Sequence record: SRR20825006_1326
Length of the DNA: 64,000 bases
Direction: 5' to 3' (one strand)
Shown: positions 1-64,000 of the stretch, one piece after another
Layout: the number at the start of each line of letters is the position of its first letter
How positions within the stretch are numbered: the first letter of the stretch is position 1
Program-made: the position numbers and the translations under genes
The notes under the pieces: model-generated
What the model was told of the DNA's origin: nothing
Databases searched by the model: none
What the model saw: only the letters and a program-made list of their open reading frames with translations

Positions 1-1
1 C

Positions 2-1210
2 ACCGATGTGGTCAATATCGGCATTGGCGGGTCAGACCTTGGCCCTGCCATGGTGTGCAACGCACTGCGTCCATATATCGACGCAGGCATCACGCCGCAC
101 TTCGTTTCAAACGTAGATGGCGCAGATATCGCCGACACGCTGGCGCAAATTCAGCCCGAAACCACACTCGTTTTGGTCGCGTCCAAAACCTTCACCACCG
201 ACGAAACCATGACCAACGCCAACACCGCCCGCAAATGGCTGGTGAGTGCGTTGGGTGATGCAGCGGTGAAAGATCATTTCGCGGCGCTTTCTACGAACTT
301 AGACGCTTGTGCAGATTTCGGTATCGCCAAAGACCGCATCTTTGGCTTTTGGGATTGGGTCGGCGGTCGCTATTCCGTCTGGTCCGCTATCGGCTTGCCC
401 GTCATGCTGGCCATCGGTCCAGACCAGTTTGATGAATTTTTGGCGGGTGCCTATGAAATGGACCAACATTTTCTCACTGCGCCACTCGCGGAAAATATGC
501 CCGTGATCATGGCCGTATTGGGCGTCTGGTACCGCAATGTATGGGGCCATGCCACCCACGCCGTTCTGCCTTATGATCAGCGTATGAACCGCTTCGCCGC
601 CTATTTGCAGCAGCAGGATATGGAATCCAACGGCAAGTCCGTTCAGCTCAATGGCGAAAAAGTCACCCGCAAAACCGGACCAATTGTTTGGGGCGAACCT
701 GGCACCAACGGCCAGCACGCTTTCTATCAGTTGATCCATCAGGGCACCGACATCATTCCGGTTGACTTCCTTGTCGCCGCTCAGGCCCACGACGATCTGC
801 CCGAACATCACCAAAAGCTGGTGGCCAACTGTTTCGCCCAGTCTGAAGCCTTGATGCTCGGCAAAAGCGCCGATCAAGTAATGGCAGAGTTGAAAGAGCA
901 GGGCTTGTCAGCCGCTGAAATCGAAGCGCTCACGCCGCATAAAGTGTTTGAAGGCAATCGCCCCTCCAACACTTTGATCTACACCAAGATGACACCAAAG
1001 ATGCTCGGCAAACTGATCGCGCTTTATGAGCACAAAGTGTTCGTTCAAGGCGCGATTTGGAACATCAATAGCTTCGACCAGTGGGGCGTTGAACTCGGCA
1101 AACAACTGGCCAAAGCCATTTTGCCCAAGGTGAAAGATGCGCAAGCCTCGAGTCGGCACGATGGCTCCACCGAGGGCTTGCTTGCACAATTCCACGCTTG
1201 GAAGGGCTAG
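2..1210 (+). CDS. pgi: Glucose-6-phosphate isomerase (5'-truncated by the window edge)
   Basis: Motifs [49 protein letters not shown] and [10 protein letters not shown]. The frame is open from the start of the window. Confidence 0.98.
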
Positions 1211-1285
1211 CTCATTCCATCCAAAAGAATCATTGCGCAATTTGAAGGCTAGGCTATCGTAAAGGTCCAACCAATCCGGTGGATC

Positions 1286-2176
1286 ATGTCACAAGATAGC
1301 CTAGCCATTATTTTGCGCGTCGGATCAGGCATTTTATTTGCGCTGATGGTCGCTTGCGTTAAAGCCATGTCCGATGCTGCCCCAACAGGGCAAATCGTTT
1401 TTTACCGCAGCGCCTATGCGCTTATCCCGCTGGTTGGCTATTTGTGGATTCGCGGCGAGTTTCCCAAGGGCTTGAAAACAAAATATCCGATCAAACATGT
1501 GTTTCGCTGCCTAACTGGCTGTTGCGCCATGTTCGCGTCATTCGCCACGTTGGCCTATCTCACCATCGCTGAATCCACCATGTTGACCTATTTGTCGCCC
1601 ATCTTTGTGGTGATCTTCGCACAAATCTTCTTGAAAGAAGTGGTGCCAGCCGTGCGTTGGGTTGCAGTTATTCTCGGTGTTTTCGGCACAGGTGTGCTTG
1701 TTGTGCCCGAATTGATGAACAGCCGTACCGACAATGAATCTTACTTGATTGGGGTGAGCCTTGGCGTTTTGGCCGCTATTCTCACTGCGGCCTCAATCAT
1801 CCAAATCCGTAACCTTGCCAAAACCGAACATCCGGCCGCCATCGCCTTTTATTTCGCACTCACTTGCGCAATCTTCGGCTTGTGCACCTTGCCATTCGGC
1901 TGGGCTGAAACCGATTTCAAACAAGAAATCCTGCTGCTCGGCGCAGGCTTGTTCGGCGGTTTTGCCCATATTCTTGTTACCACCAGCTTCCAACTGGGCG
2001 AAGCGTCCAAGCTTGCGCCTTACGAATATCTGTCGCTGATTTGGGCGGTGATCATTGGCGTCACAATCTTCGGCAACATCCCCAGTCTCAGCTTTTATGC
2101 CGCATTGCCGTTCATCGTTGGCAGCGCTGCCATTGTGGCGTTTAAGGAAGGCTTTCGCCGCAACATTCCGCGCTAA
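1286..2176 (+). CDS. DMT/EamA-family transporter
   Basis: 296 aa with about 10 hydrophobic segments. EamA-type motifs GQIVFYRS, PIFVVIFAQIFLKE, EASKLAPYEYLSLIW. Confidence 0.88.
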   Translation: MSQDSLAIILRVGSGILFALMVACVKAMSDAAPTGQIVFYRSAYALIPLVGYLWIRGEFPKGLKTKYPIKHVFRCLTGCCAMFASFATLAYLTIAESTMLTYLSPIFVVIFAQIFLKEVVPAVRWVAVILGVFGTGVLVVPELMNSRTDNESYLIGVSLGVLAAILTAASIIQIRNLAKTEHPAAIAFYFALTCAIFGLCTLPFGWAETDFKQEILLLGAGLFGGFAHILVTTSFQLGEASKLAPYEYLSLIWAVIIGVTIFGNIPSLSFYAALPFIVGSAAIVAFKEGFRRNIPR

Positions 2177-2244
2177 TAGTTTGATTTGCCAAATCTGGCT
2201 TTGTGAAGCTATCCTTTCTATCGGGAGGAGAAGTTCAAAAGCCG

Positions 2245-3126
2245 ATGAACTTTGCGAATATCTTGTTATTTCTGGCTGGCGCTATTGCAGCTTTATTGCT
2301 CGCATCCGCTAAAATCGTCGGAGAAGTGGTGCCACCGGGCCAAATCATTTTTTCCCTTGGCATATATTCATTTTTGCCAAGCCTGATTTATTTCGGGTTG
2401 AAGGGCGATATTCCGTTTCGCCTATATTTGAATGCGCCATTGCTGCAATCCGCCACGGGCCTAGGTGTTGTCGCTGCCTTCTGGCTACTGTTGATGGTCC
2501 TTAACACGCACACACTAATGTTCGCCGCCTTGCTGGTATTCATGCTAAGCGCCATGCAACTCGCCAGTCACTATTGGCACCGTAAGGAGAGCAGGCAAGC
2601 GGAGGGCCGTTTCGGTATCGATATGATCATCTGCGGCGTGGCCATGTTTGCCTTGCCGCTTCTCATTAAACTGCCTGTTGCGACGGCAAATCTGATGGCC
2701 ATTTTAGTCGTGGCATGGTGTGGCGCGCTTTTGGCATTGCGGCAATCCAAGGTCTGGCGAAGCCAGTGGAAGTTGGTATGGCCGTCTGCTTTGGGCTTCT
2801 ATTCGTCCATACTGGCTGTAATTGTCGGTGCATTCAGCGCGAGCCAGGGATGGGTTGATCCCAGCACGGCAGAGTCATTTCACTTGATTTGGATCGGAGT
2901 TCTGTTCGGCCTAATGCAGATTGCAATCATTCATGCCAAACGTCTTGAAGGATTAAAGCGTCCAAACTTCAACTTTGAAACCGGCTTCTTGCTCATGGTC
3001 ACATTTTTGGAAATTGCATATTTCAGAGAACGGCCCGCAAACAATATTCTGTTTGCGTTGCCATTTTTCCTCTCCGCACTAATTTTTATGGCAGGGCAAA
3101 AAAGGGCGCCGAAAGGCGAGCGCTAG
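2245..3126 (+). CDS. Divergent DMT/EamA-like membrane protein (paralogue of the upstream gene)
   Basis: Hydrophobic ~293 aa. N-terminus VPPGQIIFSLGIYSFLPSLIYFGLKGDIP aligns by eye with APTGQIVFYRSAYALIPLVGYLWIRGEFP of 1286..2176. Start is uncertain (2203 GTG or 2245 ATG). Confidence 0.55.
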   Translation: MNFANILLFLAGAIAALLLASAKIVGEVVPPGQIIFSLGIYSFLPSLIYFGLKGDIPFRLYLNAPLLQSATGLGVVAAFWLLLMVLNTHTLMFAALLVFMLSAMQLASHYWHRKESRQAEGRFGIDMIICGVAMFALPLLIKLPVATANLMAILVVAWCGALLALRQSKVWRSQWKLVWPSALGFYSSILAVIVGAFSASQGWVDPSTAESFHLIWIGVLFGLMQIAIIHAKRLEGLKRPNFNFETGFLLMVTFLEIAYFRERPANNILFALPFFLSALIFMAGQKRAPKGER

Positions 3127-4373
3127 CTCGCCTTTGTTGCAGGCATGTCGTCCACATGCATTTGTGTTGCTTCCGGCGTGATTGTTGGCGTAATCGGAAC
3201 AATCGCGTCTTTGTCGTCCACTTCGCCTTTGTCGCTGGCCACAAGCCGCTGAATGCCCGTTCCCGCCAACACAAGCGCCACAAGCGCATAAAACACATAC
3301 ATGCCGGTGCCGCCAAACCGATCCAACGCAAATGCGCCGCCAATCGGGCCAATCACCATGCCGGTTGAGAACACCAATACCAATGTGCTTGAGGCCGCAA
3401 CCATTTGTTGTGGCTTCAAATAATCATTCATGTGCGCCATGCATATCGAATAAACGGGCAGGGTGAAGCCCCCCATAATCAGGAAGCCGCCAAACAAGAA
3501 CAACGGATAAAGATGCGGCGTGCCGATATAGACCATCATAAAGCACACAAGGCCATTCACCAGCGAGGCACCAACAATAATGATCCGTCGATCAAACAGG
3601 TCTGAAAGTTTGCCCAGTGGGAACTGAAGCAACAGCCCGCCCAACGTACTCGCCGCCAGCAAATAACCGGTTTCTGAAACGCTTAAACCAACTTTCCGGG
3701 CATAGATCGCCGTAACAAACGCCAAGCCACCATTGGCGATGCCGATGAAGAAGCCGCCAATCACGGCCATAGGCGAAATATTGAACAGTTCCACCAGCGT
3801 CACACGTTGTGGCTCTTCCAAGCTGGGCTGTGTGGTCGCCGCAATCAAAATCGGCACCAATGAGACGGAAAGCAACACTGAGATAAAGATAAACAGCGTG
3901 ATATCGCCAGGCGCTGAAAGGCCGATCATCAATTGGCCAGCCATATAGCCTGCCGTTTGCACAACGAAATAAGATGAGAGCAAGGAGCCGCGATTCTTAT
4001 TATCTGCCAATGAGTTCAACCAGCTTTCTGCCACGATATAAATGCCAGAAAAACAGAAGCCAGATAGAATCCGCATCGCCCCCCAGCTTACCGGATCATT
4101 GGTGATCAGGTGGATTAGTGCGGAAGTGCTGGCAATGGAAACCAATGCCGCAAACACCCGCACATGACCTGAATGGTTGATCATGATCGGGGTGATAAAG
4201 CAGCTTAAAATAAACCCGATGGGATAGCCGGATTGCACCAAACCGATTGTGGTTTCATTAAACCCGATCTCTTGCGCACGAATGGTCAAAATTGTCGACA
4301 ACAAGCCATTGCTGACCATCAGCAACACCATGCCCACAAATAACGGCCATGCCGCACGGATAGCTATCCACAT
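3123..4373 (-). CDS. MFS transporter (YcaD-like)
   Basis: About 12 TM segments. Motifs GHVRVFAAL, YIVAESWLN, QFPLGKLSDLFDRR. Start taken at ATG 4373. Confidence 0.88.
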   Translation of the reverse strand: MWIAIRAAWPLFVGMVLLMVSNGLLSTILTIRAQEIGFNETTIGLVQSGYPIGFILSCFITPIMINHSGHVRVFAALVSIASTSALIHLITNDPVSWGAMRILSGFCFSGIYIVAESWLNSLADNKNRGSLLSSYFVVQTAGYMAGQLMIGLSAPGDITLFIFISVLLSVSLVPILIAATTQPSLEEPQRVTLVELFNISPMAVIGGFFIGIANGGLAFVTAIYARKVGLSVSETGYLLAASTLGGLLLQFPLGKLSDLFDRRIIIVGASLVNGLVCFMMVYIGTPHLYPLFLFGGFLIMGGFTLPVYSICMAHMNDYLKPQQMVAASSTLVLVFSTGMVIGPIGGAFALDRFGGTGMYVFYALVALVLAGTGIQRLVASDKGEVDDKDAIVPITPTITPEATQMHVDDMPATKAS

Positions 4374-4516
4374 AAAGGGAACCCCATTAGGTTTGATTTG
4401 CAAATCATTGCTAGCCTAAACATGCTAGCTTAATGATCTCAAGACGAATTATTGTTTTATTTCGCGCATATGGACGGAACAATCGGGACGCAATCGCATT
4501 TAAAAACGGGGCAATT

Positions 4517-5134
4517 ATGGCCGAAATTAAGAAACTCAAAAATGGCAAGAAAATCCTGCCGCTAATGGCCACAACCATTGAATATGGCGAACATCTCAAT
4601 CAGCAGATTGATCCGTACATTATTGGGGTAGGGCCTGTAGAAGCTGCAATGAACAGCATGCAGATTCTGAATCAATTGCCAGACAAGCCCGATTATGCAG
4701 TGCTTCTTGGCTCATCAGGCTCTTCACGACTTGCCCAAGGCGAAATCTACCAAGCCTCAAGCGTCAGCTATCGCGATATGGACGCTTCGGCCATCGGATT
4801 TGAAAAAGGCAAAACGCCATTTCTCGACTTGCCAGCAACATTACCGTTAGAGCCAATGTTTGACTTTCTACCCGCCGCAACCTTGTCCACAGGTGGCAAG
4901 GTCATTGTGGGTCCTGAATTTGATCAGCTAGCAGAAGACATGGTGGATATGGAAAGCTTTGCGGTAAAACGCGCCTGCCAATCCCACAATGTGCCACTCA
5001 TCGTCCTACGTGGCATTAGCGACGGCAAAAAAGAGCTGCAAAAGTATGATGATTGGACAGGACTATTGCCCATGCTTGATCAAAAACTGGCAGAGGCCTT
5101 GGCAAATATTTGCAACGAGCTTTCCCAGCCTTAG
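4517..5134 (+). CDS. MTA/SAH nucleosidase (PNP/UDP phosphorylase superfamily)
   Basis: Motifs GVGPVEAA, SYRDMDAS, VDMESFAV, LRGISDG. ATG 4517 preferred over 4433. Confidence 0.82.
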   Translation: MAEIKKLKNGKKILPLMATTIEYGEHLNQQIDPYIIGVGPVEAAMNSMQILNQLPDKPDYAVLLGSSGSSRLAQGEIYQASSVSYRDMDASAIGFEKGKTPFLDLPATLPLEPMFDFLPAATLSTGGKVIVGPEFDQLAEDMVDMESFAVKRACQSHNVPLIVLRGISDGKKELQKYDDWTGLLPMLDQKLAEALANICNELSQP

Positions 5135-6279
5135 AGGCCGTTTTGCCAACGATCATTCGACGCACCCGCACGCACACCTTCATTAAACAACTGTGTTAGT
5201 TCGGTTTCATCTAAGCGAACTTCGTTCACAGGTAAATCATAATCCATGCGCAATGCCGCCATCCGCATTTTCCAGCCATGGCGTTTTGCAAATTGTTGCG
5301 CAGCGATAATGCTTTGCCGTGAGTTGGCTTTAATGGAAGAGCCAAAAGAACGTTCCAAGATGCTAACCGTATGCGGTTTTACCAGCTTATATTCATGCCC
5401 AATCTTTCCATTGACCAATAGATATAAGGTTGGCGTTGACGAGAAGTTTCTCAATTGCCCAGCCTGCACAATCGCTTCAGGCAGCAACATGATATTTGCG
5501 GTGACGCCACCATCCACATGCATTTCTTTGAATGTTTGTCCCTGATGCGTCACCTCAATATATTGTGGCGGCAAAACGCCCGGCACGCTGGCAGACGCCA
5601 CCAAAACCTGTCGGAATAAATTAAGGGCGGATTCATTTTGAACGCTGGCAATCGCACCCATATCCCAAATGGCGGTGCGCTGGGTGTCGATATTGGTGGT
5701 AATCACATAAAGTCGGCGGCCCTTTTTGTGCTCCGCTGCAATTTGCTGCAGCAATGTTGGCGTCACATATCGCGCAACCATCTTTTCCAATGGCTGTGCG
5801 CTCAACACGCTTGAACCAAAAATTGCTGACAGGCCGGCAACACGCACCAAATCGCTTGTTTTTTCTTCGGTGAATAGCCTCGCCAAAATGGGATCATATC
5901 CGCGGCCCAAAAAGGCAAAGGGCGCCAATAGTGCACCTGTGCTGGTGCCGCTCACCACTGTGAATTGTGGCCGGGTGCCTGCTTTGCTCCATCCGGTCAA
6001 AAAGCCTGCGCCAAACGCACCCTCGGCACCGCCACCAGAAAGCGACAGCATGGTGAGTGGGCTGGATTGGTTTTGGAAACTCGATGGAGACCATAATTTC
6101 GCATTCACGATTCTCGGGTCGTCTGCCCAAATGCGCACGCCTTTAAGATTGGGCACAGTGGCGGCACTGCTGGCACTCATCGTATAATCGGTGCGATCAG
6201 TCGCGCAAGCAGCCAAAAACAAAGTCAGCAGCAATGCCATGACAGAAAGTAGCGCGCGAAATGATGTGTGAGCCGACAT
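5131..6279 (-). CDS. Patatin-like phospholipase, probable lipoprotein
   Basis: Oxyanion GGGAEG, nucleophile GTSTG, ASASVPG and DGG motifs. Lipobox LAAC after a hydrophobic signal. AAGGA RBS before ATG 6279. Confidence 0.88.
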   Translation of the reverse strand: MSAHTSFRALLSVMALLLTLFLAACATDRTDYTMSASSAATVPNLKGVRIWADDPRIVNAKLWSPSSFQNQSSPLTMLSLSGGGAEGAFGAGFLTGWSKAGTRPQFTVVSGTSTGALLAPFAFLGRGYDPILARLFTEEKTSDLVRVAGLSAIFGSSVLSAQPLEKMVARYVTPTLLQQIAAEHKKGRRLYVITTNIDTQRTAIWDMGAIASVQNESALNLFRQVLVASASVPGVLPPQYIEVTHQGQTFKEMHVDGGVTANIMLLPEAIVQAGQLRNFSSTPTLYLLVNGKIGHEYKLVKPHTVSILERSFGSSIKANSRQSIIAAQQFAKRHGWKMRMAALRMDYDLPVNEVRLDETELTQLFNEGVRAGASNDRWQNGL

Positions 6280-6400
6280 AAAAATTCCTTTGCCCACCTG
6301 CGAAAAATTCGGGCAGGGGTGCGCACAGAATACTGAAATCTAAAGAAGATTAAAACGTAATTTTAGTAGCGGCATTTGCGCTGCTTCGTCGCATCGCAAG

Positions 6401-7309
6401 TTAAGCGTGGCTTTCCACTTCACGCCACAGCCGTTGCAATGTCGGCTTGTCATTGTCTTTTTTCTTATAAAGCCGGATCTGCAAATTCTCAGTCAATTGT
6501 TCATCGCCCATCTGCAAAATATTACCATTCTCCAGCTCTTCTTTGCAGAGATCAAAGGGCAACCATCCAAAGCCGAACCCTTTCAGAATCATAGCCTTAA
6601 TGGAAACAGCCAAAGCATTTTTGCTGACCACAAAAACGCTTTTGGGGTGTATTTCACGCGAAAGAATGCCATCCACCACAGGGCGAAGTGATGACGTGTT
6701 GCCATAACTCAAAAGCGGTACAGAACTATTTTGTCCAGTGTCGAAACTAAACAATGGCGCGCCATTTTCCGCACCCGTCACGGGCAACAATCTATCGGTA
6801 GAAAGCGTAATGTAATCGCATTGCGCCACTTCCAACGGCGCCAGAAAATCCATGTCCGGATGCCAATAAGTCAGGATAATATCGCAATAATTTTGCTGCA
6901 ACGCTGTGACAAATTTGCTCGCTTCCCACGCTGACGAATTGAGGTCCACATCTAAGCCGACTTGGTCCACCAGTGGCGCGATATGTGACTTATAGTGCGT
7001 GAGATATAGGGATTGGGTGGTAGCAAATCGAATTTGATTTTCATTTGCCGCATCAATGGTTTGGCAGCGCTCCACCGTTTCCGAAAATGTGTCCAATATG
7101 ATTTTCGCTTGCGACAGGAAAACCTGCCCCGCAGGCGTAAGTGACAAGGGAAGCGTTTGTCGATCAATCAGCTTAACACCAACCTCATCTTCAAGCGCGC
7201 GAATGCGTCTAGAAAAGGCAGGTTGGCTCACATTGCGCACCTCTGCCGCCCGCGAGAAACTCTTCTGCACGGTAAGCGCCTCAAAATCTCTGAGCCAAAT
7301 GAGGTCCAA
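6401..7309 (-). CDS. LysR-family transcriptional regulator (HypT/YjiE-like)
   Basis: N-terminal HTH SFSRAAEVRNVSQPAFSRRIRALE; 302 aa. Confidence 0.93.
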   Translation of the reverse strand: MDLIWLRDFEALTVQKSFSRAAEVRNVSQPAFSRRIRALEDEVGVKLIDRQTLPLSLTPAGQVFLSQAKIILDTFSETVERCQTIDAANENQIRFATTQSLYLTHYKSHIAPLVDQVGLDVDLNSSAWEASKFVTALQQNYCDIILTYWHPDMDFLAPLEVAQCDYITLSTDRLLPVTGAENGAPLFSFDTGQNSSVPLLSYGNTSSLRPVVDGILSREIHPKSVFVVSKNALAVSIKAMILKGFGFGWLPFDLCKEELENGNILQMGDEQLTENLQIRLYKKKDNDKPTLQRLWREVESHA

Positions 7310-7341
7310 AGCCTTATTCCATCCCTAAACTTGGTGGGTGA

Positions 7342-8358
7342 TCAATCATCCAAACGATCTTCTTCAACTGCGTGGCACGCTACTGTGCTTCCATCGGGTT
7401 GGCGCATGGGACGAGGGCGCTCATGACGGCAGCGATTGGTGGCGAAATGACATCTGCTTTCAAACGGACAGCCAGTTGGCGGCACAAGCGGCGTTGGCCG
7501 CTCACCACGCAGGCGAATATATTTTGGCTTGTCGTCTTTAAGTTGCGGAATGGCAGACAAAAGTGCCCTTGTGTAAGGATGTTTCGGGCGTTCAAACAGA
7601 GTACGAGTACTGGATATCTCACAAATTGACCCCAAATATAAAACCGCAACACGCGTGGCAAAATGCTGCACCACATTCAAATCATGCGCAATAAATAAAT
7701 ATGTTATGCCGCGTTCTGCCCGTGCTTCAAGCATAAGGTTCAAAATTTGCGCCTGTATCGAAGCATCAAGCGCAGAAATCGGTTCATCTGCAATCATAAA
7801 TTCGGGATCAACCGTAAGTGCCCGCGCAATTGCTATGCGTTGGCGTTGTCCGCCTGAAAAAGCATCGGGGTACCGATCGCTCCAGGTCTGATCAATCCCC
7901 ACCGAACGCATAATGTCCGTCTTGCGCTGTTGAATATCCTGCGGCGAATAATCTGGAAAGTGATGCTTTAGGGGTTCGACCAAAGCTTCATCGACCGTCA
8001 TGCGCGGATTAAGCGACGCATATGGATTTTGGAAAATCATTTGCATGCGCTTGCGCAAGGGGCGCTGTTCACCACGTGAAAGCTGATCAACCCGTTGACC
8101 ATCAAAGTGAATTTCGCCCGAAGTGGGCCGCTCCAACCCGGTGATCAGTCGTGCAATCGTTGATTTTCCGCAGCCAGATTCTCCAACCAAACAAAAAGCT
8201 TCGCCCTGATCGATCGAGAAAGAAACATCGTTCACCGCATGCACATAGTTTTTTCGGCTGCGCAGACCCAGCGAACCAGGGCCACGATGGTGCAGCTCAA
8301 ACTGCATATGTAAATTTTTGACGTCCACCAAGGGGCGGTTTTGTACCACATGATTCAT
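7342..8358 (-). CDS. Oligopeptide/dipeptide ABC transporter ATP-binding subunit (DppF/OppF-like)
   Basis: Walker A GESGCGKS, signature [13 protein letters not shown]-terminal GCPF..RC..C..CH. Confidence 0.95.
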
Positions 8359-8362
8359 AGAG

Positions 8363-9346
8363 CTATTCCACCAATGTCTCTTGATGCAAGCGGTTCACTT
8401 CGTGGCAGGCCACTGAGGCGTCGCGATATTGCACAAGGCTCGGACGTTCGCGCGTACATTCCGGCGAAGCGTAGGCGCACCGCGGATGAAATGGACACCC
8501 CTCAGGGAGTGACAGCAAAGAAGGCATATATCCTGCGATGGATTTGAGCGGCGTGCCGGGCAACGTTTGTTGCGGCAATGCGGAAATTAGGCCCTGCGTA
8601 TAGGGATGCTGCGGGTCGTTGATCACTTCACGGGTTTTTCCCGTTTCCACCACTTCGCCCGCATACATCACCATTACGCGCTCTGTGAGTTGGCACACAA
8701 CACCCAAATCGTGCGTGATGAGAATAAGGCCGACATTGTTGGCCATGCATAAATGGAGCAGCAACTCTAAAATATCGGCTTGTGTGGTGACATCTAACGC
8801 AGTTGTTGGTTCATCAGCGATAATAAGATCAGGATCAAGCAGCAAAGCGATTGCAATAATCACGCGTTGCCGCATACCGCCGGAAAGCTCATGCGGATAT
8901 TGGCCAAGTCGGCTTTCAGGCGCAGAAATATAAACTTCGCGCAATTTTTGAATAGCAATAAATTCAGCTTCATCCTGCCGCAATCGACGATGTGCCATCA
9001 ATGTTTCAACCATTTGTTGGCCGATGGTGAGTACCGGATTGAGCGTCACGAGGGGATCTTGAAAGATCATCGCCATACGGTTGCCACGAATTTTCCGCAA
9101 CTGCCGCTCATTTAGGCGAACCATATCTTGTCCGTCAAAAAGCACCTTGCCACGATCAATAAACCCGGGGGAGTTCAGCAAATTCATCATAGCAAATCCA
9201 GTGATGGACTTGCCCGCACCGGACTCGCCAACAATGCCGAGGCGCTCGCCTTTTTGCAGCTCAAATGACACATTGTTCACCGCAGTGATCGCGCCAAATG
9301 GCCCGCCAAACTTCACATTTAGGTTTTGCACGGACAGCAAAGCCAT
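8363..9346 (-). CDS. Oligopeptide/dipeptide ABC transporter ATP-binding subunit (DppD/OppD-like)
   Basis: GESGAGKS, LSGGMRQR, DEPTTALD. ATG 9346 overlaps the upstream stop codon (TAATG). Confidence 0.95.
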   Translation of the reverse strand: MALLSVQNLNVKFGGPFGAITAVNNVSFELQKGERLGIVGESGAGKSITGFAMMNLLNSPGFIDRGKVLFDGQDMVRLNERQLRKIRGNRMAMIFQDPLVTLNPVLTIGQQMVETLMAHRRLRQDEAEFIAIQKLREVYISAPESRLGQYPHELSGGMRQRVIIAIALLLDPDLIIADEPTTALDVTTQADILELLLHLCMANNVGLILITHDLGVVCQLTERVMVMYAGEVVETGKTREVINDPQHPYTQGLISALPQQTLPGTPLKSIAGYMPSLLSLPEGCPFHPRCAYASPECTRERPSLVQYRDASVACHEVNRLHQETLVE

Positions 9347-10284
9347 TATCCAGCCTCCGGCACATGTTGCGGGGCAATGCTGTCGCGCAGCCAATCACCA
9401 AGCAAATTGACCACCAAAATCAGCACCACCAGCAACAGCGCGGGCAATGTGGTGATCCACCAACTGCCAGAAAACAAATAGTCAAATCCGCTGGCAATCA
9501 GCGACCCAAGTGACGGGTAGGCGATGGGCATGCCAAGCCCCAAAAAGCTGAGCGATGCCTCCGCAATAATGGCGTTGGCGATTTGTATGGTTGAAATCAC
9601 AAAGATCGATGCCAGAGAGTTGGGCAAAATATGACGCACCATAATACGCATGGGGCCAAAGCCCATAATGCGCGCCGCATCCACATATTCCTTCTGCTTT
9701 TCCGCCAAAACTGTCGCCCGCACCGTGCGGGCATATTGCGGCCACTCGGCCAAGCCGATGATCACAATCAAAAGGAAGGGGGCATATTGCGCAAAAAACG
9801 CACGGCCACCCACCACTTGGGTTAGCGCGAGGAACACAATAGCAATCATAAGTGTCGAAAAGGAGAGTTGAATATCAGCAAGGCGCATCAACAAACTATC
9901 CACACGGCCGCCCACATATCCGCTAATCAGGCCAATGCTGACGCCGATAAGTGTTTGCACCAGCACAGCGCCCAACCCAATGATCAGCGAAAGGCGAAGC
10001 CCATAGAGCATGATCGACCACATATCGCGGCCCTGATCATCTGTACCAAACAAGAACGCAGGCTCAGCACCTTCTGCCCAGAATGGCGGCCGCTCGCTGT
10101 TGAGAATATCAATTTGGGTGGTGTCAAACGGATCAAATGGCGCAAGCAGCGGCGCAAACGCTGCCAGCAGGCACAATATTGCAAAGATCACCAACGAAAC
10201 AAAAGCCACAGGATGATGGCGCAATCCAATGGTGAGATCGCTTTGGAAGAAGCGTGAATAGAGCGAAAGATACGAGTTGCTCAT
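9346..10284 (-). CDS. Peptide ABC transporter permease (DppC/OppC-like)
   Basis: FGTDDQGRD, EAA loop EYVDAARIMG, HILPN, EASLSFLGLG. Confidence 0.93.
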   Translation of the reverse strand: MSNSYLSLYSRFFQSDLTIGLRHHPVAFVSLVIFAILCLLAAFAPLLAPFDPFDTTQIDILNSERPPFWAEGAEPAFLFGTDDQGRDMWSIMLYGLRLSLIIGLGAVLVQTLIGVSIGLISGYVGGRVDSLLMRLADIQLSFSTLMIAIVFLALTQVVGGRAFFAQYAPFLLIVIIGLAEWPQYARTVRATVLAEKQKEYVDAARIMGFGPMRIMVRHILPNSLASIFVISTIQIANAIIAEASLSFLGLGMPIAYPSLGSLIASGFDYLFSGSWWITTLPALLLVVLILVVNLLGDWLRDSIAPQHVPEAG

Positions 10285-11237
10285 GCGGCCATCCTCGCCA
10301 AATTAACAGTCGGATTGATCGCGCTGTAAAGCACATCAACAATGGTGTTCAGTACCACGAAAATCGCCCCGACCACCATTAGATAGGCAACGATCAACGG
10401 CGCATCGCCACGGTTCACCGCTTCCAAAAACATAAAGCCCATGCCCGGCCACTGAAACACGGTTTCTGCCAAAATTGTATAGGCCACCAATGTGCCGATT
10501 TGCACGCCACCAACGGTCACAACCGGCAGCAATGTGTTTTTCAATGCGTGCACAAAATAGATGCGCCAGGGCGATAGGCCACGCGCACGGGCATATTTCA
10601 CATACTCGCTTTTCAGCACTTGCCGCATCTCGGCGCGGATCAACCGCACAAAAAGCGGCAGCATGACTGAGGCCAAAGCAAATGCGGGCAAAACAATATG
10701 TTTCAGCCCATCCCAAGATGCAAAATTTGTTTCCCAATAGCCGACAATTGGCACAACATCACCGCGGCCGAATGAAGGCAAAATGTTCCAGGTCACCGAA
10801 AACAGATAGATCAACAAAATCGAGGTCACGAAAACGGGTACAGAAAGGCCCAATACGGAAATACTCAAAATCAGCCGGCTAAGCGTATGATTTGGATAGA
10901 GTGCTGTGAAAATGCCCAACGGCACTGAGAAAATGCCCACAAGCACTGCCGCCGCAAAAATCAGTTCCAGAGTCGCAGGCATCTTTTTCAGGATAACCGT
11001 CAGTGCAGGCTCTTTGAAAAATGAGCTGGTGCCCAAATCGCCCTGAATTGCACCGGACACAAACTGAGAATATTTGGTCAAAAACCCGGCATCAGTTTCA
11101 ACATTATACGCCGCAGCCGAGCCTGGATTGAGTCCTTGTTGGAAAGCAAGATTATCCTGCACGGTAAACCCAATCAGCGAGATCACCGCAAGCACAAGAA
11201 GTGCCTGAATAAATCTTTTTGCCAAATAAATAATCAT
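10281..11237 (-). CDS. Peptide ABC transporter permease (DppB/OppB-like)
   Basis: GDLGTS, PATLEL, EYVKYARARGL, HALKN, ETVFQWPGMG. Confidence 0.93.
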   Translation of the reverse strand: MIIYLAKRFIQALLVLAVISLIGFTVQDNLAFQQGLNPGSAAAYNVETDAGFLTKYSQFVSGAIQGDLGTSSFFKEPALTVILKKMPATLELIFAAAVLVGIFSVPLGIFTALYPNHTLSRLILSISVLGLSVPVFVTSILLIYLFSVTWNILPSFGRGDVVPIVGYWETNFASWDGLKHIVLPAFALASVMLPLFVRLIRAEMRQVLKSEYVKYARARGLSPWRIYFVHALKNTLLPVVTVGGVQIGTLVAYTILAETVFQWPGMGFMFLEAVNRGDAPLIVAYLMVVGAIFVVLNTIVDVLYSAINPTVNLARMAA

Positions 11238-11294
11238 CTTATCTCAAATAAAACTCGCGGTTGCAGCTCAAGTGAAAATGGTCGTGGAATTGCA

Positions 11295-12851
11295 TTACTG
11301 CGCCTCCATCACAAGGTCGCCGAAATAGGGCGCATTTTGCGCATTCACAATGTCTTCAGCCAAAATGCCGTTGCGCACGCCCCAAGCTAAATTTTGCCAA
11401 TGCAGCGGAATAAAAGCGGCGTCATCGAACAAGATTTGTTCAAGATCGCGCAAAAGCCCCGCTCGCACGGTCGCGTCCATTTCGCTATTCGCGCGCTGCA
11501 TCAATTCGTCTGCATCGGGGTTGCAATACCCTGATGAGTTGTAACGGCCTTGCCCGGTTTCCTCATTCGGACACGCGGTCAAAAACTGATGGAAATTAGC
11601 ACTGTCTTCGGTGTCAGAATGCCAACCGATCATCATCATATCAGCGGCCCGCGCGTCATACTGGGTCCAATATTGCGCCTTTGGAATGGTTTGCAAATCA
11701 ACTTCAATATTGATTTTGCTCAGCATCAGCGCCACCGCCTGCGCGATGCGTTCATCGTTCACATAGCGATTGTGCGGTGCCAGCATGCTGACTTGAAAAC
11801 CATCCGCATATCCGGCCTCCGCCATCAATGCCTTTGCTTTCTCTAAGTCATAGCGCGGCGTTAGCCCCTCAATATGTCCCACATATCCTTCGGGGCTCAT
11901 TTGCGCGCTAACCGTGGCAAATCCATGCATGATGCGCTCAACAATTCCAGCATTGTTAATCGCATAATCAACTGCTTGCCGCACACGGATATCTTTGAAC
12001 GCGGGTACACGATCCATATTCAGCTGAAAGGTGATCGCACGTGTGCCGGGCATGGTGATGAGTTTGGTTTGCGGATGGTCAGACACATTTTTGAGGTTTG
12101 AAGGAGCAACAGGGGCAATAAAATCAACCGCTCCCGACAGCAGAGCCGCCAGCCGCGTTGAATCCTCTTTAATCGGCGTCAGCACAATTTCTTCAACATT
12201 GCCTTTGGATTGTTGATCCCAATAGCGGTCAAAGCGTTTGAACACGCTTTTGACGCCTTGTTCGCGCTCTGCCACGATAAATGGGCCCGTGCCGGAGGCA
12301 TTGCGAGAAGAGAAGCTATTGCCATGTTTAACGATCTCCGCCTTGTCACGTCCATCATCCGTCAAACCGGAGTAAAAAGCTCGATCCATCGGGAAAAGAT
12401 AGGTCAAGGAGTTCAACACAAGCGGGTAGGGTTGGCTCATCTTAACGTCGAATGTGTGATCATCAATCACTGAAACAGAAGTGAAGGGCTCAAAAATCGC
12501 TTTGAAGTCACCGCTGGTTTTTAAGCGATTGAAGGTCCACTCAACATCATATGCCGTCAGCAAATTGCCACTGTGAAACTGCACATTCTCCCGCAAATGG
12601 AAGCGCATCGTTTGCGGGGCGACATATTCCCATCGCTCGGCCAACCGCGCTTCAATTTCGTGATCTTGCGTCCATCGCACCAGCGGATCAAAAATCAAAT
12701 GCGACAATTGCAACGTGCCACCGGAAAGCTGCTCATAAGGATCCAATGAAACCGGATCTGCATCATAGGCTACGCGCAAACTATTCTGCGCCGCCGTTGG
12801 CCCACTGAACATCACAGTGAGCATGATTGCTGCAAAAACTCTCCTCAACAT
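11295..12851 (-). CDS. Peptide ABC transporter substrate-binding protein (SBP family 5)
   Basis: Signal peptide; motifs DPVSLDP, LAERWE, FHLRENVQFHSG, GTGPF, VRQAVDYAIN. Confidence 0.94.
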   Translation of the reverse strand: MLRRVFAAIMLTVMFSGPTAAQNSLRVAYDADPVSLDPYEQLSGGTLQLSHLIFDPLVRWTQDHEIEARLAERWEYVAPQTMRFHLRENVQFHSGNLLTAYDVEWTFNRLKTSGDFKAIFEPFTSVSVIDDHTFDVKMSQPYPLVLNSLTYLFPMDRAFYSGLTDDGRDKAEIVKHGNSFSSRNASGTGPFIVAEREQGVKSVFKRFDRYWDQQSKGNVEEIVLTPIKEDSTRLAALLSGAVDFIAPVAPSNLKNVSDHPQTKLITMPGTRAITFQLNMDRVPAFKDIRVRQAVDYAINNAGIVERIMHGFATVSAQMSPEGYVGHIEGLTPRYDLEKAKALMAEAGYADGFQVSMLAPHNRYVNDERIAQAVALMLSKINIEVDLQTIPKAQYWTQYDARAADMMMIGWHSDTEDSANFHQFLTACPNEETGQGRYNSSGYCNPDADELMQRANSEMDATVRAGLLRDLEQILFDDAAFIPLHWQNLAWGVRNGILAEDIVNAQNAPYFGDLVMEAQ

Positions 12852-12925
12852 GTGGCTTTGTCCTCCCCAGAACCAAACGCACCAATTTCAAACAGAAGTT
12901 TGAAATATTTTGGCTGCGTTCCCCA

Positions 12926-15900
12926 TCACAAGCTTGGCACTCTAATGGGCTGTTTGTGATCTGAAAAGAACTGTTCCGCAATCCGCTCAATATTCGGCGA
13001 TTGCATGATTGAATAATGGTCTGCCTCCAATATCTCCCCATAAATAAGTTCAGGTAAACGTTGGCCCCATTTTGCCATATGGTTCTGCGGCTTGATCGGG
13101 TCGACCAGAAGCCCATCGGCAACCTGTCCTGCAACAAAAAGATGAACTTTCGTGTGGCGCAACTCGCCCGGCACATGGGCGCGCATCGCAGCCATATTGA
13201 GCTGGCAGCACCGCACAAGGTTTTCCAAATGTTGCTGCAACTCAGGGGCGATCTGACTCTGTAACGAGGCATGAGATTTATTTAGGCGGGGGGCCAAATC
13301 GTGCAAGAACGCCTCTTGTACTTCCTCTTTGGAATGTTCAGCGATCTCCGCACCGCAATCAGGTTCTGGCGGATCAATCATGGTCAAATAGCCAAACGAT
13401 TTATCCTGATGCTCTGCTAGACGACACATTTCTGCCGCCACCCATGCGCCAAACGACCAACCAACCAATTCCAAATTATGCCGTTCTTGGTCAGTTTTCT
13501 GATCCAAAGCCTGCAAATATGCTTTTGCCCGTGCTTGGATGGTCAGCGGCTCACCAGGTTCCAATCTAAGATTTGGATCGGAAATCGCATAAACGGTGGT
13601 GGCTTTGTCCAGATGTTGAAATAACGATTTGTATGAAGCCACTTCGCCGCCCACCGGATGGATAAAGCAAATCACCTTCTCGCCATCGCCTTGTTGCCAG
13701 CAATCTACGGAGATAGTGAGGCTTTCACGATCCTGCTGAACCTCACCGTCTTCCAGCCCTTCTTCAACATATTGAACCACATCATTCAGCGTTGCGTCCT
13801 CATGAAAGGCCGAAACGGGCAGGCTTACACCAAATGCAGCTTTGATCTCGTCGATCAAATCCAAGGCCATCAAAGAGTCAATGCCTAACTCACCAAATGA
13901 ATTGGATGGCGCAAATGTATCCAAGCCAAGCACGGTTTGAAGCATTGCCGATAAACGCGCTGCAATATCTGATGAATTGTCTTTGCCAGCGATCAACTCA
14001 ACCAGTCCGCTAACAGTCAATGCTGGCGGTAACTCTGAAAGCGCGAGCTCAACGCCTAAAGCCACCTTGATCTCATCAATCAAATCTAGTGTCGCCAGCG
14101 AGTCTATGCCCAATTCATCCAATCTATGATGGGTCGAAACTTCGGTTTCACCAGAAATGCTCTGAACCAAATCGATGATAATCTCATCTTTAGATTGATT
14201 AATCTGGCTCGGTGCCGCTAACGGTTTTTCTGAAGCACTATAAAATTGAACCGCGTCCTTCAACGCGACTGTCGATACGCAAATCTGCGGATGCGAACTC
14301 GCCAAGCAACGCTGGAAAATAGAACGGCCTTCTTGATCTGATAAACCATATGTCAGATGCAATTGGTGCAAATCATCATGCTCAAGCGCGTTAACCGCCA
14401 TGCCGCTTTCACGCCAAATATCCCAGTTGATAACGGTACGCACCGTGTTGGGCGCGTTTGGGTTTACCCAGTGCGCAAAACTATCCAGCAGCCCATTGGT
14501 CGCCGCATAATCCAGCTGCCCGCGACCACCAAATTCAGAGGCCATGGACGAGCAATAAATGACGCGCTTGGGCTGTTGTTTCCCAACCCAGCTCTCCAGT
14601 TTTAACAGGCCTTGGGTTTTCACTTTGTTATTTTGACGCATAGCGTCTTTGTCACGATGCGCAATAAGCGCACCATGTGCCGCACCAGCGGCAAAAACGA
14701 CATTTTCAACCGGTCCGTCCAGTTTCGGCAATATCGCATCTTCTTGTGCAAGATCGAGAGCATGCACGGTAATCCGATCCGCATAATCCGCAAGTGGTTC
14801 AGGCAATTGCCCGCTACGTGTCGTGATGTCCAACTCAGCATTTGGATCGGATAGAAGCTCAAGGCATATATTTCGTCCAATGCCACCGCTGGCACCGATC
14901 ACCAAGTGCCGACCAGCATATCCCTCAATTTGCAAGCTTGACGAAACCATAGGCGCCAATTGGCGCTGCCATAAACATCCTTTTCGAACTGCATAACGAC
15001 CAGCTTCAACGGGCCTGCGCGTCAGGAAATCATTTAAGTCTTCAATGCAGCCATTCGCGAAATCAATCCAGCTGGTTGCCAAATCACACTCGCTGGCCAA
15101 CACAGATTGTGCCCCCGCCAAAAGCCCAGCGAGTGGCGCTTCATTTGCGCCAAAAACATCCGCCGCCTCACATGAGGCGAGAACAATGCGCAATTTTGAT
15201 GCATCGAATTGCTGTGCCAATTCAAGCACCACCGGAATTGCGTCCAAACAATAAATCTGTGCGTGATCCAGTTGGTCACTTGAGACACCAAGCCCGAGTT
15301 GCGCAGGCGCGAAGTTGATCACATCTACTGTCGTGGTAGGAACAGTCTGGTCAATTTGCCTGGTGACTTCAGCAACATCATCACCAATTTTCAGAAAGTG
15401 AACTTGCTCATAGTTGCTCGCCAAGGCGGCTTTCGCTTCGGCATCCAATCCATCGGCGTGCAATATGATCGCGAAATCTCGTTTTACACTCGGCCCATTC
15501 AAACGGCCCAAATTCTGCCAAGCAGGTGCATAAAGCCAGTCCTGCGCATCCAATCGACGAATGTCATTCAAATTTGCTGGAGTTTGCGCTTTGCCTTTCT
15601 TGGCAAATTCAAAATTCTCCAACATAAACGGATATAGTGGAAAACCTTGTGGACGAGGGGCTATTTGCGTAATTTCGGATGAAAGGTGTGCACCGGACAG
15701 CCAGCGCTCCAAACGTTCTTCCAAATCATCATGTGCCGCCAAGTCGATCTGCTCATTGGATACTGATTTTCGTCCATCATCCAGTTTTCGCAAGGCTGCT
15801 ACTGCTTGTTTCGCATCTGCACACACGAAACCTGCACGGTAGGATAGGTGCGGCGTGCCGTACTGCAAAAATGCCAAGACATTATTGAGCTGGTCAGGTT

Positions 15901-18900
15901 GTGTCTCCAGATAATCAGCAATTTGTTTCGCCCAAATCACCAATGCATCCTGACTGTGCGCTGAAAGCAAAAATAGCGGCACCGTTTGTTTTGATTTAAA
16001 CGCAAGCGTTTCAAATTCGCCAACAATCGCGTGGGCATTGGTGCCACCGATGCCAAAACTGCTGACCCCAGCGCGACGTTGCGTTTGGCACGCCCATGTC
16101 TTGCTTTTCGCCGGGAAATGAATGGGAGTGTCGCCCAACGCAATTTCCGGGTTCAACGCTTTAAAATTCAAGTTCGGCGGCAAAGTCTTCGTTTTCAATG
16201 CCACAATCGCGCGGATAAGACCAACCAAGCCAGCCGCCGCGCCCATATGGCCAATTTGGCTCTTAAGCGAACTAACTGTCAGCGTGGTATCTCGTTCGCC
16301 ATAAGCCCGGCGCAGCGCTTCAATTTCAATTGGGTCGCCTAACGCCGTTCCTGTGCCATGCGCTTCGATAAGGGTGATGTCGTCAGCGCTTAAACCAGCA
16401 TTGCCCAACGCGGTTTGCAAAACCTCTGTTTGCCCTTGAACAGATGGCGCGGTGTAGCTCATCTTGTCGTGACCATCATTGTTGATCGCCGACCCTTCAA
16501 GAACAGCATAAACCTTATGCCCTGCATCAAGTGCCTTGGACAATGGCATCAACAGCACAAAGCCATAGCCGCTGGCCCCGATTGTGCCGGACGCATCCCG
16601 ATCAAATGGCCGACACAGCCCATCTTTAGAAAAAATATGTTGAGGCCGATAGGTGTAACCATCTTGCAAAGTAGCATCGATCAAGCACCCGCCCACCAAC
16701 ATCATATCCGCATCACCATGGCGCAACATGCCAGCAGCCATATGCAGCCCGATCAAAGAACTGCCACACGCAGCCTGAACCGCAATCGCCGGTCCTGTTA
16801 ATCCCAATCGATAGGCAATTTTTGAGCCCAAAAAGTCCTTATCGTGGTGTAGCGCCATCTGAAAGCTGTCAGGCAAGTCAGAATCATATTCGCCGTTCAA
16901 TGCCTGCTGAAAATAAGTGTTCTCACCAGCGCTCGCCATCACGCCAATTCGAGCTTGTGAATGTTGTGGGTTCACGCCCGCATCTTGCAAACAATGCACC
17001 GCGCCCATCAGCAAATGACGTTGCTGCGGGTCCATCAATTTGGCTTCAGGTTTGGAAATGCCGAAATATGTAGGGTCAAAACCCATCATATTTTTCAATT
17101 GGCTACGGGCGCCAATTTTTCCATGTTCAGCACCAAACCGCTCAATACCCGTGCGATTGTTGATGACTAATTCTGTGAATGCCTCATAATTCTCGGCACC
17201 AGCAACATTAATCGAAACACCCACAATCGCCATCTTTTCTTGGCTGTTATGGCGTTCCGGTTTCGGTTTGCTTTGGGTTTCCTCTTGAGGGCCCAAATGC
17301 TGCGCAAGCTTCTCAATGCTGCTAAATTGAAAAAGCAGGGCGACAGGCAGCTGAATACCAAATGCAGACTGGCAAGCATCGCGATAGCGAATAAGGTCTA
17401 GGCTCGTTGCACCTGCTTCGAAGAAAGTCTGCTCTGCTCGAATTTCACGATGGATGATGTCCTTAAACAGATCAGCTAGCTGACGTTCCGTCTGGCTGCC
17501 CCAATCTATTTCCGAGAAATCTGCGTGCAGTTCTTGTTCTATTTTCTGAAGCTGCAGCTTCTTGCGATCAATCTTACCGCTCGGCGTTTTGGGCCAGTTT
17601 TCCATCGCTACAAAACTATTCAGCTGCAAATAATCCGGCAGATGCTTTGCCAGATGGGCATTGACTTTACTCAGGGTAGGGGCTGCGCCATTCGCTTCAT
17701 AAAAACAGGCCAGCTCACTGTCTGACTTTTGCACAACAATGGCCAGCGCAATGCCGGATATGCGATTAAGCACCGCTTCGATTTGCTGCAACTCAACGCG
17801 ATGTCCAGACAATTTGATTTGATTGTCCAGTCGGCCGCGATAGGCAAAATGATAGTTCCGTACAATCGCCGCACGATCGCCAGTCTTATACCAAACGCGA
17901 CCTTCCACGTCAGTTTCAAACGCTTTGTCATTATCCTTGTCATCAGCATAGCAAGGGCGCACAAAATCACCTGAAACCAACAATTCGCCGGATCCATCCT
18001 CACTGTTTTGTGCATCCTTTATCCGGAAGGAAACATTAGAAATAGGGCGTCCTATTGGTGCACTGTCAGGCCACTGGTCTACATCTTCCGGCAGATTATA
18101 GGCACTCACTACATGGGTTTCGCTCGGCCCATAATGGTTGATCAGCCGCGCCTGCGGCAATTGCTTGAACCAGGCTTTGAGCGTCTGGGTGCTAACAAGC
18201 TCTTCACCCGCTGAAACAACTTCTTTTAGATATGGCAAAATAATGCCGGAGCGGAGCGCTGTTTCAGCCAAAAGCTTCAGGGCAACAAACGGTAAGAATA
18301 TGCGTTCAATGCGCTTGTCCCGCATTTCTTCCAGCAGGATGGCCGGATCTTGCCTCAACTCAGGCTCGATAATGTGGAACGTGCCGCCCGTTGTGAGCGT
18401 GGTGAAGATCTCTTGAAAACTTACATCGAATGATAGCTTAGAAAATTGCTGCGTGATGGCAGCTTTAGCCAAAGTGCCTTCCTGCTTTTGCCATTGAAGC
18501 AGGTTGCACAATGCGTCATCGGGCACATAAACCCCTTTTGGTTCGCCAGTCGAACCAGAGGTGAAGAGCAAATAAAGCGGGTTTTCACCATCATGCGATG
18601 CAGGTTTGTTTTGCGAAGGTTGATTCAGATTGACTTCATAAACATCAACATCTGCAAAACTGCGGGGTTCTGCCTTCGGATGGGTGAGAATGAGTGAGGG
18701 CTTGGCTTTCTCAACAATGCGTTGCAGCATCTCGTCGGGATAGCTGGGATCAAGCGGCAAGATGGTAATGTTCATCTGTGCCAGAGCGATCAATGCAACA
18801 ATATGCTCACGCGACGGTTGAATATAAACACCGATCACATCGCCGGACTTGCGGTCACCGAGCTGAACTTTCAACTCATCAATCAATTTCCACGAATGCT

Positions 18901-21900
18901 GAATGAGGGCGCGATAGCTTAGCCAGTGATACCCATCCACAACCGCAATTGTTGAAGGCGTCAGCGCCGCTTGCTGTTGGAACATCTCAGCAATAGTTTT
19001 GGGCGCTACAACTGTGCTTTGTGCAGACAAATCATCAATCAGCGGCAAGGTGAACTGCTCAATCGGCGTGTCTAAGTCCGCCAAGCCATCAATAGCATTC
19101 TCAAAGCTCTCGCAAAGCCGATCAACATCTTCCTGCGTGAAAAAACGAGACTGAGCTTCAACAATCAGCTCCGGCCCATCAGCCGTTTCCAAAACAAAGG
19201 CAGTGATTGGCGCTTTGCCATCCACATGAAACGGGATTTCAAATTTCGTCCTGCATTGAGCCAGCTGCAATTGATCATAGTCTGTGTTTTCCAAAACAAA
19301 CATAGCATCAAACCGACCGGCATCTGCGTGACCTGCCTGTGCCAAATCTTCGATGAAGTGCTCAAAAGCAACCTCATCAAATTGCAGAAATTCCGCCCAA
19401 ATTGAACAGTTTGTGGCAAGCGCTTCATTCAAAGATTGTTTGGCAGGCAGACGAACGGGCAGCAACATGGTGTTGGCCATCATGCCAATCGTCTCGGCGA
19501 AGGCGGGATTAGTTCGGTTACTTGCAGGCGTCGCCAGTTTGAAATTCTGAAGCCCGGTTATATAGGCATAACCCAATGAGAAGGCGGCCAGATATAAATT
19601 AAACGGCGTCACATTTTGAGCAGATGCGCAGCGTCGCACAATCTGCGCCGCCTCAGAACTGAACTTCTTTCGCGTAACAAATGCATCCATTTCATCGCAC
19701 GCGCATTGCGCCGTCAGTGGAGCATAGATGCTGTCATCATTGAGCCAAAGGTCATGCAGTGCTTTACGCTTGGCCGCATATTCGTGAGTGGAAAATTGCT
19801 CACGCTGCCAGTGCGCAAACTGTCCCATCTCAGGTCCGGCATCATCAGGCAGTAAATCGCCGCCGTAAAGGCTAGAAAGCTGCTGCAACATCAAATCGAG
19901 TGACCAACCATCCAACAGAATGTGATGCGCATTGATCAGCAAAATGCCTTCATGCCCATTAAACGGCAGCCAATAAGCCCGACAAAGCGCAGGTTCGCTT
20001 AAATCGAATGGCTGAGCAAATGCGTCTTTGGCAAATCTCTCCCAATCCTTCGCTTTATATTTCCCGGCACGAAAGGCCTCAAATGTGCAAGCACTCTCCT
20101 CAAGCACCACTTGCATCAATTCACCGTCAACCTCCCGGAATGCCGTGCGAAATGAAGCATGATGTTTGAAAAGCGAACTAAAGGCATGTTCCAGCTTTTC
20201 TGCATCAACAGGACCCGCAATCCTAAACACCAACGGCACAGAATATGCCCGTGACACCGGATAACGCTGAGCGTCCAACCAAAGCCGCTTTTGCTCGCTT
20301 GTTGCCGGGCTTATGCCGCTTGGAGACTGTTTGAATGCTTGAGCTGTTTCCTCAATAAGAGCTGCTTTGTTCAGCAAATCTTTCAATGGAAACGATAAAA
20401 TATCAGCAACGGAAATTGAAAGGCTAAGCTCGCACACAATTTGGTGTTTGAACCGCAATGCCGATAAGCTATCGCCACCTGCACTCAAAAATGTACTTCC
20501 CGCATCCAAATCAGGCTGTTCCAACACAGCGGCCGCAATGTCCCGCAGGGCTTTAACCTCCGGGGAAAGTTCCGTTGCAAATTTCGTGGGTTGCCACCTT
20601 GGGTAGTCAGCAGCAATCAACGCTTCTCGATCAATCTTGCCGTTGGCATTGGTCGGCAGATGCGCCAGACGATAAAAATGATGCGGCATCATATATGTCG
20701 GCAAATGCATCTGCAGATAGGCGTGAACATCATCAATGCTCACTTCGCGCGCCGGCACAACAAAAGCATGCAGCTCAAGCACACCTGTCGCAGATTTTGC
20801 GGCCATCACATGCGCATTTTCAATCTCAGGATGACGATTCAAAATCGTTTCAATTTCGCCTGGCTCCACCCGGAAACCGCGAACTTTCACCTGTCGTCCA
20901 ATGCGCCCAACATAGTTGATCGTGCCGTCTGCATTGCGTTGCACCAGATCGCCAGTGCGATAATGCACCTTGCCATTCAGCTTCACAAAGGCCTGATCAT
21001 TCAGCTCTTGCCGTTCATGATAGCCAAGCGCCACTGCGTCACCTGAAATGAGCAATTCGCCTTTCTGGCCATCATTCACCTTCTGCAAATCAGCGTCGAC
21101 GACCGTAAGCTTAGTGCCCGGCAATGGCCGTCCAATCGGCGCATTCGCAGCCTTTTCATCGCGTGGAATAGGATAGTTCAGCGAGAACGTTGCGCATTCG
21201 GTGGGGCCATACACATTGTAAATTGTGCAATTACTTTTCGGGTTGTTTTTATACCATTTCAGCACCGTTTGCGTGTTGATTTGCTCCCCGCCAATCAACA
21301 ATGTCGACAGGCCCGTAAAGCACTGTTCCTGCTCAGCAACGATCGCGTTAAACAAGGCGACGGTCATAAACAGCGTGTTGATGTTATGATCTACAAGTTG
21401 CGCAGAAAAGGCGCGGAAATCATCAAACGCACCATCAGGGAAAACAACGCAAGTCCCGCCATTTAGCAATGGCGCCCAGATATCAAAATTGATGGCATCA
21501 AAAGACGGATTGGAGATATGTCCAACGCGCACATGTTCATCCAGCGGAATGTAGCCTTGCATGCCCAGCCGCAGAACGCCGCGCTCCGGCACCAAAACCG
21601 CTTTCGGCTTGCCGGTTGAACCCGACGTGAAAAACACAAAGCTAAGTGCGTCTTTCGAACGCTCTTGCGCCACGAATTTACTCTTCTTTCCTGCGTCTAA
21701 AATGCTGGAAAAAATAGAGCAGCGCTGCCCGCCAATCTTTGTTGATTTTGCGTTGACCAAAATAAGGGCACAGCCAATATCTTCAGCCATCTCTTTGATA
21801 CGGCTTTTAGGACTTTGACGGTCCAGCGGCGCGGCCACAGCACCAGCTTTCACAATGCCCAAAATGGCAACAATTTGCTGCCAAGAGCGCGGCAACATCA

Positions 21901-22078
21901 GCCCGACAATACTGCCAACTTCGATCTTCTTTACCATTAGCCCATGTGCGAACTGATCACTTAAACTGTCGAGCTCGCGATAAGTGAGTTTGGTTGAGCC
22001 ATCTTCCACAGCGATGTGGTGCGGAAAATCATTCGCAACCTCATGGAAACGTTTCGCAAGTGAAGTAAACTTATCCAT
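12926..22078 (-). CDS. Hybrid NRPS-PKS A(Ile/Val)-T-C-A(Pro)-T-KS-KR-ACP-ACP-TE with no AT domain (detoxin/rimosamide/pseudovibriamide-type)
   Basis: A cores FTSGSTGKPK and FTSGSTGEPK; manually read codes DAFFLGVTFK (Ile/Val) and DVQFVAHVVK (Pro). T motifs GGDSL and GATSL. C motif HHILLDG. KS triad AACGSS / HGTGT / GHMG. KR GASGGIG...YAATN. Two LGIDSL ACPs. TE GWSFG. Confidence 0.95.
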   Translation of the reverse strand: MDKFTSLAKRFHEVANDFPHHIAVEDGSTKLTYRELDSLSDQFAHGLMVKKIEVGSIVGLMLPRSWQQIVAILGIVKAGAVAAPLDRQSPKSRIKEMAEDIGCALILVNAKSTKIGGQRCSIFSSILDAGKKSKFVAQERSKDALSFVFFTSGSTGKPKAVLVPERGVLRLGMQGYIPLDEHVRVGHISNPSFDAINFDIWAPLLNGGTCVVFPDGAFDDFRAFSAQLVDHNINTLFMTVALFNAIVAEQEQCFTGLSTLLIGGEQINTQTVLKWYKNNPKSNCTIYNVYGPTECATFSLNYPIPRDEKAANAPIGRPLPGTKLTVVDADLQKVNDGQKGELLISGDAVALGYHERQELNDQAFVKLNGKVHYRTGDLVQRNADGTINYVGRIGRQVKVRGFRVEPGEIETILNRHPEIENAHVMAAKSATGVLELHAFVVPAREVSIDDVHAYLQMHLPTYMMPHHFYRLAHLPTNANGKIDREALIAADYPRWQPTKFATELSPEVKALRDIAAAVLEQPDLDAGSTFLSAGGDSLSALRFKHQIVCELSLSISVADILSFPLKDLLNKAALIEETAQAFKQSPSGISPATSEQKRLWLDAQRYPVSRAYSVPLVFRIAGPVDAEKLEHAFSSLFKHHASFRTAFREVDGELMQVVLEESACTFEAFRAGKYKAKDWERFAKDAFAQPFDLSEPALCRAYWLPFNGHEGILLINAHHILLDGWSLDLMLQQLSSLYGGDLLPDDAGPEMGQFAHWQREQFSTHEYAAKRKALHDLWLNDDSIYAPLTAQCACDEMDAFVTRKKFSSEAAQIVRRCASAQNVTPFNLYLAAFSLGYAYITGLQNFKLATPASNRTNPAFAETIGMMANTMLLPVRLPAKQSLNEALATNCSIWAEFLQFDEVAFEHFIEDLAQAGHADAGRFDAMFVLENTDYDQLQLAQCRTKFEIPFHVDGKAPITAFVLETADGPELIVEAQSRFFTQEDVDRLCESFENAIDGLADLDTPIEQFTLPLIDDLSAQSTVVAPKTIAEMFQQQAALTPSTIAVVDGYHWLSYRALIQHSWKLIDELKVQLGDRKSGDVIGVYIQPSREHIVALIALAQMNITILPLDPSYPDEMLQRIVEKAKPSLILTHPKAEPRSFADVDVYEVNLNQPSQNKPASHDGENPLYLLFTSGSTGEPKGVYVPDDALCNLLQWQKQEGTLAKAAITQQFSKLSFDVSFQEIFTTLTTGGTFHIIEPELRQDPAILLEEMRDKRIERIFLPFVALKLLAETALRSGIILPYLKEVVSAGEELVSTQTLKAWFKQLPQARLINHYGPSETHVVSAYNLPEDVDQWPDSAPIGRPISNVSFRIKDAQNSEDGSGELLVSGDFVRPCYADDKDNDKAFETDVEGRVWYKTGDRAAIVRNYHFAYRGRLDNQIKLSGHRVELQQIEAVLNRISGIALAIVVQKSDSELACFYEANGAAPTLSKVNAHLAKHLPDYLQLNSFVAMENWPKTPSGKIDRKKLQLQKIEQELHADFSEIDWGSQTERQLADLFKDIIHREIRAEQTFFEAGATSLDLIRYRDACQSAFGIQLPVALLFQFSSIEKLAQHLGPQEETQSKPKPERHNSQEKMAIVGVSINVAGAENYEAFTELVINNRTGIERFGAEHGKIGARSQLKNMMGFDPTYFGISKPEAKLMDPQQRHLLMGAVHCLQDAGVNPQHSQARIGVMASAGENTYFQQALNGEYDSDLPDSFQMALHHDKDFLGSKIAYRLGLTGPAIAVQAACGSSLIGLHMAAGMLRHGDADMMLVGGCLIDATLQDGYTYRPQHIFSKDGLCRPFDRDASGTIGASGYGFVLLMPLSKALDAGHKVYAVLEGSAINNDGHDKMSYTAPSVQGQTEVLQTALGNAGLSADDITLIEAHGTGTALGDPIEIEALRRAYGERDTTLTVSSLKSQIGHMGAAAGLVGLIRAIVALKTKTLPPNLNFKALNPEIALGDTPIHFPAKSKTWACQTQRRAGVSSFGIGGTNAHAIVGEFETLAFKSKQTVPLFLLSAHSQDALVIWAKQIADYLETQPDQLNNVLAFLQYGTPHLSYRAGFVCADAKQAVAALRKLDDGRKSVSNEQIDLAAHDDLEERLERWLSGAHLSSEITQIAPRPQGFPLYPFMLENFEFAKKGKAQTPANLNDIRRLDAQDWLYAPAWQNLGRLNGPSVKRDFAIILHADGLDAEAKAALASNYEQVHFLKIGDDVAEVTRQIDQTVPTTTVDVINFAPAQLGLGVSSDQLDHAQIYCLDAIPVVLELAQQFDASKLRIVLASCEAADVFGANEAPLAGLLAGAQSVLASECDLATSWIDFANGCIEDLNDFLTRRPVEAGRYAVRKGCLWQRQLAPMVSSSLQIEGYAGRHLVIGASGGIGRNICLELLSDPNAELDITTRSGQLPEPLADYADRITVHALDLAQEDAILPKLDGPVENVVFAAGAAHGALIAHRDKDAMRQNNKVKTQGLLKLESWVGKQQPKRVIYCSSMASEFGGRGQLDYAATNGLLDSFAHWVNPNAPNTVRTVINWDIWRESGMAVNALEHDDLHQLHLTYGLSDQEGRSIFQRCLASSHPQICVSTVALKDAVQFYSASEKPLAAPSQINQSKDEIIIDLVQSISGETEVSTHHRLDELGIDSLATLDLIDEIKVALGVELALSELPPALTVSGLVELIAGKDNSSDIAARLSAMLQTVLGLDTFAPSNSFGELGIDSLMALDLIDEIKAAFGVSLPVSAFHEDATLNDVVQYVEEGLEDGEVQQDRESLTISVDCWQQGDGEKVICFIHPVGGEVASYKSLFQHLDKATTVYAISDPNLRLEPGEPLTIQARAKAYLQALDQKTDQERHNLELVGWSFGAWVAAEMCRLAEHQDKSFGYLTMIDPPEPDCGAEIAEHSKEEVQEAFLHDLAPRLNKSHASLQSQIAPELQQHLENLVRCCQLNMAAMRAHVPGELRHTKVHLFVAGQVADGLLVDPIKPQNHMAKWGQRLPELIYGEILEADHYSIMQSPNIERIAEQFFSDHKQPIRVPSL

Positions 22079-25000
22079 GGGCCACCTCCAGCTCAGAAGC
22101 CGTCGCGATTGCGTCCAGTTCCTGCAAAATTACCTTTTTAACAATCTTGAGTTCGTCGGTTTCCAACATTTCCCAATGATCGCCACGCACGAGCTTGACT
22201 GAGAAATCACCCTCAGTGCGGCTACGCCAATAGGCACGGGTTTCATGCAAGAAGCGCCGGGGTAGGTCGCTCCTCGCTTGGATAAATGCCATCCGCGCAC
22301 CGCTCACAGGCACCTCATAGTCACGCACAGCTAGGCGGTTTTGGTTATAAACATTGAAGTACCGTTCGATCTGAGCATCATCAATGCCGGGATAGGTGCC
22401 GTTAAACCGCACCAACTTGTCCCGAAATTCGGGCAAATCCACCACATCAATCATCCGGCGGGCTTCAACATCATGGGTGCCTTGCGTATCAAGCAACACC
22501 ACAGAAACATCTTTCTTGCCGCGGGCATTCAGCAAGCGTCCCATCTCGTGCGCCACCAAACCGCCGAAGGATAGCCCCGTGATCACCATCGGTTGATCCA
22601 CCAAGGGTTCAATTAAGGGGAGATAATGCGCCGCCATGTCCTCAACTGACGTGCAGGCCTCCTCATTGGCGTTCAATCCCATAGATTGCAGACCATAAAC
22701 GCCGATATTTTCGTCTAGAGTTTTGGCCAGAGACAGATAGCAAAACGCGGTGCCGCCCGCAGGGTGTACGCACACCACATTGGTAGAGCCATCGCCTTGT
22801 TGCAGGGTGATTAGATGATCTTCATCCTGCCGCTCCGCCGCATCGCCACGCAGCATTGCCCCCAGTTCCTCGATGGTTGGGCTGGTGATGATGCTCTTTA
22901 GCGCCAACTGCACGCCAAAACTTTCCTTGATTTGGTGCACCATTTTGATCGCAGAAATAGAGCTGCCGCCAATGGCAAAGAAATTATCGCGAATGCCAAT
23001 GGTCGGGTGCAGCAAAATAGTCTTCCAAATGCGATAAAGCTTCATCTCAGTGTCATCGCGCGGGCTGGCTTGGTTCACCGCATTGCTCGCCGTAAAGTCC
23101 GCCGGGTCGGGCAGGGCCTTGCGGTCTATTTTCCCGCTGGCATTTAGCGGCAATTGGTCAAGGTGAATGATCATGGACGGCACCATATAGGTGGGCAGAA
23201 ACTGCTTTAATGCCGCTCGTAAATTGTCGGGCTCATCACCCCCTTGCACAAATGCCACCAGCTGATCTCGCCAGCCAATAACGGCTGCAAGGGCACAGCC
23301 ACAACGGCGCAATCCCGCTTCAATCTCACCCGGCTCAATGCGGAAACCATTGATTTTAAGCTGAAAATCTTTGCGGCCAATAAAGCGAAGGTCGCCGTTT
23401 GTGTTCTCAACGCCCAAATCGCCAGTGCGATATAGTTTGGTCTGCCGCAGATAAGGATGATCAATAAAAGTCTCAGAGGTGAGGTCATCCCGCTGATGAT
23501 AGCCATTGCCGACCCCGACGCCCGCAATGCAGATCTCGCCAATTGCGCCACGCGGCACAGGATGGCCTTTTTCATCCAGTAAGCAAATGCTGGTTCGTGA
23601 AATGGCTTTGCCAATTGGCACATGCAAATGGTCATCTCGATCCGGATCAAAGATGTGAAAAGCAGAATCCACCGCACATTCGCTCACGCCGTAAACATTG
23701 ATCAGCTGAACCTGGGGCAGCTGCTCAATCACCGAACGGGCCAAATCTGTTGTCAGCGCGCCGCCACCGCAAAAAACATACTTCAAGCTCGGGCAGCCGT
23801 TTTCTGGCAGTGCATCCAAAAACAATTGCAGTGTTGCCGGCACAAACTGGATGGCAGCGAGCTGGTGCGTATGCACAAGCTCAGGCAAGTCAGCTGGATT
23901 CTTCCGCGCGTCCCCCTGTGCCAACACCAACTCATGACCTGCAAGAAGGGGCCAGAAAAATTCCCACAAACTGGCGTCAAACCCGATCGCACTCTTTTGC
24001 AAAACGCTTTCCTGCTCACCGAGCGGAAATTCATTTTCTGTCCAAGTCGCCAGATTAACCAACCCCTTATGGGTGACATATGTACCCTTGGGGGTTCCGG
24101 TCGACCCAGAGGTGAAAATCAAAATCGCATTATCAGATGGTTCAATTTCAACATCTGGGGACGTTGCCGCAAATGCATCTAACTTGGTGTGCAACTGCCC
24201 CAAATCGACAATCTCTGGCGCGTCACAAGCAATTTCACCCGAAACAAACACCAGTTTCGCCTGTGCATCCGCCAATATTTGCTGCTTTCGTTCGCTTGGC
24301 AAACTCGGATCAAGCGGCAGCGCAACCGCGCCAGCTTTCAGGATGCCCAGTAGCGCGGCAACATAGTTACAGTCAGGCTCTGCACTGAGCGCAACAACGT
24401 TGCCCTTTTGGATAGATTTCGACAAAAGCAACTGCGCGACTTGGTTCGCTTTCCCATCTAATTCAGCAAACTCAAGGTGCTGATTTGCATCCGTAACCGC
24501 ACGCGATTTCGGAAATTGGGTCACAACTTTGGCAAAACGGGCAGGGATGCTGGTAAGGTCATCTTCAAGAGCAGATGTGTGATGCAGGTGCGCGCGATAA
24601 GCATCAAGATCAATCAACGCAATATCGCCCACTGAAATGGTGGGCTTCAAACTCACAGCCTTTAAAGCATGGGTGAACGCCTGCGCCATGCTTTCAATCG
24701 TGCTCTGGTCAAACAGGTCGCTATTATATTCAAAGCCAAGCTGGAAATTATCCTGATTTTCAAACAGCTCGATGGTGATGTCATACTTTGCCGTGGCGCT
24801 GTCAGTTTCCATTGGCGCAATGTTCAACGCGCCATTGATTTGCTCACCCACAGGCATATTTTGAAAAATCAGCATGGTTTGGAACAGTGGTGAATAGCTG
24901 GCCGAGCGTTTTGGATTGACCGCCTCAACCACTTTCTCAAACGCAATATCCTGATGGTCCATCGCGCCCAAAACCTTGTCGTTCATTTGGGCAACCAGCT

Positions 25001-26081
25001 CTGCAAATTGCATTTGATCGCCAAATCGCGCGCGGATTACGACAGTATTGATAAAATGGCCAATCAGGCCTTCCAGCTCTTGCTGGTCACGTCCAGCTAG
25101 TGGCGTGCCGGTGCAAATATCATTTTGCCCGCTAAAACGCCCCATCACCAAAGCATGCACCGCCAGGAAAATGGCAAACGGCGTTACACGCAGCTTTTGG
25201 CAAAGATTGTCGATTTCTTGGAATAATGGACCGTCGATCAGATAGCGGAAATGAGCACCATTCATTGATTGTTCGGCTGGGCGAGGTCGATCCGTCGGCA
25301 AGTCCAACAAATCAGGCGCATCGCTGAGTTCTGCTCGCCAATAATCAACTTGCCGCTGCATTTCATCGGACGATAATTTATTGCGCTGCATTTCGGCAAA
25401 CTCTGCATATTGCAACGGAAGCGGTGCGAATGCGGGCATGCCTCCGGCGGCAAATCCCTTATATGCCTTAAAAATTTCGTCCACCAAAATACCGATGGAC
25501 CAGCCATCTGCACAAATATGATGCACATTCAGCAAAAATACATGGTCGGACGCACCCAGTACCAGCAATTGAGCGCGGATCGCGGTTTCTCGTTCCAGAT
25601 CAAAACCAGTCTGCGCCATGGTGCGGATATGATGGTCGAGTTCTGTTGGTTGGCCCTGTAAATTGACAATGTCCAACTGACGATCACTCTCAGATAATAC
25701 GCGCTGCCGCGGTTCCCCCTGATGGTCGAAGAAGACCGTACGCAAAATGCTGTGCCGTTGCACAATCAAATCAAATGCCTTACCCAGCGCCGCATGGTCC
25801 AAGGGGCCTTTGATGCGAAAGGCCAACGGATTGTTGTAGCGTGGATTTTGCGGCTCCAACCGATCCAAAAACCATAATTGCGCTTGGCTGAAGGACTGCG
25901 GATAATCCCGACCTTGGCGCAAACGCAGCAGCGAAATGAGCGCTGGCTTTTCCTGCTTCATCTGGTGCAAAAGCTCTGGTGAAATTGCACCCTTTGCTGC
26001 TTTCACTTTCAGATTTCCATCTTGCACATGAAGGGTCACGCCCAGGTTTTCGAGTTCATTGAGAAGGCGAATAGCACTCAT
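22071..26081 (-). CDS. Terminal NRPS module: docking domain-C-A(Gln?)-T-TE
   Basis: TubC_N-like N-terminus; HHICADG; A code read as DAWQFGVVDK (close to the Gln code DAWQFGLIDK); T GGSSI; TE GLSFGG with C-terminal GDH. Confidence 0.94.
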   Translation of the reverse strand: MSAIRLLNELENLGVTLHVQDGNLKVKAAKGAISPELLHQMKQEKPALISLLRLRQGRDYPQSFSQAQLWFLDRLEPQNPRYNNPLAFRIKGPLDHAALGKAFDLIVQRHSILRTVFFDHQGEPRQRVLSESDRQLDIVNLQGQPTELDHHIRTMAQTGFDLERETAIRAQLLVLGASDHVFLLNVHHICADGWSIGILVDEIFKAYKGFAAGGMPAFAPLPLQYAEFAEMQRNKLSSDEMQRQVDYWRAELSDAPDLLDLPTDRPRPAEQSMNGAHFRYLIDGPLFQEIDNLCQKLRVTPFAIFLAVHALVMGRFSGQNDICTGTPLAGRDQQELEGLIGHFINTVVIRARFGDQMQFAELVAQMNDKVLGAMDHQDIAFEKVVEAVNPKRSASYSPLFQTMLIFQNMPVGEQINGALNIAPMETDSATAKYDITIELFENQDNFQLGFEYNSDLFDQSTIESMAQAFTHALKAVSLKPTISVGDIALIDLDAYRAHLHHTSALEDDLTSIPARFAKVVTQFPKSRAVTDANQHLEFAELDGKANQVAQLLLSKSIQKGNVVALSAEPDCNYVAALLGILKAGAVALPLDPSLPSERKQQILADAQAKLVFVSGEIACDAPEIVDLGQLHTKLDAFAATSPDVEIEPSDNAILIFTSGSTGTPKGTYVTHKGLVNLATWTENEFPLGEQESVLQKSAIGFDASLWEFFWPLLAGHELVLAQGDARKNPADLPELVHTHQLAAIQFVPATLQLFLDALPENGCPSLKYVFCGGGALTTDLARSVIEQLPQVQLINVYGVSECAVDSAFHIFDPDRDDHLHVPIGKAISRTSICLLDEKGHPVPRGAIGEICIAGVGVGNGYHQRDDLTSETFIDHPYLRQTKLYRTGDLGVENTNGDLRFIGRKDFQLKINGFRIEPGEIEAGLRRCGCALAAVIGWRDQLVAFVQGGDEPDNLRAALKQFLPTYMVPSMIIHLDQLPLNASGKIDRKALPDPADFTASNAVNQASPRDDTEMKLYRIWKTILLHPTIGIRDNFFAIGGSSISAIKMVHQIKESFGVQLALKSIITSPTIEELGAMLRGDAAERQDEDHLITLQQGDGSTNVVCVHPAGGTAFCYLSLAKTLDENIGVYGLQSMGLNANEEACTSVEDMAAHYLPLIEPLVDQPMVITGLSFGGLVAHEMGRLLNARGKKDVSVVLLDTQGTHDVEARRMIDVVDLPEFRDKLVRFNGTYPGIDDAQIERYFNVYNQNRLAVRDYEVPVSGARMAFIQARSDLPRRFLHETRAYWRSRTEGDFSVKLVRGDHWEMLETDELKIVKKVILQELDAIATASELEVAHG

Positions 26082-29000
26082 ATTTCAAACTCCTCCATCT
26101 CTTCAGATGGATCATCTTGCGCAGGCGCGGTGGCGGGAATGCCGCCGATCATGGAATAAATAAGTTGATGGTGCGGCCCAAGATCGAACAGATCACACAA
26201 GGCTTCATTGATCATTTCGCCAATGCCACACAGGCCAAGGCCGATTTCGCCAGCGCGGTGCGTCAAATGTTGGGCAACCAAACCAGCTTCAATCAGCGAC
26301 ATATCGCGGCCCTGGTCACCATAAAGCGGACGAATAGCGGCATCATCCGCCACAAAGAACAGAGCGAAAGCCCCGCCTTCAAAAGTCGGTCGATTGACAA
26401 AATAGTCATAGGCATCTGCCGAAAGGGCTTTGCCGGTCCCCGTGGCCACCAAAGTCCGATCCTTCGGATCAACATAGTAACAGCCGCCAGGCACGCCGAT
26501 TACACGATCAGGTTTCACATAAATATAGGTCTGCACCGGATAGAGCCCACCCGCAGAGGCATATTGAAAGCGCGGACGCCCTTCAGCAGGGTTTTGCATA
26601 ATGGCCGCAAGCAGCTTCGAGAATGTGCGCTTGTCCACCGACGCATCGGAAAACTCGCGCACTGAGCGGTTAGCCTCAAACACATCCCGTTCTTCTGGCT
26701 CAATGTCCAACGGCACCCGCTTGGCCTCCGGCGCAAATTTGCGACGGCCTTTTTCCGCAGCTTTAAAGACTTCACGCTCTGCTTTATCCTCGATGACGCG
26801 TGACACAACCTCTGTTTGCTCAGGCTCTGGGTCTACAACCGGGCGCGTTTCCTGCCAAATATCAAAAAGTGTGCTCACCGTCGGCGCGCGCATAAATCGA
26901 GCAAGCTTAGGCCGGAAACCCATATCCGCCGCCAGCGCATTGCTGATCCTTACAATATCGAGCGATGTTGCCCCCAAAGCCAACAAATTTGCATCTATGG
27001 CGATTGCACTTTGCTTCAACGCCTTTTCAACAATGGCCACAATTTTCTGCTCGTCGGGCCCTAACTCTCTAGCAGCGCTTGCCTGCGCCTTCAGTTCAGG
27101 TTTGGGCAACTTCTTCCGGTCAACCTTGCCGTTGGCCGAAAGCGGCATTTGATCAATAAAGCTGATGCTTGATGGAATTTCATAGGCAGGCAGCAATTGC
27201 GCCAGATGCTCCCGCAGGGCATCCTCAGTCAATTCGCAATCTGACGTCACCACATAGGCGGCGAGGCGCTTCTCCTCCATGGTATCGCCCAAAATCCGCA
27301 CCGCGGCCGCATCCACAGCCGCGTGCTTATCGAGCGCCGCTTCGATTTCACCAAGCTCAATGCGATATCCTTGCACCTTCACTTGTGTATCGGCACGGCC
27401 CATAAATTCGATATTGCCGTCAGGCAACATGCGCCCCAAATCACCCGTGCGATAGAGCCGCTCGCCCGTTTTAGGGTGTTTGATAAAGGAAGCGTCAGTC
27501 CGTTCCTGATCACCATAATAGCCAAGGGCAACCCCGCGACCGCCAATATACAACTCGCCAACCACCCAAGTGGGACGGGCATTCAACTGCTCATCAAGCA
27601 CATGGAAGCTTTGGCCCTTTAGTGCCTTGCCGTATGGAATACTTTTCCAGTTTGGATCAACAGTCTCGATCGGATAACAAATCGACCAGATCGATGCTTC
27701 CGTGGCACCACCCAAGCTCCAAATCTGTGTCTCTGGGCTTTGCGCGCGCACCTTGCCCGGCAAATCGAGCGGTATCCAATCGCCAGACATCATCGCAACA
27801 CGCAAAGAATAGGGCGCAGACATTGCGTTCGCGTGATCAGCTAAAAGACCGAGCAGGGCAGGTACAGAATTCCACACGCTCACATCATGCGCGTTGATCA
27901 ACTCAAGCCAATGTTGCGGATCGCGGCTCTTGTCAGCCTCCGGCACCACAAGGGCGGCACCTTTGCTCAATGTCCCGAAAATATCATAGACGGAAAGATC
28001 GAAATTAAGCGCAGAAACGCCCAAAATACGATCCTCTTGCCGCAAGCTAATCCGCTCATTTATGTCGTAAATAGTGTTACACGCCCCGCCATGATCAATC
28101 ATCACGCCTTTTGGTTCGCCTGTCGAACCGGAGGTAAAGATGATATAGGCCAAGTCATCAATGTTGCGTTCAACTGGTGCAGGCTTACGTCCGTCCACGC
28201 CTGCGTCCACAATCACTGCCTCAACATGAGGCGGCAAAAGATCTGGTTCTGCAAAACCGTCTTCCACCAGCACAATTCGACTGTTGGTTTTGGCCAAAAT
28301 CTTCCCTAGCCGCGCTGCGGGTAAATTCCGATCCAGCGGCAGATAAACGCCACCCGCCATCAAAATACCCAGTGCAGCAACAGTTTGCTGCCAGCTCGGC
28401 TCCAGAAAAATGCCGATAATATCGCCAGGCACGCAGCCTTGATCCTGCAACCGCGCCGCAAGCGCCTGCGCTTCCCGAAGCACATCGGCATAAGTAAGCG
28501 TCCGATCATTGGCAATCACGGCCACATTATCCGGTGTTTTGGCGGCTTGCCGCTCAAACAATTCGTTTAACGTGGTGAGGTCGGCGAGGGGGGTAGGTTG
28601 ATCAAGCAGTTTCTGATCAAACAATTCATCGGTTCTTGCTTGCCATTGCGCACCATCGCTAAGCACGTCCAAAAGCTGGCAATAGTCAGCAAACATGGCA
28701 TCCATCAACCCATCAGGAAACAGCGCGTCAATGCTGTCCCAGTTGAAGATCAGCTCGCCCTGTTCTTCCATAATTGTATGGTCCAGCCAAACCTGCGGCG
28801 TCTGCGTGATGGTATGCACATTCTCCGCATCAAACGCCTTCACTTCTGCCTCTGCATTCGCGCCTTCAACCATTTCGGTCAGTGTTGAGTTGAACACAAT
28901 CGGCAAACCGCTCGGTTGCACCCCAAACTTGCGCCCCAACTCACGCATAATTTCAATGCCAGAAATTTTGGCATGGTCCATATCCCGCCATAAATCCTGC

Positions 29001-32000
29001 TGAATATTTTGCGCGAACGCCGCAAATTTCTGATCTTTGATTGCACGCTGACGATAAAGCAGCACAGACGTGAAGTCGCCGATCACACGGTCAATTTCTG
29101 GATGCACCGGAAGGCGGTTAAACAACGGCAGCGACAGGCTGAACTCACCACTTGGCGCATAGCGATTAAGTGTCAGGCAGAAGGCAGCGAGCAGTAAGCC
29201 TGATGGCGTGACCTGTTGTTCATTGGCCACCTGTTTGAGCGCCGTCCATTCGTCCCGCGACATTACCTTTTCACGCCGCATAAATTCCGGCGCTTTCAAG
29301 CTTTCCGGCGTACGCACCGAGGGCAATTGTGGCCCCGCTGGCATATCGTCATAGTGCGACAGCCAATAGTCCAGATCCGCGCGATAGCTTTCGCTCTTTC
29401 GAAACTCTTGTTCTGCCAGCACATAATCACGGAAGCTAACGCCAATTTCAGGCAGCTCCAATGATGGATCAGCATAAAAGCGGTTCAGCTCATAAAGGAA
29501 AATCGACGTGCTGGCCGCATCAAGAATAAGCGCATCAAGGCTCATATGGAGATGACAAAGCGTATCACTAAGCCGCGTCACTTCAAACCCGAATAATGGC
29601 CATCTCTCCGCATCGAAAACCTGATGAGACAAACGATTACGGTTCGCATCTAACGCGCGCTCTTGCGCCTCTGATCCCTGATCGGAAATGTTGTGAATAG
29701 CAATCTTATAGGCCGGAACCTTTGCCAAAATCTGCTGCTGCCCGTCATCGGTGAAGATGGCCCGCAACATGTCATGGCGGGCAATCACCTTGTTCAATGC
29801 GGTTTCAAACCGTTCGACATCAAAGTTCCGAATACGCAATTCATTGTAGGAGTGCGCGCCAACGCCACCCAAATCAAATTCATCATTACGGCCAACAAGA
29901 TAGGCCTGCTGAATATCGCCGAGCGGGAAGGGTGCGTAACGATTATCTGGATCTGGGGTAAGCGTAATCTGCGTTGACACAACGCCTTTGTTCGCTTGCC
30001 GATCAATGTAATCAGCCAAGTCCCCAAGTACGGAATGCCCCATCAAATCAGATAGTTTCAGATCAATCTCGAAATGTTGATTGATCCGGAAAACCAGTTT
30101 GGCCGCCAACAATGAATGGCCACCCAAGGCAAAGAAATCATCATTCGCGCCAATCTTATTAACGCCCAGCACCATCGACCAAATTTCGCTCAGCGCTTTT
30201 TCAGTTTCCGTCCGCAACGGCATCTTGTCTGCGGTTGTCTCTTGCCAATTCGGCGCGGGTAGCGCTTTGCGGTCAATTTTACCGCTCGAATTTAGCGGCA
30301 TTTTATCGAGGTGTTGCCACGCAGTTGGCACCATATATTCAGGCAGTTTTTCTTTCGCCAGCGCCCGCAATTCCTCTGCGGAAATGGCACCTGTGAAATA
30401 CGCCGCAAGCGCCAGCGGGCCATTGGGTCGTGGACGTGCCAGCACTACACAATCGCGCACTTTAGGGTGCACACGCAGCGCAGTTTCAATTTCGCCCGGT
30501 TCCACCCGGAAACCGCGTATTTTCACCTGATCGTCTGCGCGTCCCAAATAGTGAATCACACCATTTTCATCGCGCCGCACCAAGTCGCCGCTTTTAAACA
30601 TTTTCGCGCCTTCGCGTGGCGAAAATGGATCATCTAGAAAACGTTCAGCGGTAAGGTCTGGCCGGTTGAGATAACCCAGCGCCACATTATTACCCCCCAA
30701 ATAGAGTTCGCCCACAACACCATCTGGCACAGGATTTTGGACCTCATCTAGAATATAAAGATTGGTGTTGGCGATCGGTTTCCCGATGGGCGAAACATGC
30801 GGCCAATCTTTGACACTGTCCAACGGCAAACAATGGTGGGTCACCACATGGGTTTCCGTTGGGCCGTAATGATTGTTCAACGCATATTTGCCAAGCTTTG
30901 GCAGGTTCTGACGCACGGCATCGGTAATCTTCAGCGCTTCACCAGCGGTGATAAATTCACACCCGCCAAACTCGGTTAAATCCCCACATGTCTCCGCAAT
31001 AATATGCAGCACCGCAACAGGCAAAAACGCCCGGTCAATTTTATGCGCAGCAATAAAGCCAGCTAAATTCGCAACGTCTTTCGCAATGTCTTGCGAAATT
31101 AGTACCAGGCTGGACCCGGCGCACAACGATGTGAAAATCTCCTGCATCGAAACATCAAATGTCAGCGACGCAAATTGCAGCACGCGTCTGGGCGTAATCC
31201 CATCGGTAAACTGCCAATTAATCACATTGTCCAGCGTGCGGTGCGATTGCACCACGCCTTTCGGTGTGCCCGTGGTGCCGGACGTGTAAAGCACATAAGC
31301 AGGGTCGAGCGGAGAGGGCGCCGCATCTTCAAAATCCACAGGCGCTGCAGAATTCAGCAAACCTTGCAGGTCGACCTGATGGACTTGAACATTAGCATCA
31401 ATCGAATCCTTGGTCGTTGTTGCATCAGCTGAAAGGATCAGCTGCGCGTGCGCGTCGCGCAAAATAAAATCTAGTCGGTCACGCGGATGCAACGGATCGA
31501 GCGGCATAATCGCGCCGCCAGCTTTCAATATAGCGAAGATCGAGATGACGGTTTCAATCGACCGATCTGCCCAAATCCCAACGGGCTGATCAAATCTGTA
31601 ACCTGCCTCAAGCAGATCGTGGGCCAAACGATTGGCACAATGCTCCAATTCAGCAAAGCTCAGTTGATGACCATCTTTCTCAATCGCCATTTCGTTGGCA
31701 TGCGCCGCACAAACGGCTTTGAAGCGCGGCAATGTGCGCGACGCTTCATCATAATCAGAAACAGGTTGCAGCCATCTTTCAAAATCAGCCTGGGCGCGTT
31801 CCTTCGGCGCAAGTCCAATCTCCGCCAGCTCAGCATTCGGTTGCTGCACAAATTCCGTCAAAATATGTTCGAAATATTGCGCATATTTCTCAATTGTTTG
31901 GCGGGAAAACAAACTGGTGGCAAACTGCAGACTGCCTGCAATGTAGTCATCAAATTCAGTTGCTTCTAACAGCAAATCGAACTTCGCATTGTCGAGTTGC

Positions 32001-35000
32001 AGTGGCATGGGCTCAAAGTCTGATGAGCGCGTTTCACCGGATGCACCGCGCGCATTTTCCCAAGCCAGCATGTTTTGGAAAATCGGGCTATAGCTCCGCG
32101 AACGCGCAGGGTTCAACCGTTCCACAACATGATTAAACGGAATATCCGCATGCTGCTGGCCCTCTTGCAAGGTCGCAGAAGCCTGCTTAATCAACGCCGC
32201 CGGCGTGGCAATTTCAGTTTGGTCCAAACGCAATGCGAGCGTGTTGACGAAAAAGCCAATAATGTCCTCAACTTCTTTCGGCTTACGATTGGCAGTCGGC
32301 ACACCGGTCACCACATCTTTTTCGCCAGAAAGCTTGGCCAGCATGTAGCTCCACGCGGAAAGGGCAACGCTAAACACTGTGGTGGCGTTCTGCTGGGCGA
32401 AGACGCGCAATTGCATCAGCAATTCACCTTCAATTTTCACGGGAACGCTGTCGCCCCTAAAATCTTGCACAGCTGGACGCTGATGATCCGTCGGCAGTGG
32501 CAAAAGAGCTGGCGCGTTGGCCAATTGTTTCGCCCAATAATTGGCCTGTTCCTCGCGTTTTTCCGCGGTCAAATTTTCCCGCTGCCACGCAACAAAGTCG
32601 CTATATTGCAAATCCAGCGACGCAAGCATATTGGCGCCACCGCGCTTGAACGTTGCGTAAAGTTCGGAAAATTCACGCGCAAAAATATCCATCGACCAGC
32701 CATCAGAAATGATGTGGTGCATCGTCACCAAAAGAAGATTATGATCGCCCTGGTTCCTGATCAAACAGGCGCGAAGCAGAGGAGCTTCATGCAGATCAAA
32801 TGGACGCGCAATTTCCGCTGCTATTTCTGCATTAACTTGGTCTGCCGCTGGGGAAATCTCTCTCCAATTAAGCGGCGGGGCCGACATATGAATTTCAAGT
32901 TGCGGCGACCCATCCACCGAAACAAATGAAGTGCGTAGCGCTTCATGGCGCTCCATTAAGGCCATCAAAGCTTGCTTAATCGCAGCCACATCTGCGTCCG
33001 GCGACAGCCGCCACCCCATTGGCATATTATAGGCCGCATTTTGCTCCACATCTTGCGCCAGCAACCACAAGGATTCCTGCCCGAAGGATGGCGGCATATG
33101 CGTTACATGTTTGCGTTTTGTCAGCTTCGGCCCAGAAGCATTTGGCTGCTGCACCGTAGCAGCAAACTCTGCCAAAGTCGGATGCGCAAAAACCTGCGTC
33201 CCATCCACCTCTAGATCCAACACTTCACCTGCCTTAAGCGCCATGCGGACAGCGAGCATCGAATGGCCGCCACGCTCAAAGAAATTGTCATGCCTGCCAA
33301 TGGGCGCACCACCCAAAAACTCATGCCAGATGACGGCCAGTTTTTCTTCAATGTCGCCAATAGGTGCTGCGTATTCCTGATTTATCTCAGGTTGCGGAAG
33401 GCGGTCGCGATCAATCTTGCCGTTGGTGGTCAGCGGGAAACTGTCCATCGGCACCAGATGTGCAGGCACCATAAAATCGGGTAATGCAGCCCGCAGATGC
33501 GACGCCAGCGCGTCCATATCAGACTGCCCAACCACATAGGCAACCAGTTGCCCATTTCGCTCGCAAACAAAGACTTGCTTGGCCCCGAAACCTAAAATGG
33601 CATGTTCCAACTCGCTAGGGTCAATACGATAACCGCGGACTTTAATCTGCTGATCTATCCGCCCAAGAAACTCAATTTGGCCGTCTGCATTTAAACGCCC
33701 TAAATCGCCCGTGCGAAACAAAATCTCGCTGTTCGCCTGCCGAACAAATTTGGTTTCAGTCAATTCATCTTGCTGCCAATAACCGTCAGCCAAACACTTG
33801 CCCTGTATGCAGATTTCACCTTCTGCCCCTTGGGGCAATACACTCAAATCCGGCCCGCAGACTAAGGCGGTGTTTGCCCCAATTGGCGCACCAATCGGCA
33901 AGCAGCTTGCACCGTCCTCAATTTGACGCACGTCAAAATAAAGCGCATCAACCACCGTTTCGGTCAGCCCATAGGCATGCACAATTTGGCAGGTTGCAGG
34001 GCATATCGCGCGCAGACGCAGCGCATGATCCAGCGGCCAATGGTCAGAGCCACAAAGGATCAGTCGAAATTGACTAAAGCAGTCGCGAGCTAACTCTCTA
34101 TCTTCTGTCAAACTATCCAAAACAGCAGGCACAAAGTCAGCAGCATTAATGGCTTCACTCTTAATCAGACCCGCCAACCCGATAGGGTCAGACAAAGTGT
34201 CCTTAGGGCACAAAACCAATTTACCGCCAAAGCACAAAGTACGGAAGAAATCAGCAATGGCGACATCAAAGCCAAAGCTGGCCATCTGCAGCACACTCAT
34301 TTGCGCATCAAATCCAAACTCATGCCGCCAATTCTGGGCCATTTGCGCCAATGCGCCATGACGCACAAATACGCCTTTCGGCGTGCCAGTGGAGCCAGAT
34401 GTATAGATGATATAGGCCAACTGATCCCGCAGCGCCTCTGCCGCAGGCAACTCAAAGCCATCTACATCAATGCACTCCGCAAACCGTGCCATCAGCACAT
34501 CAGCAAAAACATCTGCATCACCCGCAATGACAGCTTTCGCATTACAATCCTGCACAATGAAGGCCCTGCGGGCTTCAGGATAGTTATAATCAATCGGCAC
34601 AAAGCAGGCGCCAATTTTCAAAATGGCCTGTGCCGCAATAAACATTTCCGCTGATCGCGGCAGACAAATCGCAACTCGGTCGCCAACGGAAATGCCTTTG
34701 GCCCGCAATAAACTCGCCATCTGATCGGCACGATGCTCAAATTCCGCATATGCGATGGAACGTTCGCCGTCGCGCACTGCAATTTGATCGGGTCGAGTTT
34801 CGGCTTGCTGAGCAATTAATTCATGCACCAATGGTGCATTTTCTTCAGCTTGGCCCAGCCCAATAAGGTGAGAAGGTTTGGCAAACAAACTTGCCGATAA
34901 ATGGGCAAAGTCATCACCAGCGTGCTCAACCAGCTGCTCCAAGATGCGCTGATAGCGATTAGAAAGCGCCTGAACCTCATCAGGTGAAAACAGCGCCGTC

Positions 35001-36298
35001 GCAAATTCAAATTCGCCTTTTATCTGGTTGCCCCGCAGCATCAGGTCCAAAGTGAGGTCCAATTGCGCCGTCTGGCCGCCAAGTGAGTTTGGGGTTGCCA
35101 CACAATCACCAAACTTTAACTCGCCATCATCATCAGATTGCGCCCAAGAAAACATGGTTTGAAATAGAGGGCTATGCGATGGATGTCGCGGCGGATTTAC
35201 AGCCTCAATAATCTGGTCGAATTGAATATTTTGGTGGTTCTGCGCCTCCAGAAAGACTGATTGAACCTGCCGCACCAATTGGTCGGCTGATTGATCAAAC
35301 AGATTGCCAAAGCGCAGCGGCAATGAATTGACCAGCGGACCAAAACTATTGCGCAATTCCGGCAAATTGCGCAGCGAAACCGGGGTGCCAGTCACCACAT
35401 CATATTGCTGTGCCTGCGTTTGCAGCAAAATCACCCAGGCCGCGAGAGCAGTCGTAAAATCAGAGACACCCGCTTGGCGAGAAAAAGTTTGAACCTTCGC
35501 GGTGACGTCCGCGTCAAGCGTAAACGCCAGCGTTTGCCCCTCAAATTCAGCCACCTTAGGTCGATTCTTATTTGAGGCTTGCGTTGAGAGCGCTGGGCAG
35601 TCCGCTAGATTTTGTTGCCAGAATTGCTTTTCACGCGCCAATTGCGTTTTTGCAATTTTGTCCTGCTCCCATGCCGCAAAGTCGGCATAAGGCAGGGCAT
35701 CAACTTTTGCAGGCGCTTGAGCACCAGCAACAAGCGCGCTGTACTCACCAGCAACTTCTTGCAGCATAAAGCCCAAACTATCGCGATCAGCCACCGTATG
35801 GTGAGCCAAAACAAGCAAAATATGGTCATGATCGCCTACGCTAAACAGATGCGCCTTCACCAACGCACCGCGGCCCAAATCCATCTGTGCGGCGACAGCT
35901 TTGCTTATCTGCGTGTCGCGTTGAGCAATGCTCTCCGCACGTTCAAAACTCAGCGGGAAGGGCGTTCCAACCGCCCCTATATGTTGCACCAATCCATCGT
36001 TCGACATCTCAAATGACGTGCGCACCGCTTCATGGCGGTCAGAAATGCTTTGAAAGGCCCGGGCAAGCAAATCCTGATCAAAATGGCCGTCCAACTGCAA
36101 CATGGCCTGCAAAACATAAGCTGCGCTTGCATCTTCGCCCTGAGAGAGCAACCAGAACATTTTTTGCGCAGCTGAAGCAGGCAGCGGCCGCCCGTCGCGC
36201 GGCAAACGGGGAATGCCCGCATTGGCCTTCACCTGCTTCAAACGATCGCGCGAAAACCGTGACTTATTTGATGGCGCTGAAATTGTTTGCCCACTCAT
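26078..36298 (-). CDS. Trimodular NRPS C-A(Arg)-T-C-A(Pro)-T-Cy-A(Cys)-T-Ox
   Basis: C motifs HHTVADR and HHIISDG. Codes DVADLGAVDK (Arg-like), DVQFIAHVVK (Pro), DLYNMSLIWK (Cys). Cy motifs PFPLGDIQQAYLVGR, DALILD, TQTPQVWLD. C-terminal FMN oxidase motifs RSVREF and YASAGGLYPVQTY. Confidence 0.95.
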   Translation of the reverse strand: MSGQTISAPSNKSRFSRDRLKQVKANAGIPRLPRDGRPLPASAAQKMFWLLSQGEDASAAYVLQAMLQLDGHFDQDLLARAFQSISDRHEAVRTSFEMSNDGLVQHIGAVGTPFPLSFERAESIAQRDTQISKAVAAQMDLGRGALVKAHLFSVGDHDHILLVLAHHTVADRDSLGFMLQEVAGEYSALVAGAQAPAKVDALPYADFAAWEQDKIAKTQLAREKQFWQQNLADCPALSTQASNKNRPKVAEFEGQTLAFTLDADVTAKVQTFSRQAGVSDFTTALAAWVILLQTQAQQYDVVTGTPVSLRNLPELRNSFGPLVNSLPLRFGNLFDQSADQLVRQVQSVFLEAQNHQNIQFDQIIEAVNPPRHPSHSPLFQTMFSWAQSDDDGELKFGDCVATPNSLGGQTAQLDLTLDLMLRGNQIKGEFEFATALFSPDEVQALSNRYQRILEQLVEHAGDDFAHLSASLFAKPSHLIGLGQAEENAPLVHELIAQQAETRPDQIAVRDGERSIAYAEFEHRADQMASLLRAKGISVGDRVAICLPRSAEMFIAAQAILKIGACFVPIDYNYPEARRAFIVQDCNAKAVIAGDADVFADVLMARFAECIDVDGFELPAAEALRDQLAYIIYTSGSTGTPKGVFVRHGALAQMAQNWRHEFGFDAQMSVLQMASFGFDVAIADFFRTLCFGGKLVLCPKDTLSDPIGLAGLIKSEAINAADFVPAVLDSLTEDRELARDCFSQFRLILCGSDHWPLDHALRLRAICPATCQIVHAYGLTETVVDALYFDVRQIEDGASCLPIGAPIGANTALVCGPDLSVLPQGAEGEICIQGKCLADGYWQQDELTETKFVRQANSEILFRTGDLGRLNADGQIEFLGRIDQQIKVRGYRIDPSELEHAILGFGAKQVFVCERNGQLVAYVVGQSDMDALASHLRAALPDFMVPAHLVPMDSFPLTTNGKIDRDRLPQPEINQEYAAPIGDIEEKLAVIWHEFLGGAPIGRHDNFFERGGHSMLAVRMALKAGEVLDLEVDGTQVFAHPTLAEFAATVQQPNASGPKLTKRKHVTHMPPSFGQESLWLLAQDVEQNAAYNMPMGWRLSPDADVAAIKQALMALMERHEALRTSFVSVDGSPQLEIHMSAPPLNWREISPAADQVNAEIAAEIARPFDLHEAPLLRACLIRNQGDHNLLLVTMHHIISDGWSMDIFAREFSELYATFKRGGANMLASLDLQYSDFVAWQRENLTAEKREEQANYWAKQLANAPALLPLPTDHQRPAVQDFRGDSVPVKIEGELLMQLRVFAQQNATTVFSVALSAWSYMLAKLSGEKDVVTGVPTANRKPKEVEDIIGFFVNTLALRLDQTEIATPAALIKQASATLQEGQQHADIPFNHVVERLNPARSRSYSPIFQNMLAWENARGASGETRSSDFEPMPLQLDNAKFDLLLEATEFDDYIAGSLQFATSLFSRQTIEKYAQYFEHILTEFVQQPNAELAEIGLAPKERAQADFERWLQPVSDYDEASRTLPRFKAVCAAHANEMAIEKDGHQLSFAELEHCANRLAHDLLEAGYRFDQPVGIWADRSIETVISIFAILKAGGAIMPLDPLHPRDRLDFILRDAHAQLILSADATTTKDSIDANVQVHQVDLQGLLNSAAPVDFEDAAPSPLDPAYVLYTSGTTGTPKGVVQSHRTLDNVINWQFTDGITPRRVLQFASLTFDVSMQEIFTSLCAGSSLVLISQDIAKDVANLAGFIAAHKIDRAFLPVAVLHIIAETCGDLTEFGGCEFITAGEALKITDAVRQNLPKLGKYALNNHYGPTETHVVTHHCLPLDSVKDWPHVSPIGKPIANTNLYILDEVQNPVPDGVVGELYLGGNNVALGYLNRPDLTAERFLDDPFSPREGAKMFKSGDLVRRDENGVIHYLGRADDQVKIRGFRVEPGEIETALRVHPKVRDCVVLARPRPNGPLALAAYFTGAISAEELRALAKEKLPEYMVPTAWQHLDKMPLNSSGKIDRKALPAPNWQETTADKMPLRTETEKALSEIWSMVLGVNKIGANDDFFALGGHSLLAAKLVFRINQHFEIDLKLSDLMGHSVLGDLADYIDRQANKGVVSTQITLTPDPDNRYAPFPLGDIQQAYLVGRNDEFDLGGVGAHSYNELRIRNFDVERFETALNKVIARHDMLRAIFTDDGQQQILAKVPAYKIAIHNISDQGSEAQERALDANRNRLSHQVFDAERWPLFGFEVTRLSDTLCHLHMSLDALILDAASTSIFLYELNRFYADPSLELPEIGVSFRDYVLAEQEFRKSESYRADLDYWLSHYDDMPAGPQLPSVRTPESLKAPEFMRREKVMSRDEWTALKQVANEQQVTPSGLLLAAFCLTLNRYAPSGEFSLSLPLFNRLPVHPEIDRVIGDFTSVLLYRQRAIKDQKFAAFAQNIQQDLWRDMDHAKISGIEIMRELGRKFGVQPSGLPIVFNSTLTEMVEGANAEAEVKAFDAENVHTITQTPQVWLDHTIMEEQGELIFNWDSIDALFPDGLMDAMFADYCQLLDVLSDGAQWQARTDELFDQKLLDQPTPLADLTTLNELFERQAAKTPDNVAVIANDRTLTYADVLREAQALAARLQDQGCVPGDIIGIFLEPSWQQTVAALGILMAGGVYLPLDRNLPAARLGKILAKTNSRIVLVEDGFAEPDLLPPHVEAVIVDAGVDGRKPAPVERNIDDLAYIIFTSGSTGEPKGVMIDHGGACNTIYDINERISLRQEDRILGVSALNFDLSVYDIFGTLSKGAALVVPEADKSRDPQHWLELINAHDVSVWNSVPALLGLLADHANAMSAPYSLRVAMMSGDWIPLDLPGKVRAQSPETQIWSLGGATEASIWSICYPIETVDPNWKSIPYGKALKGQSFHVLDEQLNARPTWVVGELYIGGRGVALGYYGDQERTDASFIKHPKTGERLYRTGDLGRMLPDGNIEFMGRADTQVKVQGYRIELGEIEAALDKHAAVDAAAVRILGDTMEEKRLAAYVVTSDCELTEDALREHLAQLLPAYEIPSSISFIDQMPLSANGKVDRKKLPKPELKAQASAARELGPDEQKIVAIVEKALKQSAIAIDANLLALGATSLDIVRISNALAADMGFRPKLARFMRAPTVSTLFDIWQETRPVVDPEPEQTEVVSRVIEDKAEREVFKAAEKGRRKFAPEAKRVPLDIEPEERDVFEANRSVREFSDASVDKRTFSKLLAAIMQNPAEGRPRFQYASAGGLYPVQTYIYVKPDRVIGVPGGCYYVDPKDRTLVATGTGKALSADAYDYFVNRPTFEGGAFALFFVADDAAIRPLYGDQGRDMSLIEAGLVAQHLTHRAGEIGLGLCGIGEMINEALCDLFDLGPHHQLIYSMIGGIPATAPAQDDPSEEMEEFEI

Positions 36299-39200
36299 TG
36301 TGTCGTCCCGTCCAATTGATCTTGCAGGTAAAATTCTTCGATATATTCGGCAAGACTGGCGATGGTCGGCCGTTCAAATATCACCTTTACATCCACATGC
36401 TCTTCCAGCATTTCGCGCAAAATGGTGATCACCCGAATGGCCAACATGGAATGCCCGCCAATGGTGAAAAAGTTCGCATGGCGGCCAATATTTTCAAGCC
36501 CCAAGATTTCGGTCCAAATCTCCGCCAAAGTGGCTTCAACTTCACCTTGCGGCAGCTCGTCAGAAGGGGCCGGCACCATGCCAATCCCAAGCTCTGCTAG
36601 TGCGCGCCGATCAATCTTGCCATTGGGGGTAAGCGGAAATTGTTCAAGCTGAATAATCAAGGAGGGCACCATATAGTCAGGCAGCACCTGCGACAGCTCA
36701 CTGCTCAAAGCACTTGGCTCTCCATTGGAAACAAAGGCGATCAGCCGATTGTCACGCATTTGGCACACAGCGTTCTGCACTCCAAGTCCGTTCAACCGCG
36801 ATTCAATCTCGCCAAGTTCAACACGATAACCGCGAACCTTCACCTGGCTGTCAGTGCGACCCACAAAGGCCAGTGTGCCATCCTGCTGCTGCTGAACCAA
36901 ATCGCCCGTCTTATATAGCCGCTGCGCGGAACCTGAAATTTGAACAAAAGCCTTCTGCGTCAATTCATCCGCATGCAGATAGCCATAAGCAAGAGCGTCG
37001 CCGCCAATATAAAGTTCGCCCTTGTTTCCAGCAGCCACAGCACGCTGATTTTGATCCAGCACATAAAACGAGATATTTTGCAGCGGCGTGCCAATGGACA
37101 CGGTGCCATCAGTTTGCTTGCCGCCAAATTCATAAGCACTCGCCCACACCGTGGCCTCGGTCGGGCCATATACATTGGTCAGCTTCGCGTTTGGGAAAGT
37201 CGATTTTGCCGCGTGAAATAGTGCAGTTGAGCTCGCCTCGCCACCGCAAAGGACATGCCGGACACCAGCAAGTTGTCTATTCTGGTCCACCAGAAGCGAC
37301 AGCATTGAAGGCACCATCTGCACAAAGCTAACGCCTTCTGCCTCCACCAACTCAGCAATAGATACCGCATCAAGTTCTTGCCCCGGCGCGGTGAGAACGA
37401 CACGCGCACCAAGACTCAGCGGCGCAAGAATTTCCGTCACCGCGATATCGAAACTAAGTGAGGTTACCTGCAAAATGCGATCATCGCGCGTCATCTCAAT
37501 TTGCGTGGCGACTGCATCAAGATAATTGCACAGACTGCGATGTCCAATTTCCACGCCTTTAGGCACTCCAGTAGAGCCAGACGTATAAATGACATATGCT
37601 GCATCGGTGGCAATTTGCACAGGCGATTGCGCGCTTGATGCCGAATAAAACTGTTGATCCCGAAGTGAAAATTGATCAGCGGATAAGCCACTATTGATCT
37701 CCTCGGTAACGATCAAATGCGGACGCGCACTCGCCACAATCTGAGTCAATCGCGCAGCCGGATAACTCGGATCAAGCGGCAAATAGGCGGCTCCCAGCTT
37801 ATGAACAGCAAGGATCGCCTCAATCATGCGCGGTCCACGCGCGACATGAATTCCCACTAAACTATCGGAGCCAACCTCATGAGAGGCCAGTTTTTCCGCC
37901 AATTGGTCCGCTGACGCATTTAACTCTGCATAGCTAATGCTTTGGCCTTCAAAGCGAATGGCCGTTGCGTCGCCATCCATTTGCACCCAATGGGCAAACC
38001 GCTCGATAAATGAGGTCGCATTGATGTCGGCTTTGGGCCCAACGAGGGCGGGGTCCAACTTCACTAGCGGCAATAATTGACCAAGCGACGCTTCCGGTTC
38101 TGCCACCGCTTTTTCAAGAAAATCAATAAAACCGTCGGCTAACTTCTGAATTCGCTCTGCGTTGAAAATATCAGTCGCAAAATTGATATTGAAGCTGATC
38201 ACATCGCCGCGCCGAACGCCCACTGACAAATCAAATTTAGCCTCAGTCTCAACCGGATCAATCATCCGCATTTGAGCGCAACCCAAGCTAATGGCATCGC
38301 TCTCACTATTGTCCTGCACCATCATGATTTGGAAAATCGGGCTATGGGCAAAACTGCGTTCTGGCTGCAGGCGATCAACAAGCTTTTCAAATGGCAGAGT
38401 TTGGTGCGCCATGTCTTCTTGAAATTGAAAATGGGCGGTACGCGAAAAGTCAGTGAAAGAAGTGGAAAAATCAGGTTGCACCCGCAAAGCAACAGAATTG
38501 ACAAAATTGCCAATAATGCCCTCAAACGCGTCACGCTCACGGTTTGCTACAGCCGTACCGATCACAATGTCAGCCTGCCCTTGCACATGGCAGAGATAGG
38601 CCGCGAACGCGTTAAACAGGGCGGCAAATTCTGTCACACCAAGTTGCGCAGCAAGAGCGTCAAGCTTGCTCGAGACCTCCTCATTCAGTGCGGCGGAAAT
38701 CGTTTGCCCCTTATGTGAAGGCTGCGCGGGGCGCGGCGCATCCAATGGCAGTTGATGCAACGGCGGCGCGTCTTCCAAGCGATCTAACCAATAAGCAAGG
38801 TCCTGGCCGCCATCATAATGTTCATGCTGCCAAACCGCGACGTCCGCAAAATTCAAACTAGCGACGGCTTCTGGTTGGCGACCATTGAAAAACGCCTGAA
38901 GCTGGTCAATGAAAAGACCGACAGACGTGCCATCAAACGCAATATGGTGCACCGCAATAAACAAACGAGATTTATGATCACTCAAAACAGCCAGCGCCGC
39001 CCGGAAAATCTGCCCCGAAGACAAGTCGAATGGCGCGTTTAAAATCTGATCTTCCAAATCAGCCAATTGCGATGACATATCTTGGCTCTTGCGCAAATCT
39101 GAAACGCTTAGAACGCCAGCTTTAAAGGGCATTACTTGCTGATAGGCCCGATCAGCTTTTTGCAGATAGGCAGTTCGCAAAATCGGATTTTGTTCGACAA

Positions 39201-42200
39201 ACTGATCAAAGAAAACAGCCAACCTATCGACATCAATTTCGCCATCAATATCAAATGCCAAAGGTATGGTGTAGAACCGACCATGGGCATCAATCTGATC
39301 AATTGCCCACATGCGTTCCTGAGAAAAAGAGAGCGGCAGTGGTTGCGACAAATCTTGCCGTTCAATATTAGTCGACACCGCGCCAACATTCGTTTGCTTG
39401 GCATCCAATGCTGAGGCGATCGCCTCAATCGTCAGATTTTTGATCACATCGCGCAGTGCGAGCTGGCTACCAAAATGCTGATTGACATGATTGAGCATCT
39501 TAATGGCCAAAAGTGAATAACCGCCGAGGGCAAAAAAGCTGGCGCGCACGTCAACCACATCACGCTCAAGCAGCTTGCACCATAACGCGCACAAATCTTG
39601 CTCAGCCTGATTGCGCGGCGCGGTGCCTTGTTGCACCTCTCGCATAATATTTGCTGCGGGCAGGGCCTTCCGGTTAATTTTGCCACTGCTGGTCAGAGGC
39701 ATGTCATTCAGCACAATATAGTGCGCAGGCATAAAGCTCGGCGGCAAATGCTCAGCAAGAAAATTAGCCAAAACGCCACTTGCTTGCCCCGATTCTAGAG
39801 ACGTTTGAATATACGCCAGCAATTGCTTACTGCCATCAGGCAGGGAATTTGCAACAACGGCTGCTTGGCTCACGGCTTCATGCTGCATCAGCGCAGTTTC
39901 AACTTCTTCCAGTTCAATGCGCACACCGTTGATTTTAACCTGGAAGTCACGGCGACCAACAATTTTGATCGTTCCATCAGCACAACGCTTCGCCACATCA
40001 CCCGTGGCATAAGTCCGCACAGTCTGCCCATCGACGTTAAGCTGACCAAACCGTTCTGCCGTCAGCAGTTCATTGTTGAGATAATGCAGGCCCACCTGCG
40101 CGCCCGACAGCACCAGTTCGCCTTCGCAATGCGCAGGGGAAGGGTTGCCATATGCATCAAGAACATGGGCACCAGTGTTCGGCAGCGGCTGGCCAACATG
40201 CACTTCATCACCGTCGCTGAGCGGGACCGCCAAAACATAGCCAGTGCATTCACACGGGCCATAAATATTGATCAGATTTAAGTCTCGATTGGCGGCAAAC
40301 AGTTTAGATTTAAGCTGGTCAGAAAGGGCTTCACCGCCAGAAATGATGGTCTGTTGCGCCCTGGGGCGCCAGCCATCATCAAGCAGAAATTGCCAAGTGG
40401 TTGGTGTGGCGAACAAATAATCAACGGCCAGCCGCTCTTGATCTTGGTTCAACAGTTTTCCGTCACGAAACCGCGTTGGTTCGAACAGCGCAATGGATCC
40501 GCCAAAGGCCAGCGCAACATAAATCTCAAAAAGATGGGCATCAAAAGTGAGGGTGGACGCCACGCCGAAACATTTTCCGGAGGCAAAACCAAACCGTTCT
40601 TGGCTGGCAAAAATCAAATTGGTCAGTGAACTGGCGGGCAACGCTGCGCCCTTCGGTTTACCCGTTGATCCAGACGTAAATACAAACATCGCTGGCAGTT
40701 CACTGTGCCAACCATCGCCCGTTCGGTTTGGGTTTTTCGCTTCAATGCGTCCATCAGGCTCAACGCAAATAAGTTGTGCGAACTCGGCACATTGACGTGC
40801 GGTGCCAATCAAATGCGTGCATTCCGTATCCTGAATGACCTGCTCATTGCGTGATGACGGATTATTGCTATCCAGCACCACATAGGCGCCGCCGATTTTC
40901 TGCACGGCGATCAAAGTAATCAGATTGTCAGCCTCGTCGCCAACAAAAATTCCCAGCCGACTGCCGACCTGCGCACCATCCGCAATCAGTTGAGCCACCA
41001 ACCCATTCGCACGCGCGTTCAAATCGGCATAACTCAGCTGTTGAACCGCACCATCTTTGCTGAGCCAAGTGCAGGCCTTCGCCTCAGGTGTTTTCTCAAC
41101 CTGCATTTCAAACAGATCGGCAAAACCCAACTCAAGCGGATAGGGGGCCGTTACGCTGTTGAGTGCATCCCAATTTTCTTGAACTTCAGGCGCTACCAAA
41201 GCCACTTTGGCGAGCTTTTGATCAGGTTCGCTTGTCAAACGATCCAAGGCATAAGCATATGTTTGGGCAATAGCTTCAATGGTTTCCTGCTCGAAAAGCT
41301 TTTCCGCATAAAGCCAGTTTGCAACCAGGCCACCTTCAGACGTGCCAGTCAAATGCAATTCAATTTCAAATCCAAGATGATGTGCATCCAGCTCGATTTT
41401 TTCGCCTTTTTTCCGATCCAAGGTAGGACAGGCTTCGGCTTCCTCCGCGAGAGAAAAGATCAATTGGGTAAGGGGTGTAAAACTCGCTTCACCTGCAAAG
41501 CCAAGCTGTTCAATAATCTGCTCAAAATGCAAATCTTGATGGGCCTGCGCGGCCAGATTACTTTTGTGCACCCGGTTAACGAGCTCGCGAAAACTTAACT
41601 GATGATCTGCCTGCACCCGCAGCGGCACCATATTGGCGAAAAAGCCAATCAGATTATCAAGTTTTGCACCCTGTCGGCCCGCCACCGGCGTGCCGATCAC
41701 ACAATCTTCCGTCTGGCTATATCGCGCCACCACCACATAAAATGTGGCCAACATCACCGAATATAGGCTGCATTCGCACGCACGCGCCAAATCACGCAAT
41801 CCCTCCAAAGCGACGCGATCGACCGGCATAGATAGTAGCCGACCAGAAAAACTCGCCTGAGACGGACGTGCATGGTCAGGCTTGATGGTGTTGAGAATTG
41901 ACGCGCCATCCAGTTGCTCGCGCCAAAACATGCGGCTTTTTTCCGACCAGTCTTTATCGCCCTGCCACCGCGCAAAATCCCCATATTGAAAGGGAATATC
42001 CGGCAACTTCTGACCTTCGTCGGCGTTGTAGAGCGTCGCCAATTCTTTGTAAAAACAATCGAACGACCATCCATCAAACACCAAATGGTGAAAGGCAAAA
42101 AACAGATAGCTCGTATCTTGCTGCTGCAATAGCGCAGCGTAGCAAACCATGCCCTTGCTAATATCCAACGGCACAGCCATTTGCTTGGCGATCCAGCTGT

Positions 42201-42672
42201 CAAAGTCTACTTCTTCTTGAACATCAAAAGCGAATTGCACATCAGCAACGGGCGTCTGCGTTGCTTCGCCTGCATCATCAATCGAAAACTTTGATCGCAA
42301 GATCGTGTGTCGATCCAAGATCGCGTTGAGCGCCTGTTTCAGCCGCGTGGCGTCCAACTGCCCATTAAAGCGATAGGCGGCGCGCATCACATATGTATCT
42401 TGCAGATCAAACGCTGTTTCTTGATAAAAAACACGTCGCTGCGTTTGGGATAAAGGCGCGGCAGAAGTCGGGTCTCCAACCTGCGGGCCGTCATTTCTCT
42501 GTGCGGGCGCTCGTTCTTCAAAAAAAGCAATCAAGTCCGATTTGCGACCCATAATGGCTTGGCGCAAATCATCGCTTGGCGGCTGAGTGCGCGCGCGAAA
42601 CTTGAGCTTCCCAGCTTCCACATAAAGCTGAATGCCTTCTGCCTTGGCTTGCCGCAAAAGCTCAAGAACCAT
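36295..42672 (-). CDS. Bimodular NRPS: docking domain-C-A(aliphatic)-T-C-A(Gly?)-T
   Basis: TubC_N-like N-terminus; HHLVFDG and HHIAFDG; codes read as DAFFIGIGYK (Ile/Leu/Val-like) and DITQLGVVWK (Gly-like); T motifs GGYSL and GGHSM. Confidence 0.95.
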   Translation of the reverse strand: MVLELLRQAKAEGIQLYVEAGKLKFRARTQPPSDDLRQAIMGRKSDLIAFFEERAPAQRNDGPQVGDPTSAAPLSQTQRRVFYQETAFDLQDTYVMRAAYRFNGQLDATRLKQALNAILDRHTILRSKFSIDDAGEATQTPVADVQFAFDVQEEVDFDSWIAKQMAVPLDISKGMVCYAALLQQQDTSYLFFAFHHLVFDGWSFDCFYKELATLYNADEGQKLPDIPFQYGDFARWQGDKDWSEKSRMFWREQLDGASILNTIKPDHARPSQASFSGRLLSMPVDRVALEGLRDLARACECSLYSVMLATFYVVVARYSQTEDCVIGTPVAGRQGAKLDNLIGFFANMVPLRVQADHQLSFRELVNRVHKSNLAAQAHQDLHFEQIIEQLGFAGEASFTPLTQLIFSLAEEAEACPTLDRKKGEKIELDAHHLGFEIELHLTGTSEGGLVANWLYAEKLFEQETIEAIAQTYAYALDRLTSEPDQKLAKVALVAPEVQENWDALNSVTAPYPLELGFADLFEMQVEKTPEAKACTWLSKDGAVQQLSYADLNARANGLVAQLIADGAQVGSRLGIFVGDEADNLITLIAVQKIGGAYVVLDSNNPSSRNEQVIQDTECTHLIGTARQCAEFAQLICVEPDGRIEAKNPNRTGDGWHSELPAMFVFTSGSTGKPKGAALPASSLTNLIFASQERFGFASGKCFGVASTLTFDAHLFEIYVALAFGGSIALFEPTRFRDGKLLNQDQERLAVDYLFATPTTWQFLLDDGWRPRAQQTIISGGEALSDQLKSKLFAANRDLNLINIYGPCECTGYVLAVPLSDGDEVHVGQPLPNTGAHVLDAYGNPSPAHCEGELVLSGAQVGLHYLNNELLTAERFGQLNVDGQTVRTYATGDVAKRCADGTIKIVGRRDFQVKINGVRIELEEVETALMQHEAVSQAAVVANSLPDGSKQLLAYIQTSLESGQASGVLANFLAEHLPPSFMPAHYIVLNDMPLTSSGKINRKALPAANIMREVQQGTAPRNQAEQDLCALWCKLLERDVVDVRASFFALGGYSLLAIKMLNHVNQHFGSQLALRDVIKNLTIEAIASALDAKQTNVGAVSTNIERQDLSQPLPLSFSQERMWAIDQIDAHGRFYTIPLAFDIDGEIDVDRLAVFFDQFVEQNPILRTAYLQKADRAYQQVMPFKAGVLSVSDLRKSQDMSSQLADLEDQILNAPFDLSSGQIFRAALAVLSDHKSRLFIAVHHIAFDGTSVGLFIDQLQAFFNGRQPEAVASLNFADVAVWQHEHYDGGQDLAYWLDRLEDAPPLHQLPLDAPRPAQPSHKGQTISAALNEEVSSKLDALAAQLGVTEFAALFNAFAAYLCHVQGQADIVIGTAVANRERDAFEGIIGNFVNSVALRVQPDFSTSFTDFSRTAHFQFQEDMAHQTLPFEKLVDRLQPERSFAHSPIFQIMMVQDNSESDAISLGCAQMRMIDPVETEAKFDLSVGVRRGDVISFNINFATDIFNAERIQKLADGFIDFLEKAVAEPEASLGQLLPLVKLDPALVGPKADINATSFIERFAHWVQMDGDATAIRFEGQSISYAELNASADQLAEKLASHEVGSDSLVGIHVARGPRMIEAILAVHKLGAAYLPLDPSYPAARLTQIVASARPHLIVTEEINSGLSADQFSLRDQQFYSASSAQSPVQIATDAAYVIYTSGSTGVPKGVEIGHRSLCNYLDAVATQIEMTRDDRILQVTSLSFDIAVTEILAPLSLGARVVLTAPGQELDAVSIAELVEAEGVSFVQMVPSMLSLLVDQNRQLAGVRHVLCGGEASSTALFHAAKSTFPNAKLTNVYGPTEATVWASAYEFGGKQTDGTVSIGTPLQNISFYVLDQNQRAVAAGNKGELYIGGDALAYGYLHADELTQKAFVQISGSAQRLYKTGDLVQQQQDGTLAFVGRTDSQVKVRGYRVELGEIESRLNGLGVQNAVCQMRDNRLIAFVSNGEPSALSSELSQVLPDYMVPSLIIQLEQFPLTPNGKIDRRALAELGIGMVPAPSDELPQGEVEATLAEIWTEILGLENIGRHANFFTIGGHSMLAIRVITILREMLEEHVDVKVIFERPTIASLAEYIEEFYLQDQLDGTTQ

Positions 42673-45600
42673 CAGAACTCACCATCAAATTGATAGTCAG
42701 CTTCTGGTTCGGCGAGGCTGCCCTTAATCAGATCAATATATTCCGCCAAATCCTGCACAGTTGCATGATCGAAAAAGTCATTTACTTTAAGTTCGACATT
42801 AAACTGATCGCGAATGCGTCCAATCAACCGAATGGCCAAAAGCGAATGTCCGCCAACAGTGAAGAAATTATCAGCAATGCTGAGTTTTTCGACATTGAGC
42901 GCTGCACACCAAAGCGCATGCAAATCTGTTTCAGTTTGCGTTTCTGGCGCAACATATTGTGCGGTCTGGCTAATTGTTTCTGGCAGCGCTTTAACATCCA
43001 CCTTGCCCTGTGGTGTCAGTGGCAGGCGATCCAACACCATGATCGTATTGGGCACCATATATTTCGGCAACACCTTGGCAAGTTGCGCTTTCAAATGACG
43101 TGTTAGCTTGTCTTCATCGACATTGCTTGTCACCGTCACATAAGCGCAAAGTGCGCTGTTTTTCACCGCAACTGCAGCCTGTGCCACATCAGAATGGCTT
43201 TGCAAACTGCTCACAATTTCTGCAGGCGCAATCCGGTAGCCGCGCAGTTGAATTTCGTCATCAATACGACCCAAAAATTCCAACTGCCCATCATGACGCC
43301 AACGTACTTTGTCGCCAGTCCGATAAAATCTTTCATTCGGCCAATCCGCAAGTTGCACAAAGGATTTGGCGGTTTCTTCCGGCAAATTGAGGTAACCTTT
43401 GGCAATGCCAGTACCACCGATCACCAACTCTCCCGGCGCGCCAACTGGGCAAAGCCGTTCGCCATCCATGACTAAGGCGCTTGTGTAAGCCGCTGGTCGA
43501 CCAATCGGCGGTGCCTCAGGCTCATTGCGCGGCACTTCATAAAACGTGGCATCAATGGTGGTTTCTGTCGGGCCATAAAGATTGAGCAGTTTCGCACTAA
43601 ATCCGTCAGGCAAACGAACCGCTGAAAGGCGGTCACCACCCGCGGCCAAAACTTTCAAACTATCCGGCCAAGTTACATCGCTGTTGAATGCTTCTTCCAG
43701 CAGGCCAGTCGGCAAACAGGCCACGCTGACCTGTTGCTCCCGCAGCAACTGCATCAAACCGCCCAAATCATCACGTTCCTGATCCGCAATCAGCGAAACG
43801 CTGCCGCCTGCGAGCAGCAGAGGCCAGATTTCGCCGTGATATGCATCGAAACCCGTGTGAGAAAGGCTAACACCGCGCGATTGCGCATCAAGCTCCATAA
43901 TCGACATCAGATGAGCGCATTCGTCCGACAAGCTATTCGCGTATATCTCCACACCCTTAGGCTGTCCGGTAGAGCCTGACGTGTAATTCACATAAGCCAA
44001 ATGCCCATCTTGCAACGGACGCTCGCAAAAGCTTGTGTCTGAAGCGCTTGCCTCATTGATCTCCACACACTCGAAAGATTGTGCTTGCGGCGGCAACGCC
44101 TCGTCCCAAAGCACAATGCTTGGTGCACTGTCGCGCAACATATGCTCAATGCGGGCATCGGGCAGGGAAGGATCAAGGCAAACGATGGTGCCCTGAAGTT
44201 TCTGCACCGCAACCATCGCCACAATTTGCGCCATGCCCCGCGCCGCATAAATCGCCACGCGATCATTCGGCTGCACCTTGTGTTCGAGTGTTGCCGCGAG
44301 AGCATCAGAACGCTCATCCAATTGGCGATAGCTCATCACCTCATGGCCAGCCCGCAAAGCAATATGGTCGCCCTGAGTTTTAAGCTGCGCGTTGAGCGCT
44401 TCGACAAAGCTCTTGCCATCAAGTTGCGCACGAACATGCGCCGGTACGTCATAGCCACGTCCCCAATCAAACAACAGAACATCTCTTTGTTCTGTCGTCA
44501 GGCTCGGCACGTCAGCAATGGACATATCCCGCGTTTCACACAGGGCCAAAAACACCTGTTTAAAGCTCTCAACAAAATGGCGAATTTCATCAGCATGATA
44601 AATATCACTGCGATATTCCCAGAGAAACGAGACCATATCATTGTCAGTGAAATGTCTGTCGCGGTTCACCACCAAACAGTCCAAATCAAACTTGGTGGTT
44701 TTGGAAATCACCGTTTCATCTTTGCGCCAGCGCAGCCCGTCAATGTCATCCACATCAATCGGCGCATCATGGAAGCCAAGCAAAACATTGAATAAGGGAT
44801 TCTGCCCGCCAAACCGATCTGGGTTGAGCACCTCGACCACAGCACCAAAAGGCATTTCCTGGTTGGCATAGGCGGCATCAATTGTCTTTTGCGTGTGCTG
44901 AATAAATGAAAGTGCGTCTTGATCAGGATCGATTTTGGCACGAAGCACCAGCGTGTTCACCAACATGCCGAGGATTGATTGGCTGTTCAGCCAATTTCGG
45001 TTGGCAAATGGCGCACCGAAAACAATGTCTTGCTCGCCAGAATATTGCCAAAGCATCAAGTTGAGCACCGCTGAGGTGAAGCCAAAAGGCGTTACACCAA
45101 TTTCGCGGCACATGTCCTCACATCTGGCCCACTCAGCACGGGTGAAATCGATACGCTCATAACCGCCTTCAAAGCCCAATCGCGTAGATTTCTTACCAAA
45201 TATCGGCACCGCACGTGGCGCATCTGCAAGTTGCTCAACCCAATAGTTTTTTTGCCGCTCCGCATCTGGTGAGGCGAGCCATTCGGTTTGTGTGAGCAAA
45301 AAGTCCGAATATTGCGGCACTTCTGCTGGTGCAAATTCGTAATCGGGCGAAGCAAAATGATGATACCAGCCCATTAATTCTGCCGTAAATTCTGAGCCGC
45401 CCCATCCATCATGCACAATATGATGTTCCTGATGCAGCAGAACATAGTGCTGGTCAGAGAATTTGATCAATGCAAACCGTGCCAGTGGCAGTTTGCTCAA
45501 ATCAAAAATGCCCGGCAGCACTTCTGCAAATGTCTGCTTGATAAAATCCTCGCGCGCATCTGCCGCGACATGCGTGGCATCAATGCTTGGATATTCAACC

Positions 45601-47552
45601 TGGTGATGCGGCAAAATCTGCTGAACGGGTTCACCCTGATCTTCGAAAAAGACAGTACGATAAATCTCATGCCGATCAAAAATCTTCTGCGCCGCGTTCA
45701 GCATCGCTTCAGGATTAAACGCGCCGTCAAAATGATGCACCGCTTCGGCAAGATAGGCTTTGCTGGTTGGGTCTTGGTTGAACATATACCAAGCCGCATT
45801 TTGCTGCTGCGACAGCGGCAACACATCTGTGTTACGTTGGTTCAGCTCAATCTGCACAATATCGGTCGCATCGCGCTCCAGCAGATCAATCAACGCGGCA
45901 AGTGTCGGTGCCTTCCGAAAGTCGCCAACTGCAACTTTGCGGCCAGTCATCTTGGATAGTTTGGCCAAAAGCCGCATCGCACCAACTGAATCGCCACCAA
46001 GCTGGAAAAAATCTTGATCCAACTCGACATGCTCTCGTCCAACTTCATGCAAAAAAGCCGCACGCGCCACACTTTCCAAATCATCGACAGAATACGCGAT
46101 TTCAGCATCAGCCGCCGCGAGGGCCGCCAAAGCCTTGCGATCAACTTTGTGATTCAATGTGTAAGGCAAGCGATTCAAAAATTTGAAATATTTAGGGAAA
46201 TGAGAGTCCGGAAGTCGCTTTGACAGTACATCTTTCAACTGCGGCAATAATCCACTCTCGGCAGAACCAGCCACCACGAACGCCACAAGATGACGGTCAC
46301 TGCTATTGTCTCCAACAGCAATCACCGCCGCTTCGCGAACTTCTTTATGCTCCAACAACACAGTTTCAATGGCACTGGTCTCAACGCGCGCACCGCGAAT
46401 TTTCACTTGGAAGTCTGTCCGACCAACAAACTTGAAGCTGCCGTCTGAGACTGCTTGAACCTCATCACCCGTAAAATACCGAACGAGGCCATCGTGGCCT
46501 TTAACAAAGCGCTCAGCGGTTTGCTCAGGCGCGCCCATATAGCCTTTCGCAAGGCCAAAGCCACTGATCACCAATTCAAGGCTTTCCGGGTCTTGAGATA
46601 ATTGGACATGCTTAAGTGGTGCGCCCAAACTGATTGGCATGTTCGGTTCAATTTTGCACAGACTGGTGCAAACTGAAGCTTCTGTTGGTCCATAACCATT
46701 GAAAGTTGGGCAAATCGCCGCCCAATCCCACAGCAGCTGATCATCAAGCTTGTCGCCAACGCAAATTAACGCGTCCAGCGCATAATCCTGCCGTTGTGGC
46801 AAATAGGGCGCCAAGGCAGCGGGCAATGTCAAATGCGTAATTTTTTCCGCAACGAGAAACGATGCCAATTCCTCTGGTGCCAACCGAGCAGCTTCCGGCA
46901 CAATCGCCAATTCGGCACCATGCAAATAGGCCTGCAAAAATTCCAGCACCGCCGAATCGAAAGAAAGGCCCGTGAATTGCGCAATGATTGAATTGGCATC
47001 CATCCCGGTGCGCGCACCGAAATCTTTTGCCGCCATCAACATGGCATCCAGCGTCAACATCACGCCCTTGGGTTTGCCTGTGGTGCCAGACGTAAACAGC
47101 ACGAATCCCACTTCGCCAGCCTCCAGCGGGGCAGGTGTCGTCTCTTTTTCCACTTTGACTGCCTCTAGACTTTCAAGCGTCTGGAATTGTGTGTCCGCCC
47201 AGCCTTCAGGCTGATCGGTAATCACCAAACCACATTGCGCAGTTTCAACCAGATTTCGTTTATATTCTTCACCATGTGCTGGATCGATTGGCACCACAAC
47301 ACAGCCCGCTTTAAGGCAGGCCAACATGGCAACAAATACATTCGGCCCGCGGTGTAGCGAAATGCCGATGGTGGGGCGTCCAAATTCTTGTGAGATGGGA
47401 AGGTTTAGGCTGCCAATTGCCGCTGCCAGCGCGGCAGCTCTTTGTTCTAAGCTGCCATAATCCATTTTCTGCCCTTCATAAGAAAGGGCGGTCCGGTTCA
47501 AATCCAAATGGTTGGCCGGGGTGGTGCGAAATGGATTTACAAAATCTGGCAT
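42672..47552 (-). CDS. Initiating NRPS A-T-C(urea)-A-T
   Basis: Begins directly with an A domain (code read as DSLTIVGVCK, aromatic-like). T GGDSV. C motif EHHIVHDG. Second A code DAGCAGLIDK. T GGHSL. ATG 47552 preferred over TTG 47567. Confidence 0.95.
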   Translation of the reverse strand: MPDFVNPFRTTPANHLDLNRTALSYEGQKMDYGSLEQRAAALAAAIGSLNLPISQEFGRPTIGISLHRGPNVFVAMLACLKAGCVVVPIDPAHGEEYKRNLVETAQCGLVITDQPEGWADTQFQTLESLEAVKVEKETTPAPLEAGEVGFVLFTSGTTGKPKGVMLTLDAMLMAAKDFGARTGMDANSIIAQFTGLSFDSAVLEFLQAYLHGAELAIVPEAARLAPEELASFLVAEKITHLTLPAALAPYLPQRQDYALDALICVGDKLDDQLLWDWAAICPTFNGYGPTEASVCTSLCKIEPNMPISLGAPLKHVQLSQDPESLELVISGFGLAKGYMGAPEQTAERFVKGHDGLVRYFTGDEVQAVSDGSFKFVGRTDFQVKIRGARVETSAIETVLLEHKEVREAAVIAVGDNSSDRHLVAFVVAGSAESGLLPQLKDVLSKRLPDSHFPKYFKFLNRLPYTLNHKVDRKALAALAAADAEIAYSVDDLESVARAAFLHEVGREHVELDQDFFQLGGDSVGAMRLLAKLSKMTGRKVAVGDFRKAPTLAALIDLLERDATDIVQIELNQRNTDVLPLSQQQNAAWYMFNQDPTSKAYLAEAVHHFDGAFNPEAMLNAAQKIFDRHEIYRTVFFEDQGEPVQQILPHHQVEYPSIDATHVAADAREDFIKQTFAEVLPGIFDLSKLPLARFALIKFSDQHYVLLHQEHHIVHDGWGGSEFTAELMGWYHHFASPDYEFAPAEVPQYSDFLLTQTEWLASPDAERQKNYWVEQLADAPRAVPIFGKKSTRLGFEGGYERIDFTRAEWARCEDMCREIGVTPFGFTSAVLNLMLWQYSGEQDIVFGAPFANRNWLNSQSILGMLVNTLVLRAKIDPDQDALSFIQHTQKTIDAAYANQEMPFGAVVEVLNPDRFGGQNPLFNVLLGFHDAPIDVDDIDGLRWRKDETVISKTTKFDLDCLVVNRDRHFTDNDMVSFLWEYRSDIYHADEIRHFVESFKQVFLALCETRDMSIADVPSLTTEQRDVLLFDWGRGYDVPAHVRAQLDGKSFVEALNAQLKTQGDHIALRAGHEVMSYRQLDERSDALAATLEHKVQPNDRVAIYAARGMAQIVAMVAVQKLQGTIVCLDPSLPDARIEHMLRDSAPSIVLWDEALPPQAQSFECVEINEASASDTSFCERPLQDGHLAYVNYTSGSTGQPKGVEIYANSLSDECAHLMSIMELDAQSRGVSLSHTGFDAYHGEIWPLLLAGGSVSLIADQERDDLGGLMQLLREQQVSVACLPTGLLEEAFNSDVTWPDSLKVLAAGGDRLSAVRLPDGFSAKLLNLYGPTETTIDATFYEVPRNEPEAPPIGRPAAYTSALVMDGERLCPVGAPGELVIGGTGIAKGYLNLPEETAKSFVQLADWPNERFYRTGDKVRWRHDGQLEFLGRIDDEIQLRGYRIAPAEIVSSLQSHSDVAQAAVAVKNSALCAYVTVTSNVDEDKLTRHLKAQLAKVLPKYMVPNTIMVLDRLPLTPQGKVDVKALPETISQTAQYVAPETQTETDLHALWCAALNVEKLSIADNFFTVGGHSLLAIRLIGRIRDQFNVELKVNDFFDHATVQDLAEYIDLIKGSLAEPEADYQFDGEF

Positions 47553-48009
47553 CTTTAAAGATCTCAAATGCTAAGAATAAAGCGCCAATTGCTTGGCGGT
47601 CCGGTCCGGGCAATCAAATAAGCGAATAATGTCGCTTTTATGCTGCTGCTGATGCCCACGGATAAAATGATCGAACCTCGCACCGTACGCCTAAAACTTT
47701 AGTCGCGAAAGCTAAAGCGAGGGAGATGAAGTGCGAGATCCGATCGAATAGGGTGCAATGCGAAAAGGCTATAAACGCACCAACTTGGTTGCGCCGAAGT
47801 GCATGGACACACAAATGATCATCGGCGTTTTTAAGTTTGTTCTTAAAATGTTTTTTTCGCCCATAATGCTAGTCCCTCCCAGAGCATAATTGGCAACCAA
47901 GTCATATGTTTTGGTCTCACATATGGCACCTGATATTATCGTTTTTGGTCACCGCCATTTTATGGTTCGGCAACTCGAATAAGCTAATTCCGATTTTTGC
48001 ATCAATCCA

Positions 48010-48044
48010 ATGCTGAATCTGCATACCCTATGCATCTCTTGCAA
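48010..48044. promoter_or_regulatory. Two tandem LysR-type T-N11-A dyad boxes in the divergent NRPS/MFS promoter region
   Basis: ATGC-TGAATCT-GCAT at 48010-48024 and ATGC-ATCTCTT-GCAA at 48030-48044, offset by 20 bp. Confidence 0.5.
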
Positions 48045-48179
48045 TGGATATCCGATCCATATGACGTTACGCTGTCAAACTTGTGGCGTAAAAGAACGTA
48101 TCAGTACGCAGGGTCAAAAGCCCACATCGCCAATAAAGATAAGAACGATCCAATAATGGACGTTTGGGGGGAGAAGAGC

Positions 48180-49424
48180 GTGGCCAATGAAAAGAAAGCA
48201 TGGGGCTTTGTCGCAACTTTGCGCAGCTTGCCGCCTCACGCACAATTCTTCATTGTCGCGATCACTTTGACCCGATTGACCAGTTTTATGGTCTTTCCGT
48301 TTTTAGCTGTCATTTTGAGTGAGCGCTTGGGCGCAACCGTTTTTCAAATCGGCTTTCTGTTTACCTTGGGCGCATTTGTCGGTCTGGCGGCATCGCCTAT
48401 TGCTGGGTTCATTGCCGATGGGATGCGGAAAAAGAATCTGATGCATGGCGCCAACCTGCTGACCATCATTTGCTTTCTGATTTTAGCGTTCTTGCCCAAT
48501 CTACAGGCTTATTTTATCGCGATCACCTTGTTCTCGGCTGCTGGAGGGGTGCTAGAGCCGCTTTTGCGCTCATCTTTGGGCGAATTGGCAGAAAATGAAG
48601 AACAGCGCCCAGCGCTCTTTCATGTGCGATATTACATTGTGAACATTGCGGGCGCGGTCGGGCCATTCATTGGCCTCTGGTTTATTCAAAGCGGAAACAA
48701 CTCAATTTTCCTCATCGCAGCGGCAAGCTATGTGCTCTTGGGCTATGCCATTCAGTTCAAATTGCCTGAAATTGAGGACGCGCCGACCGCCAAAGAACGT
48801 GGCTCAAGCCTGTCCGTCTTAAAAGAAGCATTCAAACATCGTCTATTTGTCGCCTTGTTCATCTCCAACTTGCTGTTGGTCTTTATCTATGCACAAACTG
48901 ACGAGCCGTTGACTTTGCACATGATCAATCTGGGCGTGCCCGACCTGGCCGCGATCATCGCCATGCTCACTGTCACCAACACAGTCGTCGTGTTGGTTAT
49001 CCATGGCCTGTTTATGAAGCAGATTATGGAAATGGGAGAGCGGACAGCCTTTCTGATCGCCATTGCTTGTTTGGGCCTGTCGCTATTGATGATTGCCATC
49101 AACCAACAGCAATTTGTCTGGCTTTGGGTTTTGGCCATCGGGGTTTCAACACTCGGCGAAATCATTGCTTTGCCCATGTTTCTCACCATTGTAGATCGTG
49201 TCGCGCCAAAAGATCAGCGAAACTCCTTTTTCGGCATCTACATGCTGTCCAATCTCGGGGGCGCCGTTGCGCCATTGTTGGCCGCACAATTGATCATCAC
49301 ATTGGGCGGCCCAGTTTTGTTTTATGCCGCAACAGCCTTGTGCCTGCCATTGGCATGGATCGGCTATATCGCTTTGAAAGAAAAACAACCAATTGCGGAG
49401 GAGGGGGAGATTGAATCCGTATGA
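48180..49424 (+). CDS. MFS transporter (MdtH-like), probable product exporter
   Basis: About 12 TM segments; motif GFIADGMRKK; GGGGGAG RBS before GTG 48180; 3' end overlaps the next gene. Confidence 0.88.
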   Translation: MANEKKAWGFVATLRSLPPHAQFFIVAITLTRLTSFMVFPFLAVILSERLGATVFQIGFLFTLGAFVGLAASPIAGFIADGMRKKNLMHGANLLTIICFLILAFLPNLQAYFIAITLFSAAGGVLEPLLRSSLGELAENEEQRPALFHVRYYIVNIAGAVGPFIGLWFIQSGNNSIFLIAAASYVLLGYAIQFKLPEIEDAPTAKERGSSLSVLKEAFKHRLFVALFISNLLLVFIYAQTDEPLTLHMINLGVPDLAAIIAMLTVTNTVVVLVIHGLFMKQIMEMGERTAFLIAIACLGLSLLMIAINQQQFVWLWVLAIGVSTLGEIIALPMFLTIVDRVAPKDQRNSFFGIYMLSNLGGAVAPLLAAQLIITLGGPVLFYAATALCLPLAWIGYIALKEKQPIAEEGEIESV

Positions 49425-50433
49425 AAAATTGGATGATCGCGCATTTTGGAAACTCGGCGTTGCCGAACCCAAACTGGGCGAACTAACCCAAGTCTGGCTT
49501 CCCAAATTTAATATAGAAAAGCAACATGCCGTTGCCACCGCCGGCTCATGCTTTGCGCAAAATATTGGGCGTGCCCTGCGTAGCCGTGGCATGAATTGGT
49601 TGGTCACCGAGAAACCACCGCAAGCTTTGCCACGCTCACTACACACAGCGCATAATTATGGACTTTTCACCTTTCGCACTGGCAACATCTACACGCCCGC
49701 TTTATTGGCGCAATGGGTGCGCTGGGCATTAGATAGATCCAGCATGGACCAAGAAGTGTGGGAAACAGACGGTCGATTTTTCGACCCGTTCCGCCCATCA
49801 GTTCGGCCTAATGGTTTTGACAGCGTCGAAGATGTACTGGCCTCGCGCCACGTCACGGCCGATGCAGTCAAAACGGCAATCGAACAAGCGGATATTTTTC
49901 TGTTCACCCCGGGCCTTACCGAAGCTTGGGTCAACACAAAGTCAAAATCCATTTATCCAGCTTGTCCGGGCACAGTGCAGGGCACCTTCAACCCTGATGA
50001 GCATCAGTGCATCAATTTCGGTTTTGAGTCGGGCAAAAAAGCGTTGGCGAGTGCGTTCGACGCCATGCAAAACCACAATCCAAACATCAAAATGCTGCTT
50101 ACCGTTTCGCCTGTGCCGATCACAGCAACGGTAACTGGCCATCATGCGCTCACCGCCAGCACCTACACGAAATCGGTGCTGCGTGCCCTTGCTGGCGAAT
50201 TTGCCAATGCCAATGAGCATGTGGACTATTTCCCGTCCTATGATTTGGTGTCGCCAGCCATGTTGGACCAGTCCTATTTCAACGAAAACAAGCGAACGGT
50301 TTCCCCCAGTGGCGTCGATTATGTGATGAAGCATTTCTTTGAGGGCTTGGGGCAAGAGAAACAGTCCAGCCCGGTTCCAATGGGCGATATTGTCTGTGAA
50401 GATGAGATTTTAGAATATTATGGCAAAGCATGA
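49411..50433 (+). CDS. GSCFA-domain protein (SGNH-like fold)
   Basis: Literal TAGSCFAQ motif, plus GNIYTP, TPGLTEAW, LTVSPVP, YFPSYD. GGAG RBS before TTG 49411. Confidence 0.9.
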   Translation: MNPYEKLDDRAFWKLGVAEPKLGELTQVWLPKFNIEKQHAVATAGSCFAQNIGRALRSRGMNWLVTEKPPQALPRSLHTAHNYGLFTFRTGNIYTPALLAQWVRWALDRSSMDQEVWETDGRFFDPFRPSVRPNGFDSVEDVLASRHVTADAVKTAIEQADIFLFTPGLTEAWVNTKSKSIYPACPGTVQGTFNPDEHQCINFGFESGKKALASAFDAMQNHNPNIKMLLTVSPVPITATVTGHHALTASTYTKSVLRALAGEFANANEHVDYFPSYDLVSPAMLDQSYFNENKRTVSPSGVDYVMKHFFEGLGQEKQSSPVPMGDIVCEDEILEYYGKA

Positions 50434-51082
50434 ATTTGCATTGATTGGTGACTCGCACGCAGGCACCATTGGCCGCGCTGCGCGGGAACGGGGCATCGAA
50501 TTTGGCGGCGGCCCCATCGCCTCCGGCAAAGAGTTTTATTCAGATTTTTTCGAGGTAGAGCAGGGCAAACTCAGCTTTGTTGTGGAAGATACAATCCGGG
50601 TATATGGCGAACTGTGCCAGCTTTGGGGTGTAGATTGCATTGAAGATTTAGAGATTCCAATTGTCTCCACCATTGGCTCTGGATTTCATTTCCCAGCGGC
50701 ACGCGCCGTTTGGGCAAACTTCCGCGACGAAAATCTAGGCTTTACTCAGGACTTTATCGCTGGCCCCATGTGTCAATCGATCTTTCAACGCATGCAAGCA
50801 CCCATGTTGGCCTTTCATCAGCACCTAGTCGAGCAGGGCAAAACCGTGTTTTTCGCACTACCACCACAACGCGTTCCAGACAGTGCATGGGGTGAACTGT
50901 TCCGTGCACTGCAAAATCGTGCCGTTAGCGAACTCACAAAAATTGGCTGTTCAGTCATCGATGTGCGCAATGACACATCGGATAAGGAAGGCAATCTTCT
51001 GGCTGAATATTGCCAGGACAATGATCCAATTCATGGAAACACCGCCCTGGGCAAAAAGATGTTAGAGGCCGCTGGCCTCTAA
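50420..51082 (+). CDS. SGNH/GDSL hydrolase-like protein
   Basis: N-terminal IGDSH (block I Ser) and C-terminal DPIHGN (DxxH); overlaps the GSCFA gene. Confidence 0.72.
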   Translation: MAKHEFALIGDSHAGTIGRAARERGIEFGGGPIASGKEFYSDFFEVEQGKLSFVVEDTIRVYGELCQLWGVDCIEDLEIPIVSTIGSGFHFPAARAVWANFRDENLGFTQDFIAGPMCQSIFQRMQAPMLAFHQHLVEQGKTVFFALPPQRVPDSAWGELFRALQNRAVSELTKIGCSVIDVRNDTSDKEGNLLAEYCQDNDPIHGNTALGKKMLEAAGL

Positions 51083-51954
51083 ATTTTCTCGTAAGGCTTT
51101 TCGCCCACAAGAGTTACCCGCTCACCAAAGCGGGAATAGGGGTAATAATCCCAAATGGCCCGGTGCTGCGTGCAACGATTATCCCAAAACACCACGGTGC
51201 CAGTTTCCCACTGAACGCGACAGCTCAACAGCACCTCATGCTCAATCTGTCGGAACAGCATTTCCAAAATGGCACGGCTTTCAAATTCAGTGAGCTGCAA
51301 AATGCGCGTCGTAAAACCGGGATTAATATAGAGCATTTTTGCACCCGTTTCCGGATGTTTCACCACAATTGGGTGCTCGATCTTTGGCAAATTAGGTGGC
51401 GCTTCATACCCAGCCCATGGCAATGCCGCATCATGGATCGCAGTCATACCTTCAAGCATTTCTTTCATGCCCGGCGAAAGCATCTCATAGGCCAAATGCA
51501 TATTGGCAAAAACCGTATCACCACCGCATCCAATCTCCGGAATTTGATGAATGTGCAGCATCTGCGCCCATGCGGGCTGTTCCGATGCAGTGCCATCTGT
51601 GTGCCAAACTTCACCCGCCACAAACTGCGAAGCGTCCGAGGCTTGGATCAACACAATCTCGGGATCATCGCCATCAATATCTTCAAGTGCCATTTTCCGC
51701 AGCGTACCAAAATTGCGAGCAAACTCTTTTTGCTGCTCCGTATCAATTTTCTGATCACGGAAAACCAACACATGATATTCATTCAGCGCCTGCCGCAACT
51801 CAGCAACCTGCTCTTTGCTGATTGGTTTTGACATGTCGATGCCACTCACTTCGCCACCGATAACCGGATTGAAGCGCTTTACATTGATGGTCTTAAAGTC
51901 AGTCTTTTTGGCCGTGGCGATCTTTTTGATCGCTTCTAAATTGGTGTGGTCCAT
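51079..51954 (-). CDS. TauD/TfdA-family Fe(II)/2-oxoglutarate dioxygenase
   Basis: HxD motif WHTDG, GGDTVFAN, HPIVVKHPETG, WDNRCTQH. Confidence 0.95.
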   Translation of the reverse strand: MDHTNLEAIKKIATAKKTDFKTINVKRFNPVIGGEVSGIDMSKPISKEQVAELRQALNEYHVLVFRDQKIDTEQQKEFARNFGTLRKMALEDIDGDDPEIVLIQASDASQFVAGEVWHTDGTASEQPAWAQMLHIHQIPEIGCGGDTVFANMHLAYEMLSPGMKEMLEGMTAIHDAALPWAGYEAPPNLPKIEHPIVVKHPETGAKMLYINPGFTTRILQLTEFESRAILEMLFRQIEHEVLLSCRVQWETGTVVFWDNRCTQHRAIWDYYPYSRFGERVTLVGEKPYEKI

Positions 51955-51993
51955 TTCTCTCTCCCAAATGACAATTCTTCTTGTCCGTTTGTT

Positions 51994-52650
51994 TTAACTG
52001 ATGGCCTGCTGCAGTTTTTCCTGCAATTCTGTTGCCAATTCTGCTTGGCTTTTTGGGCCCAAGGCATTCTGATAGCTGCGCATCAAGCCACGTAAAAATG
52101 CTTCAGGGCAGCTATTCAAAAATTCGTCGACGCTTCTTGTCTCAAAACTTTTTGCAATGCCTTCGCCCATCGCCGCACTCACCGTGCGGTTGAAAAAGGC
52201 GAGCATCGCATTGGTGTCAGTTTCGGCATAATATTCCGCATAATTCTCTGCACTGCCGAAATGCTCATTGATCATGGCTTGATTTTTGCCAGCAAATTCC
52301 ATGGCACTTTCATGCGCCGCATCATAAGTCGCATCATAGGCAAATGATTGGCCTGTTTGCTGCTCAAACATCTCACGCAATGCTGCAGCCCAAAGTGTGC
52401 CAACATAAGTGCCGTCTGTTTTCCATTGCTGCGCCAAAGTTTCAACGCGCTGAAGGGGCGACAAATCCTCAGCCCGCAATTGCGAAACAGTTTTCGCCAC
52501 GGGCAACAGCCCATCACAAACCCACTTAATCACCGCATCAAAATCATCATTTTCAACATTAGCAGTCACAAGCGGAAGAGCATTTTCCTCTACCGAATTG
52601 GCACTTAAAATGTTTGAGAGGGTGAGGGCCCAATGGCGATCATCATTCAT
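51994..52650 (-). CDS. Hypothetical protein (acidic, probably helical), embedded in the BGC
   Basis: Open ~218-aa frame filling the gap between the PPTase and TauD genes on the same strand; GAGG before ATG 52650 (alternative start 52665). No motif recognised. Confidence 0.7.
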   Translation of the reverse strand: MNDDRHWALTLSNILSANSVEENALPLVTANVENDDFDAVIKWVCDGLLPVAKTVSQLRAEDLSPLQRVETLAQQWKTDGTYVGTLWAAALREMFEQQTGQSFAYDATYDAAHESAMEFAGKNQAMINEHFGSAENYAEYYAETDTNAMLAFFNRTVSAAMGEGIAKSFETRSVDEFLNSCPEAFLRGLMRSYQNALGPKSQAELATELQEKLQQAIS

Positions 52651-52728
52651 TATTTGGAGCCTCATTTGACGCAGTATGGCTTTTCAAAAATCAGTTGATC
52701 AAACGCATCAAATTTTGACCCGCAAAAT

Positions 52729-53433
52729 CTATGATAAACCTAGCAATTCAGCGCTATTGAGGCAAGTCAGAACGCAGCCATTTACAGCTGAATTTACCGC
52801 TAAACAGCCAATTATTTCGGCCTTTGGATCATCGAAATCCAACAAGCGAAAAGAACCCGAAAAATCAACAACCGGATTATGCGTATTTAGCCGTACATCA
52901 ATAGTGTTGAGCTCATCAATCAACCCCGTTGCCGTCACCTTCAACAGCGCTTCTTTGCGCACCCACATGCGCAAAAACGCACAGCCTTGTTCGGCTGTAT
53001 CTTTTTGGGCAATCCAAGCTCTCTCATTGGCGTGGCACACCATATCGATCAAACTGTCAGCTTCTTTCTTGCGCGACATTGTTTCAATATCCACGCCCAC
53101 AGCATGGTGCCGATGAAAGGCAACCGCAACCGCTTGTTGTGTGTGGGAAATATTGAAATGCATGCTCGGGAAAGTTGGTTTGCCATTTTCAGTCAGATCA
53201 AAGTCAATTGTAGGCAAGTCCAAGAAATGCCTGACCAAACTACGTCCCAAAATGTGCGCTTGGCGCTGTGCAGGGACTAAAACACGATCAAATTTCGCCG
53301 CTTCGTTCGGCGTAATTTGAGGCGTTAACGCCTTGACTTCATCGAGTGCCGCATAAAACACCGCTGCTTGATCGGCATCTAGCGCCTTATGAATGCGCGA
53401 CCGACATGCATTAAGTTGCTCATGCAGTGACAT
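52729..53433 (-). CDS. 4'-phosphopantetheinyl transferase (Sfp-type)
   Basis: GKP, FNISHT, VGVDIE, WVRKEALLK. ATG 53433 overlaps the end of the TEII gene. Confidence 0.93.
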   Translation of the reverse strand: MSLHEQLNACRSRIHKALDADQAAVFYAALDEVKALTPQITPNEAAKFDRVLVPAQRQAHILGRSLVRHFLDLPTIDFDLTENGKPTFPSMHFNISHTQQAVAVAFHRHHAVGVDIETMSRKKEADSLIDMVCHANERAWIAQKDTAEQGCAFLRMWVRKEALLKVTATGLIDELNTIDVRLNTHNPVVDFSGSFRLLDFDDPKAEIIGCLAVNSAVNGCVLTCLNSAELLGLS

Positions 53434-54139
53434 GGGTTTTTCGCGCCACAAAATCATTGACGATCTTCTGCAATTCCTGGCTGGACGCCTCATGCATATT
53501 GTGCTCACCGTCAATTTGCTGAAGGTCAAATTGCCCGCTTGTAAACTGAGCCCAAGGTTGCATAGTCTCAGGACGCGTCACGCTGTCCTGATTCCCAGCG
53601 ATCCCCAGAATGTCGGTAGAAATGACCCGTCCGCTCACTGGCTTATAAGCCGCACACATCCGAAAATCGCTGATAATTGTTGGCAACAATAATTCCAATA
53701 ATTCAGGATATTGCATAAGTTCTTTAAAGTGTGGGTTGAACGCGAGTAAATCGTCGGTAATCCGCGCCTCATCTTCAAGCTTTGGCAAATGCCGCGGCTG
53801 GTCGGGTGAGGGCGACGTCAGCGCGATGATGAATTCAGGCGCTTGCCCGATCTGTTCAAACCGCCACGCCAATTCATACGCAATCCATCCGCCCATGCTG
53901 GACCCAAGAAACGCAAAGCGATTCATTGGGCCAGCGCGCAGTTCTTCGAACACATCATCACAAAGGCGCTGAAAATCGCTTGGTGTTACATCATCAAGCC
54001 GCACGCCGCGTCCCGGCAAGGTGACAGGGGTCACCTGCACATCATTACTCAGAAAACGCTCCCAGCTCTTAAATATGGCCGCATCAGCACCAGCCTGTGG
54101 AAAACAAAACAGCTGCAATGCGGAAGTAGCGGCAGGCAT
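53420..54139 (-). CDS. Type II (editing) thioesterase
   Basis: LFCFPQAG, LPGRG, GSSMG nucleophile, C-terminal GEH. GGAG RBS before ATG 54139. Confidence 0.92.
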   Translation of the reverse strand: MPAATSALQLFCFPQAGADAAIFKSWERFLSNDVQVTPVTLPGRGVRLDDVTPSDFQRLCDDVFEELRAGPMNRFAFLGSSMGGWIAYELAWRFEQIGQAPEFIIALTSPSPDQPRHLPKLEDEARITDDLLAFNPHFKELMQYPELLELLLPTIISDFRMCAAYKPVSGRVISTDILGIAGNQDSVTRPETMQPWAQFTSGQFDLQQIDGEHNMHEASSQELQKIVNDFVARKTHVTA

Positions 54140-54325
54140 AAAAACAAGCTCCAAATCAATGCGCAAATCACCATTGGCATGCATATAAGCAGACCTGTTT
54201 CAGATTCACAAATGATTGGGAGAAAAGACGAAATATCCGGTGCAAGCACAAAAGCTCACACAAAAACACACCAAATTACCCGAAGCAATATGCGTGAAGA
54301 AAACTAGATAAGTCTTTGAAGGGAA

Positions 54326-54401
54326 TGGTGTGCCCGGAAGGATTCGAACCTTCGACCGTCCGATTAAAAGTCGGATGCTCTACCAGCTGAGCTACGGGCA
54401 C
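54326..54401 (-). tRNA. tRNA-Lys (anticodon UUU)
   Basis: Reverse complement GTGCCCGTAGCTCAGCTGGTAGAGCATCCGACTTTTAATCGGACGGTCGAAGGTTCGAATCCTTCCGGGCACACCA: 76 nt cloverleaf, TTT anticodon, encoded CCA. Confidence 0.98.
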
Positions 54402-54493
54402 AAGAGCGTTGTTCATCAGCGAACAGCGCGGACAATAGTTTTATTCGCGTCTGTGTCAACCAGAATATTTCAACTTTTGAAATTTTTTCTAAA

Positions 54494-55417
54494 TCAGCTC
54501 AAATCTTCCAGCGGAATCCCATCAAAACTGCCTGCTTCACACACATAGCCCTGACGGATAATTTCTTTGCACAAACGCAGCGCATCGTTCTCTTCTTCTA
54601 AAGGACCGACCACAAGTTGGATTTTATCTGATTCATTCACCACCGGAATCATCTTTGGTTCCAGCCCCAAAAGCAGGGTGCCCACATTGGCTTTTATGTT
54701 CAACCAGTTGAGCTCTGCTTTGTTTTTCTCGATTCGTGGTCCAAGAATCACACCGTAGATTGTTTCAGCACTCGGCAATGCGTCCATCGCATTCACACTG
54801 GCGGTGGTCATCGGATCAGTCTCCGCGCCCGCCGCAGCGTCAATTTCCGGCAACGCGGCCATATTGGTGATTTCGGTTGGCACCTCATTGCCATCTATAT
54901 TGGCCACAATTTCTGGCAATTCCTGTTGCAGCTCGGGTGGCGCGCTCTCGGCCAAGGGCAATGTTTCAAAAAGGTAGGAACGGGCAACCTTCAAATCATC
55001 ATCAACGCGAATAATCTCTTCGCCATTAGCTTCGTTGATCGAAGCGGTGATCAGGCTCTTGTCCAATTGCGCGCCAGGCGGCAACGCTTCAAGCAAAATC
55101 GGAATGCTGGCTTCCAGCGCCCGCACACGTTTTGACACAAAACTGTTGCTCTCTTCGCCTAGCGTAAGGCGGCTGTCTGCCACATTGGATTCGCGCTTCA
55201 TTGCTGCAAATTCCATGCGCATGGCCCGCAATTCAGATTGCACTTGTGCGATTGTACCAAGATTGTTTGGTGTTTCTTTCAGCATGTTGCTCCAACCTTG
55301 TGGCAACAACAAGCTGGCAGAAGAAAAGACCAGCATGGTGGTAAGTGAAGCAATCGCAACAAGACCCCACAATCGCATATCTGATTGTGTAAACTTATTG
55401 AGTTCTTGTTCCGTCAT
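54494..55417 (-). CDS. Membrane-anchored hypothetical protein with coiled coil and SPOR-like C-terminal domain
   Basis: N-terminal TM segment, acidic linker, C-terminal LVVGPL...ALRLCKEI...YVC pattern resembling alphaproteobacterial SPOR-like domains. Confidence 0.6.
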   Translation of the reverse strand: MTEQELNKFTQSDMRLWGLVAIASLTTMLVFSSASLLLPQGWSNMLKETPNNLGTIAQVQSELRAMRMEFAAMKRESNVADSRLTLGEESNSFVSKRVRALEASIPILLEALPPGAQLDKSLITASINEANGEEIIRVDDDLKVARSYLFETLPLAESAPPELQQELPEIVANIDGNEVPTEITNMAALPEIDAAAGAETDPMTTASVNAMDALPSAETIYGVILGPRIEKNKAELNWLNIKANVGTLLLGLEPKMIPVVNESDKIQLVVGPLEEENDALRLCKEIIRQGYVCEAGSFDGIPLEDLS

Positions 55418-55554
55418 CACTAGTTTTCCCCAAAAGAGCTGCGAATCAAACTGTTAACTAAGAATAATAATGCAGATATAATTTACCATTTTGCCAACAC
55501 ATTCGTGGCATATGCCCAAATACAGGACTTAAAAGGGGTGGGGACCTTTATTTT

Positions 55555-56892
55555 ATGACCGAAATTTTGACGATTATTCTGGGTGCCGGTGAGGGCACGC
55601 GCATGAAGTCTGATCAACCGAAGGTGCTGCATAAGGTTGGCGGACGCCCGATGATTGGCCATGTTTTGGCCGCTTGCGCCGAAGCTGGGGCCAAATCACG
55701 ACATATCGTTATCGGCCCAGATCATGATCATGTGCGCGATTACGCTAAAACTGTGGATAGCCACATCACGACCTCCATCCAAAAAGATCGCTTGGGCACC
55801 GGGCACGCAGTGCGCGAAGCACGCGAAGCGTGGAAAGATTTTGATGGCTACGTGCTCGTGCTGTTCGCGGACAACCCGCTCATCTCACCAGCGGTGATCG
55901 CTGATACGGTAGCTTGTTTGAACGAAGGGGCTGATTTGGCCGTCGTTGGCTTCCAAACGCCAGAACCGTTCGGCTATGGCCGCATCCTTGTCGAACATGG
56001 GCAGGTGAAAGCCATCCGCGAGGAAAAAGATGCAACGCCTGAAGAGCGCAAAATCAAATTCTGCAATTCCGGCATCATGGGCTTCAAGGCAGATTGCCTG
56101 CGCGCTGTGATTGATGAAATCAAAAATGACAATGTGAAGGGTGAGTTTTACCTCACCGATGCAGTAGAAATCGCTAATGCGCAAAACAAGCATGTGCGTG
56201 GTGTTGAATGCCCATTCGTCAACGTACTCGGCGTGAATGATCGGGCCCAGTTGGCTGAAGCTGAGCATATTTTCCAGCAGGAAAAACGGTCCCACTTCAT
56301 GAAAGAAGGCGTAACCCTTGTTGCGCCCGAAACTGTATTTTTCAGCTATGACACCAAAATCGAAAACGATGTGGTGATCGAACCTAATGTCGTGTTCGGT
56401 CCCGGTGTCACCGTGGAAAAAGGCGCGCACATTCAAGCTTTCTCTCATTTGGAAGGCGCATATGTGGGAGCCAATGGCCAAATTGGTCCTTATGCGAGGT
56501 TACGTCCCGGTTCCAATCTCGCAGCTGGCGTTAAAGTGGGCAATTTTGTCGAAACCAAAAAGGCAGAGATCGGCAAAGGCTCTAAGGTCAACCATCTTAG
56601 CTATATTGGCGACGCCAAAATTGGTGAAGGCACCAATATTGGGGCAGGCACCATCACCTGCAATTATGATGGTAAGAACAAATTTGTGACCGAAATTGGC
56701 GATAATGCCTTTATCGGCTCAAACAGCGCATTGGTGGCGCCTGTGTCCATTGCAAACGGCGCATATGTGGCGTCTGGCTCTGTGGTCACCATGAATGTTG
56801 AAGAAGATGCCCTGGCGATCGGTCGTGCACGTCAGGAAAATAAAGAAAACTATGCCGCGCGCATCCGTGCCCGGTGGGTTAAAAGCGAATAG
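55555..56892 (+). CDS. glmU: Bifunctional UDP-GlcNAc pyrophosphorylase / GlcN-1-P acetyltransferase
   Basis: GEGTRMKS..PKVLH, LGTGHAV, EFYLTD, hexapeptide region GNFVETK, HLSYIGDA, TCNYDG. Confidence 0.98.
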   Translation: MTEILTIILGAGEGTRMKSDQPKVLHKVGGRPMIGHVLAACAEAGAKSRHIVIGPDHDHVRDYAKTVDSHITTSIQKDRLGTGHAVREAREAWKDFDGYVLVLFADNPLISPAVIADTVACLNEGADLAVVGFQTPEPFGYGRILVEHGQVKAIREEKDATPEERKIKFCNSGIMGFKADCLRAVIDEIKNDNVKGEFYLTDAVEIANAQNKHVRGVECPFVNVLGVNDRAQLAEAEHIFQQEKRSHFMKEGVTLVAPETVFFSYDTKIENDVVIEPNVVFGPGVTVEKGAHIQAFSHLEGAYVGANGQIGPYARLRPGSNLAAGVKVGNFVETKKAEIGKGSKVNHLSYIGDAKIGEGTNIGAGTITCNYDGKNKFVTEIGDNAFIGSNSALVAPVSIANGAYVASGSVVTMNVEEDALAIGRARQENKENYAARIRARWVKSE

Positions 56893-56901
56893 GATCAAAA
56901 T

Positions 56902-58728
56902 ATGTGTGGGATCGTAGGTATTGTCAGCACGACACCTGTGGCTGAACGAATTGTAGATGCGCTTAAGCGGCTTGAATATCGCGGCTATGACAGTGCAGGC
57001 TTGGCCACGTCCGTTGGCGGCGAAATTGACCGCCGTCGTGCGCCGGGCAAGCTGACCAATCTGCGTGAACGGTTGGAACAATCGCCGCTTGATGGCACCA
57101 TTGGCATTGGCCACACACGCTGGGCCACACATGGCGCACCGACTGAGGAAAATGCCCACCCGCACACCACTAATCGCGTTGCCATTGTCCATAATGGTAT
57201 TATCGAAAATTTCCGCGAACTGAAAAAAGAGCTGGATAAGGACGGCTATCAGCCTGTTTCTGAAACAGATACCGAAATCGTCGCGCTCATGGTTACCCGT
57301 GAACTGGATCGTGGTGCGGCGCCGTTTGATGCGGCGGCCAACGTCATCAAGCGGCTCGAAGGCGCATTTGCCCTCGCCATGATGTTTAAAGGTGAAGACA
57401 ATCTGATCGTTGGCGCCCGTCAGGGCGCGCCATTGGCCATTGGTCATGGTGACAATGAAATGATTTTGGGCTCTGACGCCATCGCCATCGCACCGTTCAC
57501 CGACAAGGTGACCTACTTGGAAGAAGGCGATTGGGTCGCCATCACCAAGGACGATGCTCGTATTTTTAACCGCGAAGGTCAGCCTGTTCAACGCGCTATG
57601 GCGCAAACCCAATTGGGTGTGAACATGGTGGATAAGGGCAATCACCGCCATTTCATGCTCAAAGAAATTTATGAGCAGCCAGACGCGATTTCTCACACCG
57701 TTTCGCATTATTTGGATTTAGCCAACGGCAAGGTGAAGCTGCCAGCTAAATTGCCATTTGATTTCAAGTCGCTCAATCGCTTGACCATTTCAGCCTGTGG
57801 CACCGCATTTTATGCAGGCTTGGTCGCAAAATATTGGTTTGAAAAATATGCGCGCCTGCCGGTTGAAGTCGATGTGGCGTCTGAATTCCGCTATCGCGAA
57901 CCGCCTATGGATGCAGATGGCCTGGCGCTATTCATTTCCCAATCAGGTGAAACGGCCGACACGCTAGCTGCATTGCGCTATTGTAAAGCACAGGGCCAGC
58001 ACATCGCCTCCATCGTGAACGCGCAGGAAAGCACCATTGCCCGCGAGAGCGATATTGTTTTCCCCATCCAGTGTGGTCCTGAAATCTCTGTGGCCTCCAC
58101 CAAAGCCACCACGGCGCAATTGTCTGTGCTGGCCTCTTTGGCCATTGCGGCAGGCCGTCAGCGCGGCACAATTTCAGAGGCTGAAGAGTTTGAACTGGTC
58201 GACATGTTGGCAAAATTGCCCGGCGCCATCACCAAGGCCCTCGCATCTGAAGATAAGATCGACCAAATCAGCCACGCCCTGTCAAAAGCAGATGATGTGC
58301 TTTACCTTGGTCGCGGTTCACTCTTTCCAATTGCATTGGAAGGCGCACTCAAACTCAAGGAAATCACCTATATTCACGCCGAAGGTTACGCCTCAGGCGA
58401 ATTGAAGCACGGTCCGATTGCCTTGATCGATGAGACCTTGCCAGTGGTCGTGGTCGCCCCATCTGATCAATTGTTTGATAAAACCATCTCAAATATGCAC
58501 GAAGTTGCAGCGCGTGGTGGTAAGATCATTTTGATCACCGATGAGGCAGGGGCCAAATCTGCTGGTGATGATGTGAGTGAAATCATCATCGTGCCCGACG
58601 CTCATGAATTTGTGATGCCCATTATCTGTGCGATTCCAGTACAATTATTGGCCTATCACACTGCCGTCTTTATGGGCACAGATGTGGATCAGCCGCGAAA
58701 TCTCGCTAAGTCTGTTACGGTTGAGTAG
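56902..58728 (+). CDS. glmS: Glutamine-fructose-6-phosphate transaminase
   Basis: MCGIVG, LEYRGYDSAG, GHTRWATHG, SQSGETADT, ELKHGP, PRNLAKSVTVE. Confidence 0.99.
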   Translation: MCGIVGIVSTTPVAERIVDALKRLEYRGYDSAGLATSVGGEIDRRRAPGKLTNLRERLEQSPLDGTIGIGHTRWATHGAPTEENAHPHTTNRVAIVHNGIIENFRELKKELDKDGYQPVSETDTEIVALMVTRELDRGAAPFDAAANVIKRLEGAFALAMMFKGEDNLIVGARQGAPLAIGHGDNEMILGSDAIAIAPFTDKVTYLEEGDWVAITKDDARIFNREGQPVQRAMAQTQLGVNMVDKGNHRHFMLKEIYEQPDAISHTVSHYLDLANGKVKLPAKLPFDFKSLNRLTISACGTAFYAGLVAKYWFEKYARLPVEVDVASEFRYREPPMDADGLALFISQSGETADTLAALRYCKAQGQHIASIVNAQESTIARESDIVFPIQCGPEISVASTKATTAQLSVLASLAIAAGRQRGTISEAEEFELVDMLAKLPGAITKALASEDKIDQISHALSKADDVLYLGRGSLFPIALEGALKLKEITYIHAEGYASGELKHGPIALIDETLPVVVVAPSDQLFDKTISNMHEVAARGGKIILITDEAGAKSAGDDVSEIIIVPDAHEFVMPIICAIPVQLLAYHTAVFMGTDVDQPRNLAKSVTVE

Positions 58729-58803
58729 GCGGCAGACTTCGTATTCGCGATAAAATGCGCTAAAGCCGTTGTAATGCGGATTCGGCGGTCTATATAGGTT
58801 TCT

Positions 58804-59541
58804 ATGATGAACGATAAAAACGATAAAAAGCATAGTGACGATAGCGCAGAACCTGTTCACCACACAGGCCCTGGTCGTCGACTGACGAATTACTTTTTGA
58901 CAGGCTTGGTCATCGCGGCGCCTATCGGCCTCACGATCTACATCACTTGGTCAATCATTCGCATTGTTGACGATTTCGTCAAACCGTTGATCCCGTCACA
59001 ATATAATCCTGACACATATTTACCGATCACTGTGCCCGGGTTCGGTTTGGTCATCGCTTTTATCGCAATCGTTTTGCTCGGCTTCCTCACCGCCAACTTG
59101 GTGGGCCGCACGTTGGTGCAGTTTGGCGAAAGCATCTTGCACCGCATGCCGTTCGTGTCCGTGCTTTATCGCGGTTTGAAACAGATTTTCGAAACGGTGG
59201 TCAGCCAAAGCCATTCAAACTTTAAGCAGGTCGGCTTAATCCAATATCCGCGTGAAGGCCTGTGGGCATTGGTGTTTATCTCCACCAGCGCCAAGGGCGA
59301 GGTGGCCGACAAAGTGCGCGGCGATGACATCATCAGCGTTTTCTTGCCCACCACGCCAAACCCAACATCCGGCTTTTTGCTGTTCGTCCCACGAAAGGAC
59401 ATCATCATTCTTGATATGTCCGTGGAAGACGGTGCGAAGCTGGTGATCTCCGCAGGTCTCGTTTCACCTGAATATCAGGCGAAAATGGCAGAGCTGGCCG
59501 AAGAGGCCGAAGAAGTCGTCCACCAGAAAAACACCAAATAA
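58804..59541 (+). CDS. DUF502-family membrane protein
   Basis: NYFLTGL, two TM segments, VFLPTTPNPTSGFL, MSVEDGAKLVISAG. Confidence 0.9.
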   Translation: MMNDKNDKKHSDDSAEPVHHTGPGRRLTNYFLTGLVIAAPIGLTIYITWSIIRIVDDFVKPLIPSQYNPDTYLPITVPGFGLVIAFIAIVLLGFLTANLVGRTLVQFGESILHRMPFVSVLYRGLKQIFETVVSQSHSNFKQVGLIQYPREGLWALVFISTSAKGEVADKVRGDDIISVFLPTTPNPTSGFLLFVPRKDIIILDMSVEDGAKLVISAGLVSPEYQAKMAELAEEAEEVVHQKNTK

Positions 59542-59545
59542 TGCG

Positions 59546-61654
59546 CTAGCCCGCTTTGATCAGTGGGATAGCGAGATCTTTCCGGAACAAATAGAGCAGG
59601 GTGCGCACCGCGTCCCCTTTTGGGCCAGACAGGCCTGGATTGCTTTCAATCATATTGGCCGCATCTTCATGCGCCATATCCAACAAATCCCGATGAAAAT
59701 CAGGTATGGCGATGCGATAACCTGGCATGCCCGATTGCCGTGTGCCCAGCAGATCGCCTTCACCGCGCAACTCCAAATCGCGCTCAGCAATCTTAAACCC
59801 GTCCTCGGTTTCCTTAATAGTTTCCAACCGCTTCTGCGCAATCTCGCTCAGGTTTTCCCCATGCAACAGCAGGCAGGCGGACTTTTTGCTGCCCCGGCCA
59901 ACGCGGCCACGCAACTGATGCAATTGCGACAGGCCAAACCGTTCCGCATGTTCAATGATCATTATGCTGGCGTTTGGCACATCGACGCCCACTTCAATCA
60001 CCGTGGTCGCGACCAAAATTTGCAACTCGCCAGCCGCAAATTGCTCCATCACCGCCTGTTTATCCGCAGCGGCCATGCGCCCATGCACAAGGCCAACACG
60101 GCCCGGAAACGCTTGATTGAGCGCTTTGAACCGATCTTCCGCCGAAGTGGCATTTAAATGTTCCGATTCCTCAACCAACGGACACACCCAGAAAGCTTGA
60201 ACCCCTTCATGCATCCGCTGTCCTAACCGCGCGACAACGCGGTCATAGTCTTTTTCTGAAAGAATGGCCGTATCAATCGGTTGCCGCCCCTTAGGCTTAT
60301 CGGTCAGCAAGCTAACATCCATGTCGCCGAAATGGGTCAGCACCAAGGTGCGCGGAATGGGCGTGGCGGTCATCACCAACAATTCGGTCTTGCGGCCCTT
60401 ATCAGATAAGGCCAAGCGCTGATGCACACCAAATCGGTGCTGCTCGTCCACAACAGTTAGACCCAACTGCTGAAACTCAATGCTGGATTGAAACAGGGCA
60501 TGAGTGCCCACCACAATATCAATCTCGCCATCTGCGATTTTCGCTTGGATCGCGCGGCGTTCTCCTTGCGGCATTTTCCCGGTCAGCAAAGCGACTTTCA
60601 GTCCCACCTGATCGCAAATGGCCGAAATGGAATGGAAATGCTGTGTCGCCAAAATCTCCGTGGGCGCCATCAACGCACTTTGCGCACCACTTTCGGCCAT
60701 GGCCGCCATCGCCAGCAGCGCGACGACTGTCTTGCCAGCCCCCACATCGCCTTGGATCAACCGCGCCATTTTCCGCTTCTGTCGCAAATCGGCGTAAATA
60801 TCGGTAAGAGCAGATTCTTGCCCCGGCGTCAGGCTAAAGGGCAGGGCATCGCGCACTTTCTCCGCCAGTGCACCGCTAAACTCGCGAGCAATGCCGGTTT
60901 CCCGCGTCAGGGTTGAACGCACGATCTGCAAGGTCAACTGCCCGGCCAAATATTCATCATAGGCCAACCGCGCCCGCGCAGCGCCATCCAGCGCCGCTTC
61001 ACCGGGCGTACCGGGCATATGGGTTTGCCGCATCGCATCTGCAAAGCTTGGCCAGCCATTTAAGGTGAGACGATTTTCAGGCACCCATTCTGGCATTTCC
61101 GGCATTTGCGCCAAGGCATCGCGCACCGCACCTTGAAGCTTTTTCGCATTCAGCCCTTGGGTCAACGGATAAATCGGCTCAACCAGAGGCATTTCATCAA
61201 ATTGATCTGGCTTCACCACAAAATCAGGATGGTTGATCTGCTTTTGCCCCTGAAACGCCGTCACCATGCCAGAGACATATCGTTGCTCGCCTTCGGGCAG
61301 CGTCTTTTCCAACCATGCGGCGCGTCCTGCAAAATAGGTCAGCATCATCTCGCCGGTGTCATCATGGGCGATAATGCGATAGGGCACACGTTTGTTGCCG
61401 CGTGGTGGCGCACGATGTTGATCAATGGACAGCAAAAAAGTGGAAATGGCACCCGGTTGCGCAAATGCCGCTCCTGGTTGGTGACGCCGATCCACCAGCC
61501 CCGCAGGCATATGCATCAGCAAATCCAACAGAATCGCGTCTTGCCCTTCAGGCGCGCCGAAAAAGCGAGCCATGGTTTGGGCCAGTTGGGGGCCGATTCC
61601 CTTTAATTTCTTGACCGATGCAAAAAGCGGGGTGAGTTGTTGCGGCCGCGCCAC
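59546..61654 (-). CDS. recG: ATP-dependent DNA helicase RecG
   Basis: QGDVGAGKT, DEQHRFGV, MTATPIPRT, QLHQLRGRVGRG. Start GTG 61654 (after GAAGGA) or ATG 61669. Confidence 0.98.
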   Translation of the reverse strand: MARPQQLTPLFASVKKLKGIGPQLAQTMARFFGAPEGQDAILLDLLMHMPAGLVDRRHQPGAAFAQPGAISTFLLSIDQHRAPPRGNKRVPYRIIAHDDTGEMMLTYFAGRAAWLEKTLPEGEQRYVSGMVTAFQGQKQINHPDFVVKPDQFDEMPLVEPIYPLTQGLNAKKLQGAVRDALAQMPEMPEWVPENRLTLNGWPSFADAMRQTHMPGTPGEAALDGAARARLAYDEYLAGQLTLQIVRSTLTRETGIAREFSGALAEKVRDALPFSLTPGQESALTDIYADLRQKRKMARLIQGDVGAGKTVVALLAMAAMAESGAQSALMAPTEILATQHFHSISAICDQVGLKVALLTGKMPQGERRAIQAKIADGEIDIVVGTHALFQSSIEFQQLGLTVVDEQHRFGVHQRLALSDKGRKTELLVMTATPIPRTLVLTHFGDMDVSLLTDKPKGRQPIDTAILSEKDYDRVVARLGQRMHEGVQAFWVCPLVEESEHLNATSAEDRFKALNQAFPGRVGLVHGRMAAADKQAVMEQFAAGELQILVATTVIEVGVDVPNASIMIIEHAERFGLSQLHQLRGRVGRGSKKSACLLLHGENLSEIAQKRLETIKETEDGFKIAERDLELRGEGDLLGTRQSGMPGYRIAIPDFHRDLLDMAHEDAANMIESNPGLSGPKGDAVRTLLYLFRKDLAIPLIKAG

Positions 61655-61802
61655 GCCATATCCTTCCATAAATGTTCATAAATCAGAACAAGTACGTCTA
61701 CATCAGCCTAAAGGGGCAAAAAAATCAATCAGCCTGCTGACAAATCCAACGATTGATAATATTGAAGGCGTCACTTCCTTTCGCGTCTTCTAAGGTGATG
61801 CC

Positions 61803-62108
61803 ATGACCAGCACCAACATGAACAACCCAACCGACCAAGCTCACCTCGACCGCTTGAAGCGCATCAAATATCGCGCCAACCATCGCGGCACGCAGGAGAT
61901 GGACATCATTTTGGGTGGTTTTGTGGATCAGGAAATTCGGAATTTTGACGCGGCTATGTTGGATCGTTTGGAAAATCTGATGAACGAGACAGACGCTGAT
62001 CTTTATCAGTGGATCATCGGTCAGCCCGGCACCACACAATGTCAGGATGTTGAATTGCTCGACATGATCATCGCCTATCAGCGCGACAAAGTGCGGTCGG
62101 GAGACTAG
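61803..62108 (+). CDS. sdhE: Succinate dehydrogenase flavinylation factor (SdhE/Sdh5)
   Basis: YRANHRGTQEMDIILGGF (RGxxE motif) and D.DLYQW; lies between recG and mfd. Confidence 0.9.
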   Translation: MTSTNMNNPTDQAHLDRLKRIKYRANHRGTQEMDIILGGFVDQEIRNFDAAMLDRLENLMNETDADLYQWIIGQPGTTQCQDVELLDMIIAYQRDKVRSGD

Positions 62109-62110
62109 CA

Positions 62111-64000
62111 ATGGCCGAGCAGGGCGACAGCTTCAGCCTAATCCCCAGCACCTATTTGTGTGGCGTACCAGATGGCATGCAGCCAATTGTGGTCAGCCAG
62201 CAATTGGAACAATTGCAGCAAGGTGCACCCAATGCACCTGCCGCTGTATTTGTTGCACGTGATGGTCGGCGGATGCAGAAAATGGCTGAACATCTGCGTC
62301 GGCTTTGCCCAAAACATGATGTGCTGCTGTTCCCCGCGTGGGATTGTTTGCCTTATGACCGTGTGTCGCCAAATGCGGGCGTGTTGGCCGAACGGATGAC
62401 CACGTTGGCCCAACTGGCTTCTGGCAACAATGCGGGCAAAATTGTCGTCACCGCCGTCAACGCGATCGTGCAGAAAACCTTGCCACCAGAATTGGTGCAG
62501 CAATTTGCACTGTTCTTTAAAGTCGGCGAAAATATCGGCACTGAAAAGCTGATCGAATGGGCAAGCGTCAATGGTTATCTGCGGGTCCCAACGGTGCGAG
62601 AAGAAGGCGAGTTTGCCGTGCGCGGTGGCCTTGTTGATCTTTACCCCGCTGGCGCTGAAGCGCCGTTGCGGTTCGATTTTTTTGGCGCATCGCTGGAAAC
62701 AATCCGGACTTTTGATCCTGAAACACAGCGCACCTTGGCGCAGCAAAAATCTGCGGCTTTGGTGCCCATGAGCGAAGTGGTGCTCACGCCAGAAGCAATC
62801 TCAACCTTCCGCCGTGCCTATACCCGCCAATTTGGCGGCGACACGGCGAATGATCCGCTTTATGCCGCCATCAGCGCTGGGCAGCGCTTTGCGGGCATGG
62901 AACATTGGCTGCCCTTCTTTTATGAAGATATGGGCAATTTCCGCGATTTCACAGGCGAGGCGACTTGGGTTTTGGACGATCAGGTCAGCCAAGCCATTTC
63001 GGAGCGCATGGCGCAAGTTGCGGATTATTACGAAGCGCGCTTTGAGGCCCTAAGCGAACCGCAAACAGGCGGAGCGCCCTATAAGCCGCTACCGCCAGAT
63101 TTGCTTTATGATTTGCAGGACGACACAGCAGAATGGCTTGGCACCAAGCTGCTTCAAATCACGCCATTCCATTCGCTGGAGCGTCCAGATGCGGACGTGA
63201 AGCCTCTGGATGGCCAATTGGTCGCCAACTTCTCACAAGAACGGCAAGCCAAAGACACCAATGTGTTTGAGGCCGTGATCAACCGCATTAAAACCAAGCA
63301 GGCAGAAGGCAAACGCGCCATCATTGCCTGCTGGAGTGAAGGCACGCGCGACCGTATGGCGCAAGTGCTCAAAGATCATGAATATGAGAATCTAAATCTC
63401 ATTCAGTTCTGGCAGCAAACCCAAGAATTGGGAAAACATACAATCGGTTTGATTGTCCTTGGCCTCGAATCTGGATTTGAAACTGACAGCCAATTTGTCC
63501 TGTCAGAGCAAGATATTCTGGGCGAACGGATCATTCGCTCGCGCAAACGCAAAAAGGGCGCAGATGCCATCACAGAAGCCAGCGGTTTGGCTGCTGGCGA
63601 TTTGGTGGTGCATGTGGATCACGGCATTGGTCGCTTTGTAGGCCTTAAGGCTATTGAGGTCACTGGCGCACCTCATGATTGTGTTGAAATCGAATATGCC
63701 AAAGGCGATCGTCTTTATTTGCCTGTCGAAAATATTGAACTTTTGTCGCGCTATGGGTCTGAAGGTGGCGCGGGCGTATTGGACAAGTTGGGCGGCGTTG
63801 CGTGGCAAGCCAAGAAGTCTAAGCTCAAGCAACGCATTCGGGAGATGGCCGATCAATTGATCAAGGTCGCCGCTGCACGCGAATTGACCAAAGGCGATGT
63901 AATCGAGCCAACGACAGGGCTTTACGAAGAATTTTGCGCGCGCTTCCCGTTTGAAGAAACTGACGACCAGCTCAACGCCATCGATTCTGTGTTTGAAGAC
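62111..64000 (+). CDS. mfd: Transcription-repair coupling factor (3'-truncated; absent from the ORF track because it runs off the window)
   Basis: Translation from ATG 62111 gives FPAWDCLPYDRVSPN, VREEGEFAVRGGLVD, GDLVVHVDHGIGRF, LYLPVENIELLSRY, FPFEETDDQ. Confidence 0.96.
   Translation, partial: MAEQGDSFSLIPSTYLCGVPDGMQPIVVSQQLEQLQQGAPNAPAAVFVARDGRRMQKMAEHLRRLCPKHDVLLFPAWDCLPYDRVSPNAGVLAERMTTLAQLASGNNAGKIVVTAVNAIVQKTLPPELVQQFALFFKVGENIGTEKLIEWASVNGYLRVPTVREEGEFAVRGGLVDLYPAGAEAPLRFDFFGASLETIRTFDPETQRTLAQQKSAALVPMSEVVLTPEAISTFRRAYTRQFGGDTANDPLYAAISAGQRFAGMEHWLPFFYEDMGNFRDFTGEATWVLDDQVSQAISERMAQVADYYEARFEALSEPQTGGAPYKPLPPDLLYDLQDDTAEWLGTKLLQITPFHSLERPDADVKPLDGQLVANFSQERQAKDTNVFEAVINRIKTKQAEGKRAIIACWSEGTRDRMAQVLKDHEYENLNLIQFWQQTQELGKHTIGLIVLGLESGFETDSQFVLSEQDILGERIIRSRKRKKGADAITEASGLAAGDLVVHVDHGIGRFVGLKAIEVTGAPHDCVEIEYAKGDRLYLPVENIELLSRYGSEGGAGVLDKLGGVAWQAKKSKLKQRIREMADQLIKVAAARELTKGDVIEPTTGLYEEFCARFPFEETDDQLNAIDSVFED

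Follow-up and report, generated by a model that had tools for sequence, protein, structure and literature searches.

A chromosomal gene cluster in marine Maritalea that probably makes a new variant of pseudovibriamide-type peptides

A gene cluster in the chromosome of a marine Maritalea close to M. mobilis probably makes a not yet described variant of the pseudovibriamide-type peptides. The reading put forward here, to which we assign a probability of about 0.85, is that of an intact cluster of the detoxin/rimosamide-like (DRL) family, belonging to its ureido- and thiazole-bearing branch, whose two assembly lines would together yield an octapeptide-ester depsipeptide via the steps proposed below. 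Positions refer to the window, which is the whole stretch of DNA analysed (64,000 nucleotides), and published work is cited for those parts of each text that were available.

Gene layout, host and chromosomal setting

Five translationally coupled megasynthase genes (W1 to W5), all on the (-) strand, are located within positions 6401-54184, with neighbouring ORFs overlapping by 1, 4, 4 and 8 nt in the order W1 to W5. Pfam searches, performed with whole proteins and with module-sized pieces, assigned to them ten A domains, eight Condensation-family domains and two terminal TEs; all eight Condensation-family domains are accounted for, none being spare to serve as an E domain. The ORF list and Pfam thus confirm the initial annotation in its count of five overlapping megasynthase genes, 10 A domains and two TEs, and in its list of flanking genes (PPTase, TEII, TauD, GSCFA, MFS, peptide ABC and LysR), while its description of a complete two-line NRPS / NRPS-PKS cluster in the pseudovibriamide branch of the DRL family agrees with both the architecture and the homology to the pseudobulbiferamide (mbp) cluster. 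Layout, motifs and homologies are in this respect direct observations.

Compared with G049, a Maritalea genome devoid of the cluster, the whole forms a single indel, which delimits it as one chromosomal block of ~48 kb at 6401-54184, and because G049 has nothing between patatin and hyp308, the LysR gene is part of the inserted block. The lower end of the block is organised as follows (Pfam):

6401-7309 (-): LysR-type regulator, lower island edge (HTH_1, LysR_substrate)
7342-12851 (-): Opp/Dpp-type peptide ABC importer
7342-8358 and 8363-9394 (-): importer ATPases with oligo_HPY
9346-10284 and 10281-11237 (-): importer permeases
11295-12851 (-): importer SBP_bac_5 binding protein

The cluster was found in 3/9 Maritalea genomes, among which the ten specificity codes do not vary, and the ten A-domain codes are the same in all four Maritalea clusters (proteins 73-95% identical). 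Its hosts are marine bacteria, either free-living or associated with algae and ciliates. No report of a DRL-type cluster in the genus Maritalea was found in the searchable literature, in keeping with the new host lineage suggested earlier, and this chromosomal form of the cluster, its N-terminal half rebuilt, extends the range of the family to Devosiaceae.

The cluster might be silent or decaying and give no product, and the available RNA-library contigs are no proof of transcription, as they cover both strands as well as intergenic DNA. This is nevertheless highly improbable given that no stop or frameshift occurs across 11.5 thousand codons, that KS, KR, the carrier domains and the two TEs all retain intact catalytic motifs, and that 100/100 code positions are identical among three orthologous Maritalea clusters.

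The first assembly line and its predicted octapeptide

The first line (W1-W4, eight modules) would load residue 1, which the Curea domain of W1 would join head-to-head to residue 2 (X) via a CO2-derived ureido bridge, followed by addition of an Ile/Leu/Val-like residue, Gly, Arg, Pro, Cys and Gln. Cy would then close the Cys into a ring, which the Ox domain at the C-terminus would oxidise to a thiazole.

42672-47567 (-): W1, modules 1-2, 1631 aa, A-T-C-A-T
46146-47498, 45891-46043, 44475-45830 (-): W1 A (residue 1), T, Curea
43002-44390, 42735-42923 (-): W1 A (residue 2, X), T
36295-42672 (-): W2, modules 3-4, 2125 aa, dock-C-A-T-C-A-T
42514-42663, 41179-42459, 39679-41112, 39406-39597 (-): W2 module 3, TubC_N dock, C, A (Ile/Leu/Val-like), T
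38074-39339, 36976-37998, 36340-36531 (-): W2 module 4, C, A (Gly), T
26078-36298 (-): W3, modules 5-7, 3406 aa, C-A-T-C-A-T-Cy-A-T-Ox
34916-36184, 33416-34813, 33155-33343 (-): W3 module 5, C, A (Arg), T
31790-33100, 30278-31720, 30005-30196 (-): W3 module 6, C, A (Pro), T
28658-29827, 27125-28558, 26867-27049, 26147-26668 (-): W3 module 7, Cy, A (Cys), T, Ox
22071-26081 (-): W4, module 8, 1336 aa, dock-C-A-T-TE
25923-26069, 24609-25907, 23130-24533 (-): W4 TubC_N dock, C, A (Gln)
22851-23039, 22140-22778 (-): W4 T, TE

W1 opens with an A-T loading module followed by a Curea domain containing the EHHXXHDG signature, being EHHIVHDG here and EHHLVHDG in the characterised MbpA. The predicted formation of the ureido bond by this domain, as the initial annotation had proposed, is supported by the finding that, across the C domains in MIBiG, EHHXXHDG is both required and enough for a ureido bond to form (PMC11212132). 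The likely true start of W1 is the ATG at 47552, already favoured in that annotation, which suits the 1626-aa orthologues P0001 and P0002 better than the TTG at 47567.

As a control for residue assignment, all seven MbpA-C modules of known residue gave codes fitting their products, judged by canonical specificity codes. Relative to mbp, the Maritalea codes for Cys and Gln match at 10/10 positions, the two W5 codes at 9/10, Arg at 8/10, and Pro and Gly at 7/10. The residue string proposed previously agrees with the codes for X, Ile/Leu/Val-like, Gly, Arg, Pro, Cys to thiazole, Gln and the Ile/Val-Pro-ketide unit, yet residue 1 is uncertain, its designation as aromatic being weak with only ~5/10 positions shared with Phe/Tyr codes. 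For X, the best match among the canonical codes considered is 7/10 (Gln), and the X code is absent from searchable papers; this A-domain pocket, strictly conserved and without a matching code, is worth characterising.

Because W1 and W2 are only ~30% identical to MbpA (W2 being ~29-32% identical to any Microbulbifer NRPS), only the codes underlie the prediction of the N-terminal half, and the first four modules are not orthologous to known ones. The two W2 C domains carry HHLVFDG and HHIAFDG; dehydrating (Dhb-forming) C domains and Thr-like or Ser-like codes were not found in the window. One module, for example the extra hydrophobic module 3 of W2, could be skipped or facultative, resulting in a heptapeptide arm or a mixture of lengths, as may be suggested by the unusual A5 motif NIYGPCE in its A domain, by pseudobulbiferamides B and D, which are without the terminal Gln, and by chitinimides A and B, which differ by a Ser and a Dhb and yet derive from one cluster (PMC8302735). 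We nevertheless consider this improbable, seeing that the module retains intact motifs in its C, A and T domains (HHLVFDG, SGSTGKPK, GRRDFQVK, GGYSL) and that its code is identical in all four genomes.

In W3, Arg and Pro modules precede a Cy-A-T-Ox module, predicted to generate Pro-thiazole. A point against the proposed reading is that the first C domain of W3 has the motif HHTVADR rather than HHxxxDG. The TE of W4 carries the motif GLSFG.

The hybrid line, tailoring genes and joining of the two products

The second line consists of W5:

12926-22078 (-): W5, 3050 aa, A-T-C-A-T-KS-KR-ACP-ACP-TE
20636-22048, 20387-20551, 19076-20314 (-): W5 A (Ile/Val-like), T, C
17573-18982, 17294-17482, 16163-17239, 15773-16153 (-): W5 A (Pro), T, KS, AT-less linker
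14408-14914, 13988-14161, 13766-13957, 12968-13672 (-): W5 KR, ACP, ACP, TE

Its AMP-binding domain begins at residue 11, so that this last gene opens with a C-less A-T module as previously described, while the tandem ACP (two PP-binding stretches, two GIDS motifs) had been missed. The Cys/His/His residues of the KS (QAACGSS, HGTGT, SQIGH), the KR motifs (GxGxxG, YAATN) and the TE motif GWSFG are present, and Pfam returned no Acyl_transf_1 match in W5; the DRL-defining hybrid A-T-C-A-T-KS-KR-ACP-TE without AT is thus found as W5. Each of the three cluster-bearing Maritalea genomes has one Acyl_transf_1 gene, which fits FabD as the trans-AT reported to serve PipC (PMC12828459). W5 would make Ile/Val-Pro and extend it with one malonate on its AT-less KS-KR-ACP2 module, probably loaded by FabD as the cell's only acyltransferase, and reduction by the KR would give a beta-hydroxy thioester.

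The genes for export, tailoring and activation are located at the upper end of the island:

47997-49424 (+): MFS transporter, PppG/MbpG-like, divergent from W1 (Pfam MFS_1)
49393-50433 (+): GSCFA protein, PipG-like (Pfam GSCFA)
50420-51082 (+): 220-aa hypothetical, PipF-like, overlapping the GSCFA gene (no Pfam family)
51079-51954 (-): TauD/TfdA Fe/2-oxoglutarate dioxygenase, PipE/PppK/MbpK-like, predicted prolyl hydroxylase (PF02668, E 7.7e-57)
51994-52665 (-): 223-aa hypothetical, candidate PipD-like third O-acylation subunit (no Pfam family)
52729-53529 (-): Sfp-type PPTase, start uncertain (Pfam ACPS)
53420-54184 (-): type II thioesterase, upper island edge (Pfam Thioesterase)

The TauD protein, whose presence is a DRL criterion, is 62.9% identical to MbpK, its top match in the plasmid database. 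A further DRL criterion is a PipG (GSCFA) gene adjoining PipF, PipD being located at another place in the cluster, and this arrangement is observed: the GSCFA and 220-aa proteins are 46.7% and 34.7% identical to an adjacent Microbulbifer pair, and the 223-aa protein, the weakest assignment of the acylation trio, is 26.8% identical (E 2e-14) to a 210-aa Microbulbifer hypothetical. Identities to Microbulbifer counterparts are 41.5% for the MFS, and 35.2% (PPTase) and 34.6% (TEII) for the remaining pair.

By analogy with characterised homologues, from which the step order, ester transfer, hydroxylation and acylation are taken, the W4 TE would move the octapeptide onto the beta-hydroxyl of the W5 product to form an ester, as for PipB and in the Chm work (PMC12828459), and the W5 TE would release the depsipeptide. 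TauD would subsequently hydroxylate the proline ring, O-acylation of which would fall to the GSCFA protein together with both small proteins, and the MFS would export the product; an ester-forming TE, the timing of TauD and acylation by PipDFG are reported for the pip system (PMC12828459). Such convergence is not guaranteed, because for mbp, the closest sequenced relative, only heptapeptides were obtained from Microbulbifer and the available text describes MbpD-extended congeners as not detected (PMC10616845). W1-W4 might then make a free ureido octapeptide and W5 a separate Ile/Val-Pro-ketide acid, or none, the more so as Pseudovibrio excretes free heptapeptide alongside the ester (10.1101/2020.12.15.422899) and the PipC TE can release the small unit hydrolytically (PMC12828459). 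This outcome is quite unlikely, however, considering that all four Maritalea clusters conserve an intact W4 TE, W5, TauD and acylation trio, and that tetrapeptide release in P. entomophila depends on PipC, with the PipB TE making the ester (PMC12828459). The Maritalea cluster shows that what is conserved is the predicted Arg-Pro-Thz-Gln plus Ile/Val-Hyp-ketide core, and that the ureido head can be exchanged.

DRL compounds are thought to block peptide ABC importers, so the linked importer could be a cognate uptake, recycling or sensing system, or an insensitive copy. Its SBP_bac_5 protein is syntenic in 3/3 cluster-bearing Maritalea genomes and was without a match (E<=1e-50) in 5/5 cluster-free ones. 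Antipain/MAPI-type ureido protease inhibitors possess a Phe-CO-Arg-Val head, which the predicted Maritalea head (residue 1, CO, a possibly basic X and a hydrophobic residue) resembles. Tentatively, and with odds clearly against it, the island may represent a DRL cluster tied physically and evolutionarily to its own importer and LysR, the new N-terminus of which may add a second activity. The linked importer is in itself a testable lead on how DRL compounds act; if the reading is true, it would open a genetic way into their mode of action, and the protease-inhibitor-like head may give the DRL scaffold that second activity. Among reported activities, DRL peptides shield some bacteria from blasticidin S (PMC12911931; PMC12828459) and, in sponge symbionts, pseudovibriamides have a modulating effect on motility and biofilm (10.1101/2020.12.15.422899).

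Comparison with known systems

The DRL family has at least six characterised branches. The pseudobulbiferamide cluster of Microbulbifer sp. MKSA007 (plasmid CP128431.1; PMC10616845) is collinear with W3 in MbpB (42.6% identity), with W4 in MbpC (43.3% over 1362 positions, identical Gln code) and with W5 in MbpD (40.5% over 2087 aligned positions). Common to both are the A-T-Curea start, the Arg-Pro-Cy/Ox-thiazole portion, a Gln module with TE, the MbpD-type hybrid and seven accessory proteins (MFS, GSCFA, 220 aa, TauD, 223 aa, PPTase and TEII). In contrast, mbp is plasmid-borne rather than chromosomal, has one ACP in MbpD versus two in W5, has neither an Opp-type importer nor a LysR gene linked to it, and contains a GNAT gene and a sensor kinase. 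Its first line has seven modules versus eight, W1 and W2 (3756 aa) providing four modules where MbpA (2765 aa) provides three; in MbpA a Thr module is followed by a Dhb-type C domain (HHIIDDN), whereas Maritalea has a non-Thr-like code and the canonical HHLVFDG.

The pseudovibriamide and chitinimide clusters were compared by description. Pseudovibriamides A and B of Pseudovibrio brasiliensis Ab134 are Tyr-CO-Dhb-Ala/Gly-Arg-Pro-Thz-Gln esters of a Val/Ile/Leu-(O-propionyl)Hyp-ketide unit, encoded by the ppp cluster with pppA-C, pppD, TauD (pppK), the unknowns pppHIJ, PPTase and TEII (10.1101/2020.12.15.422899). Maritalea is predicted to share their C-terminal tetrad and second line, but their arm is a heptapeptide that has Dhb as its second residue and comes from a plasmid-borne cluster, as opposed to a predicted octapeptide of chromosomal origin. 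An arm of eight residues is found in the chitinimides (chm, MW160162) of the betaproteobacterium Chitinimonas koreensis, where chmA-C provide eight modules and chmD the hybrid, and whose common octapeptide, in ester linkage to a detoxin-like unit, contains a ureido group, Arg, a ring derived from Pro, and a thiazole (PMC8302735). The earlier statement that no family member has an eight-residue, thiazole-bearing arm therefore falls. Chitinimide residues are Phe, two Dhb, Ser, Met, Arg, Pro and thiazole, with no Gln reported in the accessible text (PMC8302735); Dhb, Ser and Met modules were not seen in the Maritalea cluster, and a Curea domain is absent from P0104, the single Chitinimonas protein retrieved.

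The pseudotetraivprolide (pip) system of Pseudomonas entomophila shares the DRL logic and the Arg-Pro-thiazole motif: PipC-bound ivprolide is esterified by the TE of the final NRPS, PipE hydroxylates Pro, and PipD, PipF and PipG perform O-acetylation (PMC12828459). Its arm, however, is a tetrapeptide without ureido and with an N-terminus acetylated by PipH, whereas Maritalea has the ureido signature and no GNAT gene in the window, as the available text of PMC12828459 predicts for capped N-termini. Streptomyces detoxin/rimosamide clusters share the A-T-C-A-T-KS-KR-ACP-TE hybrid and a TauD gene (Streptomyces plasmid homologues being 49-53% identical for TauD and 28-37% for PipF-like proteins), but come from actinobacteria and have very short arms without ureido or thiazole. 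Judged from its genes, the Maritalea cluster is a further member of the known DRL family, neither of the pseudovibriamide/pseudobulbiferamide nor of the chitinimide type proper, and it leaves the general understanding of the family unchanged.

Organization and integrity of the block

The block at window 6401-54184 contains five minus-strand megasynthases, named W1 to W5 in the order of transcription, W1-W4 forming line 1 (modules 1-8) and W5 forming line 2, an NRPS-PKS hybrid. Their domains were assigned from ORF calls, Pfam searches with whole proteins and module-sized pieces, and motif scans.

Megasynthases and associated genes of the block (window coordinates, strand, assignment)
42672-47567, minus: W1, A-T-C-A-T; probable start ATG at 47552
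36295-42672, minus: W2, TubC_N dock-C-A-T-C-A-T
26078-36298, minus: W3, C-A-T-C-A-T-Cy-A-T-Ox
22071-26081, minus: W4, TubC_N dock-C-A-T-TE
12926-22078, minus: W5, A-T-C-A-T-KS-KR-ACP-ACP-TE
below W5: LysR regulator and five-gene Opp/Dpp-type peptide importer (Pfam)
above W1: divergent MFS gene, then a GSCFA gene (49393-50433, PipG-like) overlapping a family-less 220-aa gene (50420-51082, PipF-like)
then, minus: TauD dioxygenase gene, family-less 223-aa gene (51994-52665, PipD-like candidate), PPTase, type II thioesterase (TEII)

Neighbouring ORFs from W1 to W5 overlap by 1, 4, 4 and 8 nt, which suggests that they constitute one translationally coupled operon. Pfam identified ten A, eight Condensation-family and two TE domains but no Acyl_transf_1 domain in W1-W5; since eight Condensation-family domains are exactly what the modules require, none is left to serve as an epimerase. 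W5 carries tandem ACPs (13766-14161; Pfam and motif search) with near-identical GIDS motifs, whereas the same motif search revealed a single ACP in MbpD, its counterpart in the pseudobulbiferamide (mbp) cluster of Microbulbifer. The genes beyond the block are housekeeping genes (pgi, EamA, patatin-like, glmU, glmS, recG and mfd). The initial annotation had described five megasynthase ORFs with ten A domains and two TEs, which was confirmed with the tandem ACP as an addition; its list of flanking genes was borne out by Pfam, and the ATG it had chosen as the start of W1 agrees with the 1626-aa orthologues P0001 and P0002.

No internal stops occur in the W1-W5 ORFs, the KS of W5 retains its Cys, His and His, the KR contains a glycine motif and YAATN, and GxSxG is present in the TEs of both W4 and W5. 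All ten specificity codes are identical in the four Maritalea clusters (4/4) even though the proteins are only 73-95% identical, which argues for selection on the product. Judged by these sequence features, the cluster is real, intact and well delimited. The first C domain of W3 (34916-36184) displays HHTVADR in place of HHxxxDG, with the catalytic His and Asp retained, whereas its Microbulbifer counterpart reads HHFISDG.

Predicted product and biosynthesis

The ten A domains of the window and nine A domains of Microbulbifer were aligned, and the ten specificity positions were taken by motif anchoring, according to the GrsA numbering. In a control, every MbpA-C module with a residue established from isolated compounds gave a fitting code when judged against canonical codes (7/7). 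Agreement with the mbp codes was 10/10 for both the Cys and the Gln module, 9/10 for both the Ile/Val-like and the Pro code of W5, 8/10 for the Arg module, and 7/10 for both the Pro code of W3 and the Gly module.

The first three modules, which make up the head of line 1, were considered individually. The code of module 1, DSLTIVGVCK, has only approximately five positions in common with Phe/Tyr codes, and an aromatic residue 1 is suggested mainly by family analogy. Module 2 displays DAGCAGLIDK, in which four positions are occupied by small residues and position 331 is Asp; this suggests a long side chain, possibly basic or an amide, for residue 2 (X). The closest codes considered are those of Gln (7/10) and Orn (6/10). 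This code is unchanged in all Maritalea orthologues and in the metagenomic proteins P0004 and P0005. Module 3 displays the branched-chain-like code DAFFIGIGYK, near the W5 loading code DAFFLGVTFK. The codes of modules 1-3, the code of one relative and a nine-letter form of one of them were not found in literature text. A PDB search for substrate clues with both A domains of W1 was set aside, having returned only generic NRPS matches, LgrA being the best.

Modules 1 and 2 are separated by a C domain with EHHIVHDG, the signature of a ureido-forming C domain (Curea), described as diagnostic for ureido formation (PMC11212132). The C domain following module 2 carries the canonical HHLVFDG, whereas MbpA displays at this position HHIIDDN, a motif type for which dehydration of Thr to Dhb has been proposed; Dhb is therefore not expected in the product of the window. 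The cluster is predicted to make residue1-CO-X-(Ile/Leu/Val)-Gly-Arg-Pro-Thz-Gln as an ester of an (Ile/Val)-Pro-derived beta-hydroxy acid, which would later be hydroxylated and O-acylated. The residue string proposed in the initial annotation is thus the same as that obtained from our own codes, with the exception that its aromatic first residue has the agreement of only about five code positions.

The biosynthetic scheme is modelled on characterised relatives; the layout and the motifs were seen in the window. By analogy, the TE of the last NRPS (W4) would esterify the peptide onto the hybrid-bound unit: for the pseudotetraivprolide (pip) cluster, deletion of the PipB TE or exchange of its Ser for Ala is reported to abolish full-length products, and in vitro chitinimide work is cited there for an ester-forming TE (PMC12828459). 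Following the same source, the product would be released by the hybrid's own TE (W5), the proline ring would be hydroxylated by the TauD dioxygenase, the O-acyl group would be added by the PipD, PipF and PipG counterparts, and the AT-less module would be loaded by FabD (PMC12828459). Each of the three cluster-bearing Maritalea genomes (3/3) has one Acyl_transf_1 gene, a 316-codon ORF, and in one of the three this sole gene lies less than 3 kb from a FabF-like match.

Limits, distribution and divergence of the island

The matches listed in a related-locus scan with W2 were three Maritalea loci, namely those of M. mobilis CGMCC 1.7002 (92%), M. myrionectae DSM 19524 (85%) and Maritalea sp. S77 (90%), and one cyanobacterial locus (33% identical). 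The nearest genome compared has 23% of sampled 31-mers in common. When 66-67 kb were taken from each of the three Maritalea genomes, the whole window was syntenic, with orthologues in the same order for 30, 29 and 29 of 30 proteins. A search of 121 Devosiaceae species genomes with the PKS half of W5 recovered full-length matches only in these three, out of nine Maritalea genomes (3/9). Two further matches within the Devosiaceae were limited to the KS (36-37% identity).

In G049, the closest cluster-free congener, the 308-aa gene and glmU come immediately after the patatin-like gene, so that a single indel block spans window 6401-54184, with LysR at one end and the type II TE at the other, and the cluster limits drawn in the initial annotation were almost exact. 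With these limits, the unit includes both LysR and the importer; as they are linked to the NRPS genes, their co-occurrence with them does not independently support a shared function. All five cluster-free congeners (88-100% complete) have GlmU (5/5), and none of the five gave a match to the importer binding protein at E<=1e-50. A mobile-element origin was considered and dropped, no integrase gene or composition break being seen at the island edges. G049 itself carries a different insert of approximately 8.6 kb between its PNP-like and patatin-like genes (locus L029, 7323-15919), in which seven ORFs measure 349-459 codons and one of these is ABC-ATPase-like. This intergenic neighbourhood looks like a hot spot where genes are gained.

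Relative to M. mobilis, the proteins of the flanks (1-12851 and 54494-64000) are 96-100% identical, GlmS and DUF502 reaching 100%, as compared with 91.8-95.0% for the five megasynthases (12926-47567) and 91-94.5% for the 223-aa protein, PPTase and TEII; either divergence has been faster in the cluster than around it, or the cluster has recombined. In M. myrionectae (loci L021-L024), the part corresponding to window 12926-16120 (W5 residues ~1987-3050), comprising the KS-KR linker, KR, ACP and TE, is only 45-69% identical, versus 72-94% for the remainder of W5 and 83-96% for W3 and W4 (200-residue windows), and this C-terminal segment looks like one that was replaced or is fast-evolving.

A search of 5.8 billion proteins with W1 returned only five with more than 50% identity, the next best being 33% identical. 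Two metagenome-derived proteins, P0004 and P0005 (1638 and 1641 aa; 51-53% to W1), have the A-T-Curea-A-T build, EHHIVHDG and the residue-2 code of W1 but different residue-1 codes, indicating that related heads exist outside the sampled Maritalea. A marine metagenome run (X2) contained 863 pieces matching window 34000-53999, 211 of them with an identity of at least 99%, and this segment is near-identical in X1, which may be its source. In two RNA-library runs from seawater (X3 and X5), both belonging to one study, contigs cover nearly all of it, mostly at 90-95% identity; as they are long and span both strands and intergenic DNA, they are not counted as evidence of transcription. Other runs with only a small matching share were left out of the judgement of habitat. 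Together, these matches indicate that close relatives of the cluster occur in seawater samples.

Comparison with characterised DRL clusters

The best plasmid match of TauD (tblastn, 65% identity) was the plasmid of Microbulbifer sp. MKSA007, described as the carrier of the mbp cluster (PMC10616845). W3 is collinear with MbpB (42.6% over 3395 aligned positions), W4 with MbpC (43.3% over 1362) and W5 with MbpD (40.5% over 2087), whereas W1 and W2 are only ~30% identical to MbpA. Identities of seven accessory proteins to their Microbulbifer homologues are 41.5% (MFS), 46.7% (GSCFA), 34.7% (220-aa), 62.9% (TauD), 26.8% (223-aa), 35.2% (PPTase) and 34.6% (TEII); none of the ten Microbulbifer proteins compared was matched by LysR, by any of the five importer proteins or by the 308-aa protein. 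Megablast of W1 against plasmids gave no match, and no Pseudovibrio plasmid was among the matches listed in plasmid searches with TauD and the 220-aa protein.

In the published description of detoxin/rimosamide-like (DRL) clusters, every member has a dioxygenase besides the signature hybrid, and PipD, PipF and PipG co-occur, pipG always adjoining pipF and the position of pipD being variable (PMC12828459). This layout is matched in the window, where the GSCFA gene overlaps the 220-aa gene and the 223-aa gene lies apart on the opposite strand. The window cluster has no GNAT gene, an absence that the same source would expect in members with an already capped N-terminus (PMC12828459). On the Leisingera sp. 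M527 plasmid NZ_CP081038.1 (locus L030, 18920-20651), a GSCFA gene adjoins a PipF-like gene (30% to the 220-aa protein) in exopolysaccharide and type II secretion surroundings, with no NRPS within 20 kb; the pair is thus not exclusive to DRL clusters, which fits a general O-acyltransferase role.

Described DRL members are detoxins, rimosamides, chitinimides (PMC8302735), pseudovibriamides (10.1101/2020.12.15.422899), pseudobulbiferamides (PMC10616845) and pseudotetraivprolides (PMC12828459). The claim of the initial annotation that no member has an eight-residue, thiazole-bearing arm is contradicted by the chitinimides, for which eight modules in chmA-C are reported, as is a common octapeptide that contains a thiazole, a ureido group, Arg and a ring derived from Pro (PMC8302735). 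Chitinimonas koreensis P0104, a match to W1, was rejected as the ChmA head, as it is without the Curea motif.

One new aspect is the host genus: the literature search found no paper with both 'Maritalea' and 'nonribosomal', and the only one to combine 'Maritalea' with 'biosynthetic gene cluster' is about hopanoids, judged by its listing. A second is a chromosomal cluster with linked peptide importer and LysR genes; because peptide importers are the proposed site of action of DRL compounds (PMC12828459), there may be a functional link between the island-borne Opp-type importer and the compound. The third is the predicted residue set of the head, with no Dhb, a residue 2 left as X and one additional hydrophobic residue, compared with the chitinimide and pseudovibriamide clusters by their descriptions only; it is possible that this head matches chmA more closely than mbpA.

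Follow-up and report, generated by a model that had tools for sequence, protein, structure and literature searches.

A published hallmark of ureido-forming condensation (C) domains is the motif EHHXXHDG (PMC11212132), as the initial annotation of the locus described here had held. According to the same account, no non-ureido C domain in MIBiG carries the motif, and its "necessary and sufficient" status is based solely on MIBiG examples (PMC11212132). In SnaA (threopeptin, Stackebrandtia nassauensis), ureido formation is reported to be lost in the E744A, H749A, and H746A mutants and to require both T domains; SnaA is also described as dependent on an MbtH-like partner (PMC11212132). For SylC, the syringolin A synthetase of Pseudomonas syringae, labelling is reported to have shown that the ureido group is bicarbonate-derived (PMC2773804). 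In the pseudobulbiferamide (mbp) and pseudovibriamide (ppp) products, the first two residues are described as joined by a ureido bond that has been proven (PMC10616845; bioRxiv 10.1101/2020.12.15.422899), and the products of pseudovibriamide, pseudobulbiferamide, and chitinimide clusters are reported to modulate motility and antagonise blasticidin S. The conserved set of the ppp family is given as the NRPS-PKS gene pppD, the NRPS genes pppB and pppC, the transporter gene pppG, pppHIJ for three proteins without assigned function, and the dioxygenase gene pppK (bioRxiv 10.1101/2020.12.15.422899), of which the Pseudovibrio PppK is described as a proline hydroxylase (PMC11796379). The chitinimide (chm) cluster of Chitinimonas koreensis is described as detoxin-like, and its product as a ureido octapeptide skeleton that contains Arg and Pro-thiazole and is joined as an ester to a unit of the Val/Ile-Pro-acetate type (PMC8302735).

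From our analysis of a 64,000-nucleotide stretch of DNA (record SRR20825006_1326; hereafter the window), we found a five-gene NRPS/PKS operon that opens with winA (42672..47567, minus strand), an initiating NRPS whose order, by ORF list, translation, and Pfam, is A1-T1-Curea-A2-T2, where Curea denotes the putative ureido-forming C domain. The winA product has 1631 aa if read from the TTG at 47567 and would have 1626 aa from the ATG at 47552; the ATG is the likely start to judge from the sequence, and the closest homologues among the matches listed (P0002 and P0003) are each 1626 aa long. The loading adenylation domain A1 (46032..47552, minus strand; A-domain HMM envelope) has the 10-residue code DSLTIVGVCK, which, with codes read against those from loci with known products only, is nearest to the Tyr/Phe codes of PppA-like and MbpA A1 domains. 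Behind it lie the T1 phosphopantetheine site GGDSV with Ser527 (45984..45998, minus strand; motif search, and Pfam PP-binding in two stretches), the C domain (44475..45833, minus strand, aa 579-1031; Pfam, custom HMM, AlphaFold2 model, and fold comparison), the A2 domain of the Curea module (42978..44390, minus strand; Pfam; code DAGCAGLIDK), and the T2 site GGHSL (42840..42854, minus strand; motif search). The ten code positions were placed by motif anchors, and the extraction was checked: the Microbulbifer and Pseudovibrio codes obtained in this way were the same or near-identical, and the Arg, Pro, Cys, and Gln codes were near-identical between the window and mbp. Among the 25 best NCBIfam families for winA, no named synthetase family lay above the cut-off, and only the generic adenylation model TIGR01733 did. 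The initial annotation had placed a C domain at 44500-45830 between the first two A-T units, with no strand given; HMM and Pfam locate it at 44475-45833 on the minus strand, in just that position. Pfam finds a single Condensation domain in winA (aa 580-1031, E 5.7e-69; aa 579-1024 by the custom HMM), flanked by AMP-binding/PP-binding units with both carrier serines in place (GGDS, GGHS), and this is the first C domain behind the loading A-T didomain, ahead of the first extension A-T. The accompanying statement that urea-forming C domains sit in A-T-C-A-T starters thus holds for winA and fails for SylC, which is described as a single C-A-T module with one A domain for both residues (PMC2773804). 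The SylC-type arrangement, in which a single C-A-T handles the same amino acid twice, differs from the two A-T units of winA.

The remaining four megasynthase genes follow winA on the minus strand. The gene winB (36295..42672) encodes a TubC_N docking domain and C-A-T-C-A-T, i.e., modules 3 (code DAFFIGIGYK) and 4 (Gly/Ala-like code DITQLGVVWK), as read from Pfam, the C-domain HMM, and the codes. The gene winC (26078..36298) encodes C-A-T-C-A-T-Cy-A-T-Ox (Arg, Pro, and Cys to thiazole) and is an MbpB orthologue with 42.6% identity over the full length; winD (22071..26081; docking-C-A-T-TE) is an MbpC orthologue (43.3% identity) with an identical Gln code, DAWQFGVVDK; and winE (12926..22078) is an MbpD/PppD orthologue (40.5% identity), an A-T-C-A-T-KS-KR-T-TE NRPS-PKS without AT and with Val and Pro codes. 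All five ORFs are uninterrupted, with overlapping stop/start junctions. Upstream of winA, on the plus strand, are an MFS transporter (47997..49424; PppG/MbpG-like, 41.5% identity), a GSCFA-family protein (49393..50433; PppH-like, 46.7% identity), and a conserved PppI/J-like protein (50420..51082; 34.7% identity). These are followed on the minus strand by a TauD-family Fe/2-oxoglutarate dioxygenase (51079..51954; PppK/MbpK-like, 62.9% identity), a conserved protein (51994..52665; 26.8% identity to a 210-aa mbp hypothetical protein), a 4'-phosphopantetheinyl transferase (PPTase; 52729..53529; PppE-like, 35.2% identity), and a type II thioesterase (53420..54184; PppF-like, 34.6% identity). A simple, crude pattern search of the window for an MbtH-like motif gave no hit.

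We then compared the window with the mbp cluster on the Microbulbifer sp. MKSA007 plasmid CP128431.1. The conserved ppp-family set is present, and BLASTP against the mbp proteins gives 26.8-62.9% identity for the tail and accessory genes: orthologues of MbpB, MbpC, and MbpD, the MFS, GSCFA, and TauD proteins, two unknowns, the PPTase, and the type II thioesterase. The tail also shares its A-domain codes for Arg, Pro, Cys, and Gln with mbp. The C1 domains of MbpA and PppA likewise carry EHH(L/I)VHDGW and are the first C domains behind a loading A-T. The heads, in contrast, differ. The head of the window is only ∼30% identical overall to MbpA and is spread over two genes and four modules, whereas MbpA has one gene and three modules; MbpA and the Pseudovibrio homologue L013 have a Thr-type A2 code, whereas that of winA is DAGCAGLIDK and the head of the window lacks a Thr/Dhb module. 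Module 2 is followed in the window by an ordinary C domain (288 bits, FHHLVFDG) and in MbpA by one of a divergent dehydrating type (90.7 bits, no HH motif), and MbpA C1 is not the nearest branch to the winA domain inside the Curea group. Since the trimodular PppA/MbpA head (aromatic, ureido-linked Thr to Dhb, Gly/Ala) is absent, the cluster is a variant of the family rather than a pseudovibriamide or pseudobulbiferamide cluster proper. The mbp cluster is plasmid-borne, whereas that of the window is chromosomal; a megablast of the winA gene against PLSDB plasmids gave no match, so the cluster is not a near-duplicate of the ppp/mbp clusters on plasmids, and tblastn of plasmids with the C domain gave 903 records, every one below 60% identity. 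In terms of its sequence, we read the locus as a detoxin/rimosamide-like cluster of the ppp/mbp type, located on the chromosome of a marine, Maritalea-like alphaproteobacterium of the Devosiaceae; a limited literature search found no paper pairing Maritalea with nonribosomal. By description, the eight modules ahead of the first TE agree with the octapeptide of chm, but chitinimides hold Met, Phe, Ser, and two Dhb (PMC8302735).

Among the matches listed, the nearest relatives of winA itself are A-T-Curea-A-T proteins of marine Proteobacteria in the same length class (full-length members 1531-1744 aa), whose C domains are 43-96% identical to that of winA and which all carry EHH[IL][IV]HDG. By source name, these come from Sulfitobacter, Litoreibacter, Rhodobacteraceae MAGs, Marinomonas, Vibrio nigripulchritudo, V. 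penaeicida, and Kiloniella laminariae. The A2 code is nearly invariant in this subfamily (DA[AGVM][CVF][AL]G[LMF][IV][DH]K), the winA code being near-identical to the rest, but the A1 codes differ, with DAEHVGS-type codes in Marinomonas-type members. One member, V. penaeicida L044, was seen with its flanks; it has no accessory genes of the ppp type within 10 kb, and its downstream NRPS differs in A-domain codes. SnaA is alike by description in its EHHxxHDG, A-T-C-A-T order, and two T domains, but unlike in its PEARL-dependent cluster type and in having Arg loaded on both carriers (PMC11212132). Conceivably, the window holds a natural head swap, in which a ppp-type tail has been joined to the ureido starter of a separate marine lineage, giving an undescribed ureido octapeptide or depsipeptide with a new X1-CO-X2 cap; we give this reading an even chance. 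The tail in question comprises Arg-Pro-thiazole-Gln, the TE, the Val-Pro-acetate NRPS-PKS, and the accessory genes. The starter lineage, with its conserved DAGCAGLIDK type of A2, is seen in source-named Vibrio, Marinomonas, Kiloniella, and Rhodobacteraceae.

In the C domain, the motif reported earlier at 45405-45428 was recovered by translation of the minus strand as EHHIVHDG (context LLHQEHHIVHDGWGG), residues 714-721 of the ORF 42672-47567(-), with E714, H715, H716, H719, D720, and G721, all six of which are invariant in a 75-sequence alignment (A1). Searched with a degenerate DNA pattern for EHHxxHDGW, the window gives a single match, whereas 0 of 100 shuffles gave any, which excludes chance. 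The domain could still be an ordinary amide-forming (LCL-type) C domain in which the extra Glu and His are incidental and residues 1 and 2 are joined by a normal peptide bond. LCL domains are described as close relatives of Curea (PMC11212132), and the C-domain HMM gives the ordinary winD C domain 414 bits vs 425 for that of winA. Further, the fold is indistinguishable from that of amide-forming C domains: the AlphaFold2 model is complete and confident (pLDDT 92.4) and canonical (TMq 0.85 to 6p1j_A; 0.80-0.87 to solved C domains). PDB searches by sequence (41 matches) and by fold returned amide-forming, starter, heterocyclisation, and other C domains, none of them named ureido-forming, and a search of the literature from 2022 on found no structural paper on ureido C domains. 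The "special condensation domain" 8z0q proved to be HtmB2-CT, and no paper on it was found in a literature search. The occurrence of the two extra residues, however, argues against an incidental origin. Among 240 xHHxxxDG motifs from the query and 120 homologues listed, both were present in 37, only one in none, and neither in 203; the corresponding split of 155 motifs in sampled genome loci was 79, 0, and 76, these loci having been picked for carrying the motif. The genome scan (at least 120 loci, 80 with flanks) was a sample rather than a census, and the genus of the window was absent among the loci listed. Most of the motif-bearing domains in the sampled loci (72/79) were the first C domain of their own ORF, and the other seven were placed behind other C domains.

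The C-domain phylogeny, proposed in the initial annotation as one way to check the reading and as a test that could refute it, also placed the domain with the EHHxxHDG domains of ureidopeptide pathways, apart from ordinary LCL domains, as far as sequence can tell. In a FastTree of 205 C domains, 96 of the 98 motif-bearing domains formed one pure group (support 0.96), the exceptions being L004 and L064, and the group was unchanged when the 8 motif columns were removed (0.942). In a quick IQ-TREE of 84 rows, all 54 motif-bearing rows fell on one side of a branch, though the tree has several long branches and the whole motif group reaches an SH-aLRT of 90 only. A 48-row core (SH-aLRT 99) holds the domain of the window, MbpA C1, Pseudovibrio L013, Microcystis/Nostoc domains, and the SylC-like L062 (EHHLIHDG, at residue 172 of a 1333-aa ORF). 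The references in these trees are homologues from species-representative genomes rather than studied strains, with the sole exception of MbpA, whose C1 derives from the pseudobulbiferamide producer and whose product is known. Forcing the 16-row subfamily of the window, a group named only after inspection of the tree, onto 30 ordinary C domains costs 72 lnL and is rejected (p-AU 0.0024). Identity of the winA C domain is 29.4% to MbpA C1; in comparisons with the 74 other domains of alignment A1, it is 22-33% for 72 of them. At ten columns that set 74 other Curea domains apart from 86 ordinary C domains, which were derived in this analysis and are not a published criterion, the domain agrees at seven (E714, H719, M868, F932, H933, D934, and W983) and departs at three (F698 for W, S955 for N, and N968 for P). 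The F932-H933-D934 patch (44766..44774, minus strand; column comparison), a second discriminating site, is found at frequencies of 85-88% in the Curea domains and 6-15% in the ordinary ones. Taken with the motif, these placements leave an ordinary amide-forming domain very improbable.

A domain of the Curea clade could nevertheless have another outcome: the assembly line may pass over it or it may lack activity, with X2 as the first residue of the chain, or it may give a hydantoin or an N-carboxy or carbamoyl cap. The subfamily of the window has a support of 100 but sits on a long stem within the clade (0.99 substitutions per column), the three mismatched positions and the motif-bearing domains in non-starter positions point the same way, and hydantoin-type relatives of anabaenopeptin are described (PMC10381486). 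Against this, no loss is seen among the catalytic and motif residues, in the two T-domain serines, or in either A domain, and the described ppp/mbp/chm relatives yield plain ureido linkages. The architecture is also kept in 34 homologues among the matches listed, which show 43-96% identity and without exception carry the motif; this speaks for selection on function. We consider such another outcome quite unlikely. A cluster that has become a silent or decaying remnant, its C domain yielding no product in the host, would fit a head unlike the characterised ppp/mbp heads, but uninterrupted megasynthase ORFs and the presence of the PPTase, the type II thioesterase, the transporters, and all conserved accessory genes make it extremely improbable. 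We therefore retain the ureido reading: the domain at 44475-45833(-) is very probably a Curea domain, and the NRPS that holds it initiates the assembly line of a detoxin/rimosamide-like NRPS-PKS cluster of the ppp/mbp type. The earlier ureido interpretation of the domain is thus supported, and the N-CO-N bond itself would be its expected result.

By analogy with the work on SylC and SnaA, A1 would place X1 on T1 and A2 would place X2 on T2, and the C domain would then link both alpha-amino groups via a carbonyl derived from bicarbonate/CO2, with H716 as the presumed general base and E714 and H719 shaping the active site. X1 would leave T1 with a free carboxylate, X1-CO-X2 would remain on T2, and winB, winC, and winD would extend it in the normal way. 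The likely product is X1-CO-X2-X3-Gly-Arg-Pro-thiazole-Gln. Release by the winD thioesterase would be by water or onto the hydroxyl of a Val-Pro-acetate unit made by winE, the latter as proposed for pseudovibriamide B and the chitinimides, so that the product is possibly esterified to that unit.

If the reaction is as predicted, an unusual chemistry, the reversal of the chain by a urea bridge with a free carboxylate cap, would have been read correctly from sequence. Descriptions of both motif and reaction had appeared in 2009-2024, and therefore no open question is answered here. The locus extends the pseudovibriamide/chitinimide (detoxin/rimosamide-like) family to a chromosomal locus in Maritalea-like Devosiaceae, and brings to notice an uncharacterised A-T-Curea-A-T subfamily that is widespread in marine bacteria. 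The head swap, if true, would mean that the ureido head of the family can be exchanged for that of another lineage and that the X1-CO-X2 cap is common to dozens of marine bacteria. Protease inhibition, to which the ureido motif had been taken to point, is a poor guide to function because the gene neighbourhood is that of pseudovibriamide, pseudobulbiferamide, and chitinimide clusters, with their motility and blasticidin S products; by analogy with the rest of the family, the product is more likely to be a signalling or anti-antibiotic peptide than a protease inhibitor. In essence, as members of this family are motility signals and antidotes to blasticidin S, a new congener would be ecologically interesting.

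The initiating NRPS of the cluster is encoded by winA, a minus-strand ORF of 1631 aa (42672-47567) in which Pfam detects two AMP-binding domains, two PP-binding domains and a single Condensation domain (aa 580-1031, E 5.7e-69), so that its architecture is A-T-C-A-T. The plus strand at 45405-45428 is the reverse complement of a coding stretch, and translation of the minus strand gives EHHIVHDG as residues 714-721 (context LLHQEHHIVHDGWGG). The initial annotation, which had placed this motif in the C domain of the initiating NRPS and the C domain at 44500-45830, is thus borne out, the domain spanning 44475-45833. The ORF finder starts winA at a TTG (47567, minus strand), and the 1626 aa of the two closest homologues fits the ATG five codons on, at 47552. 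A DNA pattern for EHHxxHDGW matched once in the window and in none of 100 shuffles.

A 2024 study put forward EHHXXHDG as the hallmark of C domains that generate ureido links (Curea domains) and reported it absent from MIBiG C domains of other function; in SnaA of the threopeptin pathway, E744A and H749A brought ureido-dipeptide formation down to the detection limit, and H746A or a Ser-to-Ala change in either T domain abolished it (PMC11212132). From our analysis of 240 xHHxxxDG motifs in winA and 120 listed homologues, the extra Glu and His are strictly coupled across the C domains examined, with both residues in 37 motifs, neither in 203 and one alone in none. Among the matches listed, the full motif was found in all 34 homologues at 43-96% identity and in two more at 31%. 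A DNA-pattern scan over 185,579 species genomes returned at least 120 loci with 122 matches among them; in all but about three of the matches listed the context was typical of a C domain, the motif usually lying ∼690-860 residues into the ORF, i.e., behind an A-T unit. The three others, L033 and L078 (Kocuria rhizophila) and L086 (a Treponema MAG), are in short ORFs or without C-domain context and look like chance matches. The fetched loci carried 79 C domains with the complete motif; a further 76, their neighbours, had neither residue. This is a control for coupling and not for frequency, since the loci were chosen for the motif. In most cases (72 of 79) no other C domain precedes the motif-bearing one in its ORF. 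The remaining seven (L004, L006, L047, L049, L069, L070, and L072), mostly from Acidobacteriota-type MAGs, have one to three other C domains ahead and often continue as DGWT(Q/E)G. Two separate EHHxxHDG genes were observed within ∼7 kb in Nostoc foliaceum (L025, 3288-3314 and 10001-10027) and in a Blastocatellia MAG (L052, 5447-5473 and 12464-12490).

Following the check proposed in the initial annotation, we then placed the C-type domains of all five synthetases in the window (eight in total) in trees with those of the fetched loci, the pseudobulbiferamide (mbp) cluster of Microbulbifer and selected homologues. In a FastTree phylogeny of 205 domains, with the two heterocyclisation domains as the root, one pure group (support 0.96) holds 96 of the 98 motif-bearing domains, the exceptions being in L004 and L064, and the same group is recovered (0.942) after masking of the eight motif columns. 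A quick IQ-TREE search (LG+C20, 84 rows) placed all 54 motif-bearing rows on one side of a single branch (SH-aLRT 90), with a 48-row core (support 99) that includes the winA domain, the first C domain of MbpA, Pseudovibrio (L013), Microcystis, Nostoc, Stigonema, and a SylC-like Pseudomonas locus (L062). Within it, the winA domain belongs to a 16-row subfamily of marine Proteobacteria (support 100), whose sister (96) comprises domains of Pseudoalteromonas luteoviolacea, a Shewanella and a Pseudomonadota MAG. Forcing this subfamily, a group named after the tree had been seen, to 30 ordinary C domains was 72 log-likelihood units worse (p-AU 0.0024). Both trees and the AU test therefore set the domain with the EHHxxHDG domains and apart from ordinary C domains. 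At ten discriminating columns, drawn from 74 Curea domains outside the subfamily versus 86 ordinary C domains, it agrees at seven (E714, H719, M868, F932-H933-D934, and W983) and not at three. A confident model built on a 75-sequence Curea alignment (pLDDT 92.4, pTM 0.92) matches solved C domains with TMq of 0.80-0.87; sequence and fold searches found no solved structure named as ureido-forming.

Four more synthetase genes follow winA in the same orientation, with stop and start codons overlapping at the junctions: winB (docking domain, C-A-T-C-A-T), winC (C-A-T-C-A-T-Cy-A-T with a nitroreductase-type oxidase), winD (docking domain, C-A-T-TE), and winE (A-T-C-A-T-KS-KR-T-TE, lacking an AT domain). 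The divergent genes upstream encode a transporter of the MFS type, a GSCFA protein, a TauD dioxygenase, a PPTase, a type II thioesterase, and two proteins of unknown function. With the synthetase genes they make up the set described as defining the pseudovibriamide (ppp) family: pppB, C, D, G, H-J, and K, to which Pseudovibrio adds E and F (bioRxiv 10.1101/2020.12.15.422899). The set also matches the annotated mbp set of Microbulbifer sp. MKSA007 (PMC10616845). By BLASTP, winC, winD, and winE are 42.6, 43.3, and 40.5% identical to MbpB, MbpC, and MbpD, the dioxygenase 62.9% to MbpK, and the transporter 41.5% to MbpG; identities to the corresponding mbp proteins are 46.7% (GSCFA), 34.7% (220-aa unknown protein versus a 237-aa hypothetical), 26.8% (223 versus 210 aa), 35.2% (PPTase), and 34.6% (thioesterase versus an alpha/beta hydrolase). 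In winC, the first C domain has AHHTVADR (35783-35806, minus strand), with Arg for the Gly of HHxxxDG, whereas its counterparts in MbpB and Pseudovibrio keep the Gly (LHHFISDG, LHHIISDG). The genes directly downstream of winE (6401-12851, minus strand) encode a LysR regulator and a peptide ABC importer of the Opp/Dpp type, made up of SBP_bac_5, two permeases, and two ATPases; the annotated mbp region has neither of these next to mbpD. No MbtH-like motif turned up when the window was searched with a simple pattern; SnaA was reported to require an MbtH-like partner in vitro (PMC11212132). Between mbpA and mbpB, the mbp cluster contains a 54-aa ORF that carries no annotation (L001, 26493-26657).

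The tail (12926-36298) and accessory genes (47997-54184) are 26.8-62.9% identical to mbp, whereas in the head (36295-47567) winA and winB are only ∼30% identical to MbpA, no better than their matches to the cluster's other NRPSs. The IQ-TREE pairings agree with this split: C domains of the tail pair with their mbp counterparts, and both winB C domains pair with those adjoining the Vibrio penaeicida homologue. Among the fetched loci, ppp-type accessory genes stand beside the Curea gene only in Pseudovibrio and Microbulbifer, and none was found within 10 kb at the V. penaeicida locus. From these sequence comparisons, the cluster is a mosaic, with what looks like an exchanged ureido head.

Ten-residue specificity codes were taken by alignment, with positions set from motif anchors; as a check, the Arg, Pro, Cys, and Gln codes are near-identical between the window and mbp, and Pseudovibrio and Microbulbifer codes agree. 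A1 (DSLTIVGVCK) shares five of ten residues with the A1 code of the PppA homologue of Pseudovibrio, whose product has Tyr as its first residue, and A3 (DAFFIGIGYK) resembles the Val-type code of MbpD and winE. A4 (DITQLGVVWK) is like the MbpA Gly/Ala module, A5 (DVADLGAVDK) like the MbpB Arg module, and A6 (DVQFIAHVVK) is Pro-type, while A7 (DLYNMSLIWK) and A8 (DAWQFGVVDK) are identical to the MbpB Cys and MbpC Gln modules. The two winE codes are Val-type (DAFFLGVTFK) and Pro-type (DVQFVAHVVK). The A2 code (DAGCAGLIDK; 42978-44390, minus strand) is nearly invariant across the subfamily (homologues P0002-P0095 and L044), in which A1 varies, and it had no match among codes from loci with known products; its pocket is lined by small residues, and Asp occupies position 331, a feature shared with the Arg module of the cluster. 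In Tateyamaria omphalii (L077), the loading A domain of the Curea ORF reads DLYNMSMIWK, one residue off the window/MbpB Cys code, which would fit a ureido starter capped with cysteine. Module 2 is followed by an ordinary C domain (288 bits, FHHLVFDG), whereas MbpA has there a divergent dehydrating type (90.7 bits) without the HH motif; no dehydrobutyrine is therefore expected. Our best guess for the product is X1-CO-X2-X3-Gly-Arg-Pro-thiazole-Gln with a free X1 carboxylate, X1-X3 standing for the residues of A1-A3. This peptide may leave as the acid, or the winD TE may esterify it to the winE product, a route proposed for pseudovibriamide B and reported as shown for chitinimides (PMC12911931, PMC12828459). 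Chitinimides are a precedent in the detoxin/rimosamide-like family for an eight-residue ureido skeleton (PMC8302735).

The cluster is flanked by pgi, glmU, glmS, recG, and mfd. The 94% identity of GlmS to that of Maritalea mediterranea, the ∼1.59 Mb contig of the window's own glmS copy, and a GC content of 0.49-0.54, together with these flanking genes, show that the host is a Maritalea-like member of the Devosiaceae and that the cluster is chromosomal, in contrast to the plasmid-borne ppp and mbp clusters. A limited literature search found no publication on NRPS clusters of Maritalea, and within the sources consulted mentions of ppp-type clusters were confined to Pseudovibrio, Pseudomonas, Microbulbifer, and Chitinimonas, which is no proof of absence in print.

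The motif is intact, the protein has two A-T units, and its clade and the homologies of the cluster are established; all of these support the predicted ureido-forming function. In syringolin A, 13C labelling traced the ureido carbonyl to bicarbonate/CO2 (PMC2773804). For SnaA, both carriers are reported to be loaded and required, the first residue ending with an unactivated carboxylate after coupling (PMC11212132). By analogy, the winA domain very probably joins two carrier-bound residues through a bicarbonate/CO2-derived ureido bond in the same way. Two parts of the initial annotation needed correction: SylC (syringolin A), cited there as an A-T-C-A-T starter, is a C-A-T module (PMC2773804; L062), and the pointer to protease inhibitors gives way to a family context of motility-modulating and anti-antibiotic peptides (PMC8302735, PMC12911931, bioRxiv 10.1101/2020.12.15.422899); chitinimide A is reported as a weak cathepsin B inhibitor (PMC8302735). 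In essence, Curea domains are a kind already known, of which the winA domain is a further example, and the cluster that carries it is, judged by its gene content and homologies, a ppp-family variant whose head, of four modules, is foreign.
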